Below, piece after piece: positions 1-64,000 of a stretch of 64,000 bases of DNA. The notes under the pieces were generated by a model. It ran no database searches, had not been told where the DNA came from, and saw only the letters and a program-made list of their open reading frames with translations. The translations under genes and the position numbers were made by a program. Source of the stretch: Candidatus Latescibacterota bacterium (GTDB lineage: Bacteria > Latescibacterota > CBDEFO01); NCBI GenBank assembly GCA_965248755.1, contig OZ252149.1, forward strand, positions 4,064,001-4,128,000, in the 5' to 3' direction. How positions within the stretch are numbered: the first letter of the stretch is position 1; each line of letters starts with the position of its first letter.

Positions 1-155
1 CAAGCTGAGAAGATCATATCTCAGTGGATCGATAATTACGACAAGAACCGTCTTCATTCATCCCTGGGATACAAGACCCTGCAAGAATGGAGAAAACAAT
101 AATATCTGCTACCCCAAGTTGCTTAATCGGTGTCGCTTTCCAGGGGGGCAGTACA
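1..155 (+). mobile_element. IS3-family element, copy 1 (right end only; continues beyond window start)
   Basis: Matches the 3' end of orfB of the other copies and ends in ...GGGGGGCAGTACA at 155; carries a premature TAA (RKQ* instead of RKQFYLLPQVA). Confidence 0.9.
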
Positions 156-163
156 GTCTTGTT

Positions 164-2034
164 TCAGTTATTACTACCTGCTAACAATTCCTTATTAACA
201 TCCCAACCACTTCTCTGCAGTGCTTCTTCTTGTCCGGTAATACTATCCTTATGAACCGCAATGCAAAGGAGACGAGATGGACGTGACATCCCTACAAAAG
301 CCATTTTTAGATTTTGAATTACTCTTTCTTTTGGCTTAGTATGCTCTCCCTTTATATAATTTATTATTCGCTTAATGTCATAGTCATAAAAGAAAGTTTC
401 AAGGTAACATGTTGCCGTATGGGTTTCGCCTTTGACACCATGAATAGTTGAAACTTCTATGTCGATATCAGTTGTTCCAGAAGAATATTTGTAGATGTTA
501 TTGCTCGAATGGGTTTCTTCATCATCCGCTTCCAAATCTGATGAATTTATAAAGATTGTAAGTTCAACATTCACCTGATAATTAAAAAACTCCTTAAATT
601 CATTGGTTAGATAATGTTTTATTTCTTCAAAAACTTCTTCTTGCCTGTGTATCTTCAAACACCAATTGGCGAGCCTTACCCTAAAATCCTGGTAAAAATC
701 CGAGTTTTTTTCTGATATATATTTATGCAGTTTTTTCTCTGTGAATGCCCTTCCATCGTCAGTTACTCCTGCAATTCTTAAGCACTTTAAGAAAGCTTCC
801 CCTAACCTCTTCTTGTAAAAATTAACTCCATTAGATGAAATAAAACTATCAGATTGTGGAGCTAAATAACTTTTTAGATTACTAAATTCAGTTTTTTTAA
901 CTTTTATTTCTTTGGAGTAGCCGTCCCAATAACTTGGTATAGTTCTTTTTGTGTCATGCGGTTTTCCACGCCATCCAACTGCTTTAAATACCCTTTTCTC
1001 ATTCTGATGTAGATTATTTCTGATAATTATTTCACCGAATTTATCTAATACCTGCTGAATAGTATAATCATCATAAACAATGATAACAGGAGTAATTTCA
1101 TTTTGCCTGCCATTTCCCGTTATTGTCTGCCGGAAAACACAAAGTTTTTCAACCTTGCTTGCTATAGCGTTAGAAAATCTTTTACTACCTGTAATACACA
1201 TAGTTCTGTCGTCAATTACTGCCCAACCGCATTCCAAGTTAGGGTCATAGTCAAATATTGATTGATTTAAATCACCTATTTTTTGAATAACAACATTATC
1301 ATTGAATATTTTATTCATCAGTTCGGACTGTATTGTACTTGAATCCTGCATTTCATCTATGAAAACATAGGCAAATCTTTTTGCAAATACGTTTTTCAAA
1401 TTAGGGTGCTTTTCAATGTGTCTTTCTGCTATATAATATGCATCATCATAGCTTAGTATTCCATCCAAAAGTATCCGTTCTTTTAGTCTTAGCAATCTAT
1501 CATAGTGTGCTCTTTGAGTTGTATCATTTGAATCTAATTTAAGTCTTTTACATATACCATTATCATCCAGGGAAAAATCTTCAAATCTAAGTGAATAAGG
1601 CAAATCTTTATGACCGCTCTGATAGCAAAATGCATTTGTTTTTCTACCTAAATATTTTCTCGTTCTTTCCATCCTATCAAGATAAATTTCGTTGTTTATG
1701 AATAATGGTCTTCGGTTGAACTGATTGATATACGTCGGTATCGCAAGATATTTATCCACGAAACTTTGAATTGTCCCAAAATGATTTGGGTAATTAGAGA
1801 GCTTTTTAGAAGCAAAGTAAGCGTGGCTTTTTATTTCATTTATAGCCACATTTGTGTGAGTTAATACGCAAATACCCCTATTATTTTCAAGAGGCATTTG
1901 CCGGGACAAAATCAACAACTTGGCAATCAAAGCCTTTGTTTTACCACTACCCGGGCAGGCAAGAATATCTTTGGTTTCAAAACATTTTATTACTACCTTT
2001 TGTTCTTTATCGAAGTGCTCACCGGGCGGTAAAA
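164..2034 (-). pseudogene. UvrD/REP-family helicase, Gabija GajB-like; 5' end disrupted by IS insertions
   Basis: Frame is open upstream of the listed TTG to the IS edge and contains Walker A (ACPGSGKT); also LTHTN, FIDEMQD, IGDLNQSI, STIHGVKGETH and FVGMSR motifs; AT-rich; further N-terminal codons lie at 3323-3350. Confidence 0.8.
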
Positions 2035-3322
2035 TGTACTGCCCCCCAGAAAAGCGACATCAATTAAGCAACTTGGGGTAGCAGATAAAATTGTTTTCTC
2101 CACTCTTCCGGGGTCTTGTATCCCAGAGATGAATGAAGCCAGTTCTTGTTGTAATTATCGATCCACTGAGATATGATCTTCTCAGCTTGTTCAAAGGACT
2201 TGAAATTGTGAAGCCACACACACTCCTGCTTGAGGGTCCTGAAAAAACGTTCTATGACCCCGTTCCAATCGGCCTTTCCGCTCGGAATATATTCTTGACG
2301 AATGTCCCAATATTCGGTACTTGCCAAATAGGTCCGAGACAAAAAGATGGAGCCGTTGTCAGAGCGCAAAGTGAGACCCTGGGGGACAGCCTCCTTAGGA
2401 AGTGTATCGAGAGATCACGGCCCGATCCAGGGCATCTGTGGCCTCCAGTGCCCTCCCTTTTCGACTAAAACGATACCCGGGGAACCTCCCGACTCCCGTT
2501 GTCCACCACCGCAATAAGAGGACACCAACCATCTTCCCCACAATAGATCTTGGTCAAGTCAGCCGACCAGAGACTGTCAGGACGATCCATCACAGAACGC
2601 TTCTGGGCAACCTGTGGCCCCTTTCTCCCGGGGTCCCCGATTGATTCTATCGGGGATTCCACAGCTTACACTGCCACCCCTTAAGCTTCATTATCCTATG
2701 AACCTTCTTGATGTTGACATATGCCCCTTCCTTGAAACGAAGATGCGCCCAAACCCGCCTGTGACCAAATGCCTCTTCTTGGTCGAGTATCCCTCGAATA
2801 CGAAAAGCAAGCTGTTCATCTATCACAGACTCTTCGACAGAAGAACTGACACCTCTATACCTAAGCCTACACAGAGTCGAACGATGCAAACCCAAAGCCA
2901 AAGCTACCACCTTCCGGGAATAGCCTCGACCCAAAAACCGCTCACTCAAGGCAACCGCTTCGTTTTTTTTAGACGGGCTACCTCCTCGAGTATCTCCAAC
3001 TGGAGGGTTAAGTGCCCTACCTTACGCTCCAACCGGCTGACCTCCCGCTCCTTCGCATCCTTGCGACCACGCCGAGACTTCAGACTCTCCTGGCCTCCTT
3101 CCAAGAAACTATCACGCCAAGCATACGCCTGTGACTGGCTAATTCCATTCTTCCAACACACCTCTGATACATTCGCTCCTTTCAAAACAGCCAACACCAC
3201 CTCTACCTTACGGGTCGCCGTCCAGCGCTTACCATCTTTCACTTCGGGGCTTGACACCTTGACCTCCTTTCTCAAACCCCAATTTGCAAAATATTTGTCG
3301 CCCTGTCAAGGGGAGCGGTATG
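2035..3322 (-). mobile_element. IS3-family element, copy 2 (orfA intact 2946-3275; orfB frameshifted)
   Basis: TGTACTGCCCC...GGGGAGCGGTATG ends; AAAA duplication (2031-2034 / 3323-3326); 1288 bp versus 1266 in sisters, from two +1 indels and a net +20-bp palindrome insertion. Confidence 0.95.
2635..2655. repeat. Short palindromic element CCCCGATTGATTCTATCGGGG inserted in IS orfB
   Basis: Absent from the same position in copies 3, 5 and 6 (cccgggacgattcc). Confidence 0.9.
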
Positions 3323-3379
3323 AAAAGAATTCTTTCTGCCCAAGAAATATTGTACTGCTTCCCAGGAAAGCGACACCAA

Positions 3380-4243
3380 TTAAGCAACCTGGGGTAGTAG
3401 ATAAAATTGTTTTCTCCACTCTTTTGGGGTCTTATATCCCAGGGATGAATGAAGCCTGTTCTTGTTGTAATTATCGATCCACTGAGATATGATCTTCTCA
3501 GCCTGTTCAAAGGATTCAAACTTGTGAAGCCAAACACACTCTTGCTTGAGGGTCCTGAAAAAACGCTCTACAACACCGTTCCAATCGGGTTTACCACTTG
3601 GTATGTATTCCTGACGAATTCCCCAATATTCGGTACTGGCCAAATAGGCCCGAGCCAAAAAGATGGAACCATTGTCAGAGCGCAAAGTGAGACCCTGGGG
3701 GACAGCCTCCTTGGAAGTGTATCGAGAGATCACGGCCCGATCCAGGGCATCTGTGGCCTCCAGTGCCCTCCCTTTTCGACTAAAACGATACCCAGGAACC
3801 TCCCGGCTTCCGTTGTCCACCACCGCAATAAGAGGACACCAACCATCTTTTCCACAGTAAATCTTTGTCAAGTCACTCGACCACAAACTGTCGGGACTAT
3901 CCACCACAGAACGCTTCTGGGCAACCTGTGGCCCCTTTCTCCCGGGACGATTCCACAGCTTACACTGCCACCCCTTAAGCTTCATTATCCTATGAACCTT
4001 CTTAACGTTGACACATTCCCCTTCCTTGAAACGAAGATGCGCCCAAACCCGCCTGTGACCAAATGCCTCTTCTTGGTCCAGTATCCCTCGAATACGAAAA
4101 GCAAGCTCCTCATCTATCACAGGCTCTTTAACAGAAGAACTGACACCTCTATCCCTAAACCTATACAGAGTCGAACGATGCAAACCCAAAGCCAAAGCTA
4201 CCACCTTGCGGGAATAGCCTCGACCCAAAAACCGCCCACTCAA
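3380..4243 (-). CDS. IS3-family transposase OrfB (DDE integrase core)
   Basis: WSSDLT, VVDNGSRE, RSDNGS and NGVVERFFRTLKQE motifs. Confidence 0.93.
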   Translation of the reverse strand: MSGRFLGRGYSRKVVALALGLHRSTLYRFRDRGVSSSVKEPVIDEELAFRIRGILDQEEAFGHRRVWAHLRFKEGECVNVKKVHRIMKLKGWQCKLWNRPGRKGPQVAQKRSVVDSPDSLWSSDLTKIYCGKDGWCPLIAVVDNGSREVPGYRFSRKGRALEATDALDRAVISRYTSKEAVPQGLTLRSDNGSIFLARAYLASTEYWGIRQEYIPSGKPDWNGVVERFFRTLKQECVWLHKFESFEQAEKIISQWIDNYNKNRLHSSLGYKTPKEWRKQFYLLPQVA

Positions 4244-4569
4244 GGCAACCGCTTCGTTTTTTTTAGACGGGCTACCTCTTCGAGTATCTCCAACTGGAGC
4301 GTCAACTGCCCTACCTTGCGCTCCAACCGGCTAACCTCTCGCTCCTTCGGATCCTTGCGACCACGCCGAGACTTCAGACTCTCCTGGCCCCCTTCTAAGA
4401 AACTATCACGCCAAGCATACGCCTGCGACTGGCTAATTCCATTCTTACGACACACCTCAGATAGATCTGCTCCTCTCAAAAGAGCCAACACAATCTCTCC
4501 CTTACGGGTCGCCGTCCAGCGCTTACCATCTTTCACTTCGGGGCTCGACACCTTGACCTCCCTTCTCAA
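4240..4569 (-). CDS. IS3-family transposase OrfA (HTH plus coiled coil)
   Basis: HTH-like SEVCRKNGISQSQAYAWR; overlaps orfB in the -1 frame, with an A8 run just upstream. Confidence 0.9.
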   Translation of the reverse strand: MRREVKVSSPEVKDGKRWTATRKGEIVLALLRGADLSEVCRKNGISQSQAYAWRDSFLEGGQESLKSRRGRKDPKEREVSRLERKVGQLTLQLEILEEVARLKKTKRLP

Positions 4570-4616
4570 ACCCCAATTTGCGAAATATTTGTCGCTCTGT
4601 CAAGGGGAGCGGTATG

Positions 4617-5425
4617 TAGTAGACAAAGTGGCGTCGAGCTATACACTTTACTGGAACATAGTTTCTATACTTGATACTCTAACGACATGGTTTGTACTTT
4701 ACAAAATTCCCTTTTGGATTAGACTGATAGTTCTTATTTTGGTTATATCAATAATGATGGCGATGTCGGTGTTTCTCCATTACAAGCTCAAGAAGCAGGC
4801 CAATATCGAGTTGATGTACGTACGGTCTGCAGGTGTTTTTTTGCTAGTCTATGTCCTCTTTTTGCTTACTCATATAACGATCGTTGACATTTCCCTCTTC
4901 AACTCACTAAGAATTAGTAGGTATTTGACACCGATGTATGTCCCCCTCATGTTTTTGGTGTTCATAGGAATAGAAGACGCGTTAAACTTGTTGAATCGAC
5001 TCTTCAGAAAGAAGGGGTCAGGAAATTTCATAGTTATTGGGCTATGCACTCTTTGGCTGATGTATCCCCTTGCCCGTATTTGTAGGATGGTTCCGTTTTA
5101 TATTCAAGCCGGTACCGGCACATTTAATACAGCTACTTGGAGAAAGTCACCTCTCATGGAACGGATGCGAATTCATCCGTTAGAAGGTAAGATTTATAGT
5201 AACGCACCTCAAGCTATATATATTCTAACCGGAACTCCTGCGCAGTGGCTTCCAGATATTTCGACATTAAGGGAATCTATGTCATCAAGGAATAATAACT
5301 ATCTTGTCTGCTCTAATACATACGGCAATAAAGATTGCAACTATATATTGCAAGGACTTGCTCCCATGTTCCAAATTGAAGAAATAGCGACATTTTCCGA
5401 TGGAGGGATCTATCTTTTCAAATAA
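4617..5425 (+). pseudogene. 3' remnant of a polytopic membrane protein (GT-C/ArnT-like glycosyltransferase), 5' part removed at the IS edge
   Basis: Open frame starts at the IS boundary with no start codon; TM segments, RYLTPMYVP and IYSNAPQAIYILTG resemble the C-terminal half of 9411-11074. Confidence 0.65.
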
Positions 5426-5493
5426 GAGGAGCAGAGAATACCTCCTGATATACAGCATGTTTGCCGGTGGGTTAAGACAAAGAGGAGAACTTA

Positions 5494-6542
5494 ATGAGTA
5501 AGCCTACACATACCACAATTTTAGGCGGTGCTCCGTCCGGTCTGGCAGTGGGATACTATGCTAAAAAGAACAAGTTACCGTTTACGATGTATGAGGCAAG
5601 TAGTCGAATGGGAGGGAACTGCATTAGCTTAAAGCGTGGGGGTTTTCTCTTTGATTCAGGAGCAGATCGGTTTCATGACAAATATGCAGATGTAACTGAA
5701 GAAGTAAAAAAGCTTCTCGGGGAAGCTCTGAGAAAAATCAATGCTCTGAGCCAGATCTACCACAATGGATAATTCATAGGTTTTCCACTTTCATCGCCGA
5801 ATTTATTGAAAAATATCGGGTTATACGCCTTTGTCAAAGCTGGACTCGAACTGGTAGGCTCAAGGTTGAGAGAAGTAGAAGTGGATGAGAACTTTGAAAG
5901 TTGTGAGCTATATACTTATGGAAGGACAACAGCTGATCGTTTCTTGCTCAATTATTCTGAAAAATTGTGGCGTGCTCCCTGCAATAGGCTTTCCCAAAAA
6001 ATTGGGGGAAGAAGATTAAGTAGACTCAATTTGACGACTTTTAACAAGGAGGCGAACTTCGGTCGAAAGGCCAGAACAGAATATTTAGACGGTTCCTTTT
6101 ATTACCCTAAAGGAGGGTATGGTACTATTGCGCAAAAATTGGGAGAATCTTGCGAGTAGGAAAATATTAATATGTGAACCGAAAACAGAAGTATACGCAT
6201 GTCTCCTCCGGGGAAGACCTCACTGGTTGCGTAGATCCCTAGTCGAGGAGGTGACTAATCTGGGAATCTGGGAGATGATAAATCGCTTCGGATGATTCGT
6301 TTACAAATTACCGATGTCGGTTTGATAAAGGAAGAGGAAGTCATAGACGCCTCAGTTATCAGAATAAGTTATGCCTATCCTATATTGGAAATAGGTTATG
6401 AGCAGAAGATTCAAAAACTTATGGCTTTTCTGAAGAATTTTGACAATCTGAAGATTTCAGGTAGGAACGGAAACTTTATGTACACTCACCTTCACGATAT
6501 GATGAAATTTCGCAAAGAAATTATTGCAGAGTACATTTCTCA
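5494..6542 (+). pseudogene. FAD-dependent oxidoreductase (UDP-galactopyranose mutase/amine-oxidase-like), degraded
   Basis: Degenerate dinucleotide-binding start (ILGGAPSGL...YEASSRMGG...FDSGA), FYYPKGGYG and GRNGNFMY; in-frame stops near 5770 and 6157, internal deletion, truncated by an IS. Confidence 0.75.
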
Positions 6543-7085
6543 CATACCGCTTCCTTTGACAGAGAGACACGTATTTTGCAAATTGGGAATTGAGAATGGA
6601 GGTCAAAGTGTCAAGCCCCGAAGTGAAAGATGCTAAGCGTTGGACGGTGACTCGTAAGGCAGAGGCTGTGTTGGCTCGTTTGAAAGGAGGGGATGTATCG
6701 GCAGTACGTCGGGAAAATGGAATTAGCCCGTCGCAGGTGTATACTTGGCGTGATAGTTTCTCAGGGGCAGGCCAGGAGAGTTTGAAGTCCCGGCGTGGTC
6801 GCAAGGATCTGAGGGAGCGGGAGATTAATCCCCGATAGAATCAGTTGGGTATTGGAACGGTGTGATAGAGCTCTTTTTCAGGACGCTCAAGCAAGAGTGT
6901 GTCTGGCTTCACAATCTTGAATCGTTTGAACAAGCTGAGAAGATCATATCTCAGTGGATTGATAATTACAACAAGATACGTCTCGATTTATCCCTGGGAC
7001 ATAAGACCACACAGCTGTGGAGAAAACAATTTTATCTGCTACCCCAAGTTGCTTAATCGGTATCGTTTTCCAGGGGAGCACTACA
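6543..7085 (+). mobile_element. IS3-family element, copy 4 (diverged, internally deleted, 543 bp)
   Basis: CATACCGC left end and GGGGAGCACTACA right end; keeps the orfA 5' part and orfB 3' part joined across a palindrome at 6830-6849. Confidence 0.9.
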
Positions 7086-7103
7086 ACGGTATGCTATTTT
7101 AGG

Positions 7104-7132
7104 TTGCACAATTCTGGAATATTGCATATATT
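7104..7132 (+). promoter_or_regulatory. Putative sigma70 promoter of the glycosylation cluster
   Basis: TTGCAC-N17-TATATT, 62 bp upstream of the ATG at 7195. Confidence 0.5.
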
Positions 7133-7194
7133 TTTACACTGTTTTTAACCAAGCAGGTCAAATAAATATTTGCGGGTTCTAAAGGATAGAAAAG

Positions 7195-8349
7195 ATGCGA
7201 ATCTTCATAGCGGGGATGGATGGCTACTTGGGGTGGCCCTTGGCGATGTACCTCAGCAGCAGGGGATATGGCGTAGCAGGGGTGGACTTCTTTTTAAGGA
7301 GAAAATGGGTTGAAGAGATGGGTTGCTGGAGTGCGACTCCGATCTGCTCCATGGAAGAACGCCTCAAAGCCTTCGAGGAGGTCTCCGGAAAGAGACTTGA
7401 ATTTGCAAAAGGCGATATTATAGAGTACGAATTTGTCAAAGGCGTTCTGGACGACTTCAAACCGGACGCTATCGTCCACCTCGGAGAGCAACCCTCCGCT
7501 CCCTACAGCATGATCGACATAGATCATGCCGCCTTCACACAGAACAACAACATCATCGGAACCCTCAACATCCTCTACGCCATGAAAGATGTCTGTCCCA
7601 AGGCCCATCTTATCAAGCTCGGCACAATGGGCGAATACGGGACCCCCAATATAGATATCCCCGAAGGTTTCTTCACCATCGAATACAGAGGCAGAAAGGA
7701 CACCCTTCCGTTTCCTCGACAGGCTGGGAGCTGGTATCATCAAAGCAAAGTTCATGACAGCAATAATATAACCTTTGCCTGCAGGATCTGGGAGATTAGA
7801 AGCACCGACCTTATGCAGGGGCCCGTTTACGGCACAAGGACAGAGGAGACAGCTGCTGACGAACGCCTCGTCACAAGGTTCGATTTCGACGCAGCCTTCG
7901 GAACAGCCTTAAATAGATTCTGCTCTCAGGCCGTCGCAGGACATCCACTAACCCCTTACGGAAGTGGAAATCAGAAAAGGGGATTCATAAATATCATAGA
8001 CTCCTTGCGCTCTATTGAACTTGCCATCCTCAATCCTCCCAAAAGGGGAGAATACAGGGTCTTCAATCTGTTCACAGAGGTTTTTTCTCTCAACCAATTG
8101 GCCCAAAACGTAAAGAAAGCCGTAGAAAGGATCGGAATCAAAGTCTCAATCGAACCTATGCAAAACCCGAGAGTTGAAAGCGAAGACCACTACTACAACC
8201 CCGACCATCAGAAACTCTTGGACTTGGGGTTAGAACCACACAGTATGTCGGATGCGCTCCTGGACATGCTCTCTGACTTGATGAAATACAAAGACAGAAT
8301 CATTGCAAGACAAAACCAGTTTATTCCTAAGATCAGATGGAGTAAGTAG
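7195..8349 (+). CDS. sqdB: UDP-sulfoquinovose synthase (SqdB/Agl3 family)
   Basis: GMDGYLGWP, HLGEQPSAPYSM, KLGTMGEYGTP, SWYHQSKVHDS, DLMQGPVYG and GTALNRFC are family-typical. Confidence 0.92.
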   Translation: MRIFIAGMDGYLGWPLAMYLSSRGYGVAGVDFFLRRKWVEEMGCWSATPICSMEERLKAFEEVSGKRLEFAKGDIIEYEFVKGVLDDFKPDAIVHLGEQPSAPYSMIDIDHAAFTQNNNIIGTLNILYAMKDVCPKAHLIKLGTMGEYGTPNIDIPEGFFTIEYRGRKDTLPFPRQAGSWYHQSKVHDSNNITFACRIWEIRSTDLMQGPVYGTRTEETAADERLVTRFDFDAAFGTALNRFCSQAVAGHPLTPYGSGNQKRGFINIIDSLRSIELAILNPPKRGEYRVFNLFTEVFSLNQLAQNVKKAVERIGIKVSIEPMQNPRVESEDHYYNPDHQKLLDLGLEPHSMSDALLDMLSDLMKYKDRIIARQNQFIPKIRWSK

Positions 8350-8354
8350 ATAAA

Positions 8355-9401
8355 ATGAGTAGTCTGCGTATCATAGGAATAGTTTTAAGCATCATAATCT
8401 TTGTCTTCTCAATCGCAAAGAACAAGAAGAGGCAGTTCAGAAAGCCCGACCTGTTTTGGGGAACGCTTGTCTCTGCATCCATCTTCCTCATATCCCTGGA
8501 GCCCGACATCATCCGTTCTGCCGCCGACATCCTTGCAGGAAGATATGAAAAGACCGGCAGACTGCTCTCTCTGGTTATAATCTTCAACTTCTTCATGCTC
8601 TTTATGATCCTCCGCCTCATCTCCAAGATCAACCTCACAGACCGCCGATTAGGAGATCTCGTTCAGGATTTAGCAGTTTCGGACTTCTCAAGGCAGTTCC
8701 CGGAGGGCGAATTCGAGCGCAAGATCGTAGCGGTTATTCCCGCCTACAACGAAGAGTCAAACCTCAATAGTCTGCTCAACCAGATGCCGAAACAAGTCTT
8801 CGACTACGATATAGAGGCCCTCGTAGTAGTGGATGGATCCACAGACAATACCGAAAGAATCGCAAGACAGATGGGATTGTCTGTCATAGTCCACAGGATA
8901 AATAGAGGAGGCGGAGCCGCTCTCAGGGCAGGATATAAGGTAGCGCTGCAAAAGAACGCCGAGATCGTCGTTACGCTCGACGCCGACGGACAACACCTCC
9001 CTTCAGAAATAGAGCGGCTCGTGGAACCCATTATAAAAGATCGGGCCGATGTTGTCAGCGGTTCCCGCATCTTAGGGGAACAGGAGAACGGAAGCCAGGT
9101 TAGACAGGCAGGTATATTCTTCTTCAACATACTCATAAGCCTCCTTCTCAGAAGGAAGATAACGGACTGCTCAAACGCCTTCAGGGCCCTTAAGGTCAGT
9201 GAGCTTGAAAAACTCGAACTTCACGAGGACCAGTTTCACACCACAGAGCTCATAATAGAGGCGATAAACAAAGGCATAAGATTTGTGGAAGTCCCCGTAA
9301 CTATCCTCAAAAGACAGAGTGGAGAGACCAAAAAGCCCGGTTCGCTAAGCTTCGGATACGGTTTCTTAAAGGCTATGCTGAAGACCTGGTGGAGAGGATA
9401 G
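8355..9401 (+). CDS. Membrane domain (DUF2304-like) fused to a GT2 (DPM-synthase-like) glycosyltransferase
   Basis: Three N-terminal TMs, then IPAYNE, VVDGSTD, GGGAAL, DADGQH and GSR motifs. Confidence 0.85.
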   Translation: MSSLRIIGIVLSIIIFVFSIAKNKKRQFRKPDLFWGTLVSASIFLISLEPDIIRSAADILAGRYEKTGRLLSLVIIFNFFMLFMILRLISKINLTDRRLGDLVQDLAVSDFSRQFPEGEFERKIVAVIPAYNEESNLNSLLNQMPKQVFDYDIEALVVVDGSTDNTERIARQMGLSVIVHRINRGGGAALRAGYKVALQKNAEIVVTLDADGQHLPSEIERLVEPIIKDRADVVSGSRILGEQENGSQVRQAGIFFFNILISLLLRRKITDCSNAFRALKVSELEKLELHEDQFHTTELIIEAINKGIRFVEVPVTILKRQSGETKKPGSLSFGYGFLKAMLKTWWRG

Positions 9402-9410
9402 GAAATTGGA

Positions 9411-11074
9411 ATGAAAATACGCGGAACGTTCTTTGGTGCTTTTCCTTACGCAATAGCGAGTCTTGTTTTGGTGCTTGCCTTCAAGGCTGTTGACTTTGGA
9501 TTCGGTTACGATTCGATAGCGTATTTGAATGCGGCAGAGAATCTCTATAGTGGCAACGGATTCAGTATGGACCTCAACATCGATGTTAGCTCCAACAATA
9601 TCACCATGGGTTCCAAGGCTTTTCTAAAACCTTACACCTGGTGGCCTCCCGGTTATCCTGTGTCCATTGTCCTTTTGACTGCCATCGGAGTCCCTCTGCG
9701 TGAGGCGGCAAGACTTGCTCCTGCCCTTTGTTATGCGAGTTTGCCTTTTGTCATATTCTGGCTGTTCGGTAAGATAGGAAAATCGGAAGTGGCTCCGTTA
9801 GTGTGTCTGTCTTTCCTAGTCTTTTATCCCCTTTTTCACGTTTCTGCAAACGCCTATTCTGAGATGCTTTATGTCTTGATGTCACTCTTGACGACTGGAT
9901 GGCTCTGGAATTCTGTGGAGTCTTGTGGAAGACGCAGATACATATCGCTTATATTGTGCGGCTTTTTTTTAGGGATGGCAGCTTTGACAAGATACATGTT
10001 TTTTTTCTGGCTTTGTCTGTAGCTGTGTTTATTCTGATTTACCGTCATCCTGTCCGTCCTATGCGGCGACGCCTTGAGGATCTCTTTATCGTTGGAGTCT
10101 GTTCGGGACTTCTGATTGTACCTTGGCTTATAAGGAATGTGATCCTTACCGGATATGTTTCAGGTGGCAGAAAGAAACTGTCTGAAGGTTTCGTTGAACC
10201 GACCAAATCCTTTGCTAGACTTTTAAGTAAGGACTTGACCGCTTCAGACATCCCTTACAGCTTCGTATCCCAGTATAGCGTTTTACTTTTTGTCTTGATG
10301 TTGGCAGTTGGGATAGGAATAGCGCTGGTATGGTGGGTCAAGCGACGGCATCCAGAATCCTTGCACGTTCCCATCGGGGATAGGATCTCAGGCGATATAC
10401 GCAAATTCTTCTCAGACCCAGAAAGTTTCCTGCCAATTTATGTGGCTGTGTTCATATTCATGTTTATCGTTCTACGCTCGATGTGGGATTTCGGCATCTA
10501 CATTAGAATGCTAGTGCCTCTTTATGTGTACATCCTGATTTTGGGATGGATCGCCTTTGCCTACATAGTAGACACGCTGGAATCCTCAAAGTGGAGATTA
10601 GCCAGATTCGCGATGTACCTATTGGCTATCTTGTTCCTGTCCCAACACGCTAAGCACTCCTGGGAGTCTTACCAGAAACTCAAAACCGGTCAAATGAAAT
10701 CAGCTTCTGCCTCAGTAGAAAGGGCAAGAAAGAGTCCGACCATAGCCTGGATCAAAGAAAATCTCGCTCCTGATGACCCGATAGTCACTAACTATGGTAG
10801 GGAGATTTACTTCTTTACGGGCCGGACTACATTGCTACCGGGCTATGGCAGTGATTGGGAAGCTTATGGGGAGTTTATAGAGCGCTGTTCCCGTCTTAAG
10901 ATAAAATACCTTGTCCTATTTAAAAGTGGCTATTCGTTTCACTTCGGACCATTTATGTCTTTACTGAAAAAACGTTTAGACAAAGGAGATTTAAAAGAGG
11001 ATATCCAGTTAATTGCCAAATTCCGTGACGCTTCGATATACCAGATAAATGGGGCTGTTTCAGGTGTTCCTTGA
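9411..11074 (+). pseudogene. GT-C (ArnT/PMT-like) membrane glycosyltransferase split by a frameshift at a T8 run
   Basis: YDSIAYLNAAENL, WPPGYP, SEMLY and ALTRY in frame 1, continuing as PWLIRN in the -1 frame; one more T at 9999-10006 fuses the ORFs. Confidence 0.75.
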
Positions 11075-11139
11075 GGATATAACGGCTGTAAAAGACAGAC
11101 TCTGAAGCTAATCACGATATTTGAGAGAGGTATTCTACA

Positions 11140-12696
11140 ATGTGTAGCAAAAGGGTTGTAAGACACTATTTCTATCTTTTAGTGCCAATATTTGTTGTAT
11201 TAGCAAATATACTTGGCCGAAATGTTCAGGCGCTGACATCTGATAGGCGATCCCCTAATGTTCTTTTGATAGTAATGGATACGGCAAGGCATGATCGTTT
11301 ATCCTGCTACGGCTATCACCGTGATACGACACCTAATATTGATAAGATAGGAAAGGAAGGTGTTGTCTATGAAAATGCTATATCCGCTGCTATTTGGACA
11401 CTCCCTTCGCACGCTTCCATATTCACAGGAATGTATCTGAGCAAACACGGCGTAACCGGTGAGCACAAGTATTTAGATGACAGATTTGACACCATAGCGG
11501 AGGTCTTGAAATCACAGGGATACAGAACAGCGGCGTTCTCAAATAATCCTTACGTTGCAAAATGGTCTAACTTAACTCAGGGATTTGATATGTTCTGGCA
11601 ATTAAAGCGGAGTAAAAATTGGTGGAAAATTGAAGATCTTAACAAGGAAGAGCTTGAGCGTCTAAAGAGGAATCTTAAGGATAGATTCACTTCATTTAAG
11701 ATGCCCAAAACAAAGGATGCAGGTGCGTATATATCTAATTTAAAGATTATAGAGTGGCTTGAGACAGAATACGATCCAGAAGTCCCATTTTTTATGTTTA
11801 TCAATTATATAGAACCACATGCTTCCTATGAGCCGCCCGGCCCTTACGACACAATCTATTTGGATGATGGAATTACAGCGGAAAGGGTAAAAGAGGTCAC
11901 AAGAAAAATTAATTGGGGACGGAGCTGGGCAGGATACATTACGGGCAAGATTAAAATGAGGGACAGGGATTTTGAGATATTATCATCCTTATATGACGGT
12001 GAGCTTGCCTATCTTGATATGAGGATGGGGGAGCTTTTTGACTATCTGCGCCAAAAGGACATTCTGGATAACACCCTTTTGATTATCACCTCGGATCATG
12101 GCGAACACATTGGTGAAAACAAGATGATGAATCATGTATTTTATATCTACGACACTCTCCTTCATGTTCCTTTAGTAATAAGGTATCCTTCGTCCTTTCC
12201 ATCTGGGACAAGGATCAGACGACAAGTTCAATTAACAGACATATTCCCGACTATATTAGATGTTTTGGGGATAAGTTTTGATGGATCAGATGAGCTTCAA
12301 GGATATAGCCTCATCCCATCCAAACTTGATAAACACGCTCGACCGTTCGCTGTCGCTGAAAAATTGGTCTTGCCCTTTGCGCTGGATATATTACAAAAAG
12401 CTAATGCTAGTTTTGATATTTCTCCATACTTATGTCGAAGGAAGACCATTCGCACAGAAGATTTCAAATATATCTGGTCGTCAGATGACAGTGAAGAACT
12501 TTACAACATAAAGAACGGTTCTGGCGAGTTGAACAATATCATCGAGTCTCACCCTCAAAAGGCAGAACAGCTTCGTCAGAAGCTACAAGATTGGTTATCC
12601 TCCTTTGAGCACTACAAGGCTGTAGGTGATGAGCCTGTGTCAGAGGTGGACAAAGAGACTCTAGAAAGGCTCAAAGATTTAGGATATGTCCAATGA
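11140..12696 (+). CDS. Exported sulfatase-fold (alkaline phosphatase superfamily) protein, Thr motif
   Basis: N-terminal hydrophobic segment; PNVLLIVMDT, WTLPSHAS.FTG, YIEPH, YDGE, SDHGE and VPLVIRYP. Confidence 0.88.
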   Translation: MCSKRVVRHYFYLLVPIFVVLANILGRNVQALTSDRRSPNVLLIVMDTARHDRLSCYGYHRDTTPNIDKIGKEGVVYENAISAAIWTLPSHASIFTGMYLSKHGVTGEHKYLDDRFDTIAEVLKSQGYRTAAFSNNPYVAKWSNLTQGFDMFWQLKRSKNWWKIEDLNKEELERLKRNLKDRFTSFKMPKTKDAGAYISNLKIIEWLETEYDPEVPFFMFINYIEPHASYEPPGPYDTIYLDDGITAERVKEVTRKINWGRSWAGYITGKIKMRDRDFEILSSLYDGELAYLDMRMGELFDYLRQKDILDNTLLIITSDHGEHIGENKMMNHVFYIYDTLLHVPLVIRYPSSFPSGTRIRRQVQLTDIFPTILDVLGISFDGSDELQGYSLIPSKLDKHARPFAVAEKLVLPFALDILQKANASFDISPYLCRRKTIRTEDFKYIWSSDDSEELYNIKNGSGELNNIIESHPQKAEQLRQKLQDWLSSFEHYKAVGDEPVSEVDKETLERLKDLGYVQ

Positions 12697-12767
12697 GACA
12701 AGCACCGTTTATGAACAGTTGACCGCGTCATTGCCTCTTGACACTAGTAAATCAGGGAGAGGATGCT

Positions 12768-14204
12768 GTGTCCAGCAGTGAAACAAAGCTGTCTGTTGTG
12801 ATTCCTGTCTATAACGAGATTAACTTTATAGAAGAGATCATAAGCCGGGTTAAGAGGGTCAATATTCCCAAAGAGATAATAGTTGTGGACGACTTCTCCA
12901 CAGACGGGACAAGAGAACTGCTGAAGGAAATAGACTCACCTTGCGGTCACGATAGCGATGGGAATGAAATAAAGGTGATACTGCAGGAGAAGAACATGGG
13001 TAAAGGCGCTGCTTTGAGGAGAGGTTTTCAGGAGGCTACAGGCGATATAGTAATCATTCAGGACGCTGATCTTGAGTACGATCCCAATGACTACCATAAG
13101 TTAATTGCGCCTATCTTGAGCGGAGACGCCGACGTCGTGTATGGATCCAGATTCACAGGTACTCCCAGAAGAGTGCTCCTTTTGGGACACATGCTTGGCA
13201 ACAAGTTCTTAACTTATCTATCTAATCTATTTACAAATATGAACTTGACCGACATGGAGACGTGTTATAAAGTCTTCAGATCCGACGTTATAAGGAGAAT
13301 AGACATAACATCTAATCGCTTCGGCTTTGAGCCGGAAGTGACAGCCAAGATAGCCAAGTTAGGATGCCGCGTCTATGAAGTCCCTATCTCCTACCACGGA
13401 AGAGAATACTGGGAGGGTAAGAAAGTAGGATGGAAGGATGGGATTTCAACCTTATGGGCTATCCTTAAGTATGCCTTTTGGTGTTCTGAGAGTGACATCG
13501 AATATGAAACTTTATGCAATTTGTCCAAAGCCGCCAGATTTAACAGATGGATGTATAGTGAAATCAGGCCGTTCGTAGGCGCAAGGGTCCTGGAGGTAGG
13601 AGCAGGCATCGGCAATCTAACAAAGCATCTGGTCGGTCGCGACTTGGTAGTAGCCACTGACGTTAATAAACACTATTTAGACATTTTAAAGAGAATCTTC
13701 AAAAACTATGGCAGGGTGAGGATTGAACAACTGGACGTGAGCTGTTTTGAGGTCGAGCATTTTAAGCAGTACTCTTTGGATACAGTAGTTTGCCTCAATG
13801 TCCTGGAGCATATAGAGGATGATGTAAATGCTCTCAAAAAGGTCTTTGACGTTCTGGAACCGCAGGGAAGATTAGTTTTGCTGGTGCCGGCGGGAAAATT
13901 TCTTTATGGCTCGCTGGATACGAATCTTAACCATTTTAGGAGGTACGACAAGGAAGAGATAAAGTATAAAATGGAGTCGGTGGGTTATGAAGTCGAAAGA
14001 ACCTTCTATTTCAACCTAGCTGGCGTGCTGGGCTGGCTTATGAACGGACGGATTGTAAGGAGTAAGAAGATACCATCTTTGCAGCTAAAGCTTTACAACT
14101 TTCTGTTGCCGCTGTTTAAGCTTGAGCAGTTTCTCAAAATTCCCTTCGGACTGTCCTTAGTGGTTATAGGGGGTAAAAGAGAGGCTCAAGCTGGGACGTT
14201 ATGA
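12768..14204 (+). CDS. Bifunctional GT2 glycosyltransferase / class I SAM methyltransferase
   Basis: IPVYNE, DDFSTDG, QDADLEY and DMETCYK, then VLEVGAGIG and [12 protein letters not shown] start with GGAGAGG upstream. Confidence 0.9.
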
Positions 14205-14272
14205 CAAAACTGATAGTACTTGTTCGTTTGATCGGCTAAACAAAACGCGTTATTTTGAGGGGGCCTTATATA

Positions 14273-15850
14273 ATGTCCAACAAAAAGAGATACTATCTTT
14301 TGGTGATGACAATATTTGTTGTGGTAGCATATATGAAGTTCGTCCGAGATGTTCAGGCGCTAACATCTGATAAGCGATCCCCTAATGTTCTTTTAATAGT
14401 TATGGACACGACAAGGCACGATCGTTTATCCTGCTACGGTTATCACCGAAATACAACGCCCAATGTCGATAGAATAGCAAAAGAAGGAGTCCTCTATGAA
14501 AATGCTATATCTCCTGGTATGTGGACGCTCCCTTCACATGCATCTATGTTCACCGGGTTGTATCCGAGCAAACACGGCGCAACCAGCGAACACATGTATC
14601 TAAACGACAGATTTGACACTATAGCGGAGGTCTTGAAATCACAGGGATACAAAACAGCGGCATTCTCAAATAATCCTGTCGTTGCAAAATGGAGTAACTT
14701 AGTTCAGGGATTTGATATGTTCTGGAAGCTAAAGTGGAGCAAAGAGTGGTTTAAAGTTGAAGATCTTAGCAAGGAAGAGCTTGAGCGTTTAAAGAGAAAT
14801 CTTAAGGATAGATTTACTGCATTCAAGAGTCCCAATGCAAAGGATGCAGGTGCATATATATCCAATTTAAAGATTATAGAGTGGTTTGAGACAGAATATG
14901 ATCCTAAAGCCCCATTTTTTATGTTTATCAATTACCTAGAGCCACATATTCCCTATAAGCCGCCCGTTCCTTACGATACATTCTATTTGGACGATGGGGT
15001 TACAGCAGAAGAGGTAAAAAAGGTTACAAGAAAAATTGATTGGGGAGCGAGCTGGTCAGGATATATTGCGGGGAAAATTAAAATGACCAAGAGTGATTTT
15101 GAGATAATATCATCTTTGTATGATGGCGAGATTTCCTATCTTGATATGAGGATGGGAGAGCTTTTCGATTATCTGCGTAAAAAGGATGTCCTGGATAACA
15201 CACTCTTGATTATCATCTCAGACCACGGCGAATACATCGGCGAGCACCATAGGACAGCGGGCAAGCAAGAAAGGTCTGCAATGATACATCACGGATTTTA
15301 TATCTACGACAATCTTCTCCATGTTCCATTGATAATAAGGTATCCTTCGCTTTTTCCATCTGGGATGAGGATCAAAAAGCAAGTTCAAACCACGGACATA
15401 TTCCCGACTATACTGGATGTTTTGGGAACAAGTTTTGATAGATCAGATGAGTTTCAAGGATATAGTCTCATCCCGTCCAAGCTCGATAAACACCTCCGAC
15501 CGTTCGCTGTTGCTGAAAAATATATCTGGCCAGATGCTCTGGGAAGGTTACAAAAGGCCAATGCCAGTTTTGATATTTCTCCATACTTATGTCGAAGAAA
15601 AACTATTCGCACAGAAGATTTAAAATACATCTGGTCGTCCGACGGTAGTGAGGAACTTTACGACATAAAGAACGATCCTGAAGAATTGAACAACATTGAG
15701 TCTTATCCCCAAAAGGCAGAAGGGCTTCGCCAGAAGCTACAAGATTGGTTATCTTCCTTTGAGCACTATAAGGCGATCGGTGATGAACCTGTGTCAGAGG
15801 TGGACAAAGAGACACTGGAAAGGCTTAAAGATTTAGGATATGTTCAATAA
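14273..15850 (+). CDS. Exported sulfatase-fold protein, close paralogue of 11140-12696
   Basis: Same motifs (WTLPSHAS); long near-identical stretches; extra segment RTAGKQERSAM. Confidence 0.88.
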   Translation: MSNKKRYYLLVMTIFVVVAYMKFVRDVQALTSDKRSPNVLLIVMDTTRHDRLSCYGYHRNTTPNVDRIAKEGVLYENAISPGMWTLPSHASMFTGLYPSKHGATSEHMYLNDRFDTIAEVLKSQGYKTAAFSNNPVVAKWSNLVQGFDMFWKLKWSKEWFKVEDLSKEELERLKRNLKDRFTAFKSPNAKDAGAYISNLKIIEWFETEYDPKAPFFMFINYLEPHIPYKPPVPYDTFYLDDGVTAEEVKKVTRKIDWGASWSGYIAGKIKMTKSDFEIISSLYDGEISYLDMRMGELFDYLRKKDVLDNTLLIIISDHGEYIGEHHRTAGKQERSAMIHHGFYIYDNLLHVPLIIRYPSLFPSGMRIKKQVQTTDIFPTILDVLGTSFDRSDEFQGYSLIPSKLDKHLRPFAVAEKYIWPDALGRLQKANASFDISPYLCRRKTIRTEDLKYIWSSDGSEELYDIKNDPEELNNIESYPQKAEGLRQKLQDWLSSFEHYKAIGDEPVSEVDKETLERLKDLGYVQ

Positions 15851-15861
15851 AAAAGTATAAG

Positions 15862-18616
15862 GTGAACATCAAAAGACACATAAACGATTATATCAGAGGG
15901 CATCACCTATGCTATGATGACCTTATAATTGTTTTGCTATTTCTCCCCTTAACACTGTTATTTGTTGTTGAATTAATAATGTCCTTAGATTGGAGAATGG
16001 CCCATGATACCCCTTTACTTCATTATGTCGCGTTCCTCGCAGACCATTATAATTATGCCTTATATAAAGACGTGTTTGATTTTAACATGCCAGGTGCGGT
16101 TTTGTTCCATTTATCCATAGGAAAGCTTCTTGGGTATGGGGATCTGGCATTCAGACTTACCGATATAGCTTGGTTGTGTGCACTATTGTTTGTAACCTGG
16201 GGTATTATGAGTCAATTTGGCAAACGGGTAGCTTGGGCCAGTGTTATCTTATTCGGTTTGTCATATTTTCAACATGGTCCAGCTATGAGTTTGCAACGGG
16301 ATTACGTTGGTATGCTTCCAATTGGTATGGCTATTTTTATAGTGATTTCTCGGCCTCAACTCAGTCTTTCTATTCGAGCTTTTCTCGTAGGTATCCTTTT
16401 CGGTATATCAGCTACTATCAAACCTCCTCTGGTTATCGGGTTACCTTTAGTTTTATTCTTCCAATGGAAGCAGACATACCGAACTAATACTGATGAGATA
16501 CCTATTACATCACCACTTTCAATTGCGTTGTCAATCAGCTTCTTTTCTTTTTTAGGCTTTGCAGTACCGATGTTTGGTTCCATTCTTTGGCTATGGCGGC
16601 AAGGTTCATTGCCATATTTATGGGAGATATATTCGTCATATCTACCATTGTATTTAAGCTTAACCGGTGAACACAAGACAATCTTTGGAATAGATCGGTT
16701 AAAATATCTAATAGAATCATATCTACATCTGGGTGGACACTCTACTTGGCTTATACCAGCGTGTTTGGGACTTTTTATCGCTTCCTTTGATGCAATGTAC
16801 TGCCCCCCAGAAAAGCGACATCAATTAAGCAACTTGGGGTAGCAGATAAAATTGTTTTCTCCACTCTTCCGGGGTCTTGTATCCCAGGGATGAATGAAGC
16901 CTGTTCTTGTTGTAATTATCGATCCACTGAGATATGATCTTCTCAGCTTGTTCAAAGGACTTGAAATTGTGAAGCCACACACACTCCTGCTTGAGGGTCC
17001 TGAAAAAACGTTCTATGACCCCGTTCCAATCGGCCTTTCCGCTCGGAATATATTCTTGACGAATGTCCCAATATTCGGTACTTGCCAAATAGGTCCGAGA
17101 CAAAAAGATGGAGCCGTTGTCAGAGCGCAAAGTGAGACCCTGGGGGACAGCCTCCTTGGAAGTGTATCGAGAGATCACGGCCCGATCCAGGGCATCTGTG
17201 GCCTCCAGTGCCCTCCCTTTTCGACTAAAACGATACCCAGGAACCTCCCGGCTTCCGTTGTCCACCACCGCAATAAGAGGACACCAACCATCTTTTCCAC
17301 AGTAAATCTTTGTCAAGTCACTCGACCACAAACTGTCGGGACTATCCACCACAGAACGCTTCTGGGCAACCTGTGGCCCCTTTCTCCCGGGACGATTCCA
17401 CAGCTTACACTGCCACCCCTTAAGCTTCATTATCCTATGAACCTTCTTAACGTTGACACATTCCCCTTCCTTGAAACGAAGATGCGCCCAAACCCGCCTG
17501 TGACCAAATGCCTCTTCTTGGTCCAGTATCCCTCGAATACGAAAAGCAAGCTCCTCATCTATCACAGGCTCTTTAACAGAAGAACTGACACCTCTATCCC
17601 TAAACCTATACAGAGTCGAACGATGCAAACCCAAAGCCAAAGCTACCACCTTGCGGGAATAGCCTCGACCCAAAAACCGCCCACTCAAGGCAACCGCTTC
17701 GTTTTTTTTAGACGGGCTACCTCTTCGAGTATCTCCAACTGGAGCGTCAACTGCCCTACCTTGCGCTCCAACCGGCTAACCTCTCGCTCCTTCGGATCCT
17801 TGCGACCACGCCGAGACTTCAGACTCTCCTGGCCCCCTTCTAAGAAACTATCACGCCAAGCATACGCCTGCGACTGGCTAATTCCATTCTTACGACACAC
17901 CTCAGATAGATCTGCTCCTCTCAAAAGAGCCAACACAATCTCTCCCTTACGGGTCGCCGTCCAGCGCTTACCATCTTTCACTTCGGGGCTCGACACCTTG
18001 ACCTCCCTTCTCAAACCCCAATTTGCGAAATATTTGTCGCTCTGTCAAGGGGAGCGGTATGATGATCCTTGTGCGAGTGCCAAGCCAGCATAGCTCATCA
18101 TATAGGCGACTTTTTCCAATCTTTGTACTGATACTAACTTTGGTCTTAGTGTTGCGTCCTTCATCGGACTTTTATCGACAGGTTAGAGGTCTTCCACCTG
18201 TCGCACCGAGACGCGGTCGTGTTGATAAGATTGCAGATTTCCAAAAATTACACGTGGAACCGGGTGATAAAGTTCAGCCTCTGGATTGGACGGGGGGGGT
18301 TGTACATGCAATGCTTCTATCAAGGGTGGAAATAGCCACGCCTTTTATATACGATTTTCATTTTTATCATCATATTTCGAATCCATACATTCAAACATTA
18401 CGCAAGCGATTTATGCAAAAACTCAAAGAAGCAGCGCCTCGATATGTTATTGAAATCGTCCATAGATACAAACCGTGGGTTTCTGGTTTAGATACGACCA
18501 GGAACTTTAAGAAATTAGGGCGTCTACTTAATGCTGATTACTTGGTGAGGATCAAGGGTAATGGATATGTGATCTATGAAAGGACGCGAAAAAAAGCAAA
18601 AGTCGTAAATCAATAG
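15862..18616 (+). pseudogene. GT-C-like membrane protein interrupted by IS copy 5 (fragments 15862-16795 and 18062-18616)
   Basis: HDTPLLHY, DFNMPG, QRD and TIKP in the 5' part; soluble C-terminal part after the IS; the halves do not rejoin in frame. Confidence 0.75.
16796..18061 (-). mobile_element. IS3-family element, copy 5 (complete, mosaic; orfB 16825-17688, orfA 17685-18014)
   Basis: 1266 bp with the same ends; flanks GCAA/ATGA do not match. Confidence 0.95.
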
Positions 18617-18718
18617 GGTATTATTAGAAGAAGCAAATTCATATAACAAGGTTTGGCAACTACAATTCGTTCCGACTAAAAATGTTTTCTATAGTCGTAT
18701 TCTTGGGACTATTGGAAG

Positions 18719-20632
18719 ATGAAGACTCTAGAATTTTATATCTCGATACACGCATTCCAGTCTAACAGAGCATTAGAATGGATTGTCAGGAGACGATACA
18801 GAGCCTATTCTATTCTATCGGCTGTCGTAGTTGTGATAGCCATATATTATCTGGTCGGGGTCTGGACCTCTGGTGGTCAAGCCGGCGTCCCGTTGGACGA
18901 TGCCTGGATACATTTTACATATGCCAGAAATTTAGCCGATTACGGTGAACTGTCCTTCAACAAAGGAGAACCGAGCACTGGGACGACGAGCTTCCTGTGG
19001 ACACTGCTTTTAGCGACGGGGTATTTAATCTCCAAGGATCCTCTGTGGACGTCAATCGTACTGAACATAGCCCTCTCAGCGTTATTGATTATTGTCCTGT
19101 ACGAATTGGGATCGGAGATCTACAGGGGGAGAATAATCGGATTTATCTTCGCTTTGGCCTGTGCTTTGATCGGCAATCTGATGTGGCTTACTCTGTCGGG
19201 CATGGAGACCATACTCTTCCTGTTTTTAGGGTTTTCTGCGCTCTTGTTCTACTCCAAAGAACGCTACAAATTGTGCGGAGCAGCTCTAGGGGCTCTGACT
19301 CTGACGCGTCCAGAGGGACTATGCCTGGTTCTAATACTTGCCATTACAGAATGGATCACAGTCAGAGAAAAAACCGAGAGGCGGAAGATAAATTTTAGCC
19401 TCCTTATTGCACCTTTGATCTGTGTTATGATCTATTTTAGCATAAATCTGCTCATTTCGGGCAAGTTTTTGACCAGCACATTTGAAGGGAGAAGGTGGTT
19501 AGCAAAGCAGGATCTTTCAGTCGATCTTAGCATCGCGAAGATGTTGAGCGAGAAATCGGGCATATTCCTCATTCTGAATAGATGGGTCTATCATCTTCGT
19601 AAATACTTATTCGGTCTCTTCTCCTGGATAAATATGCCCGGAAAATTCTTGAATAACGTATTTTTGTCGATATTCATTATACCGATTCTATCTGGCATCT
19701 ACATTTGTGCACTAAACTTTATAAAACATCTTAAAGAAACCAACACCCAGAGGCTAAAAAAGCTCCTGTTTTTACCTTTAGCCTGGGTTATAATATCGTA
19801 CATATCGCTCGATACTAATGTCTTTATGGACAATTTAATAACAATAATAGTATTGTATCTGTTCTTTCAACTCTGCTTACTGCGCGCCTTTGATTCAAAC
19901 ATTGTTTCTATTTCCAAAATAGGCACTGTAATGTACGTATGGTTTATTTTGCACAATTTAATGTATGCCGTGTTAATACCGTGGAAAGGACATGCTGGAA
20001 GATACCAAGCCATAAATCTGATCTTAGTGACATTCTTCTTAATTGCGGGAATTGCCCTTGTCTATAAAAAGATAAAGGATATGAAGAATATCAGATCGGC
20101 TATATTATTGAATTCTGTCTACTATATTGCAATCCTTCTAGTGACAGCGACATATGTGGGAAGCACTATCGAGTGGAGGGATTTATATATCTCCAGTGTG
20201 CTTCATATAAATAGAGTGCATGTCTCGACGGGAAAGTGGATAAACGAAAACATACCCAAGGATGCAGTACTTGCCGCTTATGACATAGGAGCTATAGGTT
20301 ATTATTCTCAAAGAGAGATCATAGATCTGGGCGGCTTGGTGGATCCATCCAGCATTCGCTACCTTTTTTCCGGAAATGCCCCAGAGTTTATGCGAAAGAA
20401 GAAGGCGACGCACCTGGCTATGGTTGAGTCCACATTGAAAAAGGTATCGTTAGGGGACCGAATGGGGATCTACAGACAAAATGGGAAAAAGTTCAAATTG
20501 ACCCCCTTGCACAACGCTGAGGTTCCAATAGATGAGTATCTGCCACACTGGCGAGCGACAGGAAACGCCTATCCCAAGATAGTCGTCTACAGAATCAAAT
20601 GGCTCAGCTCAAAAGATGGCTCCAGAAGATAG
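18719..20632 (+). CDS. GT-C-type polytopic membrane glycosyltransferase
   Basis: LDDAWIHFTYARNL, GTTSFLW, SGMET, TRPEG and DIGAIGYYS...IDLGGL motifs. Confidence 0.8.
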   Translation: MKTLEFYISIHAFQSNRALEWIVRRRYRAYSILSAVVVVIAIYYLVGVWTSGGQAGVPLDDAWIHFTYARNLADYGELSFNKGEPSTGTTSFLWTLLLATGYLISKDPLWTSIVLNIALSALLIIVLYELGSEIYRGRIIGFIFALACALIGNLMWLTLSGMETILFLFLGFSALLFYSKERYKLCGAALGALTLTRPEGLCLVLILAITEWITVREKTERRKINFSLLIAPLICVMIYFSINLLISGKFLTSTFEGRRWLAKQDLSVDLSIAKMLSEKSGIFLILNRWVYHLRKYLFGLFSWINMPGKFLNNVFLSIFIIPILSGIYICALNFIKHLKETNTQRLKKLLFLPLAWVIISYISLDTNVFMDNLITIIVLYLFFQLCLLRAFDSNIVSISKIGTVMYVWFILHNLMYAVLIPWKGHAGRYQAINLILVTFFLIAGIALVYKKIKDMKNIRSAILLNSVYYIAILLVTATYVGSTIEWRDLYISSVLHINRVHVSTGKWINENIPKDAVLAAYDIGAIGYYSQREIIDLGGLVDPSSIRYLFSGNAPEFMRKKKATHLAMVESTLKKVSLGDRMGIYRQNGKKFKLTPLHNAEVPIDEYLPHWRATGNAYPKIVVYRIKWLSSKDGSRR

Positions 20633-20673
20633 AGAGCATCTTTGCGGGGCAAATGGACCCAAGATAGGTCACT

Positions 20674-22121
20674 ATGCAGTCAGGCTTGAAAAGAGACATC
20701 ACCATAGCATCCGTATCGTTTACCCTCCCTATAAGGGTAAAATACATTTCCGTCATCCTTTCGATTCTGTTTGCGGGTCTTTTTATCGTTGGCTTTAGGA
20801 TTGTTACCGCTTATTTGATTGATACATATAGGCTAAAGTCTCTGTTGCTTGAACTGAAGGGTAAAAATATAAATGCCTATCCTCTATACGCAATGTATGA
20901 TCCTAATATCACTTCAAAGATCATCTTGCCTTTTCTATTTGCTCCCCTTTATTCTACGTCATACACAGAGTCTTAAAAAGAGGCATCAAAAACAGCAACC
21001 TTATATTAGCTCTCTTGGTATTGTCATCCTTTCTTCTGAACTTATGCGTCGCCTCTGTTGACGGAGATTTTGTCCAAGTTATAACGAAGACCTTCCAGCG
21101 AGATAAATTAGAATACTATGGAGATATAGGAAAGGTAAACGGAGAGTTTATTTTCGATTACGAGTCCCGATTAAAAGATCTTTCGCTCCATTCATCTACG
21201 CATCCTCCCGGACCAATTTTGTTCCTATGGTGTCTGTCAAGGCTGGGATTAGACGCATTCTGGTCCTCCCTATTCGTCGCTATCTTCGGAAGTCTAACCG
21301 TGGTTCCTATCTATAGGATAACCAGAAGACTATACGGAGAAAAGGGGGCCGATTTAATCTGTGTTCTCTATATACTGTCACCAAGTGTCGTTCTATACTC
21401 TGTAACGTCTATGGACGTAATGTTCATGTTTACAGCGGCGCTATCTGCGCTTTATTTCTTTAAGTGTCTGGAGAAATTCAAGTTGCTAAATTGCCTTGTT
21501 TTTGCCCTCTTATACTCGACAAGCCTTTTTATGACCTTTACCAATGGTCTTCTTGTAATATTCTTCCTTATGGTTGTCTGGCTGACTTTGAATCGTTCTG
21601 ACGTGCAGGATAAAGTTGATATTTATCGCTCCCTCTTTCTTATGGGTTGGTTTGTATTGCTGATCCATATTGTGCTATTGGCACTTTTCAACTATAATAT
21701 AGCTGAGGTATTTTTTAAGGCGAATGAATATAATCGACAACTCAAAGCCCCCTACAGAGCCTACGGATATTGGATTTTTGGAAATTGGGCCGACTTCTTC
21801 ACCTTTTTGGGGATTCCCATTGCAGGGTTCGTCCTCCATTACTGCCTTCAAATCCTTCAAGATTTGAAAGGAAAGGTTCTCCGAAGAGAAAACATCGCCT
21901 TTATAAGCATCGTGGCCGCTTTGCTTTTAATTGATATTTCCGGGATAATACGGGGAGAAGCAGGTAGAATATGGCTCTTTGCTTCTCCGGTATTGTTTGT
22001 ATCCATAGCTAACTTTGTTGAAAAAGTGACATCAGATAGTAATGTTATAGTATATGTCATAGTCGGGCTGCTCTTTATCCAGACTTTGGCTATGGAAGTG
22101 ATGTATGAAACTTACTGGTAA
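20674..22121 (+). pseudogene. GT-C-type membrane protein (HPPG motif) with a 1-bp frameshift near 20948
   Basis: THPPGP, SPSVVLYSVTSMD and GEAGRIW; the frame upstream of 21015 stays open (FYVIHRVLKRG...); one more T at 20948-20950 joins it to 20674-20976. Confidence 0.65.
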
Positions 22122-22139
22122 TTGAAGGGAGCATATGCC

Positions 22140-22826
22140 ATGTCTTTAGCTTTGCGTGTCCTTTTATTCCTCTTTCTGGCCGTTTCAGATACTACGGGTC
22201 AGGGAGAAGACAACGGCGTGAAAGTTGTAAACCCAGCAATCGACGGCTCAAAAATTCCAAGACCTTTCGATCTGCTCCTGAAGGCCGGCACTTATACCGT
22301 CACCTTGAACTCCCAGATGGAAAGCTGGGAGTTTCCTGTCAAAGAAGTCGTGATCTTTGCCAACTCCAAAGGTCGAACCTTCTGGAAGGTCCAGGAAGGC
22401 CTTCCCACAATAATGACGCTCACAAGAAGGGGGAAGACAGGAGTTAAAGTCCTTATACCCGAATTAGAACATAATATCACAGGCGAAGCAAACCTGACTT
22501 TTAAAAGGGGAAAGGAGGTGCAGACCTTGAAAGTGGAAGGCTTTGGGAACCTCTGGCCTTCTGATAACTCCGAATATCTCTACGTAGGTCCAGGAGTCTA
22601 TAGTTTCTCAACCGATTCCCATAGCGTTGTGCTCTGCGTTCCTGGCAACCAAGACCCTTATGGATGGTTCGAGATCGTAGAACGAGGTCTATCCAGTACC
22701 CTTGTAATCGATGAAAATGTCTCAAGGAGCAGAGTCTGGATATTTGTACCCAAAACTAAGAGGAGAAAGGCCACTGTGAGATTTATCAAGACGCAGGATA
22801 TCCACTCCCTTTTGGAGAGGTTCTAA
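22140..22826 (+). CDS. Hypothetical exported protein
   Basis: Signal-peptide-like start, GGGAG upstream, tight operon spacing. Confidence 0.7.
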   Translation: MSLALRVLLFLFLAVSDTTGQGEDNGVKVVNPAIDGSKIPRPFDLLLKAGTYTVTLNSQMESWEFPVKEVVIFANSKGRTFWKVQEGLPTIMTLTRRGKTGVKVLIPELEHNITGEANLTFKRGKEVQTLKVEGFGNLWPSDNSEYLYVGPGVYSFSTDSHSVVLCVPGNQDPYGWFEIVERGLSSTLVIDENVSRSRVWIFVPKTKRRKATVRFIKTQDIHSLLERF

Positions 22827-22832
22827 AGAAAT

Positions 22833-25385
22833 ATGAACCCACCCTTTGCAAATATCATAAATTCCGGAGTAAATATTGGGACTATATTCAGGATGCTTCT
22901 GCCTCTTGGAGTCTTTATTGTCACGGGATTCCTACTCTCTAATCTGTTCCCGCTAATCCGCAGGAAATTTGAGGACCTGTCCGACAGGATCGTTCTGAGC
23001 GTCTATTTCGGCATGGCCTTCTACTCATTCCTTTTCATGCTCTTCAACGGCCTCTTCCACCTTCAAATATCCCTGATAAACATATATGTTGTATTTCTTA
23101 TAGTCCTTTTAGCCTGTGGAGTGTATTACCTTAAAAAGGGCATAGATTTGCGGGGTAATTTCTCCCGCGGTCAGCTTTTGATTCTCCTTTCTCTCTTTGT
23201 GATCTTCCTCTTATCCGTGGAACTCAGACTCACAGATACGCTCAAGCACCCGGATCTTCTCTTGACTACTGATCCTTATAGACACCACCCCAGAGTAAGA
23301 TATATAGTCGAAACTGGCGACATTGCAAGATGGGATCCTTTGATTATGGGAAAAGTCCCTATCTTTGAGATGCAGGGCAGCTACGTACTTACGGCGGTTA
23401 TAGCTTTGATCTCAGGATTTTCTCCGAAAGATGTGGTTAAATTTGGAAGCATCCTTATGGGATGTCTGGCAGTTATATCAGTCTACTTCCTTGGAAAATA
23501 CGCAATCAAGAAGAGCACCCTTTTAGGCGTCACAACAGCAGCGGTCCTCGCCGCCAGTCCGGTACATATAGTAAGGACAAGTATTGGTTTCAGTCAGAGC
23601 TGGTCACTGCCCTACTTTGCCCTGTTGCTGCTCTTTTTCTTGCTCTTCATACAATCGCGCCGGCTTCAGTTCGCCGCGATTCTTGGCATCTTCTACACCG
23701 CTATGGTTATGAGCAACCAGGTTAATGGGGTTTTGTTAGCTCCTCTCTTGGTTCTCTTTACGGTCGGTACAGCCGTTGTGTGTGCCCTGAAAAAGGACCA
23801 AGAATCCAGCCGAAGTATAATACTCGGCTCTTTTGTCGCCCTGACCATTTTCCTTATAATGATCGGCGTATGGGCATGGAGTATCCTCGGATCATCCCTT
23901 GTCAGCGGGTTGTCCGTAGCGAGCCGCGAGGCAACGGATACGATAGCTCGAAAAGACGCCAACTTCCTATTTGAGCTGTCCAGGAACATAGGCCCTCCGG
24001 TCCTCTGGGGAGGAATCCTCGGATTGGTCTTCCTTATTGCAGGGTTTTTCCCAGGTAGTCCGCTTCGGTTAGGACTCACCGACGGACAAGACAAGAAGGG
24101 CGAAAACCGCCTCAAAGTTAGGATGTTCCTGCCGATTTTTGGGAGAGAGTATGTCTTGGTGAAGATATTCTTGGCCGCTTATATTATCTTCTTTTTTGTT
24201 CTGATCCTGGGAACGAGCTACGGACTCCCCACCGTGATAGGGTCTTATTATAGATATTTTCTCCCTCTTTCTTATCCTCTTTGTCTTCTTGCCTCCTTTT
24301 TCCTTATCCTGGCCGCCGATAACGTCATTGCCCCGATTCGGCAGGGAATAGAGACGCTGATCGAAAGACAAAAAGACAAAGTGGAAGAAGTTCTGTTCAG
24401 CGTCACGTTTCAATGGGGAAAAAGCATTAAAAGATACTCTGTAGCTGCAAGAAAACTTATCTATTTGCCCTCCGTTGCCGTCTACTCTGGCCTTATTATC
24501 TTCCTGTTTTCCTTTGTTGCCAACAGCCGGGGGTGGGGCAGATGGGGACTGACGTTTACGTCTTCTGAATACGCAGCCTGCCAATGGATCAAACACAACC
24601 TTCCTAAAAACGCCCTGATAGCTACTAACTGGTTCGCCGCCGATCTTGTCCGAAGCTATACGCACAACGGCACTGTCCTGACCAATCTCAGAAAAAACAT
24701 TGACATGGTCAAGTCAAAAGACAATCTAAAGATTCCCGTTCTGAAAGGTCTGGAGAGCGTACTCGGGTTTTCTAAAAACAAAGATGTGGATCTGTACGTC
24801 CTCAAGGACAAATGGGGCCCCTATTACACGTTTAAAAATAACCCCAACTTCGAACTTATCTTCGAGACTGGAGAAAAAGATGACATCGCCCGGATATTTA
24901 AAGTTTCCAAAGGAGAGGTTATTACCGGTAACTTAGCCCTTTATGGCTTTCCCATCGGGGACTCCGAAACAGGTCGCATCATGAACCTAAACAGGATAAA
25001 CGACGGAGAGACGCTCAACGGGAAATTGGAATTCACAGCTTCTAGCAGGGGAAGAGCCAAAAAGGCTGAATGGGCGTGGTTCGGACTGGAGTTTGAAAAA
25101 TCAAAGATGATCTCCAGGATCGTCGCCTACACAGGGTGTTCAAACGATAAAAGCAAAATAGCCTTCATCCCCGACCAATACGTCCTTCAGTATTTGAGCG
25201 GCAAGAAGTGGAAGGACATTTCAAAAACCAGAGTCAGAAATAATAAAAAGTCCGAAATCTCCCATACGTTCAGACCGGTCTTCACCAAAAAGATCAGACT
25301 GTACGTTTACAGCCAGTGGAACGATTCCGGCAGAAAGAAAGGTGGGTTCTACAGAACATGCTTCAGAGAGCTAAAAGTCTATTAA
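22833..25385 (+). CDS. STT3/AglB-like GT-C membrane protein with a C-terminal discoidin/F5-8-like domain
   Basis: TDPYRHHPRVRYIVETG loop, many TMs, SPVHIVRTSIG, WIKHNLPKNALIATNW; C-terminal WFGLEF...YVLQY...HTFRPVFTKKIRLYV. Confidence 0.65.
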   Translation: MNPPFANIINSGVNIGTIFRMLLPLGVFIVTGFLLSNLFPLIRRKFEDLSDRIVLSVYFGMAFYSFLFMLFNGLFHLQISLINIYVVFLIVLLACGVYYLKKGIDLRGNFSRGQLLILLSLFVIFLLSVELRLTDTLKHPDLLLTTDPYRHHPRVRYIVETGDIARWDPLIMGKVPIFEMQGSYVLTAVIALISGFSPKDVVKFGSILMGCLAVISVYFLGKYAIKKSTLLGVTTAAVLAASPVHIVRTSIGFSQSWSLPYFALLLLFFLLFIQSRRLQFAAILGIFYTAMVMSNQVNGVLLAPLLVLFTVGTAVVCALKKDQESSRSIILGSFVALTIFLIMIGVWAWSILGSSLVSGLSVASREATDTIARKDANFLFELSRNIGPPVLWGGILGLVFLIAGFFPGSPLRLGLTDGQDKKGENRLKVRMFLPIFGREYVLVKIFLAAYIIFFFVLILGTSYGLPTVIGSYYRYFLPLSYPLCLLASFFLILAADNVIAPIRQGIETLIERQKDKVEEVLFSVTFQWGKSIKRYSVAARKLIYLPSVAVYSGLIIFLFSFVANSRGWGRWGLTFTSSEYAACQWIKHNLPKNALIATNWFAADLVRSYTHNGTVLTNLRKNIDMVKSKDNLKIPVLKGLESVLGFSKNKDVDLYVLKDKWGPYYTFKNNPNFELIFETGEKDDIARIFKVSKGEVITGNLALYGFPIGDSETGRIMNLNRINDGETLNGKLEFTASSRGRAKKAEWAWFGLEFEKSKMISRIVAYTGCSNDKSKIAFIPDQYVLQYLSGKKWKDISKTRVRNNKKSEISHTFRPVFTKKIRLYVYSQWNDSGRKKGGFYRTCFRELKVY

Positions 25386-25400
25386 ATATGTAGGCAGTAG

Positions 25401-25442
25401 CCCCTGATCCCCGATAGACGTAATCGGGGATTCAATCGGGGG
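25401..25442. repeat. Nested pair of CCCCGA...TCGGGG palindromes within a GTAGAC-type repeat
   Basis: CCCCTGAT[CCCCGATAGACGTAATCGGGG]ATTCAATCGGGGG, flanked by GTAGGCAGTAG and TAGACGGGGCACC. Confidence 0.85.
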
Positions 25443-25649
25443 TAGACGGGGCACCCCTCGCCTGCAATAGTCCCACCATTTTGCATCTTCATAATCTTGT
25501 CCAGACTGTTTTGACCTGATATTCAATCCCAACATTGCTATAGTAGAAAGGGATTAGTGGGGTCCTATAGTTGAAATCCATACCTATCTGCATCTTCGGC
25601 AGGGACTTTCTACATCGTGCACGCAGCAAATAGACTCAAAACAATTAGA

Positions 25650-25683
25650 AAAGGTCCCTAAAGTATATGCCTCAAGGACCTTT
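25650..25683 (-). terminator. Hairpin, probable terminator downstream of tRNA-Gln
   Basis: AAAGGTCC...GGACCTTT inverted repeat followed by a T run on the - strand. Confidence 0.55.
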
Positions 25684-25692
25684 CGATTGTTT

Positions 25693-25766
25693 TGGCTGCG
25701 CCCCAGGGATTCGAACCCCAATTGACGGATCCAGAGTCCGCTGTCCTGCCATTAGACGAGGGCGCA
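25693..25766 (-). tRNA. tRNA-Gln(CTG)
   Basis: Cloverleaf; anticodon loop CTCTGGA; GGTTCGAATCC; encoded CCA. Confidence 0.95.
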
Positions 25767-25799
25767 GCGCTCAAGTTTCTTCTCTTTTCACTGAGTCAA

Positions 25800-27254
25800 C
25801 TACAGCAACTGCAGACTGCCATCTTTAAGAATAGATGCCGCCCTCGTAAGCCTCCCTATTACAGTCTCTTTTTCAAGGAGCGACATAAGTTCGAATAAAC
25901 CCGGACCGAAGGACATACCGGAAAGGGCAAGCCTTGTGGGATGCATAATCTTTGCGGCGGATACGTTCAATTCCTCGGCTAAAGCCTTTATCGTAGTCTC
26001 AATTGTCTTCTCATTGAACTTATCGAGTCTATCGATACGCTCTGCAAGGATCTCTAATCTGTCCGGGACGTGTGCATCCTTCCAGTACTTCTTGACGCCC
26101 TTGCTCTCGTATTTCTCCGGATCCACAAAGAAGTATCGTCCCAGTTTTACAAAGTCGTTAAGAGTGCGGACCCTTGTCTTGAGCAGGTCAACGACTGAAA
26201 TCAGCCACTCTCTTTTGTTCTGTAAGTCGGTATCATTAATTAATCCATCGGATTTGAAGAGACTTACGACCTCATAGAAGAGCTTGTCTGCGGGAGTATC
26301 GTTTATATACTGACTGTTAAGCCATTCTAATTTAGCTTCGTCAAATACGGCGTCTTTAACGCTGATTCCCTCGATGGAGAAGGCCTCAATAAGTTCGTCC
26401 ATGTCCATCTTCTCCCTGTCATCGCCGGGAGACCAGCCCAAAAGGGATAGAAAGTTGACGATGGCTTCTGGCAGATAGCCCTTCTTTTTATATTCTAAAA
26501 TGGAGGTAGCTGAATGTCTTTTTGAAAGTTTTCTTTTATCGGGAGCCAAGATCAAAGGCAGGTGGACAAATTTGGGTATAGGACATCCCAGGGCCTCAAA
26601 GAGCATAATCTGCTTTGGGGTATTGGATATATGATCCGCCGCTCTCATAACAAGGGAAATTCCCATCTGGGCGTCGTCCACAACGACAGCCAGATTGTAA
26701 AGGGGAGAACCATCGGCTCTAATGATGACAAAATCGCCTATTTGGTCGTTGTCAAATTTGATATGTCCACGGACCAGGTCATCAAAAGCTGTCCTCCCCT
26801 GCGGGACTTTAAATCTTATGACTTTGGGCGCGCCTCGTTCCTCGTACTTTTGAATCTGTTCTGAGGAAAGGTTGCGGCAGGTTCCGTCATATCTCCAGGG
26901 GATCTTATTCTTTTGAGCTTCTTTCCTCTTTTGATCCAAGCATTCAGGCGTGCAGTAGCAGTAGTACGTTTTGCCTTCTTCTAAAAGTCTGTATGCGCAT
27001 TCTCGATGCGCCTCCGCGTTTTGGGACTGAAGAAGGGGCTCTTTATCAAAATCTATGCCGAGCCATGCAAAGCCGTCTAGAATGGTATCGATAGATTCTT
27101 GAGAGGAGCGTTCTTTATCTGTGTCTTCTATTCTTAGAAGCAACTTGCCGCCGTACTTTTTGACGTAGATCCAGTTAAACACAGCCGTTCTGACGTTGCC
27201 TACGTGGAATCCTCCCGTAGGAGACGGCGCGAACCTGAGTATTTCATCCTTCAT
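25800..27254 (-). CDS. gltX: Glutamate--tRNA ligase
   Basis: RFAPSPTG, HVGN, RIEDTD and KLSKR motifs. Confidence 0.97.
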   Translation of the reverse strand: MKDEILRFAPSPTGGFHVGNVRTAVFNWIYVKKYGGKLLLRIEDTDKERSSQESIDTILDGFAWLGIDFDKEPLLQSQNAEAHRECAYRLLEEGKTYYCYCTPECLDQKRKEAQKNKIPWRYDGTCRNLSSEQIQKYEERGAPKVIRFKVPQGRTAFDDLVRGHIKFDNDQIGDFVIIRADGSPLYNLAVVVDDAQMGISLVMRAADHISNTPKQIMLFEALGCPIPKFVHLPLILAPDKRKLSKRHSATSILEYKKKGYLPEAIVNFLSLLGWSPGDDREKMDMDELIEAFSIEGISVKDAVFDEAKLEWLNSQYINDTPADKLFYEVVSLFKSDGLINDTDLQNKREWLISVVDLLKTRVRTLNDFVKLGRYFFVDPEKYESKGVKKYWKDAHVPDRLEILAERIDRLDKFNEKTIETTIKALAEELNVSAAKIMHPTRLALSGMSFGPGLFELMSLLEKETVIGRLTRAASILKDGSLQLL

Positions 27255-27630
27255 CTGATATATTCTCGATTTGGACGGGGTTTTGATCCACGATTGAATC
27301 TATCGGCGACTGCGGTAGTTCCTGCTCCACGTCGATGCGTATTCCGCCAGCCCATTTGGAAATGAGGTTATAGACTATGACGCCTGCAGCCGAAATAGTA
27401 GCCCACAAGATACCCATAAAGGGAGCAAGGAAGAAGGGCACTACCAGAGCCATCCCAGTGGAAATACCCTCGGGTGCAAACTCGTCAGGTATTATGGCGC
27501 TAAAAAAGCCGGAGATGAGTAAGACAAAGGCGATCCAGAAGAAACCGTACAGAAGCCCTATAAAGAGTCCCACAAAAAATGTGATCTTGACGACTGACCA
27601 GACGTCTATGCGGCTAATTTCACAATTCAT
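27244..27630 (-). CDS. Small two-TM membrane protein (DUF3566-like)
   Basis: RIDVWSVVKI...YNLISKWAGGIRI pattern. Confidence 0.7.
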   Translation of the reverse strand: MNCEISRIDVWSVVKITFFVGLFIGLLYGFFWIAFVLLISGFFSAIIPDEFAPEGISTGMALVVPFFLAPFMGILWATISAAGVIVYNLISKWAGGIRIDVEQELPQSPIDSIVDQNPVQIENISDEG

Positions 27631-27648
27631 TGGTCTGTAAGCGTTAAT

Positions 27649-27742
<94 letters not shown>

Positions 27743-27764
27743 AGGAATTGTCATCTTTGAATCT

Positions 27765-27855
27765 TGGCGGCGGGGGTAGGATTCGAACCCACGGGCCTGG
27801 GTTACAGGCCGACGGTTTTCAAGACCGCTCCCTTAAACCGCTCGGGCACCCCGCC
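27765..27855 (-). tRNA. tRNA-Ser(TGA)
   Basis: Anticodon loop CTTGAAA, long variable arm, CCA. Confidence 0.95.
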
Positions 27856-27874
27856 GAATCCAAGTGGGGAACAG

Positions 27875-27898
27875 CCCCCGATTGAATCTAGTCGGGGG
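27875..27898. repeat. CCCCGA...TCGGGG palindrome
   Basis: CCCCCGATTGAATCTAGTCGGGGG splitting ACAG|TAGACAGGG. Confidence 0.88.
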
Positions 27899-27975
27899 TA
27901 GACAGGGCTTCTTCCCTCTATCTATTAATTTAGTGGCAGACTAGGGATTACGTATGTTGCCAATAAGAACTTTAA

Positions 27976-28004
27976 AATATAACAATTATTTGTCGAATAG
28001 TCAA
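27976..28004 (-). promoter_or_regulatory. Putative sigma70 promoter of the tRNA-Ser/gltX/tRNA-Gln unit
   Basis: TTGACT-N17-TATATT. Confidence 0.6.
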
Positions 28005-28258
28005 ATAAAAAGGGTTGCAGCCGGGTAATTTGGAAGCAGGGTTAGAGCAACATTGTTCGCTTGCCGTCGAGATTGACTCTACAATTGGAATCCTCTTTGT
28101 GTAACATCTTACAGTACAATATGATACGAAATAAATAGCTGATTTTACTTGCATTTAATGACTCAGTTTATTACTATTTACCTAGTGTATTACTATCTAT
28201 ATGTAGTTTATTTTGGACACTATATGGACACCAGAAAAAATAAGATGAAGGCTAGATA

Positions 28259-28888
28259 ATGTCAAAACAAACTTGGGGATACAGGAACTGGGTGATGCTC
28301 TCCGCGTATATAGTTGCTGGTATAGGCTTATTAGGAGCCTATCTTGCCTATCGTAATGGATCTGGCCCTAAAGATATTATAGAACTGCTTCTCCTTGATT
28401 TCACATTAATATCGATAATCATCTACTCATATTTGACAGCAAAAATAGCATCACGCATTGATGGGGCAATCCTCTATGGAATTAACCCTGACCCACATCC
28501 GATAGAAGAATTGGATACGGACTTTTATTTACACAACAGGTCCAATATTGTGATCCATGCGTATGTTTGCATGAGTCTGAAAACCTATGGCCAAAATGTT
28601 CCAATAAAGCATAAAGCCTATATAGGAAAAAAAGTATGGACGATTCCTTCTGGCAAGATATACACTGGCCACTTCTCTATGGCAGAGTTGCTTGAAGACC
28701 AAGGAAAGAATGTAGAGGAAATGAAAGCTAAAAGGACTGAAGGAAGCTCTGTAGAACAGTTAGTATTAGATATTGATGTCCGTTACAATAGTGCATTTGG
28801 AGAACATCAAGCAGGCTATCAGAGTTGGCATTTTGATTTTGAAAGAATGAGATGGGTAGCAGATCTAACACAGAAGGAAGAAGACTAG
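28259..28888 (+). CDS. Hypothetical protein, two N-terminal TMs, AT-rich
   Basis: 209-aa ORF, no recognised motif. Confidence 0.65.
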   Translation: MSKQTWGYRNWVMLSAYIVAGIGLLGAYLAYRNGSGPKDIIELLLLDFTLISIIIYSYLTAKIASRIDGAILYGINPDPHPIEELDTDFYLHNRSNIVIHAYVCMSLKTYGQNVPIKHKAYIGKKVWTIPSGKIYTGHFSMAELLEDQGKNVEEMKAKRTEGSSVEQLVLDIDVRYNSAFGEHQAGYQSWHFDFERMRWVADLTQKEED

Positions 28889-28995
28889 AGACACTGTCTC
28901 TTCCTGACTGATTTTGATTAATCTTACAGCATCATAAGTTATCTCGGTGATCATTCACGACTGTTCGCATCAAGACAAAGCACAAACTAGCCCAG

Positions 28996-29586
28996 ATGGA
29001 GGGAAAATTGGTTGACAACGACGAATTTTATTTCGGATTGAAGAGCGACAGATGGATAAGAAAGTTGTCTTTCGAAGCAGCGATGATAGAGCCTTTTGTG
29101 GAAAGTCAAAAGAGGGATGGCGTCATTAGTTACGGTCTTTCCAGCTATGGATATGACATTCGGGTGGCAGATGAATTTAAGATATTCACGAATGTGAATA
29201 GCTCTATTGTCGATCCCAAGAATTTCGATCCCCAATCTTTCGTGGATTTCAAGGGGGATGTGTGTATTATCCCCCCGAATTCGTTCGCTCTTGCAAGGAC
29301 AGTTGAGTATTTCAGGATCCCCAGAAACGTCCTGACTGTGTGCCTTGGGAAATCCACTTACGCAAGGTGCGGTATAATAACAAACGTGACTCCTTTCGAA
29401 CCGGCCTGGGAGGGGCACGCCACCCTGGAGATTTCGAATACGACTCCTCTTCCAGCCAAAATATACGCCAATGAGGGTATAGCCCAAGTGTTGTTCTTTG
29501 AAAGCGGTGAGGAGTGCGAGATATCCTATGCGGATAAGAAGGGCAAATACCAGTCTCAAAAGGCGATTACTCTGCCGAGGATATAA
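28996..29586 (+). CDS. dcd: dCTP deaminase
   Basis: [19 protein letters not shown] and YANEGIAQ motifs; true start may be a few codons downstream. Confidence 0.96.
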
Positions 29587-29669
29587 TCCTTATCTTTTGC
29601 GCGATTGATATGTCTCGTCCTCATCCCTTAAGGCAAGCTCGCTCCTACCTGTAGTGACGGAGGACAGGG

Positions 29670-30074
29670 TCAATGGCCTCTTGCGGCCACTCTTAACCGG
29701 TTAAGGGTTCTCTCCAAAGCGGAATCGGCGCGGGCGATGTCGATTCCTGGATCTTTTACTCTGAGACGCTCCCTTGCCCTTGCCCTTGCGGCCTCTGCGC
29801 GCTCGGCATCTATTTCATCGAAGAATTCCGCCGTCTGGGCAAGGATTGTGACACCAGTTCTGAGAACCTCTGCAAAGCCGCCCGAAATAGCGGCGTATCT
29901 CCTATCTTTTCCAATTTCCCTAAGACTGATCTCACCAGTCCTCAAGGACGAAAGGAGGGGAATATGTCCAGTTAAGATCTCAAAGTCCCCCTCCGTGCCC
30001 GGGGCCCTCAATGCCTCGACATCGCCTGAGAAGAGGATGCGCTCTGGTGTCACTATTTCGAGCTTGAAGGACAT
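29670..30074 (-). CDS. atpC: ATP synthase epsilon subunit
   Basis: LEIVTPER, GHIPLLS and SGGFAEV. Confidence 0.95.
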   Translation of the reverse strand: MSFKLEIVTPERILFSGDVEALRAPGTEGDFEILTGHIPLLSSLRTGEISLREIGKDRRYAAISGGFAEVLRTGVTILAQTAEFFDEIDAERAEAARARARERLRVKDPGIDIARADSALERTLNRLRVAARGH

Positions 30075-30077
30075 AGT

Positions 30078-31625
<1,548 letters not shown>

Positions 31626-31697
31626 TTAGATTTGTTGAGCTTTCTCAAATGTTCTCTTGCTTCTTCTGCTTAACACTAAAACGTTTCACAACACTTT

Positions 31698-32366
31698 TCA
31701 TTCCAGATGGTCTGCGGCGAACCTGCCTATCGACTTTACCATATCTTCATCATCTTCACCATTGAACTCGTCAAAGCGACCGTGATCGGCATTGTTTCGA
31801 ATGTCGGCGAACGCGGTTATTCGCTTCTGAGTAAGCAAATTGTATACCTGTGCCTTAGCCAAATCCATGTTGAGTCTGTCAATCTTTGTCTTTGCGGGGC
31901 ACGGTAGCCCATGTTTTTGGCACAGCTTGCGCAGAGTGTCCTCTAGTACTGCGCCCGCAAGCGAAGCTGCAGGATTGTGGTACCCTTTGCTCAACAAGTA
32001 TTCAGTTTGCTCTAAGAAATCACCCAGTAGCTCGGCCGCAACGAGAGACCGCAAGTCAAAGAGAAAACCGCCTTCGAAGTCACGCAGTGCGGCTTCGACC
32101 ACGCCTAAGCATTCAGGAAAATGGTAGCTGTTGGTGGCGGATTCCTTTGATTCAGCAAGACGCCTCAATTCTTGATAATGGTCGCTGTCCTTGCCGCAGG
32201 CTCGTGCTATAAGGTTCAACGCTTCTGTCCGAAAACGCAGATAATCCTCGTGTTTGGGGAAAGAACTCTTAAACTGGTGGCCATTCCAGCCGAGTGACAA
32301 GAGGATATTACGGCCCTCCTCCACCAATTGTCTGAACTTCTCTAGAATCTTGTCTTCTGTGCTCAA
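31698..32366 (-). CDS. HEPN/DUF4145-like protein inserted in the atp operon
   Basis: AASLAGAVLE.TLRKL and an Rx4H motif (RNNADH). Confidence 0.75.
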   Translation of the reverse strand: MSTEDKILEKFRQLVEEGRNILLSLGWNGHQFKSSFPKHEDYLRFRTEALNLIARACGKDSDHYQELRRLAESKESATNSYHFPECLGVVEAALRDFEGGFLFDLRSLVAAELLGDFLEQTEYLLSKGYHNPAASLAGAVLEDTLRKLCQKHGLPCPAKTKIDRLNMDLAKAQVYNLLTQKRITAFADIRNNADHGRFDEFNGEDDEDMVKSIGRFAADHLE

Positions 32367-32458
32367 GCATTTCTCCTCATGAATGTGCCTAACTCATTCA
32401 TCTCCAACCAAAGTTCGGGAATCTCTCCTCTTGGGCGGATTATCCGAAAAGTCCGATC

Positions 32459-33325
32459 CTACGACAACGCCTCAGCGCCTCCCACGATGTCGGCTAACTC
32501 CATCGTGATGGACGTTTGTCTGACCTTATTCCTGGAGAGCGTGAGTTCATCTATCAGTTCACCGGCGTTCTTGGTGGCGCTCTCCATCGCGGTCATCCTT
32601 GCCGCCTGCTCCGCCGCGTTGGATTCCAGGAGCACCTGCCACATCTGGACGTTGAGATGCAGCGGCAGTAAACTTTCGAGAATTTCGTCTTTGGACGGCT
32701 CGTATAGATAGTCTGTGAAAAGCTCGTCGCCTACAGGTTCTTCGGGAACTATGGGCAGATATTGTTGGGCGACTATGTTCTGCTGTATGACGGATTTGAA
32801 CTCGTTGTAGACGATATCTATTCTGTCGTATTGGGACTCGGAGTAGAGGGGAATTACCTCTTCGACTACAGCCTCTGCGTGTGAAAATTCGAGGTTGTTG
32901 AAGATGTTGACGTGCTCTCCTATGATTTCGTAGTCCCTTCTTGTGAAATAGTCTCTTCCCTTTCTCCCCACGCAGATGAGGCTCACCTTCGCAGCGCCGT
33001 ATTCTTCTATCTGAGTTGCAGCTCGTCTTATCAAATTGCTGTTGAAGCTTCCGCAGAGCCCCCTGTCGGCCGTGACCACGACAAGGCATATCCTTTCGGG
33101 CCTTTCGGGAGGGCGCTCTACCAAAAGAGGATGCTTGGATGTCTCGACTCTGGATATCAGGTGTCTAAGGAGCGTATCTATCTTGCCGGAGTACGGGCGC
33201 GCTGCAAACATCCTCTCCTGCGCCCTTCTCATCCTGGCGGCGGCGACCATCCTCATCGCATTTGTGACCTGCTGGATGTTCTGTACGCTCGTTATGCGTC
33301 TCCTTATGGCGCGAAGGTTGGGCAT
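32459..33325 (-). CDS. atpG: ATP synthase gamma subunit
   Basis: DRGLCGSFN, ARMTAMESAT and RQTSIT. Confidence 0.98.
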   Translation of the reverse strand: MPNLRAIRRRITSVQNIQQVTNAMRMVAAARMRRAQERMFAARPYSGKIDTLLRHLISRVETSKHPLLVERPPERPERICLVVVTADRGLCGSFNSNLIRRAATQIEEYGAAKVSLICVGRKGRDYFTRRDYEIIGEHVNIFNNLEFSHAEAVVEEVIPLYSESQYDRIDIVYNEFKSVIQQNIVAQQYLPIVPEEPVGDELFTDYLYEPSKDEILESLLPLHLNVQMWQVLLESNAAEQAARMTAMESATKNAGELIDELTLSRNKVRQTSITMELADIVGGAEALS

Positions 33326-33349
33326 TTTGACCTCTCCAGAAGATACGGA

Positions 33350-34882
33350 TTAAGCTGGATGCACTCGGAACTTCCCTTTAAACTCCTCAATGGCTGCTCT
33401 CAGCTTTTCCTCGTTTTCGTCCGTGATCTCTTTCTTTTCGACTATTTCGTCTAATATGTCGCGCTTGTTTTCGTCCATAAATTGGAGGAATTCGGCCTCA
33501 AAACGCTTGACCTCTTCGAGCGGTATGTCGTCCAGATAGCCCTGGTTTCCGGCGAAGACTGCTACGACCTGGTTTTCTACAGGCATGGGGACGTACTGAT
33601 CTTGCTTGAGGATTTCAACGAGCTTCTGTCCTCTGTTTAACTGCGCCTGTGTGGCGCTGTCCAGATCTGAGCCGAACTGGGAGAATGCTTCTACCTCTCT
33701 GAATCTGGCAAGGTCGAGCCGCAGCCTTCCAGCTACCTGTCTGAAGGCTTTTATCTGGGCGTTGCCCCCCACTCGGGAGACTGAAATGCCGACGTTTATG
33801 GCGGGCCTGACGCCCGAGTAGAAGAGGTCAGGCTCCAGATATATCTGCCCGTCCGTAATCGAGATAACGTTGGTAGGGATATACGTGGAAACATCTCCCT
33901 CCTGCGTCTCGATCACAGGCAGGGCCGTCAGTGATCCGCCTTGCAGATCGTCGCTGAGTTTGGCTGCCCTTTCCAAAAGCCGCGAGTGGAGATAGAAGAC
34001 GTCTCCTGGATACGCTTCCCTTCCGGGAGGTCTCCGCAGAAGCAGAGACATCTGGCGATAGGCCCAGGCGTGTTTTGTAAGGTCATCGTAAGCTACAAGG
34101 GCGTGCCTTCCGCTGTCCCTGAAGTATTCTCCCATCGTGGCACCCGAATAGGGAGCTAAGAACTGCAAAGGTGCGGGCTGATTAGCCGACGCTGAGATGA
34201 TTATGGTATAGTCCATCGCACCGTGATCATCCAGCGTCTTTGCGACCTTTGCAACCGAAGATGCCTTCTGTCCGATGGCGACATATATGCAGAATACATC
34301 TTCGCCTTTTTGGTTTATGATAGTGTCAATTATTATGGCGGTCTTTCCCGTCTGTCTATCGCCGATTATAAGTTCCCTTTGACCCCTTCCTATCGGAGTC
34401 ATACTGTCTATAGCTTTAAGCCCTGTCTGGACAGGCTGGACCACCGGCTGGCGTTGGACGACTCCAAGGGCTTTGCGCTCGACAGGTAAATAGTCCTTAG
34501 CCTCAATCGCGCCTTTCCCGTCTATAGGCTCTCCCAGGGGATTGACGACTCTTCCGAGCATCTCTTCGCCCACCGGGATCTGGACGATTCTGCCTGTTCG
34601 CTTTACAGTGTCGCCCTCCTTGATGTGTATATCCTCGCCGAAGATTACACAGCCGACATTATCCTCCTCTAAGTTGAGCACCATTCCCATAGTGCCGTCC
34701 GGGAACTCCACAAGTTCGCTTGCCATAACGTTGGCAAGTCCGTGCAGACGGGCGATGCCGTCTCCGACCTGAAGGACAGTCCCTGCATCGTAGACATCAA
34801 CTTCCTTATCGAACTCCAAAATATTCTTCTTTAATATATTGGAGACTTCGTCGGGTCTTACGTCCAGACTTCCTGTAGCCAC
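33350..34882 (-). CDS. atpA: ATP synthase alpha subunit
   Basis: GDRQTGKT and [22 protein letters not shown]. Confidence 0.98.
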
Positions 34883-34904
34883 AGTTTACAGACCTCCTTA
34901 GGAA

Positions 34905-35013
34905 AGTAGACAGTAGTCAGTAGACAGCATACAGGGACACCGTCTCCCCTCTCTTCTACTATCCCTAAAGCGGGGATGGGAAGGGCTACCCTGTCTACCG
35001 TTTGCTGTCTACT
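34905..35013. repeat. Intergenic inverted-repeat unit with AGTAGAC heptamer arms
   Basis: AGTAGACAGTAGTCAGTAGACAGCA...ATCCCTAAAGCGGGGAT...CTGTCTAC...GCTGTCTACT; near-copy of 35564-35679. Confidence 0.9.
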
Positions 35014-35017
35014 TGTC

Positions 35018-35554
35018 TTATCCGATCATCTGCATTTTCATAAGTTCAAGTTGTTTTGCCAAACTTGCATCTATTACGGTGTCCTGCAGGTTGACTATGA
35101 ATCCTCCCTTTAAAGACGGTTCTACAGACACTTCGGCGCGCACCTCTTTGCCGGAGTAGATCGATAGCTTCTCTTCGAGGCGGACCTTCTGTTCATCCGT
35201 CAGGTGCACCGCGCTCTTAACTCCGGCGGCGATTATGCCCTCGCGCTCATCGAAAAGCCTCAGTGACTCCTGCAATATCTCCTTGAGTAAGCTCTCCCGG
35301 TCTTGATCAGCCAAGATGCACAAGAAATTGAGCGTGATCCGATTAAGCTTGTCTTCGAATAGCTCCTGAAAGGTCTGTCTTTTGAATCTTGTCTCTATAA
35401 TAGGATTCTTGAGGAAGCTTTGAAAGTCGTCTGAGTCCTCCAAAAGTTGCAGGAGTCCCTCTGCATCTGATCTGACCTCTTCAAGAATTCCTCTTTCCTC
35501 TGCCGCGTCTAAGAAAGCTTGGGCGTAGCGGCGCGCCACCTTCGTCATAGTCAC
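35018..35554 (-). CDS. atpH: ATP synthase delta subunit
   Basis: VARRYAQAF...LKGGFIV...IDAS. Confidence 0.95.
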   Translation of the reverse strand: MTMTKVARRYAQAFLDAAEERGILEEVRSDAEGLLQLLEDSDDFQSFLKNPIIETRFKRQTFQELFEDKLNRITLNFLCILADQDRESLLKEILQESLRLFDEREGIIAAGVKSAVHLTDEQKVRLEEKLSIYSGKEVRAEVSVEPSLKGGFIVNLQDTVIDASLAKQLELMKMQMIG

Positions 35555-35563
35555 CCCTCTTTT

Positions 35564-35679
35564 AGTAGACAGTAGTCAGTAGACAGCATACTGGTGCACC
35601 ATCTCCTCTCCCTTCTACTATCCCTAAAGTGGGGATGAGCAGGGTTACCCTGTCTACTGTCTACTGTTTGCTGTCTACT
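35564..35679. repeat. Intergenic inverted-repeat unit with AGTAGAC heptamer arms
   Basis: Same architecture as 34905-35013, on the other side of atpH. Confidence 0.9.
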
Positions 35680-35682
35680 GAT

Positions 35683-36195
35683 TTATTGTGAATTGTCTTC
35701 GGGTATGCCCTCTATAAGAGAGTCCAGCATCTTTTTGTGTCTATCTGCATCGAGTTCCTCGTCGAGAATTCTCTCAGCGGCGGTTATCGCAAGGTCCGCT
35801 ACGGTGCCTTTTATCTCCCGAAGAGCGGTATCCTTTTCCCGCTCTATCTCCCGTCGATTTCGCTCCAATTCACTTTCTGCTTTCTGGCGAGCCTCCTCTA
35901 TCATCTTATCCCTTTCGGACTCGGCGCTTTCTATTATCTCTTGCATTTTAGCTCTGGACTCTGCCTCCATGTCCTCCAGACGCTTTTGGACTTCGGATTG
36001 AAGCCTTTCCAACTCACTCTGGTCATCTTCCAGCTTGCGAGTCCTTTCTAGAACTTCGCTTCTGCGGTTTTGCAAAAGTTCGCCCACCTTCCCAAAGGCG
36101 TACTTCCACAGTATCAAGAAAACTATCAAAAAGCCCGCAGCTTGGATGATTATAGCTCTGGGATCTATTCCCAAGTTGTGAAATAAATCTTCCAC
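35683..36195 (-). CDS. atpF: ATP synthase subunit b
   Basis: Single N-terminal TM plus coiled coil; GTG start with GGGAGG upstream. Confidence 0.93.
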   Translation of the reverse strand: MEDLFHNLGIDPRAIIIQAAGFLIVFLILWKYAFGKVGELLQNRRSEVLERTRKLEDDQSELERLQSEVQKRLEDMEAESRAKMQEIIESAESERDKMIEEARQKAESELERNRREIEREKDTALREIKGTVADLAITAAERILDEELDADRHKKMLDSLIEGIPEDNSQ

Positions 36196-36282
36196 TAATT
36201 GCCCTCCCAGGGTTCGATGGGGCAAAACCTACAACTCTGCCCTATCACACCAGCTTCAACGTTGGCTCGGATGCCTTGCAGA

Positions 36283-36564
36283 TCATCCTCCTGCAGCCGT
36301 GGCTTTGATGATCTCTATAACCTGTTCGTAGCTCGGCAGTCGATCCTGCAGGAGGAAGAACATCAAAAGCGAGTAGATGACAAGTGACTCTATCAGAGCC
36401 AATCCGATGATCATCGCAAGCTGAATCCTCCCTGCCGCCTCAGGCTGTCGAGCTATCCCTTCCAACGCTGTCGAGGTGGCCCTTCCCTGGGCTGTTGACG
36501 CTGCAAGAACAGCTATCGGAAGTCCCAGTCCCACTGCGAACGCTAAGACTGCAAAGTAGAGCAT
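36283..36564 (-). CDS. atpE: ATP synthase subunit c
   Basis: ARQPEA and GLALIESL. Confidence 0.97.
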
Positions 36565-36672
36565 CTTTCCCTCCCTGATTTAAAAAGTTTGGTGGTGTAC
36601 ATTGGATTCCTACATATTTCATTACAAATGAGGTTCGAATTTCTCAAAGTTGGCTTTGAGTTACTATAATGT

Positions 36673-36693
36673 CCCCGATTGAATCTATCGGGG
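36673..36693. repeat. CCCCGA...TCGGGG palindrome
   Basis: CCCCGATTGAATCTATCGGGG between atpB and atpE. Confidence 0.9.
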
Positions 36694-36728
36694 CATGCCT
36701 CCTTTCTATCCCTTTGTAATGAATGCTC

Positions 36729-37571
36729 TCAGTGTTCCTCGTGATGTTCGCTTATAAAGGTAGCAAGGTATATCGCTGTCAAAAGTGAAAAGACTAAAGC
36801 CTGGATTAGACTTGAGAAGAGTCCAAAAAGCATCATAGGAAGTTGGAAAGGCACAGGCAGATAGACAGGCAAAACAGTTATCGCAAGAGTTGCAAGGACG
36901 ATTATTATCGTGTCCTCACCAAAGATATTTCCGAATAGTCGGATGGAAAGGGACATAACTTTCGCAAGTTCTCCTATAAGGTGCAGAGGAAACATAAGGG
37001 GACCGAGCCATATAGGTTCTCCCAGAAAGTGCTTGATATATGGGATAAAACCGAGCTCCTTTATGGCTATGACCTGAACTCCTGAGATTGCGACCAGGGC
37101 CATGGCAAGTGTGGTGTTCAAGTCCGCTGTGGGAGATTGGAATCCTGGTATGAGCCCTAATATATTAAGACAGAGTATGAAGATGAAGAACGATCCCATA
37201 AAGGCCGTGTATTTTCTCCCGCGTTCACCTACTATGTCCGTGAAGAAATCCATAAGCCCGCCGACTACCATCTCCATAAAGTTCTGGAGCTTCCCTGCCG
37301 GAAGGGGCTTGAGGTTCCTCGTAGCCAATATAACGAAAATTCCGATCACCAAGATCATAAAATATGTGTTCGGTATGAGGTCGTGTTGTTCTTTCAGATT
37401 CTCTGATATTTCCGCTATAGGACCCCTGTTGAGCATATGGAGCCAGGAGTGATGGTGTTCGTGGCCTTCTTCCTCATGACGTCCTTCAGCTTCGGCAGCC
37501 CAAAGTGGGGTTGTCGCCGCCGCTACGGATAAAGCTATGAGGATAACAAACAGGATCTTCTTAATATTCAA
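36729..37571 (-). CDS. atpB: ATP synthase subunit a (signal-like, His-rich N-terminus)
   Basis: PTADLNTT, SLSIRLFGNI and IQALVF; TTG start overlapping the atpI stop (TTGA). Confidence 0.95.
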   Translation of the reverse strand: MNIKKILFVILIALSVAAATTPLWAAEAEGRHEEEGHEHHHSWLHMLNRGPIAEISENLKEQHDLIPNTYFMILVIGIFVILATRNLKPLPAGKLQNFMEMVVGGLMDFFTDIVGERGRKYTAFMGSFFIFILCLNILGLIPGFQSPTADLNTTLAMALVAISGVQVIAIKELGFIPYIKHFLGEPIWLGPLMFPLHLIGELAKVMSLSIRLFGNIFGEDTIIIVLATLAITVLPVYLPVPFQLPMMLFGLFSSLIQALVFSLLTAIYLATFISEHHEEH

Positions 37572-38017
37572 GGACGTTCCTCCCGATTCATCGATCTCGA
37601 ATTCACTGCGTTTACAAGTATTATCCCGAAGGCTTTGAGTATTATGATAGCCTGCACCAATCCCAATCCCACAACCAGAGCTGCTAAGCTCAGCCATTCT
37701 GATCTCATAAGGAAGTAGAAAAGCGTCACTATGAGAGGAAATTTAATCAACGCTGTAATGAGGATCATCGGTTTAGGCTTTTTCTTTTGAGGAGTTATGT
37801 ATTTTTTAATTGCGTATTCCAGAGCCCTTAGAAATATTAGACTGACAGCCGCACCTGTGCTGAAGCTTAAGGCTATTCCTCGTCCTAGGTAAGTCCATAT
37901 CCACAAAAAGGCAAATATCCCCACCCAAATTGACGTGCGATAGACCCTCAGAAGGAAGTTCTTATCTATTTCCAAGGGCTTGAAGTCCTTATGTCCCTTT
38001 ATCCTTATTCTGTGCAT
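37568..38017 (-). CDS. atpI: ATP synthase subunit I-like protein
   Basis: Four TMs; operon position; start uncertain. Confidence 0.75.
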   Translation of the reverse strand: MHRIRIKGHKDFKPLEIDKNFLLRVYRTSIWVGIFAFLWIWTYLGRGIALSFSTGAAVSLIFLRALEYAIKKYITPQKKKPKPMILITALIKFPLIVTLFYFLMRSEWLSLAALVVGLGLVQAIIILKAFGIILVNAVNSRSMNREERP

Positions 38018-38237
38018 CTAATTCTTCCAGGTATTTCTTAACCGTCTTGAACATCTGCATAAATCCTGCGGCGATCCCCAGGATCGCTCCGATAAATCCT
38101 CCCCAAGTTTTACTTCCCAAACTTTCGCCTATCCATGCGCCGAGGAAATATCCTATAGCTGTGGAGAGGACTAACGTCAGACCTATAGCACTAAGTTCAC
38201 CCGCTAATCTCCATCCTCCCTTTTGATCTATGTTCAT
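37989..38237 (-). CDS. AtpZ/AtpI-family protein
   Basis: Two TMs, IGYFLG.WI...GIAAGF; operon position. Confidence 0.85.
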   Translation of the reverse strand: MNIDQKGGWRLAGELSAIGLTLVLSTAIGYFLGAWIGESLGSKTWGGFIGAILGIAAGFMQMFKTVKKYLEELDAQNKDKGT

Positions 38238-38246
38238 CCTTTCACC

Positions 38247-39704
38247 CTACATAATAGACAGGGCGGACTGTACGGCTAATTCCAAAAGCCACGAGGGCAT
38301 GATGCCGATTTCGATTACTCCGAGGGCACAAAGCGCAAGGGTCAATGACAAAAGGACTGGAGTAGAGGCTCCAACCGCTGTGGATGGAACTTCCTCAGGT
38401 TCACTCATATACATTACTACCACAACTCTCAGGTAGTAGTAAACTGAGATGACGCTATTTACAACAGCGACGATGACCAGTCCTGTAAATCCTGCCTTTA
38501 TTGCCGCTCTGAAGATATAGAACTTCCCTATAAATCCTGCTGTCGGAGGAAATCCCGCAAGCGACATCATAAAAAGGGTCATCAAAAGGGCGACCACGGG
38601 GCGTTTAAATCCGAGACCTGAATACGAGTCAAAGGTGAGGTTCTCTGCTCCTTCTCTTCCCATCATTATCAGGATTCCGAACGCCCCTATATTCATAAGC
38701 GTATAGACTAAAAGGTAGAAGATAAGACTTGAAACGCCCTCCTCTGCCGACGCCACGAGCGCTACCAAAGCATATCCTGCGTGGGCGATGCTCGAATAAG
38801 CCAACATCCTTTTTATATTGTTCTGCGATATGGCTATTACATTTCCCACGGTCATTGTCAATGCGGCGATGACCCACACTATCGCGATCCACTCACCTTG
38901 CATCGCCTCGAACGTAAGCACAAATACCCTCAAAAGGGCGGCGAATCCTGCGGCTTTAGGGCCTGCGGATATAAAAGCCGTGATCGCCGTGGGAGCGCCC
39001 TCATAGACATCCGGAACCCACATGTGAAACGGTACGAGGGCTATCTTAAACCCCAGACCGACGAGGATTAAAAAGCCTCCAACTAAAAGGAGCGGAGATT
39101 CTGCCGCCGTAGTGCTCGATATGTAATCGGTTATGCCCACAAGGTTTGTAGTCCCGCACCCGCCGTAGACGAGAGCCATTCCGTATAATAAGAATCCCGT
39201 GGCAAAGGCCCCCAAAAGAAAATATTTCAGTGCTGCCTCGTTGGAGGCAGGTTCGCGCCTCATGAACCCTGCTAGAATATACTGAGAAATGGACAAAAGT
39301 TCAAGCCCTAAAAAGATCATGATTAAATCCGTCCCCGCAGCTAACAACATCATCCCGACCGTTGCCAAAAGCAGAAGGATGTAATATTCAGCTTTGTCTA
39401 TCTTTTCCCTCTTGACGTAGGTGAGGGAAATCCCAATAGTAAGTGCCGTCCCGATGAGGAATATGATATTGAAGAAGATGGTGTAGTTGTCCAGAGCGAC
39501 CATATTGCTGAAGGATATGTCCTGACTCCCCCACAGTCTGATGGACTGAAAGATAGCCAACATAATCCCTACAAAGCTGAGCAGGGCCGCCTTGCTTCCC
39601 CTCGGAGAGATCATATCTGCGATCATCGCCACAAGAGCCGTGCCCGTAACTATTAGTGCGGGCGAGATGATCGTCCAGTTCATGTCCGGTATGGAGACGT
39701 CCAT
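38247..39704 (-). CDS. nuoN: NADH-quinone oxidoreductase subunit N
   Basis: EAALKYF, FKIALVPFHMWVPDVYEGAP and KRMLAYSSI; the ORF-track extension upstream is repeat DNA. Confidence 0.96.
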   Translation of the reverse strand: MDVSIPDMNWTIISPALIVTGTALVAMIADMISPRGSKAALLSFVGIMLAIFQSIRLWGSQDISFSNMVALDNYTIFFNIIFLIGTALTIGISLTYVKREKIDKAEYYILLLLATVGMMLLAAGTDLIMIFLGLELLSISQYILAGFMRREPASNEAALKYFLLGAFATGFLLYGMALVYGGCGTTNLVGITDYISSTTAAESPLLLVGGFLILVGLGFKIALVPFHMWVPDVYEGAPTAITAFISAGPKAAGFAALLRVFVLTFEAMQGEWIAIVWVIAALTMTVGNVIAISQNNIKRMLAYSSIAHAGYALVALVASAEEGVSSLIFYLLVYTLMNIGAFGILIMMGREGAENLTFDSYSGLGFKRPVVALLMTLFMMSLAGFPPTAGFIGKFYIFRAAIKAGFTGLVIVAVVNSVISVYYYLRVVVVMYMSEPEEVPSTAVGASTPVLLSLTLALCALGVIEIGIMPSWLLELAVQSALSIM

Positions 39705-39709
39705 AAGCA

Positions 39710-39765
39710 AGTAGACAGTAGACAGTAGACAGTAGACAGGGCACATCCTTCCCCCTATCTACTAC
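39710..39765. repeat. (AGTAGAC)x4 tandem heptamer and repeat arm
   Basis: AGTAGACAGTAGACAGTAGACAGTAGACAGGGCAC. Confidence 0.9.
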
Positions 39766-39782
39766 CTATTTGTTTGTTTCCC

Positions 39783-41228
39783 TTAGAAAAAGACGAATGT
39801 AACTACTACAAACAGGGGCATCAAAATCATAACGGAGTAGAGCATAAATCCGAAGAAGCTCGGCATCTTTATTCCGTTTTCCTCTGCGATGGATCTAACC
39901 ATAAAGTTCGGAGCGTTGCCAATATAAGTTGTTGCTCCCATAAAGACTGCACCCGCAGATATAGCTTTGAGGTATATCTCCTGCCGTTCAATGAGCAATT
40001 GCACAGCCTCAAGTTCAGGTATTCCAGGAAAGAAGTTTCCCAAAGCCGTATTCAAGAACGTCAGATAAGTGGGCGCATTATCCAGGAAGCTTGAAAGTAT
40101 CCCCGTAATCCAGAAGTAGTGCCACGGTTCTGTAACCGCCTGTATAAGAGACCCCAGTGCTCCCTCTGTCCCAGCCTTTAATATGGCAAGAGCGGGGATT
40201 ATGCACATAAATATGCCAGCAAATAGATACGCCACCTCTTTTATGGGGAACCACGTAAATCCATTGGCGACTCTGAGTTCTTTCGACGTGAACCTAAGAG
40301 ATAAAAGCCCCATAACTATCAGCGTTATGTCCCTTGCGATATTCTGGATTCCCACGTGGACTCCCGCCAGAGTCACAGCCCCGGGTCTCCACAGGCCACT
40401 CATCAAGACTCCACCTATCACTCCGAAAAGGAATATAAAGTTGTAAAGCCCTTCGATTCTCAGAGGTTTCTTCTCGACTTTTTCTTCTACTTCTATATCC
40501 GTAGGATTAGGTCTTTCGCGTGCATATAGAACACTGTCAATCATATAAAACAATATCAGAAGTAGGATACTGACGAACGCCATGTGCGGGAATAAGTTGA
40601 AAGTCCAGAAAAAGTCGACCCCGTGGAGAAATCCCAAGAATAGGGGTGGATCGCCCAGTGGAGTCAATGATCCTCCTATGTTGCTGACCAGGAATATGAA
40701 GAATACCACAATGTGCAACTTGCTCCTTCTGTGTTCGTTAGCCCTTATAATAGGTCTAATAAGGAGCATTGACGCCCCTGTAGTGCCTACCCAGGACGCT
40801 ATTATTGTGCCTATGAGCAGAATCGTCGTGTTGACGATGGGAGTCCCCTTTAGAGTGCCGCTCACAAGTATCCCGCTGGAGACCGTAAAGAGCGCCCATA
40901 AGAGTATAATAAAGGGTATGTAATCGATTATGTATATATGCAGTATTTCCTGCAGAGCTTCGCCTCCGTAAGCAGCCGTAAAGGGAATGGCAAATATCAA
41001 AGCCCACGCGGCGGAGATCTTTCCGAAATGATGATGCCAGAATATCGGAGCCGCAAGGGGAAAGATAGCGATAGAAAGCAGTAAGCCGACAAAGGGAATG
41101 AGAGACCACAGAGGCAAGACCTTTCCGAGTACAGCTCCAGTGTGATCTTGCCCCTGGCCACTGCTCGCCCCACACGCCACGGGGAGGATCAGAGCAAGTA
41201 CAGCAAGGAACAGAATAAGCCAGCCCAT
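39783..41228 (-). CDS. Putative Na+/H+ antiporter (IT superfamily, CitMHS-like)
   Basis: GTTGASM, SNIGGSLTPLGDPPLFLG, LDNAPTY and YIGNAPNFM; start set at MGWLIL because upstream is repeat DNA. Confidence 0.85.
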   Translation of the reverse strand: MGWLILFLAVLALILPVACGASSGQGQDHTGAVLGKVLPLWSLIPFVGLLLSIAIFPLAAPIFWHHHFGKISAAWALIFAIPFTAAYGGEALQEILHIYIIDYIPFIILLWALFTVSSGILVSGTLKGTPIVNTTILLIGTIIASWVGTTGASMLLIRPIIRANEHRRSKLHIVVFFIFLVSNIGGSLTPLGDPPLFLGFLHGVDFFWTFNLFPHMAFVSILLLILFYMIDSVLYARERPNPTDIEVEEKVEKKPLRIEGLYNFIFLFGVIGGVLMSGLWRPGAVTLAGVHVGIQNIARDITLIVMGLLSLRFTSKELRVANGFTWFPIKEVAYLFAGIFMCIIPALAILKAGTEGALGSLIQAVTEPWHYFWITGILSSFLDNAPTYLTFLNTALGNFFPGIPELEAVQLLIERQEIYLKAISAGAVFMGATTYIGNAPNFMVRSIAEENGIKMPSFFGFMLYSVMILMPLFVVVTFVFF

Positions 41229-41262
41229 TGGACGCCACCGCCCGTTCGCATGAGCCCTCTTA

Positions 41263-41390
41263 AGTAGACGGGGACATCTTATCTCTGTGCTTGAGATAGC
41301 TTCAGGGGATTTCACCTCCCTTGCAATTACAATGCCAGTCCTTTGGTCATTGTGAGCAGAAGGAAGCAATCTCCCTGTATGCTGTCTACT
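41263..41390. repeat. Composite repeat: heptamer arms enclosing a GAGATTGC/GCAATCTC REP-like doublet
   Basis: AGTAGACGGGGACA...GAGATAGCTTC...GCAATTAC...GTCATTGTGAG...GCAATCTC...GCTGTCTACT. Confidence 0.75.
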
Positions 41391-41407
41391 ATTTTGGATC
41401 TCTGTAA

Positions 41408-42967
41408 TCATTTCGATTCGATACTTGAAACCGTGTCCTGGATCGGATCTCTATAGTCCGCATAGGCACTCTTTTCTATTCTGACCTGGTGTAGAACGTG
41501 CTCCACAGAGTGCTCCATTTTGCTCAAGAAGGGTCTGGGATAGACCCCTATGAATATGATCAAGAGGACTATGGGCGCAAGCACAAATATCTCTCTTATG
41601 TTGACGTCTTTCAATCTCCTGTTCTCCTCTTTTGTGATCCCTCCGAACATCACTCTCTGGAACATCCAGAGCATGTAGACAGCAGCGAAAATGAGCCCCG
41701 ACGTGGCGATTACGGCGTATACAATTGCTCCGTCGTTCGCTGAGACGAACGTTCCCAGGAGGATCAGGAACTCCCCGACAAAGCCGTTGAGTCCGGGAAG
41801 CCCTATCGAAGACAGCGTAAATATCAAAAAGAACGAGGCAAATATCGGCATCTGCCTTGAGAGTCCGCCGAACTCCGAGATCAGCCTGGTGTGTCTTCTA
41901 TCGTAGATCATGCCGACGATCAGAAATAGCGCACCTGTGCTCAAGCCGTGATTTATCATCTGAAGTATCCCGCCTGACATCCCCTCAGGCGTGAAGGCAA
42001 ATATCCCTAACATCACAAACCCCAGATGGCTGACGCTCGAATACGCAACTAACTTTTTGAGGTCCTTTTGCATCATCGCCACGAGTGCCCCATAGATTAT
42101 GCCGATGAGAGAAAGGACACATATCAACGGCGTAAAGTGAAAAGACGCTTCGGGAAAGAGGGGCAGGCAGAATCTTATGAATCCGTAAGTCCCCATCTTA
42201 AGCAGCACCCCGGCTAATATCACGCTTCCTGCAGTCGGAGCCTCCACATGGGCGTCAGGAAGCCATGTATGCAGAGGAAATAGGGGAACTTTGATGGCAA
42301 AAGCCAGTGCAAAGGCCAGAAAGAGCCAGTACTGGGTGTTCTTTGAAAGGGGCGTGGCGTAGAGACTCAAAAGGTCGAATGTGTATTGCCCTGTAGCCGT
42401 GTGATTTGCAAAATAGAGCGCAAGGATAGCGACCAACATTAGGGCGCTTCCGGCCATCGTGAAGAGCACGAACTTCATAGCCGCGTAGATTCTCCTTTCG
42501 TGTCCCCAGATCCCTATGATAAAGTACATAGGGATAAGCATCGCCTCCCAGAAGACGAAGAATAAGAACATGTCTAAGGCGCAAAAGACGCCGAGCATCC
42601 CCGCCTCTAAAAGCAGAAGTGAGGCGAAGAAGCCCCTTGTGCTCCTCTGTATAGCCGTCCACGATGCCAGAATGCATATAGGTGTGAGAAATGTAGTTAT
42701 AAGGACCAGAAAGAGACTTATTCCATCTATGCCGAGGTAATAGTTGATGCCGAGTTCTCCTATCCATTCGGACTTCTGGACGAACTGCATGAGGTGTGTG
42801 TCGGGATCGAATTTGAAGAACAGATACAGCGATCCGATAAACTCTACTGTTGAAAAGATGAGGGCGAGCAACCTTATGGCCCCTGCGTTTTCAGCCTTCA
42901 AAAGGGCTAATATAATAGCTCCTGCAAGGGGAAAGAATATGACGAATGTCAGTATCGGAAATTCCAT
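41408..42967 (-). CDS. nuoM: NADH-quinone oxidoreductase subunit M
   Basis: FWEAMLIPMY and HTWLPDAHVEAPTAGS. Confidence 0.97.
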   Translation of the reverse strand: MEFPILTFVIFFPLAGAIILALLKAENAGAIRLLALIFSTVEFIGSLYLFFKFDPDTHLMQFVQKSEWIGELGINYYLGIDGISLFLVLITTFLTPICILASWTAIQRSTRGFFASLLLLEAGMLGVFCALDMFLFFVFWEAMLIPMYFIIGIWGHERRIYAAMKFVLFTMAGSALMLVAILALYFANHTATGQYTFDLLSLYATPLSKNTQYWLFLAFALAFAIKVPLFPLHTWLPDAHVEAPTAGSVILAGVLLKMGTYGFIRFCLPLFPEASFHFTPLICVLSLIGIIYGALVAMMQKDLKKLVAYSSVSHLGFVMLGIFAFTPEGMSGGILQMINHGLSTGALFLIVGMIYDRRHTRLISEFGGLSRQMPIFASFFLIFTLSSIGLPGLNGFVGEFLILLGTFVSANDGAIVYAVIATSGLIFAAVYMLWMFQRVMFGGITKEENRRLKDVNIREIFVLAPIVLLIIFIGVYPRPFLSKMEHSVEHVLHQVRIEKSAYADYRDPIQDTVSSIESK

Positions 42968-42971
42968 TTAT

Positions 42972-43458
42972 CTATTCGCTGCCTTCTGATAACTTCCTTT
43001 CGAGGGCTTCTTCTCTATTGGCAACCTGTTTAATCTGTTCTCTAAGTAACTAAAATTGACCCCTAAACTCCTCTCTGAGATTCTCTTGAGATCTGGCTTC
43101 TTTGACGTTTCTGGAGATCTTAAAAGTTATAGCTAAAATAGCTACAAATAGGACAAGGACACCTAATCCTCCGAAAAGCCCCATCATAGTCGAACTAATA
43201 TCATCCACTCTTTTTTCAATCTCTGCTAATCCCCCTTGAAGGTTTGAGCTCCTCGATTCTAGGCTGACCATGCGTTCTTCCAGTGCGGTTAGACGCTCAT
43301 CATATACGTTTGTCCATACCCCTCAACTTCACCATCACGTCATTGAGCGTGTATTTGGATGATTCCTGTGCATAGACAGGAGCTATACACAAAAGACACG
43401 TTACTTAGGAAGATAGCAACTTTAATAGGAAGATAGCAACTTTTAGAGGTATTCTCAT
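42972..43458 (-). pseudogene. Decayed exported coiled-coil/one-TM protein between nuoL and nuoM
   Basis: GGGAGA-ATG; signal-like MRIPLKVAIFL...VTCLLCIAPVYA interrupted by a ~20-bp tandem duplication that creates TAA; frameshift near 43300; premature TAG at 43050. Confidence 0.6.
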
Positions 43459-43474
43459 TTCTCCCAACTTTCTG

Positions 43475-43497
43475 CCCCCGATTGAATCTATCGGGGG
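43475..43497. repeat. CCCCGA...TCGGGG palindrome
   Basis: CCCCCGATTGAATCTATCGGGGG downstream of nuoL. Confidence 0.9.
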
Positions 43498-43522
43498 CTA
43501 CTGTATGCCTGTTATGCCCTAC

Positions 43523-45397
43523 CTATCTCAGAAAGTAGTATCCAAGTATTACGACTGTTCCCAGGACCATGGCGAGGGCGTAGTTTTGTATATAGCCCGA
43601 CTGCACTCGTTTCAGGACAGCGCTAAAGCCTCTTACAAAAAGTCCCACTCCGTTGACTATGCCGTCTATTATCCACATGTCAAACACGTTCGCAAGGAAG
43701 GTCGCAAATCCCCTGAAAGGGGCCAAGATGAGTGCATTGTATATTTCGTCCACGTAGTATTTGTTGGCCACAAGGATATACAGATCTCCCGCTCTATCGG
43801 CGATCTCCTCCGGCTTGATATAGCGTTTGATATAGATTATGTATGCCAGACCTATTCCCGCAAGTGCAAGGAGAACCGATATGGCAATAAGTGCCCCTTC
43901 AGAAAGCAGGGCAAACCCAGCACCCACTTCGGCTTGGGGTACTATTGCTCTCTCCAGAAAACTGTGTAACGGGCTGTGCTCTCCCATTCCGACCCAGCCA
44001 GCGATGACCGAAAATACAGCCAGAATGACCAGAGGGACGGTCATAATACGAGGCGACTCGTGGACGTGCGGTTCAACCTCAGGTTCTACTCTGGACTCTC
44101 CGAAGAAGGTCATAAATATTAGTCTGAACATGTAGAACGCTGTGAGAAACGCTGTAGCCGCACCCAGTGCCCATATCCCTATATTGCCTGAGGCGTACGC
44201 CTTTGATAGGATCTCGTCCTTGCTCCAGAATCCGCTCAAGGGAGGAATCCCCGAGATCGCAAGCGCTCCTATTATGAAAGTCCAGGCCGTAATCTTCATC
44301 TTTGAATAGAGGCCGCCCATCTTTCTCATGTCCAGTTCGTCCGACATAGCGTGCATCACGCTTCCTGCTGTCAGGAACATAAGCCCCTTGAAAAAGGCGT
44401 GCGTCATAAGGTGGAATATCCCGACGGAGTATGCTCCTATTCCCACAGCGATGAACATATATCCCAATTGGCTGACTGTGGAATAGGCCAGGACTCTCTT
44501 TATGTCGTTAGTTGTCAAAGCGATAGTCGCTGCGAATATCGCGGTGAAAGCGCCTATTAGAGCCACTACTTCCATTGAGAAGGGCGCAAGGTTATACAGG
44601 ACGTAAGAACGGGCGACCATGTAGACTCCCGCTGTGACCATCGTGGCGGCGTGTATGAGCGAACTTACGGGCGTTGGACCTTCCATCGCATCGGGCAGCC
44701 ATACGTAGAGAGGAAACTGAGCCGACTTGCCGACTGCGCCCATGAAGAGTAGCAGCGTTATGGCAGTGGCAACTCCTTGTGAGAGTTCCGTCGGAGCTGT
44801 GGAAAAGACGTCCACGAATTTCAGCGTTCCGAGGTGCATAAATATCAAAAAGAGCCCAAGAATAAAACCGAAGTCGCCGATCCTGTTGACTATAAATGCC
44901 TTTTTGCCCGCGTCGGAGGCGGACTTTTTCTCGTACCAAAATCCTATGAGCAGATACGAACAGAGTCCTACAGCCTCCCATCCGACGAACATCAAGAGGT
45001 AGTTGTTGGCAAGTACTAAAACGAGCATCGAAAAGACGAACAGATTCAGATATGTAAAGTATCTTGCGTATCCCCTGTCCCCGCGCATGTAGCCTATCGA
45101 ATAGATGTGTATGCATAGACTCACAGTAGTAACAACAAGGATCATCACTGCCGAAAGTTCGTCGAGCTTGAATCCGACTGTGGCTTCAAAACTTCCTGCC
45201 GCTATCCAACTATAAAGGTCGCCATCGAATACTTTTCCTTTTACCACGTCAAGAAAGGCTTTAATAGAGCAGAGCCAGGACAAGCCAATGGCTACGTTGG
45301 CAATATACGCGCTCTTTTCCCTGAGTTTACTCCCGAAGAGTCCGTTTATAAGAACTCCAGATAGGGGAAATAAGATTATCAATAGGATTAAGTTCAT
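43523..45397 (-). CDS. nuoL: NADH-quinone oxidoreductase subunit L
   Basis: GKSAQFPL.VWLPDAMEGPTPVS and HAFFKG. Confidence 0.97.
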   Translation of the reverse strand: MNLILLIILFPLSGVLINGLFGSKLREKSAYIANVAIGLSWLCSIKAFLDVVKGKVFDGDLYSWIAAGSFEATVGFKLDELSAVMILVVTTVSLCIHIYSIGYMRGDRGYARYFTYLNLFVFSMLVLVLANNYLLMFVGWEAVGLCSYLLIGFWYEKKSASDAGKKAFIVNRIGDFGFILGLFLIFMHLGTLKFVDVFSTAPTELSQGVATAITLLLFMGAVGKSAQFPLYVWLPDAMEGPTPVSSLIHAATMVTAGVYMVARSYVLYNLAPFSMEVVALIGAFTAIFAATIALTTNDIKRVLAYSTVSQLGYMFIAVGIGAYSVGIFHLMTHAFFKGLMFLTAGSVMHAMSDELDMRKMGGLYSKMKITAWTFIIGALAISGIPPLSGFWSKDEILSKAYASGNIGIWALGAATAFLTAFYMFRLIFMTFFGESRVEPEVEPHVHESPRIMTVPLVILAVFSVIAGWVGMGEHSPLHSFLERAIVPQAEVGAGFALLSEGALIAISVLLALAGIGLAYIIYIKRYIKPEEIADRAGDLYILVANKYYVDEIYNALILAPFRGFATFLANVFDMWIIDGIVNGVGLFVRGFSAVLKRVQSGYIQNYALAMVLGTVVILGYYFLR

Positions 45398-45415
45398 CTC
45401 AGGCTACCCTTAAAT

Positions 45416-45460
45416 AGTAGACAGCGTACAGGGACGGGAGGAGGTGCCCCCTGTCTACTT
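45416..45460. repeat. Short AGTAGAC...GTCTACT inverted-repeat unit
   Basis: AGTAGACAGCGTACAGGG...GGTGCCCCCTGTCTACT. Confidence 0.8.
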
Positions 45461-45463
45461 GTC

Positions 45464-45766
45464 TTACCATTTCATCAGATTTATCTCATCCACGTTTATG
45501 GTCTCTTTATTTCTATATATAGCTATAATAATGGCGAGTCCGACGGCCACTTCTGCGGCTGCGACGGCCATTATAAAGAATACAAAGACCTGTCCAGAAG
45601 GTGAGTTCAGATATTTAGAAAACGCTATAAAGGCTAAATTTGCTGAGTTCAACATCAACTCCACACACATAAATATTACTATTGCGTTTCTTCTGGTTAG
45701 GACACCGATTACTCCAATTGAAAAGAGCACGCCGGAAAGGAGAAGATAATAGGAAAGCGGTATCAT
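45464..45766 (-). CDS. nuoK: NADH-quinone oxidoreductase subunit K
   Basis: VELMLN and [10 protein letters not shown]. Confidence 0.97.
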
Positions 45767-46509
45767 TTTACCTCCTTCCCCGATGGGCGCTCGCGCTTTG
45801 CAAGGACTACAGCTCCGATGAGTGCTACCAGCAGGATCATGGATGCCACCTCGAACGGCAGTAGATAGTCCGTAAAGAGGAGCTTGCCCATAGTTTCAGC
45901 CGTTCCGATTCCTGTTATCTCGATATAGTTTTCCCACCGTACAAATATCAGATTGTTGGCGTTGACGATCAGTTGAAGAGCACGCGCCCAGGGGAGATTC
46001 TCTATCTCTATCCCTATGGGAGTAGTACGAGCTTTAGGATCAGTGATTGGAATGCTTGCTACCTTCTCTATTATCGTAAGGGCCTCGTTGAAAGGAACAT
46101 CGGGGCTCAAAGACATGAGCTCTTGTCCGATCTCCGAAGGAGGAATCGTAGTCTGCAGATCTTCTAGGGGCGACGCCCATTGTGCGATGCTCCCAAATTC
46201 GGCTATTAAAAGGACGGCGAGTCCTATTCCGACCAAGGACCCGTATTTGAGCCTTTCTCTGCCTGCGTCTGGACGACCTAAATTGAGGAGCATGATCACA
46301 AAGAGAAAAAGAACCATTATCGCCCCGGCGTAGACCAGGACCTGCACAGCCGCTATTAGCTCTGCTCCTAAAAGAAGAAACAATCCCGCCATAAAAAAGA
46401 AGGTCACAACTAATGAAAGGGCGCTGTATAGGGGATTTCGGAATATTACGACGAAAAGGGCGGAGATGAGGGCAATCGTTGCGAAGATGAAAAAAAGTGT
46501 TTCCATCAC
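45763..46509 (-). CDS. nuoJ: NADH-quinone oxidoreductase subunit J with an internal soluble domain
   Basis: [19 protein letters not shown] and [17 protein letters not shown]; about 70 extra residues between TM4 and TM5. Confidence 0.93.
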
Positions 46510-46511
46510 CT

Positions 46512-47540
46512 TTACGAGATCAACATTATGACGGTTCCCGTCACAAATATATTAAGCAGAGCCAGCGGAAGAAATACTTTCCATCCCAGGTTCATCAACT
46601 GGTCGTATCTAAATCTGGGCAGCGTCCACCGCACCCAGATAAACAGGAAAAGAAAGAATCCTGTTTTGATTACGAAGGACAAGAGCTTCAGAATGCTTGG
46701 CAGAAGTGATGTCGAGTCAGGGGATATGATCCAGGGCACGTTCCACCCTCCAAAGAAGAGCGTGACCATAAGGGCAGATGATGTGACCATATTTGCGTAT
46801 TCGGCCATATAGAACATTGTGAACTTCATGCTGCTGTACTCAGTGTGATATCCTGCCACGAGCTCCTGCTCCGCTTCAGCGAGGTCGAAGGGCAATCTAT
46901 TAGTCTCGGCGAACGCTGCGATCATAAAGAGCACAAAACCCAAAGGTTGTGTCAAGACGTTCCATTTCGGGATGAAGCCCCAATATCCCGATTGGAATTC
47001 CACCACGTCGTTGAGCCTCAAAGACCCTGTCATCATAAGGACACCAACTATAGAAAGCCCCAGGGCAAGCTCATAGCTTATCATCTGCGCAGAAGCACGC
47101 AGCCCGCCCAAAAGGGAATATTTGTTGTTGGACGCCCAACCCCCCAGGACAATCCCGTAGACCCCCAGTGAGGTAATAGCCAGTATATAGAGAATGCCTA
47201 CGTTTATATCGGCGATTTGAAGCTTTATGTCTCTTCCGAGCAGGGGGAGAGTATCCCCGAAAGGTATCACGGCAAATGTTATAAGAGCGGGGATCAAGAC
47301 CACCGCAGGAGCCATAACGTATATTACTCGGTCCACGTGATTCGGGATTATGTCCTCCTTAAAGAGGAACTTGAGTCCGTCGGCAACCGGCTGCAATAAT
47401 CCGAATGGACCCACTCTGTTGGGGCCGAGCCTGTCCTGTATGAAACCGCTTATCCTCCGTTCGGCAAGTGACAAATAAGCAACTGTGGTAAGCATAGCTC
47501 CCAGCACTACAACTATCTTGATTGTCAACTCTATTATCAG
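46512..47540 (-). CDS. nuoH: NADH-quinone oxidoreductase subunit H
   Basis: RLGPNRVGP, QMISYE, ETNRLPFD and RFRYDQLM; start uncertain (CTG 47540 or TTG 47528). Confidence 0.96.
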   Translation of the reverse strand: MIIELTIKIVVVLGAMLTTVAYLSLAERRISGFIQDRLGPNRVGPFGLLQPVADGLKFLFKEDIIPNHVDRVIYVMAPAVVLIPALITFAVIPFGDTLPLLGRDIKLQIADINVGILYILAITSLGVYGIVLGGWASNNKYSLLGGLRASAQMISYELALGLSIVGVLMMTGSLRLNDVVEFQSGYWGFIPKWNVLTQPLGFVLFMIAAFAETNRLPFDLAEAEQELVAGYHTEYSSMKFTMFYMAEYANMVTSSALMVTLFFGGWNVPWIISPDSTSLLPSILKLLSFVIKTGFFLFLFIWVRWTLPRFRYDQLMNLGWKVFLPLALLNIFVTGTVIMLIS

Positions 47541-48052
47541 GGTTCCATCTCCTCAATTTTCCTCAAGGCCTCGGGGACTTCATATAGAGAAGTGACCTTT
47601 GTCGTCGGCTCTGCTTCGGGGCCATCAGCGTCTATAGGGAACCGGTCGTTCCACCTGTGCAATATACATTTGATGCCGTATCGGTTGGCTCCCACGATGT
47701 CCGTATCCACCCTGTCTCCGATCATTACGACTTCGGACGGTTCTAATGTAAGGCGATCCAATGCGACTTGGAATATCCCGGGGTGGGGCTTGTCAGAACC
47801 TACGTCCACAGACGTTATCACGGCTTCAAACTTATCCTTCCAACCCATTATCTCAAGCGCTCTTTGTATATCGGGTTCACGAGATGTGATCGTGTTGCTA
47901 ACAAGGGCGAGTCTATATCTTCCTGACAGGTATTCGATAAGCTCGTCTGCGCCCTCTACCTTCAAGAAGACATCCTTTTGCCATATCGATAGGCCGCTGT
48001 CATCCTCGGCCATCAATGTATCTCCGAAGTCGAAAAATATTGCCTTGATCAT
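47537..48052 (-). CDS. HAD-family hydrolase
   Basis: FFDFGDTL, LVSN, KPHPGIF and IGDRVDTD. Confidence 0.9.
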   Translation of the reverse strand: MIKAIFFDFGDTLMAEDDSGLSIWQKDVFLKVEGADELIEYLSGRYRLALVSNTITSREPDIQRALEIMGWKDKFEAVITSVDVGSDKPHPGIFQVALDRLTLEPSEVVMIGDRVDTDIVGANRYGIKCILHRWNDRFPIDADGPEAEPTTKVTSLYEVPEALRKIEEMEP

Positions 48053-48143
48053 TTTGCCGAATGGGCAAACACCGCAGGGCGCTGGCCCGCGTGTGTGTCC
48101 TGAAATATGGATAAATCGGTCGAACACACAGGTTCGCCGCTAC

Positions 48144-49448
48144 TTATTTAAAGGGGCATCTACCGAGCTTTACGTGCTCGTGGAACTCGTCTTTGAACTT
48201 GAGGACAAATCCAGCCGAAGGCCAGGCAAACGCCGCTCCGAAAGCGCAGACCGTTGTGAAGGGGAGCTTCATAAATCCGCATACGTTTTCCGCTACATCG
48301 ACTATTAAATCCATATCTTTCATCCGGCCATTTCCCTTTTCGATTCTCTCAGCTATGTTTCTTATCCAGGGCGCACCTTCTCTGCACGGAGTACACTGAC
48401 CGCACGACTCGTGAGCATAAAACTTCATAATGTTCAAAAGAGCGTCCACCATACAGACCGTCTCGTCCATCACTATAACTGCACCTGTCCCGATGTGGCT
48501 CATCACAGACCCACCACCCAGCGAAAAGGACTCCGGCGTCATCTCCACATCCAGATCATCGGGTCCCAGTGGCGGATAGGAAGATCCCCCAGGCAGGACA
48601 GCTTTCAGTTCATGCCCGTCCCTTGTACCGCCGGCGTAGCCGTAGATTATGTCCCTTAGAGGAGTGCCCATCTCAAGCTCGTATATCCCCGGTCTTTTTA
48701 CGTGCCCGCTTACGCAGAACACAGATGTCCCTGGCGTCTCTTGTGCACCGATACCCCTGAACCAATCTGCTCCGTTGTTGACTATTTGAGGTACATAGGC
48801 CAGAGTCATCACATTGTTCACCGTGGTGGGACATCCGAATATGCCCCTTTGGGCTGGAAATGGGGGTTTTATTCGTGGGTATGGCCTTTTTCCCTCTAAA
48901 GACTCCATAAGCCCCGTCTCCTCGCCGCAGATGTACGCCCCTGCTCCGAGATGGACGTACATATCCAAGCTGTAATCCGTGCCCAATATGTTTTTGCCCA
49001 GAAATCCCCTTTCGTAGGCCTCTTCTATGCACTTTTCTATCAGCTCTATCGTGTTGAACATCTCCCCGCGTATATAGTAGTAGCAGGTGCTGACCCTCAT
49101 AGCGTAGGATGCGATTATTGAGCCTTCGATAGTAAGGTGAGGATCGCCCTCCATAAGGACTCGGTCCTTGAACGACCCTGGTTCGCTCTCGTCCGCATTT
49201 ACACACAGATAGGAGGGGACCTTGGGCTCTTTGGGCATAAAATTCCATTTTAAGCCGGTCGCAAACCAGGCGCCGCCTCTCCCTTTGAGCTTAGATCTAT
49301 CCACGTCCTCTATGACCTGGTCGGGAGTCATCTTACTCAAAGCCTTTTCGAGGGCTTTGTATCCACCGTGCTCTATATAGACGTCTATATCCTGTATGTT
49401 GGGGACGTCAACATTTTTGAGAAGAATTCTCTTTTCTGGCATATGCAC
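48144..49448 (-). CDS. nuoF: NADH-quinone oxidoreductase subunit F
   Basis: NADESEPG, GAYICGEETGL and ESCGQCTPCREG. Confidence 0.95.
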   Translation of the reverse strand: MHMPEKRILLKNVDVPNIQDIDVYIEHGGYKALEKALSKMTPDQVIEDVDRSKLKGRGGAWFATGLKWNFMPKEPKVPSYLCVNADESEPGSFKDRVLMEGDPHLTIEGSIIASYAMRVSTCYYYIRGEMFNTIELIEKCIEEAYERGFLGKNILGTDYSLDMYVHLGAGAYICGEETGLMESLEGKRPYPRIKPPFPAQRGIFGCPTTVNNVMTLAYVPQIVNNGADWFRGIGAQETPGTSVFCVSGHVKRPGIYELEMGTPLRDIIYGYAGGTRDGHELKAVLPGGSSYPPLGPDDLDVEMTPESFSLGGGSVMSHIGTGAVIVMDETVCMVDALLNIMKFYAHESCGQCTPCREGAPWIRNIAERIEKGNGRMKDMDLIVDVAENVCGFMKLPFTTVCAFGAAFAWPSAGFVLKFKDEFHEHVKLGRCPFK

Positions 49449-49497
49449 TAATAGAGTAAATATTAATCAGTAGGGAGGGCGCACTGCCTCTCTTCCC

Positions 49498-49676
49498 TTG
49501 AGATTGCCCTCGATTGAACCCCCGACAGATTCAATCGGGGGTCGGGGATTGCTTCGGGGGTCTGCTCATCGTAATGACAGAAGCCGAGAACAAAACAATG
49601 TCATTGCGATTCTCCTGAACTGCTATTCAGAGCAGACCAATCTCAGTCAGACTGCCTCTCGGCGTTTGCTGTCTAT
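49498..49676. repeat. Composite repeat: REP-like doublet containing nested palindromes (49507-49547)
   Basis: GAGATTG[CCCTCGATTGAA[CCCCCGACAGATTCAATCGGGGG]TCGGGG]ATTGCTTCG...CGTAATGACA...TGTCATTGCGA...CAATCTC...GCTGTCTA. Confidence 0.85.
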
Positions 49677-49681
49677 CTTTC

Positions 49682-50167
49682 TCATTCCAATTTATCCAGA
49701 ATCCCGTCCACGTTCTCGTCCGTCAGATTCTGGTACAGGTCTTCGTTTACCAGCATCACAGGGGCCGTCCCGCAGGAGGCGAGGCATTCCACTTTTTCTA
49801 TCGAGAACCTCTTATCACCAGTCGTCTCCCCGATCTCCACTCTGAGTTTCTCTTTCAGATGTTGAACTAATGTCCTGGATCCTGTAAGCGCACAGCTTAA
49901 TGTGCTGCACACCCTTATATGATATTTCCCCACGGGCTTCGTTTTGAGCATAGGATAGAAGCTCACCACCGCGGCGACCCTCACAGGAGGTATCTCTAAA
50001 AGATCGGCGACGTACTTTTGAGCTTCTACGGTAAGGTAGCCCCCCATTTCATTTTGCACAACATGGAGGACGGGGATCATAGCGGCCTGTTTGTCGGGGT
50101 ATCTGGATATTATCCTTTGCAGATGTCCCTCAGTTTCCTTGGAGATATCCACTCTGTTCTGCATCAT
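49682..50167 (-). CDS. nuoE: NADH-quinone oxidoreductase subunit E
   Basis: CSTLSC...ECLASC 2Fe-2S motif. Confidence 0.95.
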   Translation of the reverse strand: MMQNRVDISKETEGHLQRIISRYPDKQAAMIPVLHVVQNEMGGYLTVEAQKYVADLLEIPPVRVAAVVSFYPMLKTKPVGKYHIRVCSTLSCALTGSRTLVQHLKEKLRVEIGETTGDKRFSIEKVECLASCGTAPVMLVNEDLYQNLTDENVDGILDKLE

Positions 50168-51906
50168 CTATCGAGCTCTCCTGCGATGATGTTGAGACTC
50201 CCAAGGACAGCCACGATGTCTGAGTACATATGTCCTTTGATCATATGAGGGAAGGCTTGATAGTTGATAAAGGACGGGGGTCTTACTCTTACTCTGTAGG
50301 GGAATCCGCTTCCGTCGCTGACTATGTAGAACCCGAGTTCGCCGTTGGGGGATTCTGTGCTGGAGTAGATCTCAGCTTTGGGGGGCTCTATCCCGTGCCC
50401 TGTCATTATAAGTTTGAAGTGGTGAATGAGCGATTCCATCCTGTTATAGACCTCATCCTTTTCGGGGAGTATGACTTTCGCGTCCGGTACTTTGACTGGT
50501 CCGTCGGGTAGATTCTCCATAGCCTGTTTTACTATGTTGTTGCTCTGGATCATCTCCTCCATCCTGACAAGGTAACGGTCGTAGGCGTCGCCGTTGTCGC
50601 CTGTGGGGATCTCAAATTCAAATTCCTCGTAAGAAGAATAGGGTTCGGCTTTTCTTATATCCCATTCAACGCCTGATCCTCTGAGAATGGGTCCTGTAAG
50701 GCTGTAGGATATTGCGTCTTCGGCTGAGATTACGCCTATGCCCTTTGTCCTGTCGATCCATATTCTATTTTTGGTCAAAAGGTCATCTATATCTTTGAGT
50801 CTCTTCGGAAAGTGTCTTGTGAAGTCTTCGACCATCTCCTTGAAGTTCTCAGGGACGTCCTCAAATAGCCCTCCGACTCTCGTATAGCTTGTGGTCAGCC
50901 TCGTACCTGTAACGGCATCAAAGATATCGTAGAGCTTTTCTCTCTCTTTGAAGGCCCACAGAAAGGCCGTAAACGCCCCCAGATCCAGAGCCGCCGTTCC
51001 GAGCCATACTACGTGATCGGATATTCTGGAAAGTTCATAGAGGATGACTCTGATGTATTGGGCTCTTTTGGGCACCTCGATGTCCAAAAGCTTCTCCACA
51101 GCTATCGCATATCCGATGTTATTAGATAGGGGAGACATGTAGTTCATCCTGTCCGTCAAGGTGATGAACTGGTTGTAGTCGAGGTTTTCGCCGAGCTTTT
51201 CGAACCCCGTGTGGAGGTAGCCTATGTCGGGTATAACGTTGACCACCTTTTCTCCGTCCAGTTCGAGGACGAGCCTCAAAGTCCCATGGGTGGCCGGATG
51301 CTGCGGTCCGAAGTTCAACACCATCCTCTCACCGGAGAGCCTGTCGCCTTCGGTCTCCGATTTGCCTGCTATCTTTTCGACTGTGGACATTGAGATTTCA
51401 TCAAATCCGGGATCGGGATTGGCTATCCTGTCCCTTTCCCCCCTGCCTCTTAAGGGATAGTCCTTTCTTAGAGGATAGCCCTCAAAGTCTGAGGGCATCA
51501 GTATCCTTCTTAAGTCCGGATGTCCCTTGAACTTGATCCCGAACATGTCGTAGACTTCCCTTTCGGTCCAGATTGCCCCCATCCATATAGGCAAAACTGA
51601 GTCAAGAGTGGGGTCAGATTCTTCAACGGGAACTTTAACCCTGAGCCTCTGTCCTGTTTTGTAGGAGTAGAGATGATAGACCACGGAGAACCTTGGATGT
51701 CTGTCCATCGCGAGGTAGTCTACGCAGGAGAGGTCCACAAGATAGTCATACTGAAGGTCTGGGTCTTCCTTGAGGAATTTGAGGAGGTCGAAGGATCTCT
51801 GTTTGTTTATGTTTAAAGTGGTCTCATCCCTGAAATCTTCGACTTCAAGCAGAGCGCCGGAAAATCGGGAGTTTATCTTATCTATAGCTGATGTATCGTC
51901 GCCCAT
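50164..51906 (-). CDS. nuoCD: Fused NADH-quinone oxidoreductase subunit C/D
   Basis: EREVYDMFGI...LRKDYP (C), then GPQHPATHG, DRMNY and GELDR (D). Confidence 0.95.
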   Translation of the reverse strand: MGDDTSAIDKINSRFSGALLEVEDFRDETTLNINKQRSFDLLKFLKEDPDLQYDYLVDLSCVDYLAMDRHPRFSVVYHLYSYKTGQRLRVKVPVEESDPTLDSVLPIWMGAIWTEREVYDMFGIKFKGHPDLRRILMPSDFEGYPLRKDYPLRGRGERDRIANPDPGFDEISMSTVEKIAGKSETEGDRLSGERMVLNFGPQHPATHGTLRLVLELDGEKVVNVIPDIGYLHTGFEKLGENLDYNQFITLTDRMNYMSPLSNNIGYAIAVEKLLDIEVPKRAQYIRVILYELSRISDHVVWLGTAALDLGAFTAFLWAFKEREKLYDIFDAVTGTRLTTSYTRVGGLFEDVPENFKEMVEDFTRHFPKRLKDIDDLLTKNRIWIDRTKGIGVISAEDAISYSLTGPILRGSGVEWDIRKAEPYSSYEEFEFEIPTGDNGDAYDRYLVRMEEMIQSNNIVKQAMENLPDGPVKVPDAKVILPEKDEVYNRMESLIHHFKLIMTGHGIEPPKAEIYSSTESPNGELGFYIVSDGSGFPYRVRVRPPSFINYQAFPHMIKGHMYSDIVAVLGSLNIIAGELDR

Positions 51907-51934
51907 AGCATTTCTTGGACAGAACCCAGGAGAC

Positions 51935-52300
51935 CTAATCCCAGTCCAATCCACCTTTTCTCCATACGTACAAAAAGCCGATGAAGAGTACGCCGATAAA
52001 AGCCGCCATCTCTATAAATATAAATGATCCTAGAGGCAGCAGTTTTCTGAAAACTACCGCCCAGGGATATAGAAAGACCACTTCTATATCGAATATGATA
52101 AATATTATGGCGATAAAATAAAATTTCACCGAGAATCTGAGCCTTGCATCTCCAACAGGAGGGACTCCTGATTCGTAAGGTGAAAGCTTAATACTGTCGC
52201 TTTTTCTGGGTCCGAAAAGATAGCTGGTCAGCAGAATAGCAGCGGCAAGGCCGACAGCTATTATCAAAAGCAGAAGTATAGGAAGATAGTCACTTGGCAT
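51935..52300 (-). CDS. nuoA: NADH-quinone oxidoreductase subunit A
   Basis: PYESG and FDIEVVFLYPWA. Confidence 0.97.
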   Translation of the reverse strand: MPSDYLPILLLLIIAVGLAAAILLTSYLFGPRKSDSIKLSPYESGVPPVGDARLRFSVKFYFIAIIFIIFDIEVVFLYPWAVVFRKLLPLGSFIFIEMAAFIGVLFIGFLYVWRKGGLDWD

Positions 52301-52379
52301 AAACTGTTATATATATTGGACTTACAGACGAGTTCATTTCCAAAGAGGATTCACTATACAATGTAGACTTAGAAATAAA

Positions 52380-52408
52380 AGTATATGATAATGCGAGCCA
52401 AAAGTCAA
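52380..52408 (-). promoter_or_regulatory. Putative sigma70 promoter of the nuo(-atp) operon
   Basis: TTGACT-N17-TATACT, 80 bp upstream of nuoA. Confidence 0.65.
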
Positions 52409-52459
52409 GTGAAATAGGCGCAGATAGGCGAAAAATATCTGATTGATAGGGCAGGAATT

Positions 52460-52510
52460 GAGATCGCTTCGCTTGGCTCGCACTGACAATTTAGGGGACT
52501 CGCAATGACA
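52460..52510. repeat. REP-like unit (GAGATCGCTTCG...CTCGCAATGACA)
   Basis: Same family as 41263, 49498 and 53779. Confidence 0.7.
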
Positions 52511-52717
52511 TTGCCCGGCTTGGGCTTTGGGTGATTGAGAGGGGCACTCCCCCAGGACTGCACCTGCAACTTTCGGCATGATCGCTTTTCACAGAATATG
52601 GCCTGCCACAGCCGATGCCTCTACAGCCGCTATAAGCCCCAAAGCCAGCACTTCAGAAGGAGGACTTGTCTTTGCATGATGAAGCTACTTTGTTTGTTGT
52701 GGGACAATGCGGCTTGC

Positions 52718-52780
52718 GATGTCTATAAGAAGATGTCTATAAGAAGATGTCTTTAAGAATCGAAGATGTCTTTAAGAATC
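52718..52780. repeat. Tandem ~14-bp repeat GATGTCTWTAAGAA x4
   Basis: Direct reading; abuts the stop codon of the cyclodeaminase gene. Confidence 0.85.
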
Positions 52781-53729
52781 AGAGTATCTCTACTCCTCTA
52801 TGTTGCTCTTTGGCCTTTCGATACGCCACCGATGCGGCGGCTACATCTTCTACGGCGATACCCTGCGATGCAAAGAGCGTGATTGCCTCCTCATCGGAGC
52901 GTCCCTTAATCTGGCCTGCCACGATCTGTCCCAATTCGTAGACCTGCTCCCAGCAGATGATGCCCTTGTTTATGGGAAATACAAGATCGCCCGATTCTAT
53001 TCTCGCCTGATCTTTCGAGTCCGCAACTAAGATATCACTCCTTCTCACTGCCTCATCGTCAATCTCGCGCTTTATGATAAAGTTAGATCCGGCGGCGTTT
53101 ATGTGGACTCCGGGTTCTACCAATTTTCCGTCGAAGAGCGGCTCTTGCGATGTGGTCATGGTCGTGATGATGTCAACATCTCCCACCACATCTTCAGGCG
53201 CCTTGACTGGCTTCATCTCCACTTTGAGTCTATCCTGCATCATGGAACAGAACTTCTTTCTGCGCTCTTCGTCTCTCCCGTAGATCTTCGCCAACTGAAT
53301 ATCTCTGACCTGGCATATAGCTTCAATCTGCGTCTGGGCCTGATATCCTGTTCCGAACATCCCAAGGGTCGTGGCATTTTCCCTTGCCATATATTTTGTG
53401 GCCACGCCTGATGCGGCTCCTGTCCTTAATTGCCCAAGTCTCCTTGCTTCCATGACTGCAAGGAGCCGTCCTGTCTCTATGTCGTGTAGCATAAAGAGAA
53501 ATTCTCCTCCGCTTTTGAATGTAGTATATGCCTTATATCCGATGTACCCGAACTTCTGGACTGACGCGGCCATGATGTGCAGCATTCCTCCCCGTCCGGT
53601 AGTCCTCCATCTGGGCGTATTGGCGACCTTGCCCTGTCCCTGCTCTTTGAAGACTTCCTCAACTGCGTCAATAGTCTCCTCCATAGTCAAAAGGTCATCG
53701 ACGTCGCTTTCAGTCAAAAAGAGAGGCAT
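52779..53729 (-). CDS. Ornithine cyclodeaminase/mu-crystallin family protein
   Basis: RTGAASGVAT, GTGYQA, HINAAGSN and SQGIAVEDVA. Confidence 0.92.
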   Translation of the reverse strand: MPLFLTESDVDDLLTMEETIDAVEEVFKEQGQGKVANTPRWRTTGRGGMLHIMAASVQKFGYIGYKAYTTFKSGGEFLFMLHDIETGRLLAVMEARRLGQLRTGAASGVATKYMARENATTLGMFGTGYQAQTQIEAICQVRDIQLAKIYGRDEERRKKFCSMMQDRLKVEMKPVKAPEDVVGDVDIITTMTTSQEPLFDGKLVEPGVHINAAGSNFIIKREIDDEAVRRSDILVADSKDQARIESGDLVFPINKGIICWEQVYELGQIVAGQIKGRSDEEAITLFASQGIAVEDVAAASVAYRKAKEQHRGVEIL

Positions 53730-53748
53730 GTACCTTCCCTTCTAAAGC

Positions 53749-53925
53749 TGTAGATAGAGGCACCTCTTCCTCTCCCATGAGATTGGTTCTGCTTCGCAAC
53801 TCCTGACGGGGTCGGGGTTTCACCCCTCGCAATGACTAAGGAAAAAGCAATCTCGGTCAGGGGAGAGCAGAGGGAATCCCTATATGCTGTCTAACTAGAC
53901 AGCATGTCTGTTCTACTGTCTACTC
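53749..53925. repeat. Composite repeat: heptamer arms enclosing a REP-like doublet and a degenerate palindrome
   Basis: GTAGATAGAGGCACC...GAGATTG...GCTTCG...TCCTGACGGGGTCGGGG...CTCGCAATGAC...GCAATCTC...GCTGTCTA...CTGTCTACT. Confidence 0.8.
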
Positions 53926-53928
53926 TCT

Positions 53929-54957
53929 TTAAGGACATAGGATACTCTTGAGGCCTTTCTTCTCCTCCGTGTTCTTGAAGGCCTTTTCCCAATCCTCAAG
54001 GGGAACACCTGCTGTGATAAAGCGATTCATATCTATAGTTCCCTCTGACAGCATCTTTATAGTCTTTTCCCAGGTGCTCCACATCTGACCTATTGTGCCC
54101 TGCACCTTCAACTGTTTGTACGTGATCAGCCCGAAATCCACTTCCACAGGCTCATCTATTATTCCTATCTGAGTGTACCTTCCCTCAGGGGCCAAGCAGT
54201 CTAAACATTGATTCGCAGATGGCCCCACACCGGCGCACTCCAAAGCCACGTCAGCGCCGTATCCGTCAGTTATATCCAGTGTTAGCTCCTTCAGGTTCTG
54301 GGAGTTTACGTTTACGGTTACGTCTGCTCCGAACTTTTCGGCGAACTTCAGCCGCTCTTTGTCCTCGGACGTGCCGCAGACTATGGTCTTTGCCCCGGTT
54401 AATTTGACCAGAGTCAGGCAGATGAGACCTATGGGTCCCGGGCCAGATATTAAGACTATATTGAGGGGTGAAACCTGTGTAAACTCGGTCACAGCCTGAA
54501 CACAGCAGGCCAAAGGTTCGCACAAGGCTCCAGCTTCCCAAGGGACATTATGGGGAAGACGATAGATGAGATCCTGCTCGACAACACAGTACTCAGCAAA
54601 CCCTCCGTCGGTCTTGCTCCCTACGGAGGATCGCTTCGCACACATAAAGTAGTGCCCTTTTTGGCAGTATCTGCACTTTCCGCACGCTCCCATGGCGGAC
54701 GGATTTACCGTTACACGGTCGCCTATCTTGGCACGATCTACGTGCTTCCCCTTTTCGACCACTTCGCCGGAGAATTCATGTCCTAAAGTGACAGGGGGGT
54801 TAAAGCTGTAGCCTCCGTGGAAGATGTGTATATCCGTGCCGCAGACTCCTCCTGCCATAACTTTTATCACGACTTGAGAAGGGCCGCAGTCAGGCTCCGG
54901 GATGTCGCACAGGTCTACGTTTCCATATCCTGTAGATAATTTCCTTACTGCCTTCAT
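53929..54957 (-). CDS. Zn-dependent alcohol/polyol dehydrogenase (MDR family)
   Basis: CGTD, GHEFSG, CGKCRYC and GPGPIG. Confidence 0.93.
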   Translation of the reverse strand: MKAVRKLSTGYGNVDLCDIPEPDCGPSQVVIKVMAGGVCGTDIHIFHGGYSFNPPVTLGHEFSGEVVEKGKHVDRAKIGDRVTVNPSAMGACGKCRYCQKGHYFMCAKRSSVGSKTDGGFAEYCVVEQDLIYRLPHNVPWEAGALCEPLACCVQAVTEFTQVSPLNIVLISGPGPIGLICLTLVKLTGAKTIVCGTSEDKERLKFAEKFGADVTVNVNSQNLKELTLDITDGYGADVALECAGVGPSANQCLDCLAPEGRYTQIGIIDEPVEVDFGLITYKQLKVQGTIGQMWSTWEKTIKMLSEGTIDMNRFITAGVPLEDWEKAFKNTEEKKGLKSILCP

Positions 54958-56306
54958 TCTATTCTCGACTCGTTTGCAACTCCGTCGTAGAGTTCCACCC
55001 TGCTGATGTCCTCTTGGCAGGAGAGATATTTCTCCTTGGTAATGGGCGGTTTTGCTTTATCCAGTATCTCCTTTGCGTTCTCAGCGTTTCCCCAGAGGAG
55101 ATCAACAGCCGCCATGGCCAGGGACTTTGCAGGGGCGAGGTATCCCAGATCGTGATCTGCTATGTGCCACTCTGCGCTGTGAGAGGGGCCTTGTGCTCCG
55201 GCGATGAAGGGATGCAGGGCGGGCATGATATGGCTTATATCTCCCATATCGGTTGAGCCTGTGCGATGGCCGCCCTCAGTCACCTCGTCCTCTCCAAATA
55301 GAGAAGCTGCGTTGTCCACGAAGATATCTTTTATACTCTGATCGTTAACAAAGGGCATGAATCCCCCGAGGGTCCGTATCTCAACTTTAGCTCCCAAAGC
55401 CATCGCGCCTGCTCTTAAGGATCTGTCCACCTTTCTGTCTGCATCCGAGATCGCCTCGTTAGTTTTACCTCTGATGTACGTCTCGATCCTCACATCAGAA
55501 GGTATGATGCTGACAACGTCACCACCCCGCGTTACTATGGGATGCACTCGTACAGTGTCCTCGTCTTTAAACGTCTCCCTCTGTGCGTTGATGGCAGAGA
55601 GAGCTACATTGGCGGCGTAGAGGGCATTAATTCCCTGGTGTGGCGCTGCTCCCGCGTGGGCAGCTCGACCTGTGAACCTGACCAATTTGACTATAGCTCC
55701 GTTGAAGGAATCGACTACCGTGGCGAATTTGTCCTCGGGATTGCTGTTGGTGTGGATCATCATAGCCATATCTATGTCGTCGAATTCTCCCAAGCTCACC
55801 AACTCCGGCTTTCCGCACAAAAATGCAAGTTTTCCTTCACCTATCAGCCTGGCCCTGTACCCCACTTCCACGCATTCCTCGGCGGGAACGGCAAAGAAGA
55901 CCACATTTCCAGACAGGGAATCGGCGGCTTTGGCATCTGTCATTGCCATCAAAGCGCCCATGAGTCCCGCTATTTGAGCGTTGTGGCCGCAGGCGTGAGC
56001 GGCTCCCGTCTCTTTGTTCGATATAGGATGATCGGGGACTATGAGGGAATCTAATTCGCCTATTAAAGCCACAGTAGGTCCCGGTTTGCTGCCCTTTAAA
56101 ACCCCCTTGACGCCCGTAATAGCAAGACCGTCTCTGTGTGGAATTCCCAGACTTTCAAAGGTCCCGGATACGAGCTTCGCCGTCCGAAATTCCTTGAATC
56201 CAAGTTCGGGATTTCGCATTATATCTTCGCCGATGGAGATAATATCGTCTCTGTGTTTGTCAACGGATTCACATATTTTCTTCTTCAGTTCGTCTTTGTT
56301 TTGCAT
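54954..56306 (-). CDS. M20-family amidohydrolase
   Basis: PELGFKE, ELD, HACGHN, PAEE and GSTDMGD. Confidence 0.92.
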   Translation of the reverse strand: MQNKDELKKKICESVDKHRDDIISIGEDIMRNPELGFKEFRTAKLVSGTFESLGIPHRDGLAITGVKGVLKGSKPGPTVALIGELDSLIVPDHPISNKETGAAHACGHNAQIAGLMGALMAMTDAKAADSLSGNVVFFAVPAEECVEVGYRARLIGEGKLAFLCGKPELVSLGEFDDIDMAMMIHTNSNPEDKFATVVDSFNGAIVKLVRFTGRAAHAGAAPHQGINALYAANVALSAINAQRETFKDEDTVRVHPIVTRGGDVVSIIPSDVRIETYIRGKTNEAISDADRKVDRSLRAGAMALGAKVEIRTLGGFMPFVNDQSIKDIFVDNAASLFGEDEVTEGGHRTGSTDMGDISHIMPALHPFIAGAQGPSHSAEWHIADHDLGYLAPAKSLAMAAVDLLWGNAENAKEILDKAKPPITKEKYLSCQEDISRVELYDGVANESRIE

Positions 56307-56392
56307 TCGTGTTCCCTTCTATTTTAATGTGTTTTCATACAAACTGTTACATTCAGCTACGTGCATACGACCGCTGGAACATCGCCGTGTAC

Positions 56393-58249
56393 TTATACGT
56401 CGCCGGTCAGTCGGACCCGTACCCCCTGAGCCTCCAATGCCGGGATCTGTTCATTGATAGCAGCATCGCTGAGAGGGTTGTTCCACAGAGACAGCTTTCT
56501 CAGTTCAGTCAGTCCAATGAATGGGGATAGATCGCTGATTTTGTTCTCGTCCAGACCCAACTCTCTCAGTTTTCTCAGTCCAGCCAAAGGAGACAGATCA
56601 CTGATTTGATTGTGTCCCAGCCACAGCACCGTAAGTTGCGTCAGTCCAGATAGCGGAGACAGATCGCTAATCTGGTTGTTATGCAGAGTCAGCCTTGTAA
56701 GTTGTGTTAGTTCAGACAACGGAGACAGATCGCTGATCTTATTCCCATCCATCATCAGCTTTTTGAGTTGTCTCAGTTCAGATAGAGAAGATAGATCACT
56801 AATCTGGTTGTTAAATAGTCGCAGATCTGTCAGTTGGGTCAACTGCCCGATACCTGTCAAGTCAGTACTCTGACCCCTTCCCACCTCCAACTTGGTTAGT
56901 CTTGTCACATCTTTCGGAGTCAGTACCCCCTCAGGTTTGCGCAAGGCCTTCCGTACTGCCGTCTCCAGGTTGGGGTCGGCAAAGGTTATAGCTATAGAAT
57001 ATGTCGCTGTTACGCCTCGAGCCTCCAATGCTGGAATGTGTTTGTTGATAGCGACATCACCGAGCGGGTTGTCCCTCAGACTCAGCCTTGTCAATTGAGT
57101 CATTCCGAGCAACGGAGATAGATTGCTGATCTGGTTGCCCCAGAGGCTCAGTTTTGTCATTTGTGTCATCCCTGCTATCGGGGATAGATCACTAATCTTA
57201 TTGGTACTGAGATCCAGGTGAGTCAGTTGCGTGAGTTCAGACAGCGGTGATATATCGCTAATCTGGTTTCTTCCCAGCCACAAGCCTGTCAATCGTATCA
57301 GTTCAGACAGTGGAGACATATCGGTGATCCGGTTATTTCCCAGAGTCAGCAATGTGAGTTGTGTCAGTCCTGACAGTGGAGACATATCGCTAATCCAGTT
57401 GTCTCCCAGAGTCAGAAATCTGAGTTGTGTCAGTCCTGATAGGGGAGATACATCCCTGATATGGTTGTGCAACACCTGTAGCTCTCTCAGTTCAGTTAGT
57501 CCAGCCAGTGGAGATAGATCACTAATCCCGTTGTTGAACATATACAGTTTTGTCAACTGTGTCAGTCCAGCAAGCGGAGATAGATTGCGGATCTCGTTGC
57601 CCCGGAGGCTCAGTTTTGTTAGTTGAGTCAGCCCTGCCAGCGGGGATAGATCACTAATCTGATTGCTACTCAGATCCAGGTGTGTAAGTTGTGTTAGTCC
57701 AGACAGCCGAGATATATCGCTGATTTGATTGCTATTGAGCAACAATTTTCTCAGTTGTCTCAGTTCAGATAGCGGCGCAAGGTTGCTGATCTCGTTGCCC
57801 TGTAGATCCAGATCTGTCAGTTGAGTCAGTTTGGATATCACGGAAAGATCACTAAGCTGGTTGCCCGCCAGAACCAGTCTTGACAGATGTGTTAGTTCGG
57901 ATACCAGAGAAAGGTCGTTAATCTGGTTGAACCCAAGATCCAGCTCTATTAGTTGTGTTAGACCAGATAGCGCAGATATATCGCTAATTTGGTTGCCCTT
58001 CAGATTCAGTTTCGACAGTCGAGTCAATTGCTCGATCCCAGTCAAGGCCGTAATCTTCTTTCCAGCCAAATCTAACCCTGTTAGGCCTACCAAGTCTTCT
58101 TGGGTGAGTTCTCCCTCGGCTTTATCCACAACCTCACGTACTGCAGCCTCCAGCCTGGGATCAGCAAAATCCTTTACCGGTTTCGGAGCGTTGTCGCCAC
58201 ATGCGATTAAGACCAGCAGAATTGGCCCGACTACAATCGTTCTATCCAT
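56393..58249 (-). CDS. Internalin-like leucine-rich-repeat lipoprotein
   Basis: Lipobox LIA-C; 22-aa LxLxxNQISDLSPLS repeats in two modules, each capped by FADPxLExAVR. Confidence 0.92.
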   Translation of the reverse strand: MDRTIVVGPILLVLIACGDNAPKPVKDFADPRLEAAVREVVDKAEGELTQEDLVGLTGLDLAGKKITALTGIEQLTRLSKLNLKGNQISDISALSGLTQLIELDLGFNQINDLSLVSELTHLSRLVLAGNQLSDLSVISKLTQLTDLDLQGNEISNLAPLSELRQLRKLLLNSNQISDISRLSGLTQLTHLDLSSNQISDLSPLAGLTQLTKLSLRGNEIRNLSPLAGLTQLTKLYMFNNGISDLSPLAGLTELRELQVLHNHIRDVSPLSGLTQLRFLTLGDNWISDMSPLSGLTQLTLLTLGNNRITDMSPLSELIRLTGLWLGRNQISDISPLSELTQLTHLDLSTNKISDLSPIAGMTQMTKLSLWGNQISNLSPLLGMTQLTRLSLRDNPLGDVAINKHIPALEARGVTATYSIAITFADPNLETAVRKALRKPEGVLTPKDVTRLTKLEVGRGQSTDLTGIGQLTQLTDLRLFNNQISDLSSLSELRQLKKLMMDGNKISDLSPLSELTQLTRLTLHNNQISDLSPLSGLTQLTVLWLGHNQISDLSPLAGLRKLRELGLDENKISDLSPFIGLTELRKLSLWNNPLSDAAINEQIPALEAQGVRVRLTGDV

Positions 58250-58745
58250 GCGATTCGTGCCTTTGGTGCTCGCCTGTTTCGCCTTTGATGAGTTCCACAG
58301 CGTGAGGGATCACGTCCTGGAGCCATTCTAAACACTCTCTTACGCCCTTGGGACTCCCCGGAAGGTTGATTATGAGCGTCTCTCCTCTGACCCCTGCGGT
58401 CATCCTGGAGAGCATAGCCCATGGAGTGATCTTCAGGCTCTTTGCCCTCAGAGTCTCGCCTATACCCGGGACCGCCTTTTCGATCACGTATTCTGTCGCC
58501 TCAGGGGTTACGTCTCTCTGTGCGACGCCCGTTCCGCCCGTGGTCAGAATAACGTCCATGCCGTCGTCGTCTGCCATTGTGGCTAAAGCCTCTGTTATCT
58601 CGTCAATTTCGTCCGGGACTATGCGATAGACCTCCACCTTTCCGCCGAACTCGGGCGCTATTTCTCTTATAGCTGCTCCGCCTTCATCCTCTCTTTCCCC
58701 CGCAGCGCTCTTGTCACTTACAGTCAGGACACCGACCTTTATCAT
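58242..58745 (-). CDS. mog: Molybdopterin adenylyltransferase (MogA/MoaB)
   Basis: TTGGTG...RDVTPEAT and INLPGSP. Confidence 0.92.
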   Translation of the reverse strand: MIKVGVLTVSDKSAAGEREDEGGAAIREIAPEFGGKVEVYRIVPDEIDEITEALATMADDDGMDVILTTGGTGVAQRDVTPEATEYVIEKAVPGIGETLRAKSLKITPWAMLSRMTAGVRGETLIINLPGSPKGVRECLEWLQDVIPHAVELIKGETGEHQRHESHG

Positions 58746-58750
58746 CGCTT

Positions 58751-59224
58751 CTACACCTCCCTTACGAACGATCCGCTCTTTCCGCCCGATTTTTTTATCA
58801 GTTTTATGTCGGAGATGACCATCCTCTTATCCACAGCCTTACACATATCGTATATGGTCAAAAGAGCGACAGAAACGGCTGTAAGTGCCTCCATCTCAAC
58901 TCCTGTCCTTCCGGGGACGGATACCTGGGACTCGACTTTTATCCTATCTTCTTCCACTTTGAATCTCACATCCACGCCCGTTATCTCCAGAGGATGACAG
59001 AGCGGGATTAGGTCCCACGTCCTCTTTGCCGCCATGATCCCCGCTATCCGGGCCGTCTCTATGACGTTTCCTTTAGGGGCTTTTCCGCCCACTATCATCT
59101 CGATTATCTTTCGGGACATCAGAATCTCGCCTTGGGCGATGGCTTCTCTTTGGGTCACATCTTTATGGGTTACGTCCACCATTCGTGCGGCGCCGCTTTC
59201 ATCTATATGAGTTAGCTTATTCAC
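58751..59224 (-). CDS. moaC: Cyclic pyranopterin monophosphate synthase
   Basis: MVDV, LIPLCHP, TGVEMEAL and YDMCKAVD. Confidence 0.96.
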   Translation of the reverse strand: MNKLTHIDESGAARMVDVTHKDVTQREAIAQGEILMSRKIIEMIVGGKAPKGNVIETARIAGIMAAKRTWDLIPLCHPLEITGVDVRFKVEEDRIKVESQVSVPGRTGVEMEALTAVSVALLTIYDMCKAVDKRMVISDIKLIKKSGGKSGSFVREV

Positions 59225-59246
59225 AGGCTATCTGCCTCCCTGCACA

Positions 59247-59317
59247 AGTAGACAGTAGCCCCCGATTGAAGCTATCGGGGGTAGATAGGGGCACCGCCTC
59301 CCATCCCTTTCTACTAC
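59247..59317. repeat. Heptamer arm interrupted by a CCCCGA...TCGGGG palindrome (59259-59281)
   Basis: AGTAGACAGTAG[CCCCCGATTGAAGCTATCGGGGG]TAGATAGGGGCACC. Confidence 0.88.
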
Positions 59318-59339
59318 AAAGGGTCAATGCTTCCACAAG

Positions 59340-59633
59340 CTATCCGCCTCCTCTCAAGAGCTTGAGCTTCAGGCCCTTCTCTATGTCCCTATTCATATAG
59401 GAAAGCTCCAGGGTCAGTTCAGATACAGGTTTAAAACGGGCTAAGAGATGGTCTTTAGCGTTCTTTTCCTCTACAATTGCGGTTTCCTCTCTTCCGTCTA
59501 TAAGGAGTTTCACAGTTGCGATTGAACCGTCCCGTTGGATCTCCAGAACTTCGGCGCCGTACCTTTCCAAAACTTCTTCTACGGCGTTCAAGCCGTCCTG
59601 GAGTTTGAAGGTGTAGAATGTGAGTTTATGCAT
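59340..59633 (-). CDS. Hypothetical protein
   Basis: 97-aa ORF co-oriented with moaC; promoter-like element upstream. Confidence 0.55.
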   Translation of the reverse strand: MHKLTFYTFKLQDGLNAVEEVLERYGAEVLEIQRDGSIATVKLLIDGREETAIVEEKNAKDHLLARFKPVSELTLELSYMNRDIEKGLKLKLLRGGG

Positions 59634-59717
59634 GAAGGGTCCAAAGCAGTAGCCAGGGCACCCTCGCCCTTGATCTATCACTTTAAATTTTGTGGAGTAT
59701 TAGCTGATTCTATAATG

Positions 59718-59746
59718 ATTCTAAGCAGGTTAAACGTTATTGTCAA
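59718..59746 (-). promoter_or_regulatory. Putative sigma70 promoter
   Basis: TTGACA-N17-TAGAAT. Confidence 0.65.
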
Positions 59747-59796
59747 TGTTCGTACCCGATTTCGTCCTCCTTTGGTGCGTAACGTTGCCAGGCACG

Positions 59797-61062
59797 CATA
59801 CCGCTCCCCTTGACAGAGCGACAAATATTTCGCAAATTGGGGTTTGAGAAGGGAGGTCAAGGTGTCGAGCCCCGAAGTGAAAGATGGTAAGCGCTGGACG
59901 GCGACCCGTAAGGGAGAGATTGTGTTGGCTCTTTTGAGAGGAGCAGATCTATCTGAGGTGTGTCGTAAGAATGGAATTAGCCAGTCGCAGGCGTATGCTT
60001 GGCGTGATAGTTTCTTAGAAGGGGGCCAGGAGAGTCTGAAGTCTCGGCGTGGTCGCAAGGATCCGAAGGAGCGAGAGGTTAGCCGGTTGGAGCGCAAGGT
60101 AGGGCAGTTGACGCTCCAGTTGGAGATACTCGAAGAGGTAGCCCGTCTAAAAAAAACGAAGCGGTTGCCTTGAGTGGGCGGTTTTTGGGTCGAGGCTATT
60201 CCCGCAAGGTGGTAGCTTTGGCTTTGGGTTTGCATCGTTCGACTCTGTATAGGTTTAGGGATAGAGGTGTCAGTTCTTCTGTTAAAGAGCCTGTGATAGA
60301 TGAGGAGCTTGCTTTTCGTATTCGAGGGATACTGGACCAAGAAGAGGCATTTGGTCACAGGCGGGTTTGGGCGCATCTTCGTTTCAAGGAAGGGGAATGT
60401 GTCAACGTTAAGAAGGTTCATAGGATAATGAAGCTTAAGGGGTGGCAGTGTAAGCTGTGGAATCGTCCCGGGAGAAAGGGGCCACAGGTTGCCCAGAAGC
60501 GTTCTGTGGTGGATAGTCCCGACAGTTTGTGGTCGAGTGACTTGACAAAGATTTACTGTGGAAAAGATGGTTGGTGTCCTCTTATTGCGGTGGTGGACAA
60601 CGGAAGCCGGGAGGCTCCTGGGTATCGTTTTAGTCGAAAAGGGAGGGCACTGGAGGCCACAGATGCCCTGGATCGGGCCGTGATCTCTCGATACACTTCC
60701 AAGGAGGCTGTCCCCCAGGGTCTCACTTTGCGCTCTGACAATGGTTCCATCTTTTTGGCTCGGGCCTATTTGGCCAGTACCGAATATTGGGGAATTCGTC
60801 AGGAATACATACCAAGTGGTAAACCCGATTGGAACGGTGTTGTAGAGCGTTTTTTCAGGACCCTCAAGCAAGAGTGTGTTTGGCTTCACAAGTTTGAATC
60901 CTTTGAACAGGCTGAGAAGATCATATCTCAGTGGATCGATAATTACAACAAGAACAGGCTTCATTCATCCCTGGGATATAAGACCCCAAAAGAGTGGAGA
61001 AAACAATTTTATCTACTACCCCAGGTTGCTTAATTGGTGTCGCTTTCCTGGGAAGCAGTACA
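59797..61062 (+). mobile_element. IS3-family element, copy 6 (complete; orfA 59844-60173, orfB 60170-61033)
   Basis: CATACCGC...GCAGTACA, 1266 bp, flanked by a CACG duplication; near-identical to copy 3. Confidence 0.97.
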
Positions 61063-61102
61063 CACGATGAATCTTTTGGGTCACTTAAGGGTATGGTTTT
61101 TC

Positions 61103-61876
61103 CTATATTTTCTTAGCTTCCTCCCAAAGAGCATCCATCTCCTCAATCGTGCTCTTATTTATGTCCTTGCCCTGCTTTTCCAACTCCGATTCGATATATT
61201 TGAAACGCTCCATAAACTTGTCTACAGTTTTTCTCAAAGCTTCTTCCGGACAAACCTTGAGGAATCTGGACACGTTCACAAGCGCAAATAGTATGTCTCC
61301 TAACTCCTCTTCTATCTTATCCCGCTCCTTATGGGCATATGCCTCTTTGAGTTCCGAAATTTCCTCCGCTAACTTATCGAGGGGCCCGTCCACGTTCTCC
61401 CAGTCGAATCCGACACCTGAGACCTTGTCCTGTATCCTTCTGGCCTTCAGAAGGGCGGGGAGTCCCGGTGGCACACCTTCCAGAACCGATGCTTTCCCCC
61501 TTTTCTTGTTCCTCTCGTTGCCCTTTATCCTCTCCCAGTTGGAGATCACCTCCTTTACTCCGTTCACCTTAAGGTCTCCAAACACGTGAGGATGGCGCCC
61601 GATTAGCTTGTCCACGTGATATTCTATCACGTCATCTATATCGAATCTGCCCCCCTCCCTGGCTATCTGGGCGTGGAAGACTACCTGCAAAAGTAAATCG
61701 CCTAACTCCTCCTTCAGCGCTTCATCGTCCTTTTTATCTATGGCTTCTATAAGCTCATAGGTCTCCTCAATAGCGTACGCCTTCAGCGTGTCGTGATCCT
61801 GTTCCCTGTCCCAGGGGCATCCATCCTCACCTCTCAAACGAGCCATGGTCTCTACCAAGCGGTCGAAATTAGACAT
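61103..61876 (-). CDS. mazG: Nucleoside triphosphate pyrophosphohydrolase MazG
   Basis: CPWDREQ, EELGDLL, RHPHVF and a second EELGD. Confidence 0.96.
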   Translation of the reverse strand: MSNFDRLVETMARLRGEDGCPWDREQDHDTLKAYAIEETYELIEAIDKKDDEALKEELGDLLLQVVFHAQIAREGGRFDIDDVIEYHVDKLIGRHPHVFGDLKVNGVKEVISNWERIKGNERNKKRGKASVLEGVPPGLPALLKARRIQDKVSGVGFDWENVDGPLDKLAEEISELKEAYAHKERDKIEEELGDILFALVNVSRFLKVCPEEALRKTVDKFMERFKYIESELEKQGKDINKSTIEEMDALWEEAKKI

Positions 61877-61945
61877 TATTGAATCTGTTTCTCCTATCTT
61901 ACTGAATGGGTGTCGAAATGCGAAGTCCGGAGCATTGCGATTTGT

Positions 61946-64000
61946 CTACTCCGCCAATAGCTCTTCCACATTTTGTTGGAAAATGAGCTTGTCCGATGGC
62001 ACACCTACATAGGCATAGCGCACGACCCCCTTTTTATCGATCACGAAGGTCGTCGGGATAGCCGAGATGTCTCCGTAGTCCTCTCGCACCTTCTTGTCCG
62101 CCATCAGGAGGGGATAGTTGATCTTGTTCTCGGTCGCAAAGGACCGCACCACATAAGGGTCTTTGTCGGTAGAGATACCGATCATCGTGAATGCCTCGGA
62201 GGCATATTGGGACTGGAGGGCGATGAAGCCAGGTATCTCCGCCCGGCAGGGTCCACACCAGGTAGCCCAGAAGTTCACGATCATCACTTTGCCTTCGAAA
62301 TCAGCCAGTTTTACCTCATTGTCGTCTGTGTCCTTCAGCACAAAATCAGGCGCCGGCTTGCCGACAAAGTCCGACTTGTCTCTACTGGGCATACCTCTGC
62401 TGGGTCCACCCGGACGCCCAAACTGTTCGACGAGCTTTGCCTCCTCAGGCGGAGTGAAGGTGAAAGTTTCCTCGGAGAATACAGGATCAATCTCTACAGC
62501 GGTATGGCGCTCCTTGAAGCCGATCTTCATCACTTCCATCCAAGACCACCTCTCCTTCGGCGTTCCCTCGGTCATCTGTCCAATATCCATCTTGAAGGCA
62601 ACCTGTCGGATCATGAAGTCCTTCTCCCCAATCCACAGCTGAACTTTGATTGGTTTATCCATTCCTGGGCCAGCGTTCTTCTGGTAGCTCCACAACATGC
62701 CGGTCCGAAGCAACCGAGGTGGTTTCGTCAGCTCGACGATGGTTGTGGGAATGCTAGCTAATTCTTCGTGTCCTACCTTCTCGACCTCCTCTACACCCTC
62801 CATCAGGGCTCTGAGTGGGTCATCGCTCATTATTATCTTCTGTACGAATATACTTCTAGTCTGTTCTGCCATAGTCAGGTCATCAGCCGTTAGCTTCTCC
62901 GGGGCATTCTTCTGCGTGTACTGATTCCACATTCGCTGGTAAGTCACCAGCATTTTCCCATCGCTAACTACCGCTATATCTCTCATCGGCATGCCTTTGA
63001 TTTCAAGTCGGATGTGGTTGGGACGCTGGAAGGAGAACGGCATCCGTGTAATCCTGCGCATGTCCATCCAAGGCTGCACAGTTTGTATCTCCAAGGTAGT
63101 CGTGTCTTGGTAGCTGAGGAGTGACTGGTACGCGGCCATAGATCGCTCCAGAATCTTGGGCAGCTTGATCGGAGTCACTTCAAAATCGGCATTAGTCTGC
63201 TGCCCCGGACGTACAGTGAGCCCTGCCACCTCCGAAGGCTCCATGCCCTGTCCGCCACGCACCCTCAAGGTGTACTCCCCGGGCATCAACATTATATGGT
63301 ACTGTCCTTCTGCGTCGGTATGGGCACTCCCCGCCGGCTGATCTCCTCGGTAGGCTTCGATCACCAATCCGGCATAGGGCTCCTCCTCCTTAGTAACCGT
63401 GCCTGCGATAGAGCTCAGATCGCCGTCAATTGGTAGCAGAACGAAGTCAGCAGCAAGATCAACGTTGCGCCAGACTTCGTGCATGGGGGGAAAATCATAC
63501 GACCCCTCGTAGGCCTCAGAGGTATCGTAATCCTTGAACAGAAACCCGACGTGTATAATCTTCCCTTCCTCTAGATCTACTATTGTGCTCGAATCAGGAC
63601 CGCCAGGACTCAGGAACTCCCATGGGGTTACCATAAACTCATAAGTATAAGTACCATGTCCTCCTGTTTCGCCTGTGCGTGTCCAGCCTGTCTTTAGATA
63701 ATCAGGAGCAAGGTCCCCTGTCCCGTCCGTCAGCCACCAGAAGGTGCCATCGTCCAGAAAGTACATAAAGCTGTAATAACCGTCTATAGGTGGTACAAGC
63801 ATGGTGTAGAGCTGGCCAGTCGTATAGAACAACTGCTCTTGCTCTTTTCGAGGTAAGTATCTCCAGTCATTCTCATGAGGTAAGTATTTCCAGTGATTCT
63901 CATCAGGTAAGTATTTCCAGTCATTCTTGAAGAGCTCTCCGCCGCTGTGGTCAGCATCGAGCACGAAGTTAATGTCGTCGTCCCAGTTATAATCTGAGGC
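61946..64000 (-). CDS. Multidomain protein (partial): probable sugar-binding domain, carboxypeptidase-regulatory-like, LolA/DUF2092-like and C-terminal TlpA redoxin domains
   Basis: NFWATWCGPC and IPTTFVID; frame open to the window end; N-terminal domain calls are tentative. Confidence 0.8.
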   Translation of the reverse strand, partial: ASDYNWDDDINFVLDADHSGGELFKNDWKYLPDENHWKYLPHENDWRYLPRKEQEQLFYTTGQLYTMLVPPIDGYYSFMYFLDDGTFWWLTDGTGDLAPDYLKTGWTRTGETGGHGTYTYEFMVTPWEFLSPGGPDSSTIVDLEEGKIIHVGFLFKDYDTSEAYEGSYDFPPMHEVWRNVDLAADFVLLPIDGDLSSIAGTVTKEEEPYAGLVIEAYRGDQPAGSAHTDAEGQYHIMLMPGEYTLRVRGGQGMEPSEVAGLTVRPGQQTNADFEVTPIKLPKILERSMAAYQSLLSYQDTTTLEIQTVQPWMDMRRITRMPFSFQRPNHIRLEIKGMPMRDIAVVSDGKMLVTYQRMWNQYTQKNAPEKLTADDLTMAEQTRSIFVQKIIMSDDPLRALMEGVEEVEKVGHEELASIPTTIVELTKPPRLLRTGMLWSYQKNAGPGMDKPIKVQLWIGEKDFMIRQVAFKMDIGQMTEGTPKERWSWMEVMKIGFKERHTAVEIDPVFSEETFTFTPPEEAKLVEQFGRPGGPSRGMPSRDKSDFVGKPAPDFVLKDTDDNEVKLADFEGKVMIVNFWATWCGPCRAEIPGFIALQSQYASEAFTMIGISTDKDPYVVRSFATENKINYPLLMADKKVREDYGDISAIPTTFVIDKKGVVRYAYVGVPSDKLIFQQNVEELLAE

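Follow-up and report, generated by a model that had tools for sequence, protein, structure and literature searches.

A 23-nt palindromic repeat that behaves as mobile DNA in a Latescibacterota genome

Copies of the repeat in the 64-kb window

The 64-kb window, i.e. the whole stretch of DNA that was analysed, contains on its minus strand an IS3-family element (2035..3322; Pfam HTH_21 and rve_3 pieces) hosting a copy of a short palindrome with T..A ends (2634..2656) within its orfB. The orfB frame ends at a TAG inside this copy (window positions 2647-2649, minus strand), and this in-frame stop truncates OrfB. Three sister IS copies in the window carry the empty site: 3351..4616, which is about 91% identical to the filled element and has an intact orfB of 287 aa, 16794..18062 and 59797..61062. 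The insertion in orfB, its net gain of 20 nt and the three empty sister copies had all been recognised in the initial annotation.

A search of the window with CCCCGATTGAATCTATCGGGG, allowing up to 3 mismatches, returned 11 strand matches at eight places (2635, 25409, 27288, 27876, 36673, 43476, 49520 and 59260) and none in any of the 100 dinucleotide shuffles used as control. The looser pattern CCCGA-N6-12-TCGGG gave 7 matches compared with a shuffle mean of 0.39. A copy was found at every place listed in the initial annotation, the one at 6829..6851 being decayed (3 mismatches in the 19-nt core), and a further copy absent from that list was detected at 27287..27309 (2 mismatches), which is common to the same-genus genome G001.

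The two places previously described as nested are true nestings. The inner 23-mer at 25408-25430 occupies the place of the loop tetramer of the outer copy (25401..25441), with GTAG/heptamer-like flanks and the same state in G001, and the inner 23-mer at 49519-49541 replaces the loop tetramer of its outer copy (49507..49547) in the nuoF/nuoE spacer, a pair likewise common to G001. Also shared with G001 are a consensus 23-mer between the genes of the ATP synthase subunits c and a (36672..36694), a consensus 23-mer with C..G ends in the nuoM/nuoL spacer (43475..43497) and a 23-mer with C..G ends downstream of moaC (59259..59281), which has GTAG/heptamer-like flanks. The copy at 27875..27898 adjoins a tRNA cluster and a heptamer-like flank; it is 24 nt long due to one extra G, which is missing from the contigs of other runs. 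Tandem heptamer arrays, a repeat type frequently flanking the 23-mers, are located at 35650..35680 (CTGTCTA x4.4) and 39710..39739 (AGTAGAC x4.3). No Rfam family matched within the window.

Structure and copy number of the repeat unit

The complete 4.54-Mb genome to which the window belongs (G000) harbours the hairpin palindrome Y-CCCCGATTGANTCTATC-GGGG-R as a single family at about 540 places (≤3 mismatches). The unit was rightly perceived there as a very small palindrome, but its length is 23 nt and not 21 nt because the outermost pair covaries: it is of Watson-Crick type in 390 of 516 cases compared with 230 expected (T-A 230, C-G 158). Two inverted ends of 8 bp, Y-CCCCGAT and ATCGGGG-R, enclose a 7-nt loop, and compensatory exchange is evident at stem pair 6-18 (G-C 325, A-T double changes 25, single changes 7+7). 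The predicted energy of the DNA hairpin is -7 to -8 kcal/mol. The edges of the repeat are sharp, the information content of the G000 logo falling to zero beyond a block of 23-25 nt, and the flanks are random and unrelated.

Copies are distributed evenly over G000 (4-26 per 100 kb) and have no replichore orientation bias. Only 29% are located in ORFs of 150 codons or more, compared with 79% of random positions, so that 71% lie outside long ORFs. The words GTAGAC and CTACTG are enriched about 10-fold in the flanks, and tandem heptamer arrays often adjoin.

Filled and empty sites

Genome-wide, the orfB site of the IS is filled in 15 copies, including that of the window, and empty in 56 (55+1). 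The empty sequence ccggg-AC-gattcc is opposed to ccggg-GTCCCC..CGGG-gattcc in the filled copies, a net difference of +20 nt. The filled state marks a subfamily, whose 15 members share at least 99.8% identity and lie within different flanks. The insertion postdates the IS, as had been claimed, but it is not private to the IS of the window. The ends of this abundant IS are unrelated to the 23-mer in G000.

Within G000, paralogous empty sites were found for 37 of the 23-mer elements. The comparison was extended to G001, the only same-genus genome compared, which is about 95-96% identical (long syntenic blocks 92-98%, mostly 94-97%) and has about the same density of 23-mers. From the G000 side 138 sites were assessable, of which 102 are shared, 27 are missing or shorter in G001 and 9 are larger there; from the G001 side 150 were assessable (102 shared, 35 missing or shorter and 13 larger in G000). 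Altogether 62 sites are thus missing from one genome of the pair or shorter in it. Lineage-specific copies have fewer mismatches to the consensus than shared ones (0.84 vs 1.47; Mann-Whitney p=1.5e-4), and the mean of the 21 G000-specific copies is 0.67. With two genomes and no outgroup, the polarity of insertion was read from paralogues, from copy age and from four target bases present solely in the empty sites.

Furthermore, G000 contains 29 self-nested copies and 2.4 Mb of G001 contain 21, all at the loop tetramer; the inner copy has the same orientation as the outer one in 16 G000 cases and the opposite orientation in 13. Secondary 12-nt deletions between direct repeats occur within nested copies. 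New copies have arisen at exactly defined positions in each of the two sister lineages. Besides the loops of their own copies, they have entered genes, IS elements, heptamer arrays, the loops of REPs of the GTAG type and other repeats, with recurrent sites inside the IS and inside a dispersed repeat designated repeat X. In-frame copies of the family are found in real genes, including surface-protein genes, and are missing there from the sister genome; a 27-nt form is likewise tolerated in frame inside genes. The 23-mer behaves as mobile DNA. The initial annotation had regarded it as a noncoding insertable unit moved in trans, and the filled and empty sites within and between genomes, the nesting and the closeness of lineage-specific copies to the consensus agree with this reading.

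Junctions and target choice

Among 49 lineage-specific events 30 junctions could be parsed, while 19 have divergent flanks and remained unparsed. In 21 of the 30 the 23-mer replaced target bases (4 nt in 11, 3 nt in 7, 5 nt in 3), six have a target duplication (4 nt in 4, 3 nt in 2) and three were misparsed. The absence of a clear target duplication noted previously thus holds in most cases, but the element typically replaces about four bases instead of simply splitting its site. The replaced tetramers are commonly NCGA or TAGA, and the exchange of ACGA for the 23-mer recurs at unrelated sites (the IS, repeat X site A, c4:151897 and c8:77243). A junction rule can be read from the sister genomes: the unit displaces about four bases, NCGA and TAGA being frequent, whereas a duplication of 3-4 bases is seen more rarely. 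Net length changes vary (18, 19, 20, 21, 24, 26 and 27), and some 27-nt forms end in CAGG or CAAG, a tail not accounted for by duplication of the target. Some targets look like half of the 23-mer (xCGATT), which is also compatible with a homology-driven process.

Phylogenetic distribution

The family was detected in three of 168 genomes of the phylum, namely G000, G001 and, as a single copy, one of the 166 others. MAGs labelled Deltaproteobacteria and Thermodesulfobacteriota contain the exact 21-mer as well, four of them with 15-129 strand matches per genome, and the family is expanded in at least three unrelated lineages. Horizontal transfer probably brought it to the genus, since the rest of the phylum is nearly free of it while MAGs labelled as other phyla carry an identical unit.

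Comparison with known repeats

Elements of this kind are not unprecedented. The closest known kind is the small dispersed repeats (SDRs) of Nostoc-type cyanobacteria, to which the 23-mer is assigned by its features. Elhai, Kato, Cousins, Lindblad and Costa (Genome Res 2008;18:1484) reportedly described SDR1-8 from Nostoc punctiforme and relatives as mobile repeats of 21-27 nt that are nested and located in heptamer arrays. The 23-mer would share with them the size class of 21-27 nt at hundreds of dispersed sites, a hairpin with compensatory changes, nesting in own copies (29 in G000, 21 in G001), a frequent location within tandem heptamer arrays or small transposon-like repeats, mobility evident from filled and empty sites, and the lack of an assigned mobilising enzyme. 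The hosts differ, being a Latescibacterota genus and MAGs labelled as other non-cyanobacterial phyla as opposed to Nostocaceae, and HIP1 is rare in the 23-mer host (49 copies) in contrast to SDR hosts. No 19-mer of the family occurred in the literature text searched.

The usual MITE is several times larger than 23 nt. The 23-mer resembles DDE-derived MITEs in being non-coding, in its terminal inverted repeats, in its presumed movement in trans and in the 3-4-base duplication of a minority of insertions; however, most insertions delete 3-5 target bases and there is no target-site duplication of fixed length. The genome contains no autonomous partner with matching terminal inverted repeats, and the 10-nt arm does not form the end of any longer repeated element. 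The 85 half-sites of the 23-mer are mostly outer halves of nested copies.

The longer types of Rickettsia palindromic elements (RPE) are also much larger than 23 nt, and their host is an obligate intracellular bacterium. RPEs are palindromic repeats tolerated in frame within protein-coding genes (Di Nocera et al. 2013, PMC3733652), a likeness to the in-frame copies described above, but most 23-mers are intergenic and those in coding sequence form the smaller part. REPs and REPINs are described as short imperfect palindromes with hundreds of copies that are mostly extragenic, occasionally intragenic and translated, that differ between close strains and that can lie inside other palindromes (Bertels and Rainey 2011, PMC3116915; Di Nocera et al. 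2013, PMC3733652). The 23-mer is similar in its short palindrome, its hundreds of mostly extragenic copies, its strain differences and its location within other palindromes, and differs by lacking the GTAG/CGTC tag and the REPIN doublets and by a host (G000) without RAYT. A classification as a classical REP was rejected on the missing GTAG head, the missing REPIN pairing and the missing RAYT/IS200 gene in G000. Separate GTAG-tagged REP families are present in G000, where they act as targets of the 23-mer.

Possible mechanisms of movement

We consider it likely that the family consists of selfish non-coding micro-elements of the SDR type, which are inserted whole by trans-acting machinery at a break presumably staggered by about four bases. 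Such machinery would recognise the paired ends of the 23-mer and insert the whole 23-nt unit in either orientation, with preference for NCGA or TAGA tetramers. We infer movement in trans, as no enzyme was identified. The staggered break is suggested by most events losing about four target bases (net +19/+20) and a minority gaining a 3-4-base duplication (net +26/+27); it is a model rather than a demonstration, because 19 of the 49 junctions were unparsed and the junction outcomes vary.

A more far-reaching version, which we put forward tentatively and regard as rather doubtful, is that the palindrome is moved by an undescribed integration reaction, neither RAYT/HUH nor classical DDE, that sees solely the pair of 8-bp inverted ends and swaps the unit for about four target bases without duplication. 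Its determinant would have to pass from phylum to phylum or else be almost universal, and SDR-type elements would form a minimal kind of transposon, common but overlooked, that has an enzyme of its own.

The initial annotation had thought of an HUH/RAYT-type enzyme or an RT/nuclease acting in trans. A reverse transcriptase is present in G000 and was not found in G001. Y1_Tnp (PF01797), REP_Tyr_transpos and NF047646 gave no match in the complete G000 genome, nor did tblastn reveal a RAYT/IS200 gene there, the best match (E 0.004) being a REP-like hairpin and not a gene. As the complete genome is free of RAYT/IS200 genes, the usual suspect is removed, and it seems unlikely that a RAYT/IS200-like HUH tyrosine transposase, its gene recently lost by G000 or borrowed from co-resident cells, moves the 23-mer as single-stranded hairpin DNA in the manner of a REP. 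Its REP-sized hairpin with compensatory stem changes, the usual absence of target duplication and the insertion into loops of other hairpins would suit such a transposase, as would Y1_Tnp genes in all four tested other-phylum genomes bearing the family (10, 4, 1 and 3) and one RAYT-like ORF in G001 (NF047646, 60.7 bits, below the cut-off of 80), which is flanked by a different GTAG REP and is followed by a 23-mer at a distance of 72 nt. However, the RAYT of G001 is only about 30% identical to those of G041 and G042, and the three RAYT genes examined have GTAG REPs or TIRs of their own at their borders and lack a pair of flanking 23-mers. G000 has no Y1 gene and yet possesses 21 lineage-specific copies closest to the consensus. 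Moreover, the logo has Y-CCCC at both ends instead of a GTAG/CGTC head (GTAG directly precedes the copy at only 41 G000 places), replichore bias is absent, and REPIN spacing is lacking: 23 of 539 neighbour distances are below 100 nt, and the sole recurrent one, 88-89 nt (7 cases), reflects two repeat X sites. The loss of four target bases, which is not known for HUH insertion, also counts against this explanation.

Still less probable is a process without dedicated enzyme, in which replication template switching or short-patch gene conversion copies existing units into microhomology sites, aided by the hairpin. Several targets do resemble the element arm (ACGATT or TCGATT vs CCGATT), few target bases are replaced and not duplicated, junction outcomes vary, nesting recurs at one site with flanking homology of 11 + 6 nt, and the 12-nt deletions lie between direct repeats. 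The 23-nt unit nevertheless has sharp edges at targets that are unrelated and show hardly any homology or none (e.g. GCAG, GTAG, ACGC), and the roughly 540 copies are evenly spread. As the family is expanded in at least three unrelated lineages but represented in only one of the 166 other phylum genomes, by a single copy, a universal replication error is hard to accept.

It is very improbable that the 23-mer is not mobile and that selection has kept and multiplied it for a host function, as a terminator, an mRNA-stabilising hairpin or a protein-binding site: its location outside long ORFs (71%), the REP-like window copies in short spacers of the atp and nuo operons and the 102 sites conserved between the sister genomes would fit, but copies interrupt the transposase gene of an IS, occur in frame within genes for surface proteins, nest in themselves, differ between genomes 95-96% identical, are gained by insertion of the whole unit and have no Rfam match in the window. 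Some copies may have a secondary function.

For the selfish micro-element reading, the enzyme would not be a Y1 HUH transposase encoded in G000. A gene search by phyletic pattern is feasible, given the presence of the unit in MAGs labelled as other phyla and its near absence from the 166 other genomes of its own phylum. The 49 lineage-specific differences bear on how units of about 20-27 nt move, reportedly a question since the cyanobacterial description of 2008. Annotators should be aware of the 23-mers, because they break assemblies, lengthen proteins by 7-9 residues and can truncate genes such as the IS orfB.

The 23-mer in the window and in the genome

The hairpin palindrome analysed here, hereafter referred to as the 23-mer, was detected in the window by its inner 21-mer at 8 places (11 matches on both strands, up to three mismatches), and none of 100 shuffled versions of the window contained such a match. 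The pattern CCCGA-N6-12-TCGGG occurred seven times compared to a mean of 0.39 expected. A copy is present at every coordinate listed in the initial annotation (2635, 6830, 25401, 27875, 36673, 43475, 49507 and 59259), the one at 6830 being decayed and those at 25401 and 49507 being genuine nestings as proposed there; an additional copy was found at 27288. Copies outside of insertion sequences occupy short spacers within the atp and nuo operons or lie close to tRNAs and to moaC. An Rfam search of the window revealed three tRNAs only and no match to the 23-mer.

The genome holding the window (G000) is a single contig of 4,540,735 bp with 48.9% G+C. The 19-nt core of the element occurs at 540 places genome-wide when up to three mismatches are allowed (124 copies with none, 194 with one, 142 with two and 80 with three). 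Its density is even (4-26 per 100 kb), and its orientation shows no replichore bias (179:158 and 121:82). No dense cluster around a gene was detected in G000, the small clusters falling in repeat-rich genes, and only 23 of 539 neighbour distances are below 100 nt, without any doublet arrangement. Of the copies, 29% fall within stop-to-stop frames that are 150 codons or longer, versus 79% of random positions; for frames of 300 codons or longer the values are 16% and 61%.

Comparison with the sister genome

G000 was compared with one close relative, a sister genome of the same genus (G001), of which 2.4 of 4.6 Mb were used; long syntenic blocks share 92-98% identity, mostly 94-97%. On the G000 side 138 of the 540 elements were assessable, the others being located in unfetched or unalignable parts (299), lacking anchors (61) or lying in repeats (42). 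Shared positions account for 102 of these 138, while 27 elements are absent or shorter in G001 and 9 are larger there. Conversely, 150 of 281 elements on the G001 side were assessable (102 shared, 35 absent or shorter in G000, 13 larger in G000). Sites that are larger in the other genome mostly contain one extra nested 23-mer there.

Differences of a whole unit (>12 nt) were found at 49 sites, 21 of them specific to G000 and 28 to G001. The net size differences peak at 19 nt (15 cases), 27 nt (10), 20 nt (8) and 18 nt (6), and a 12-nt class (6 cases) results from deletions between direct repeats within nested copies. Since the lineage-specific copies are nearer to the consensus than the shared ones (0.84 versus 1.47 mismatches; Mann-Whitney p=1.5e-4), they are read as young insertions; they look as such insertions should, and not like deletions in the other lineage. 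The G000-specific copies, 11 of 21 of which are perfect, form the youngest-looking lineage-specific set. Within G000, paralogous empty sites were identified for 37 elements. A spread by point mutation in the manner of DNA uptake sequences was ruled out because filled and empty sites differ by whole-unit indels.

Structure of the unit

The alignment of the 540 copies revealed a sharp-edged block with random flanks and thereby a unit of 23 nt, Y-CCCC-GAT-(T/A)GA-N-TC(T/A)-ATC-GGGG-R. Covariation was analysed in the 516 copies left after removal of duplicated contexts. Of these copies, 230 carry T..A and 158 C..G as their outermost pair, which is Watson-Crick in 390 versus 230 expected. The next position outwards is unpaired (148 versus 174 expected) but has R at the left-hand and Y at the right-hand side. 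Within the stem, 25 copies have A-T in place of a G-C pair, both bases having changed, and 14 copies show the change at one of the two bases only. As single-stranded DNA the 23-mer is predicted to form a stem of 8 bp closed by a loop of 7 nt (-7 to -8 kcal/mol). Its "orientation" (300 plus, 240 minus in G000) is nearly arbitrary, since both strands read alike apart from two loop positions and the centre.

A 27-nt form, which corresponds to nine codons and is found in genes, consists of the 23-mer and either a duplicated TCAA or GTAG or a one-sided CAGG, CAAG or CAGC tail. The open-phase translation of either strand of the 23-mer reads S/P-P-I-(E/D)-S-I-G-D. Two lineage-specific copies are located in frame in ORFs with Pfam domains. 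One, with a net difference of 21 nt, lies in a surface protein of 1143 aa that carries Ig-like, cohesin and dockerin domains besides a T9SS tail; the other, with a net difference of 27 nt, lies in a T9SS protein of 813 aa.

G000 also contains a related palindrome with a further hairpin in its loop (..gcgcctac..gtaggcgt..; for example at 1897080, 1900620 and 1904315), shorter relatives of 17-20 nt of the CCCCGATTAAATCGGGG type and a variant reading CCCCAAT..ATTGGGG, so that this genome harbours several sister micro-families side by side.

Junctions, targets and nesting

With the unit set to the 23-mer, the junctions of the 49 lineage-specific events were parsed, 30 of which were clear and 19 too diverged. 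Most of the parsed junctions have lost three to five target bases, the 23-mer replacing 4 nt in 11, 3 nt in 7 and 5 nt in 3 of the 30. Duplications of four bases were found in 4 junctions, one of them also readable as a replacement, and of three bases in 2; 3 of the 30 were misparsed. The targets are biased, with the rough consensus G-(A/T)(C/A)GA-TT. The lost tetramers include ACGA (twice), TCGA, CCGA, TGGA, ACGC, GTAG and GCAG as well as TCTA, GCTA and TACA in nested cases, and ACGA is replaced by the 23-mer at an insertion sequence (IS) site, at site A of a dispersed repeat termed repeat X, at c4:151897 and at c8:77243.

Nesting obeys the same replacement rule. In G000 29 outer copies have the layout CCGATTGA-N-[23-mer]-TCGGGG, thus the inner 23-mer, which has the same orientation as the outer copy in 16 cases and the opposite one in 13, has taken the place of the loop tetramer TCTA, which reads TAGA on the opposite strand. 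None of the nested half-sites listed had the symmetric tetramer across the loop as its target. Further locations of the 23-mer are heptamer arrays and the loop of REPs with a GTAG tag (gagtgg-ACC-tcgcccctac).

Tandem heptamer arrays occur in the window at 35650-35680 (CTGTCTA) and 39710-39739 (AGTAGAC), and GTAGACAG has 677 occurrences in G000, where such arrays often adjoin the 23-mer and serve as its targets. They recall the heptamer repeats of heterocystous cyanobacteria.

Insertions in an IS3-family element and in repeat X

The copy at 2635 is located in the minus-strand orfB of an IS3-family element (window 2035-3322; Pfam HTH_28/HTH_Tnp_1, HTH_21 and rve_3). The site is filled (ccggg-GTCCCC...CGGG-gattcc) in 15 IS copies including that of the window and empty (ccggg-AC-gattcc) in 55 IS copies and one variant. 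In the filled subfamily the frame stops at a TAG within the 23-mer, by which OrfB is truncated after the HTH_21 domain, and the empty copies retain a 287-aa orfB. Filled and empty copies agree with the earlier claim that the palindrome was inserted into orfB. The 15 filled copies share at least 99.8% identity across 1288 bp and their alignments end at the IS boundaries, therefore the IS multiplied already carrying the 23-mer, presumably assisted by intact relatives at ~91% identity. The truncated subfamily resembles a non-autonomous IS that is moved in trans and doubles as a vehicle for the 23-mer. The IS3 ends were rejected as its source as no resemblance was found.

Repeat X contains two recurrent insertion sites, aagcg-AC-gaagcaat and gcaatc-TC-gattctg, both of which are filled in several copies in either loop orientation. 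The two sites are 88-89 nt apart. The repeat, which contains ..ggagtcattgcgaggagcaaagcgacgaagcaatctcaaggtttt.., is present in about 15-20 copies, for example at 558,900-559,100 and 1,865,000-1,865,120 of G000.

Search for the mobilising enzyme

As stated in the initial annotation, the window encodes no mobilising enzyme, only housekeeping genes and IS3 copies being present. An HUH/RAYT-type protein or a reverse transcriptase/nuclease acting in trans had been suggested as examples. The former is not borne out in G000, where neither the Y1_Tnp (PF01797) nor the NCBIfam REP_Tyr_transpos profile gave a match. A tblastn search with five RAYT-like proteins likewise revealed no RAYT in G000, its matches being a weak one to Ffh/SRP54 and a second one to a REP-like hairpin.

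G001 has one RAYT-like ORF (60.7 bits, cut-off 80; C8:1476094-1476645, locus L227 10094-10645) with ~30% identity to the RAYT-like genes of G041 and G042, two element-bearing MAGs labelled as other phyla. A GTAG REP belonging to a different family flanks it, with a 23-mer 72 nt downstream, and the RAYT-like genes examined in G041 each have a GTAG REP of their own or a 17-bp TIR at their flanks. Because of these flanks, the negative profile and tblastn searches and the age of the copies, the youngest-looking lineage-specific set occurring in the RAYT-free G000, it seems unlikely that a RAYT moves the 23-mer. The G001 ORF also holds an in-frame GTAG-REP-like hairpin. GTAG-tagged REP families are present in G000 as well, GTAGGGGC having 230 occurrences, but without a RAYT gene.

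Among the element-bearing genomes tested RVT_1 was detected in G000 only, IS110 in G001 only and TnpB in G042 and G044 only; none of these or Y1_Tnp is common to all of them. A comparison of the ORFs from 246 kb of G041 with those of G000 (best 69% identity, nothing standing out) has little power because ~10% of the genome was sampled.

Occurrence in other genomes

Among 41 relatives the motif was found in G000 and G001 only, and a degenerate-pattern scan of 168 genomes of the phylum matched three (255 strand hits in G000, 295 in G001 and one in a third genome). Among the matches listed, the exact 21-mer is present in several groundwater records of MAGs titled Deltaproteobacteria, in MAGs titled Thermodesulfobacteriota and in one 3.5-kb contig titled Nanoarchaeia. 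Five genomes labelled as other phyla gave 129, 29, 15, 40 and 2 strand hits with up to two mismatches, and in four of them a sister subfamily (GAATG...) is dominant. The 246-kb sample of G041 (42% G+C) contains 20 copies of identical 23-nt architecture, which are resident and not stray contigs.

An adapter or assembly artefact was ruled out, as an independent assembly has copies at 102 orthologous sites and MAGs of other records contain copies too. In contigs of public runs the copies of the window appear without indel, and contigs break at copies. A phage vector was rejected, as a viral contig collection gave 0 matches to the motif. The 19-mers of the core were not found in the literature searched.

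Proposed mechanism and relation to known repeats

As the most likely mechanism, we propose that a trans-acting protein would recognise the 8-bp inverted ends of the 23-mer and that the unit, as a double- or single-stranded intermediate, would be joined into a target opened by staggered cuts about four bases apart. Its orientation would be irrelevant to the reaction, as the nested split of 16:13 suggests. Usually four target bases would be lost (net +19 or +20); occasionally a fill-in would duplicate them (net +26 or +27).

Template switching or gene conversion could also generate new copies, and some targets do partly resemble an arm of the element. However, the unit edges are sharp at unrelated targets and the phyletic spread is patchy, so that we consider such an origin distinctly improbable. 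That the 23-mer is a purely functional motif appears hardly credible.

Among known elements the 23-mer is most closely comparable to the small dispersed repeats (SDRs) of Nostoc punctiforme and its relatives. SDRs are mobile, hairpin-forming elements of 21-27 nt which occur nested and in heptamer arrays, and no enzyme is known to move them. The 23-mer, in contrast, resides in a non-cyanobacterial phylum; what it adds to the SDR kind is a junction rule stated explicitly and a complete genome that lacks RAYT genes. It differs from REP/RAYT systems by three criteria and from MITEs by two. According to a 2018 paper, HIP1-rich cyanobacteria outside the Nostocaceae yielded no SDR-like repeat.

Other loci in the window

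A CitMHS_2-type transporter gene (39783-41411; Pfam E 2e-187) is located within the nuo operon and has the same orientation as the flanking genes nuoN (38247-39746) and nuoM (41408-42967). The 66-nt tandem repeats at 56575-57468 are ordinary, representing the leucine-rich repeats of a gene for a 618-aa LRR protein (56393-58249).

Follow-up and report, generated by a model that had tools for sequence, protein, structure and literature searches.

A secretin N0-like domain inserted in a loop of the complex I subunit NuoJ in a Latescibacterota bacterium, with the apparent donor gene still in the genome

The N0 domains of secretins normally fold in the periplasm. N0 is equated with the STN domain (PMC7545093). 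The first strand and helix of PilQ N0 form the face that binds PilP (PMC3441751), and GspC binds GspD likewise, in a complex that is solved (PMC3169554). NuoJ, a membrane subunit of respiratory complex I, has five helices and a TM3-TM4 loop that lies at the peripheral arm (PMC10212512). A lineage-specific addition to a core subunit of this enzyme is the N-terminal extension of NuoC in Bacillaceae (PMC3144371). Further, heterologous DNA from within the same genome can be integrated at microhomologies by SPDIR, which is reported to leave patches of 3 to about 100 bp (bioRxiv 10.1101/2023.11.22.568220).

The locus described here lies in a window of 64,000 nucleotides (the whole stretch of DNA that was analysed) from a Candidatus Latescibacterota bacterium. 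It shares with canonical NuoJ, Nqo10 and ND6 (PF00499) five predicted helices, the TM3 and TM5 motifs and the position between nuoH and nuoK, but it has 75 extra residues that apparently make up a globular domain in the TM4-TM5 loop. The predicted fold of this domain is that of the N0 domains of PilQ (PDB 4AR0, 4AV2; STN PF07660), GspD and EscC, and it appears to descend from a secretin N-terminus. Unlike in PilQ and GspD, it sits in a loop of an inner-membrane respiratory subunit, with both ends tied, in one copy per complex and with no outer-membrane ring. The NuoC extension in Bacillaceae and a NuoJ insert of the P0025 type (see below) are also additions to a core subunit in a single lineage, the latter on the same outward loop; in contrast to these, the present insert can be recognised as a folded domain, and the donor gene survives in the genome at 86% nucleotide identity. 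Compared with SPDIR, the microhomology at both ends is alike, whereas the patch of 225 bp exceeds the range about twofold; a second capture of 90-93 bp is within it. In general, in-frame insertion of a domain into a permissive loop is an event of a known kind. The host, the donor and the freshness are unusual here, and the case is apparently undescribed: the earlier note on this DNA knew of no example, and a search of the literature, limited to main texts and largely to open journals, found no described secretin-domain insertion in NuoJ.

The gene is an open frame of 248 codons at 45763..46509 on the minus strand, starting with GTG, or with the next ATG (247 codons). Its protein matches PF00499 in two stretches (145.4 bits, cut-off 33.2, E 1.3e-42), and the best of the NCBIfam NuoJ models gives 140.9, below the equivalog cut-off of 154; by PF00499 and its place between nuoH and nuoK, the protein is NuoJ. 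TM1 to TM4 cover residues 2-111 (46177..46506, minus strand), with model helices at residues 2-22, 26-46, 51-75 and 88-111 and with the conserved TM3 motif. A short helix and TM5, with a conserved motif of their own, are placed by alignment and model helices at residues 204-239 (45793..45900, minus strand), and this part is identical in the window genome (G000) and in a sister genome (G001). The insert is found between TM4 and TM5, where the earlier note had placed it. The peptide on which that note was based is residues 130-198 (45916-46122), within 3 bases of the coordinates given there; the exact limits of the insert are residues 128-202, 75 residues or 225 nt at 45904..46128 on the minus strand, and its nature as a secretin domain is backed by blastn, BLASTP, fold searches and a tree. 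When it is taken out, NuoJ has 172 residues, an ordinary length, and its flanks rejoin as a normal loop in comparison with 56 ordinary NuoJ (60-row alignment). The five membrane helices of the fused protein are predicted with a pLDDT per block of 62-81, and the TM3 and TM5 motifs are intact in the 60-row alignment. The full-length model as a whole is poor (pLDDT 59, pTM 0.41) and has low confidence in the insert; it is used for helix limits only and is uninformative on the packing of the inserted domain.

Upstream of nuoJ lies nuoH (46512..47528, minus strand, PF00146), and downstream nuoK (45464..45766, minus strand, PF00420), which overlaps the nuoJ stop. The complex I operon runs on the minus strand through nuoA, a fused nuoCD, nuoE, nuoF, a HAD hydrolase gene and nuoH, and continues with nuoJ, nuoK, nuoL, nuoM, a transporter gene and nuoN; ATP synthase genes come next. 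This is the order nuoH-J-K-L-M-N of a NuoJ-type gene, with no nuoI between H and J and with extra genes between L, M and N. The operon (38247-52300) lacks nuoB, nuoG and nuoI, which are elsewhere in the genome: nuoB matches at G000:C1:710810 and 1634771, a nuoG-type match at G000:C1:1634264, and nuoI-type matches at G000:C1:2747785 and 711855. A second membrane-arm operon, nuoA-H-J-K-(ankyrin-like gene)-L-M-N, is located at C1:2105500-2113900 of the same genome, and its nuoJ is insert-free. The neighbouring nuo genes in the window are intact, with dN far below dS between the two genomes. Over the N-terminal portion of fused nuoJ 13 synonymous and 3 amino-acid changes separate them (dN/dS 0.07), indicating that the gene is not decaying.

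Some other features of the window may be mentioned. The HAD hydrolase gene is located between nuoF and nuoH, and the transporter gene between nuoM and nuoN is of the CitMHS_2 type. A small coiled-coil frame with a single membrane helix, between nuoL and nuoM (43050-43400, minus strand), is broken by stops, and G001 has an insertion sequence at this site. At 56393-58249 (plus strand) there is an internalin-like leucine-rich repeat protein with a signal-peptide-like start.

The earlier note had assumed that the insert is on the outer face of complex I, and the charges of NuoJ agree with this. The TM3-TM4 loop (4 K/R) and the C-tail (5 K/R) are basic, while the TM4-TM5 loop, with 6 K/R and 13 D/E, is acidic. 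Given this positive-inside pattern, and with the TM3-TM4 loop on the side of the peripheral arm, the TM4-TM5 loop should be periplasmic, and the inserted domain would face the periplasm.

A DNA search of the whole genome (4.54 Mb) gives a single other match to the insert below E 0.9: 194 of 225 nt, gapless and in frame (E 2e-71). This match, at G000:C1:about 1134526-1134751 (minus strand), corresponds to residues 39-113 of a secretin of 397 residues, about 3 Mb from nuoJ. The two copies differ at 31 nt (86% nucleotide identity), and 59 of 75 residues are the same (79%, BLASTP). The donor protein has a hydrophobic N-terminus and the secretin domain PF00263 (E 2e-26), and is the sole match to PF00263 in the genome; the fused NuoJ chain lacks this domain and is therefore not a secretin. 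In a tree of 71 rows and 79 columns, few enough that the deeper forks are unsure, insert and donor form one clade (100/99) inside the secretins of their own phylum, and a 4-residue deletion is common to the insert, the donor and the nearest secretins. The comparison with the genome's own secretin N-terminus that the earlier note proposed has thus identified the donor: as read from the sequence, the insert is an in-frame copy of the N0 domain of the only secretin in the genome. Nothing points to a mobile element or an intein, as the insert has no transposase or Hint match in Pfam and its one other genomic copy is in the secretin.

At the 5' junction (46126..46131, minus strand) lies the host hexamer ATCGGA (Ile-Gly), of which 4 bases are common to the donor, and at the 3' junction (45904..45909, minus strand) the hexamer is repeated, with 5 bases common to the donor. 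Outside both junctions the identity to the donor drops to 2-5 of 15. No host sequence was lost, and the insert is bounded by a direct repeat of 6 bases that would permit clean excision. Microhomology at both ends suggests illegitimate recombination, with the reservation that matches this short can be due to chance; an insertion via annealing at microhomologies, as in SPDIR, would fit these junctions. The host NuoJ has no close relatives, and among the next rows, 1.7 changes per column away, an empty ancestral nuoJ allele was not seen.

Next, the fold of the insert was predicted using 72 secretin N-termini as alignment, so that 72 of its 73 rows are true secretins. The model (pLDDT 92.5, pTM 0.81) is a small alpha/beta fold with the order strand, helix, strands, helix, hairpin. 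The two best Foldseek matches are to PilQ N0 (4ar0 and 4av2; E 5e-4/6e-4, TM 0.75-0.77). In a wide structure search 15 chains, mostly N0/STN domains, are found at a Z of at least 8. The N0 domains of EscC, PilQ and GspD superpose on the model at Z 8.8-9.7 (rmsd 1.8-2.5, 69-76 residues), those of PilQ, by VIA, at Z 8.8-9.2 (rmsd 2.2-2.5 over 74-76 residues). The fold is also that of FecR-type and phage baseplate domains, and these tie with the N0 matches. A profile search with the insert family finds PilQ chains at E 4e-6 to 6e-3. Both the insert (16.9 bits, E 0.0058) and the donor (16.5 bits) are below the cut-off of 28.4 bits of Pfam STN (PF07660), which is matched at E 0.1 or better by 34 of the 73 aligned relatives (best 3.9e-9). 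In the ESM Atlas the insert finds STN clusters at 0.88-0.90, to be taken as a lead only, and the whole fused protein gave no usable match there. The N0/STN-like identity that the earlier note had recognised from a pattern of residues is borne out by the PilQ profile match and the top Foldseek matches, and we conclude from profile and model that the insert carries a complete secretin N0 domain.

How widespread is the fusion? An N0 profile matches 25 of 168 genomes of the phylum at 27 places: 24 are in frames with a secretin domain, one is cut by a contig end and two are the NuoJ fusions. Just two of the 168 genomes thus showed the fusion, and the two belong to one genus. Among 208 distinct NuoJ (212 collected) the median distance from the TM3 to the TM5 motif is 86, compared with 158 in the fusions. 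It exceeds 110 in nine of them: the two fusions, one internal duplication, and six with an unrelated insert of about 45 residues. These six (P0025, P0045, P0063, P0090, P0099 and P0103) belong to another lineage and carry the insert in the same loop; as 6 of 208 NuoJ have such an addition there, the TM4-TM5 loop appears to be permissive. When the N0 profile is run on the NuoJ set only the two fusions match (E 4e-25), the next best being 2.4.

Wider searches for other NuoJ with the domain also gave the same-genus fusion only. A word search with the whole protein scored 8000 candidates, and among the best 120 of these P0003 alone is a full-length match. With the N0 region of the donor, at lengths 218-695, there are 2 matches among 42 candidates and no other fusion. 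HMMER against 1.84 billion representatives gives 38 matches and no other fusion; ten were read, with P0129 as the sole piece of NuoJ, while for the remaining 28 only their length and the position of the match were considered. In a metagenome scan none of the best 80 of at least 597 stretches is fused (longest match 564 nt). The counts of fusions are lower bounds, since an ordinary NuoJ representative may stand for a cluster with a fused member. The donor secretin family is itself widespread, with members in KSB1, Calditrichota, Ignavibacteria, Cloacimonadota and kin among the best 80 of 272 confirmed stretches.

The fusion is present in more than one data set; the genomes, proteins and runs below are not counted as mutually independent. 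The sister genome carries this fusion too; within the insert it differs by a single synonymous change and by no amino acid. A 90% protein cluster has four members, of which three are full length with an identical insert protein; the fourth looks like a frameshifted half, and so does P0129. Of 19 public runs that contain matching sequence, four were compared with the gene. In run X5 a single contig goes across the whole gene (32 differences in 1450 bases), in X6 two contigs bridge both junctions, and in X8 the 5' junction lies within one contig; X1 is identical to the window at every letter and may not be independent. None of the four runs lists a joint that skips the insert, although contigs drop rare variants. 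Three runs (X1, X6 and X8) also have a second contig of lower depth over the insert that resembles the donor; depth does not equal copy number.

The donor secretin belongs to a cluster resembling that of a type IV pilus. Two genes there are PilB- and PilC-like by their best NCBIfam matches, which are under the cut-offs, and another encodes an Ig-repeat protein; position and pattern suggest PilM/N- and PilO/P-like genes as well. The gene upstream of the secretin (G000:C1:1134868-1135815) is an apparent fusion of a PilO-like part and a PilP/GspC-like C-terminal domain. It has about 99 relatives in the loci examined, and for the PilP-like domain no match was found in Pfam, NCBIfam or PDB, and no solved structure or family. 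The region of the Ig-repeat gene is interrupted by an insertion sequence of 1.63 kb (G000:C1:1145680-1147310) with dozens of near-identical copies, and 27% of this genome is covered by self-matches.

In the sister genome 27.8 kb of the pilus and secretin cluster (compared with G000:C1:1132070-1159850) are cleanly deleted, and the flanks are joined on one contig, C3 near 20410 (L049:19412-19420). The deletion cuts the pilC-like gene and a dehydrogenase gene and joins them directly, and both the secretin and its PilP-like partner are gone. Neither PF00263 nor DNA of the deleted part was found elsewhere in this genome (96% complete; for the other half of the cluster 40 of 502 candidates were scored).

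The same genome provides a second capture. Two paralogous genes contain, in frame, 90 and 93 nt of the 3' part of the secretin (about residues 315-344), 85% and 80% identical to it, at the start of a carboxypeptidase-regulatory-like domain (C4:345791-345879, L042, and C8:1970693-1970772, L041). The orthologue in the window has an empty site at 63382..63391 (minus strand). A piece of this size is too short for a domain and its host gene is unrelated, indicating that captures happen here without obvious purpose, and it backs the recombination route for the nuoJ insert. The same 1.2 kb secretin gene has served twice as donor.

A general habit of fragment capture is not supported by scans of the two genomes, in which no other clean case was seen among the candidates read. 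G000 has 160 low-copy repeat pairs, of which 51 are without wider protein homology; one is the nuoJ case, and no clean internal capture was seen among the 17 of the other 50 that were read. Of 72 in-frame inserts relative to paralogues four are low-copy candidates, which in position and size resemble repeats shared by large paralogous proteins. Across 107 kb of G001 two of six indels are the secretin piece, in loci that were chosen because of that piece. Two further repeats were observed. The C-terminus of a 586-codon frame is 80% identical in DNA to the C-terminal 98 residues of another gene, presumably DnaX-like (G000:C1:2258707-2258996 and 26069-26358), possibly another capture, at a protein end. 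Elsewhere a frame begins with a copy, 86% identical in DNA, of the last 98 codons of the gene before it (G000:C1:4008892-4009185, 4009322-4009615).

Between insert and donor dS is 0.34 and dN 0.11 (dN/dS 0.32). The pooled dS between the two genomes is 0.09 over 43 frames, which places the separation from the donor before that of the strains. When mapped with nine near outgroups, five amino-acid differences fall on the insert, six on the donor, and five are ambiguous; the tree branches are 0.15 for the insert and 0.20 for the donor, and a profile built without either gives them 73.8 and 71.0 bits. By these measures the insert has changed no faster than the donor, with a constraint like that of a working secretin domain. 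With 30-50% of the synonymous distance assigned to the insert branch, 16-26 amino-acid-changing substitutions are expected under neutrality and 7-10 are seen (P 1e-5 to 0.06); at a share of 20% neutrality is not rejected (P 0.13-0.44). The constraint may have been earned as a secretin, if the piece came from a diverged allele. Several otherwise conserved positions have changed on the insert branch (I/V to M, G to S, I/V to T), and the donor branch too has such changes. In the first strand and helix of the insert (residues 128-149, the known partner face) 3 of 22 positions differ from the donor. The comparison of the two genomes says little about the insert, as it lies in a tract of low divergence with one synonymous difference in 53 sites.

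The reading that we favour, with a probability of roughly 0.55, is that the insert is a folded and tolerated periplasmic appendage, most likely not a pilus link. A 225-nt stretch from the genome's own secretin gene or from a closely related allele would have been pasted in frame into nuoJ by illegitimate recombination, using microhomologies of 4-5 bases and without loss of host sequence. This piece would happen to hold a whole N0 domain, built for folding in the periplasm, and would have landed in the one NuoJ loop that is both periplasmic and tolerant of additions. NuoJ presumably keeps its five helices and works as usual, and N0 would project from the outer face of the membrane arm like a small folded knob. 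The knob would stay folded by selection, since misfolding of the loop would be costly for NuoJ insertion or assembly, but it would need no partner. The insert-free nuoJ of the second nuoAHJKLMN operon could have buffered the first steps. We infer the recombination route, the periplasmic side, the expression, the assembly and the absence of a dedicated function. The changes at well-kept sites on the insert branch are what would be expected if the binding role is gone. The donor-like constraint, the retention of the insert despite an excisable repeat, the near-unchanged partner face and the complex prediction described below count against an appendage, and would fit a useful role equally.

Alternatively, N0 could be a working periplasmic docking module that was recruited by complex I and binds a PilP-like or a new partner, a reading that we hold only tentatively. 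Taken by itself, co-option for a non-pilus job is possible but on the doubtful side. The domain would then be a lid that stabilises the outer face of NuoJ, NuoK and NuoA, or would dock another periplasmic protein by the edge strand with which N0/STN folds hold their partners. The constraint equal to that of the donor speaks for this, as does the deficit of amino-acid changes at a 30-50% share; the test fails, however, at a share of 20%, and an origin from a diverged allele would put most of the constraint in the secretin life of the piece. The identical insert protein in all three full-length cluster members and the retention of the insert after the loss of the pilus cluster also fit, and the N0/STN fold is an interaction module in many systems. 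On the other hand the strain comparison has little power for the insert, the operon has no candidate partner gene, and the fusion is present in 2 of 168 genomes of the phylum.

It is unlikely that the insert still binds the PilP/GspC-like domain encoded upstream of the secretin, as a tether of complex I to the pilus machine or as a decoy. The PilP-binding face is nearly unchanged, and the window genome has both genes. A complex prediction of insert and PilP-like domain is weakly in favour, reaching 0.50 against 0.01 for the best of three controls, with at least 96% of contacts in agreement between runs and a partner pLDDT of at least 86. Of 157 solved complexes 116 passed the mark used, as did 2 of 215 mismatches, but those that passed with a score of 0.60 or under are only 18 of the 157 and both mismatches. 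As GspC-GspD-like complexes are solved and 72 of 73 alignment rows are true secretins, the pass may reflect family likeness only, and the PilP-like label is itself deduced for a domain that has no Pfam, NCBIfam or PDB match. Further, the pilus motor runs on ATP and nothing calls for a tether. The sister genome has lost secretin, pilus cluster and partner gene while its insert protein is unchanged, which weakens the case for a needed pilus link. The link to an envelope machine that the earlier note suggested is for this reason not well supported, and the fusion was found in one genus only.

That the insertion disabled NuoJ, with the open frame as a relic and the cell relying on the second membrane-arm operon, is very unlikely: this operon has an insert-free nuoJ and the operon in the window lacks nuoB, nuoG and nuoI, but the dN/dS of 0.07 in the N-terminal part, the intact TM3 and TM5 motifs and the intact neighbouring nuo genes oppose decay. 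An assembly chimera of nuoJ and the secretin gene, which the earlier note had named as a risk and for which the donor is at hand in the same genome, is refuted by the 31 of 225 bases that differ from the donor, by the fusion in a sister genome that is without the donor, and by contigs of other studies that bridge the junctions.

Domain insertions into an essential membrane enzyme are usually inferred long after the donor is lost. Here one can still see the donor and the junctions, along with a paralogue that has no insert, a sister genome that lacks the donor and a second capture from this gene, and the start and the fixation of a new domain architecture become datable and testable. NuoJ has room for an entire folded domain in its TM4-TM5 loop, and this loop is a natural tagging site for complex I. 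If a partner does bind to the domain, bacterial complex I would have a periplasmic accessory site not described before. Should it be a true docking module, a core respiratory subunit would have acquired from a secretion machine a domain for protein binding, seen at a stage when the donor is still 86% identical.
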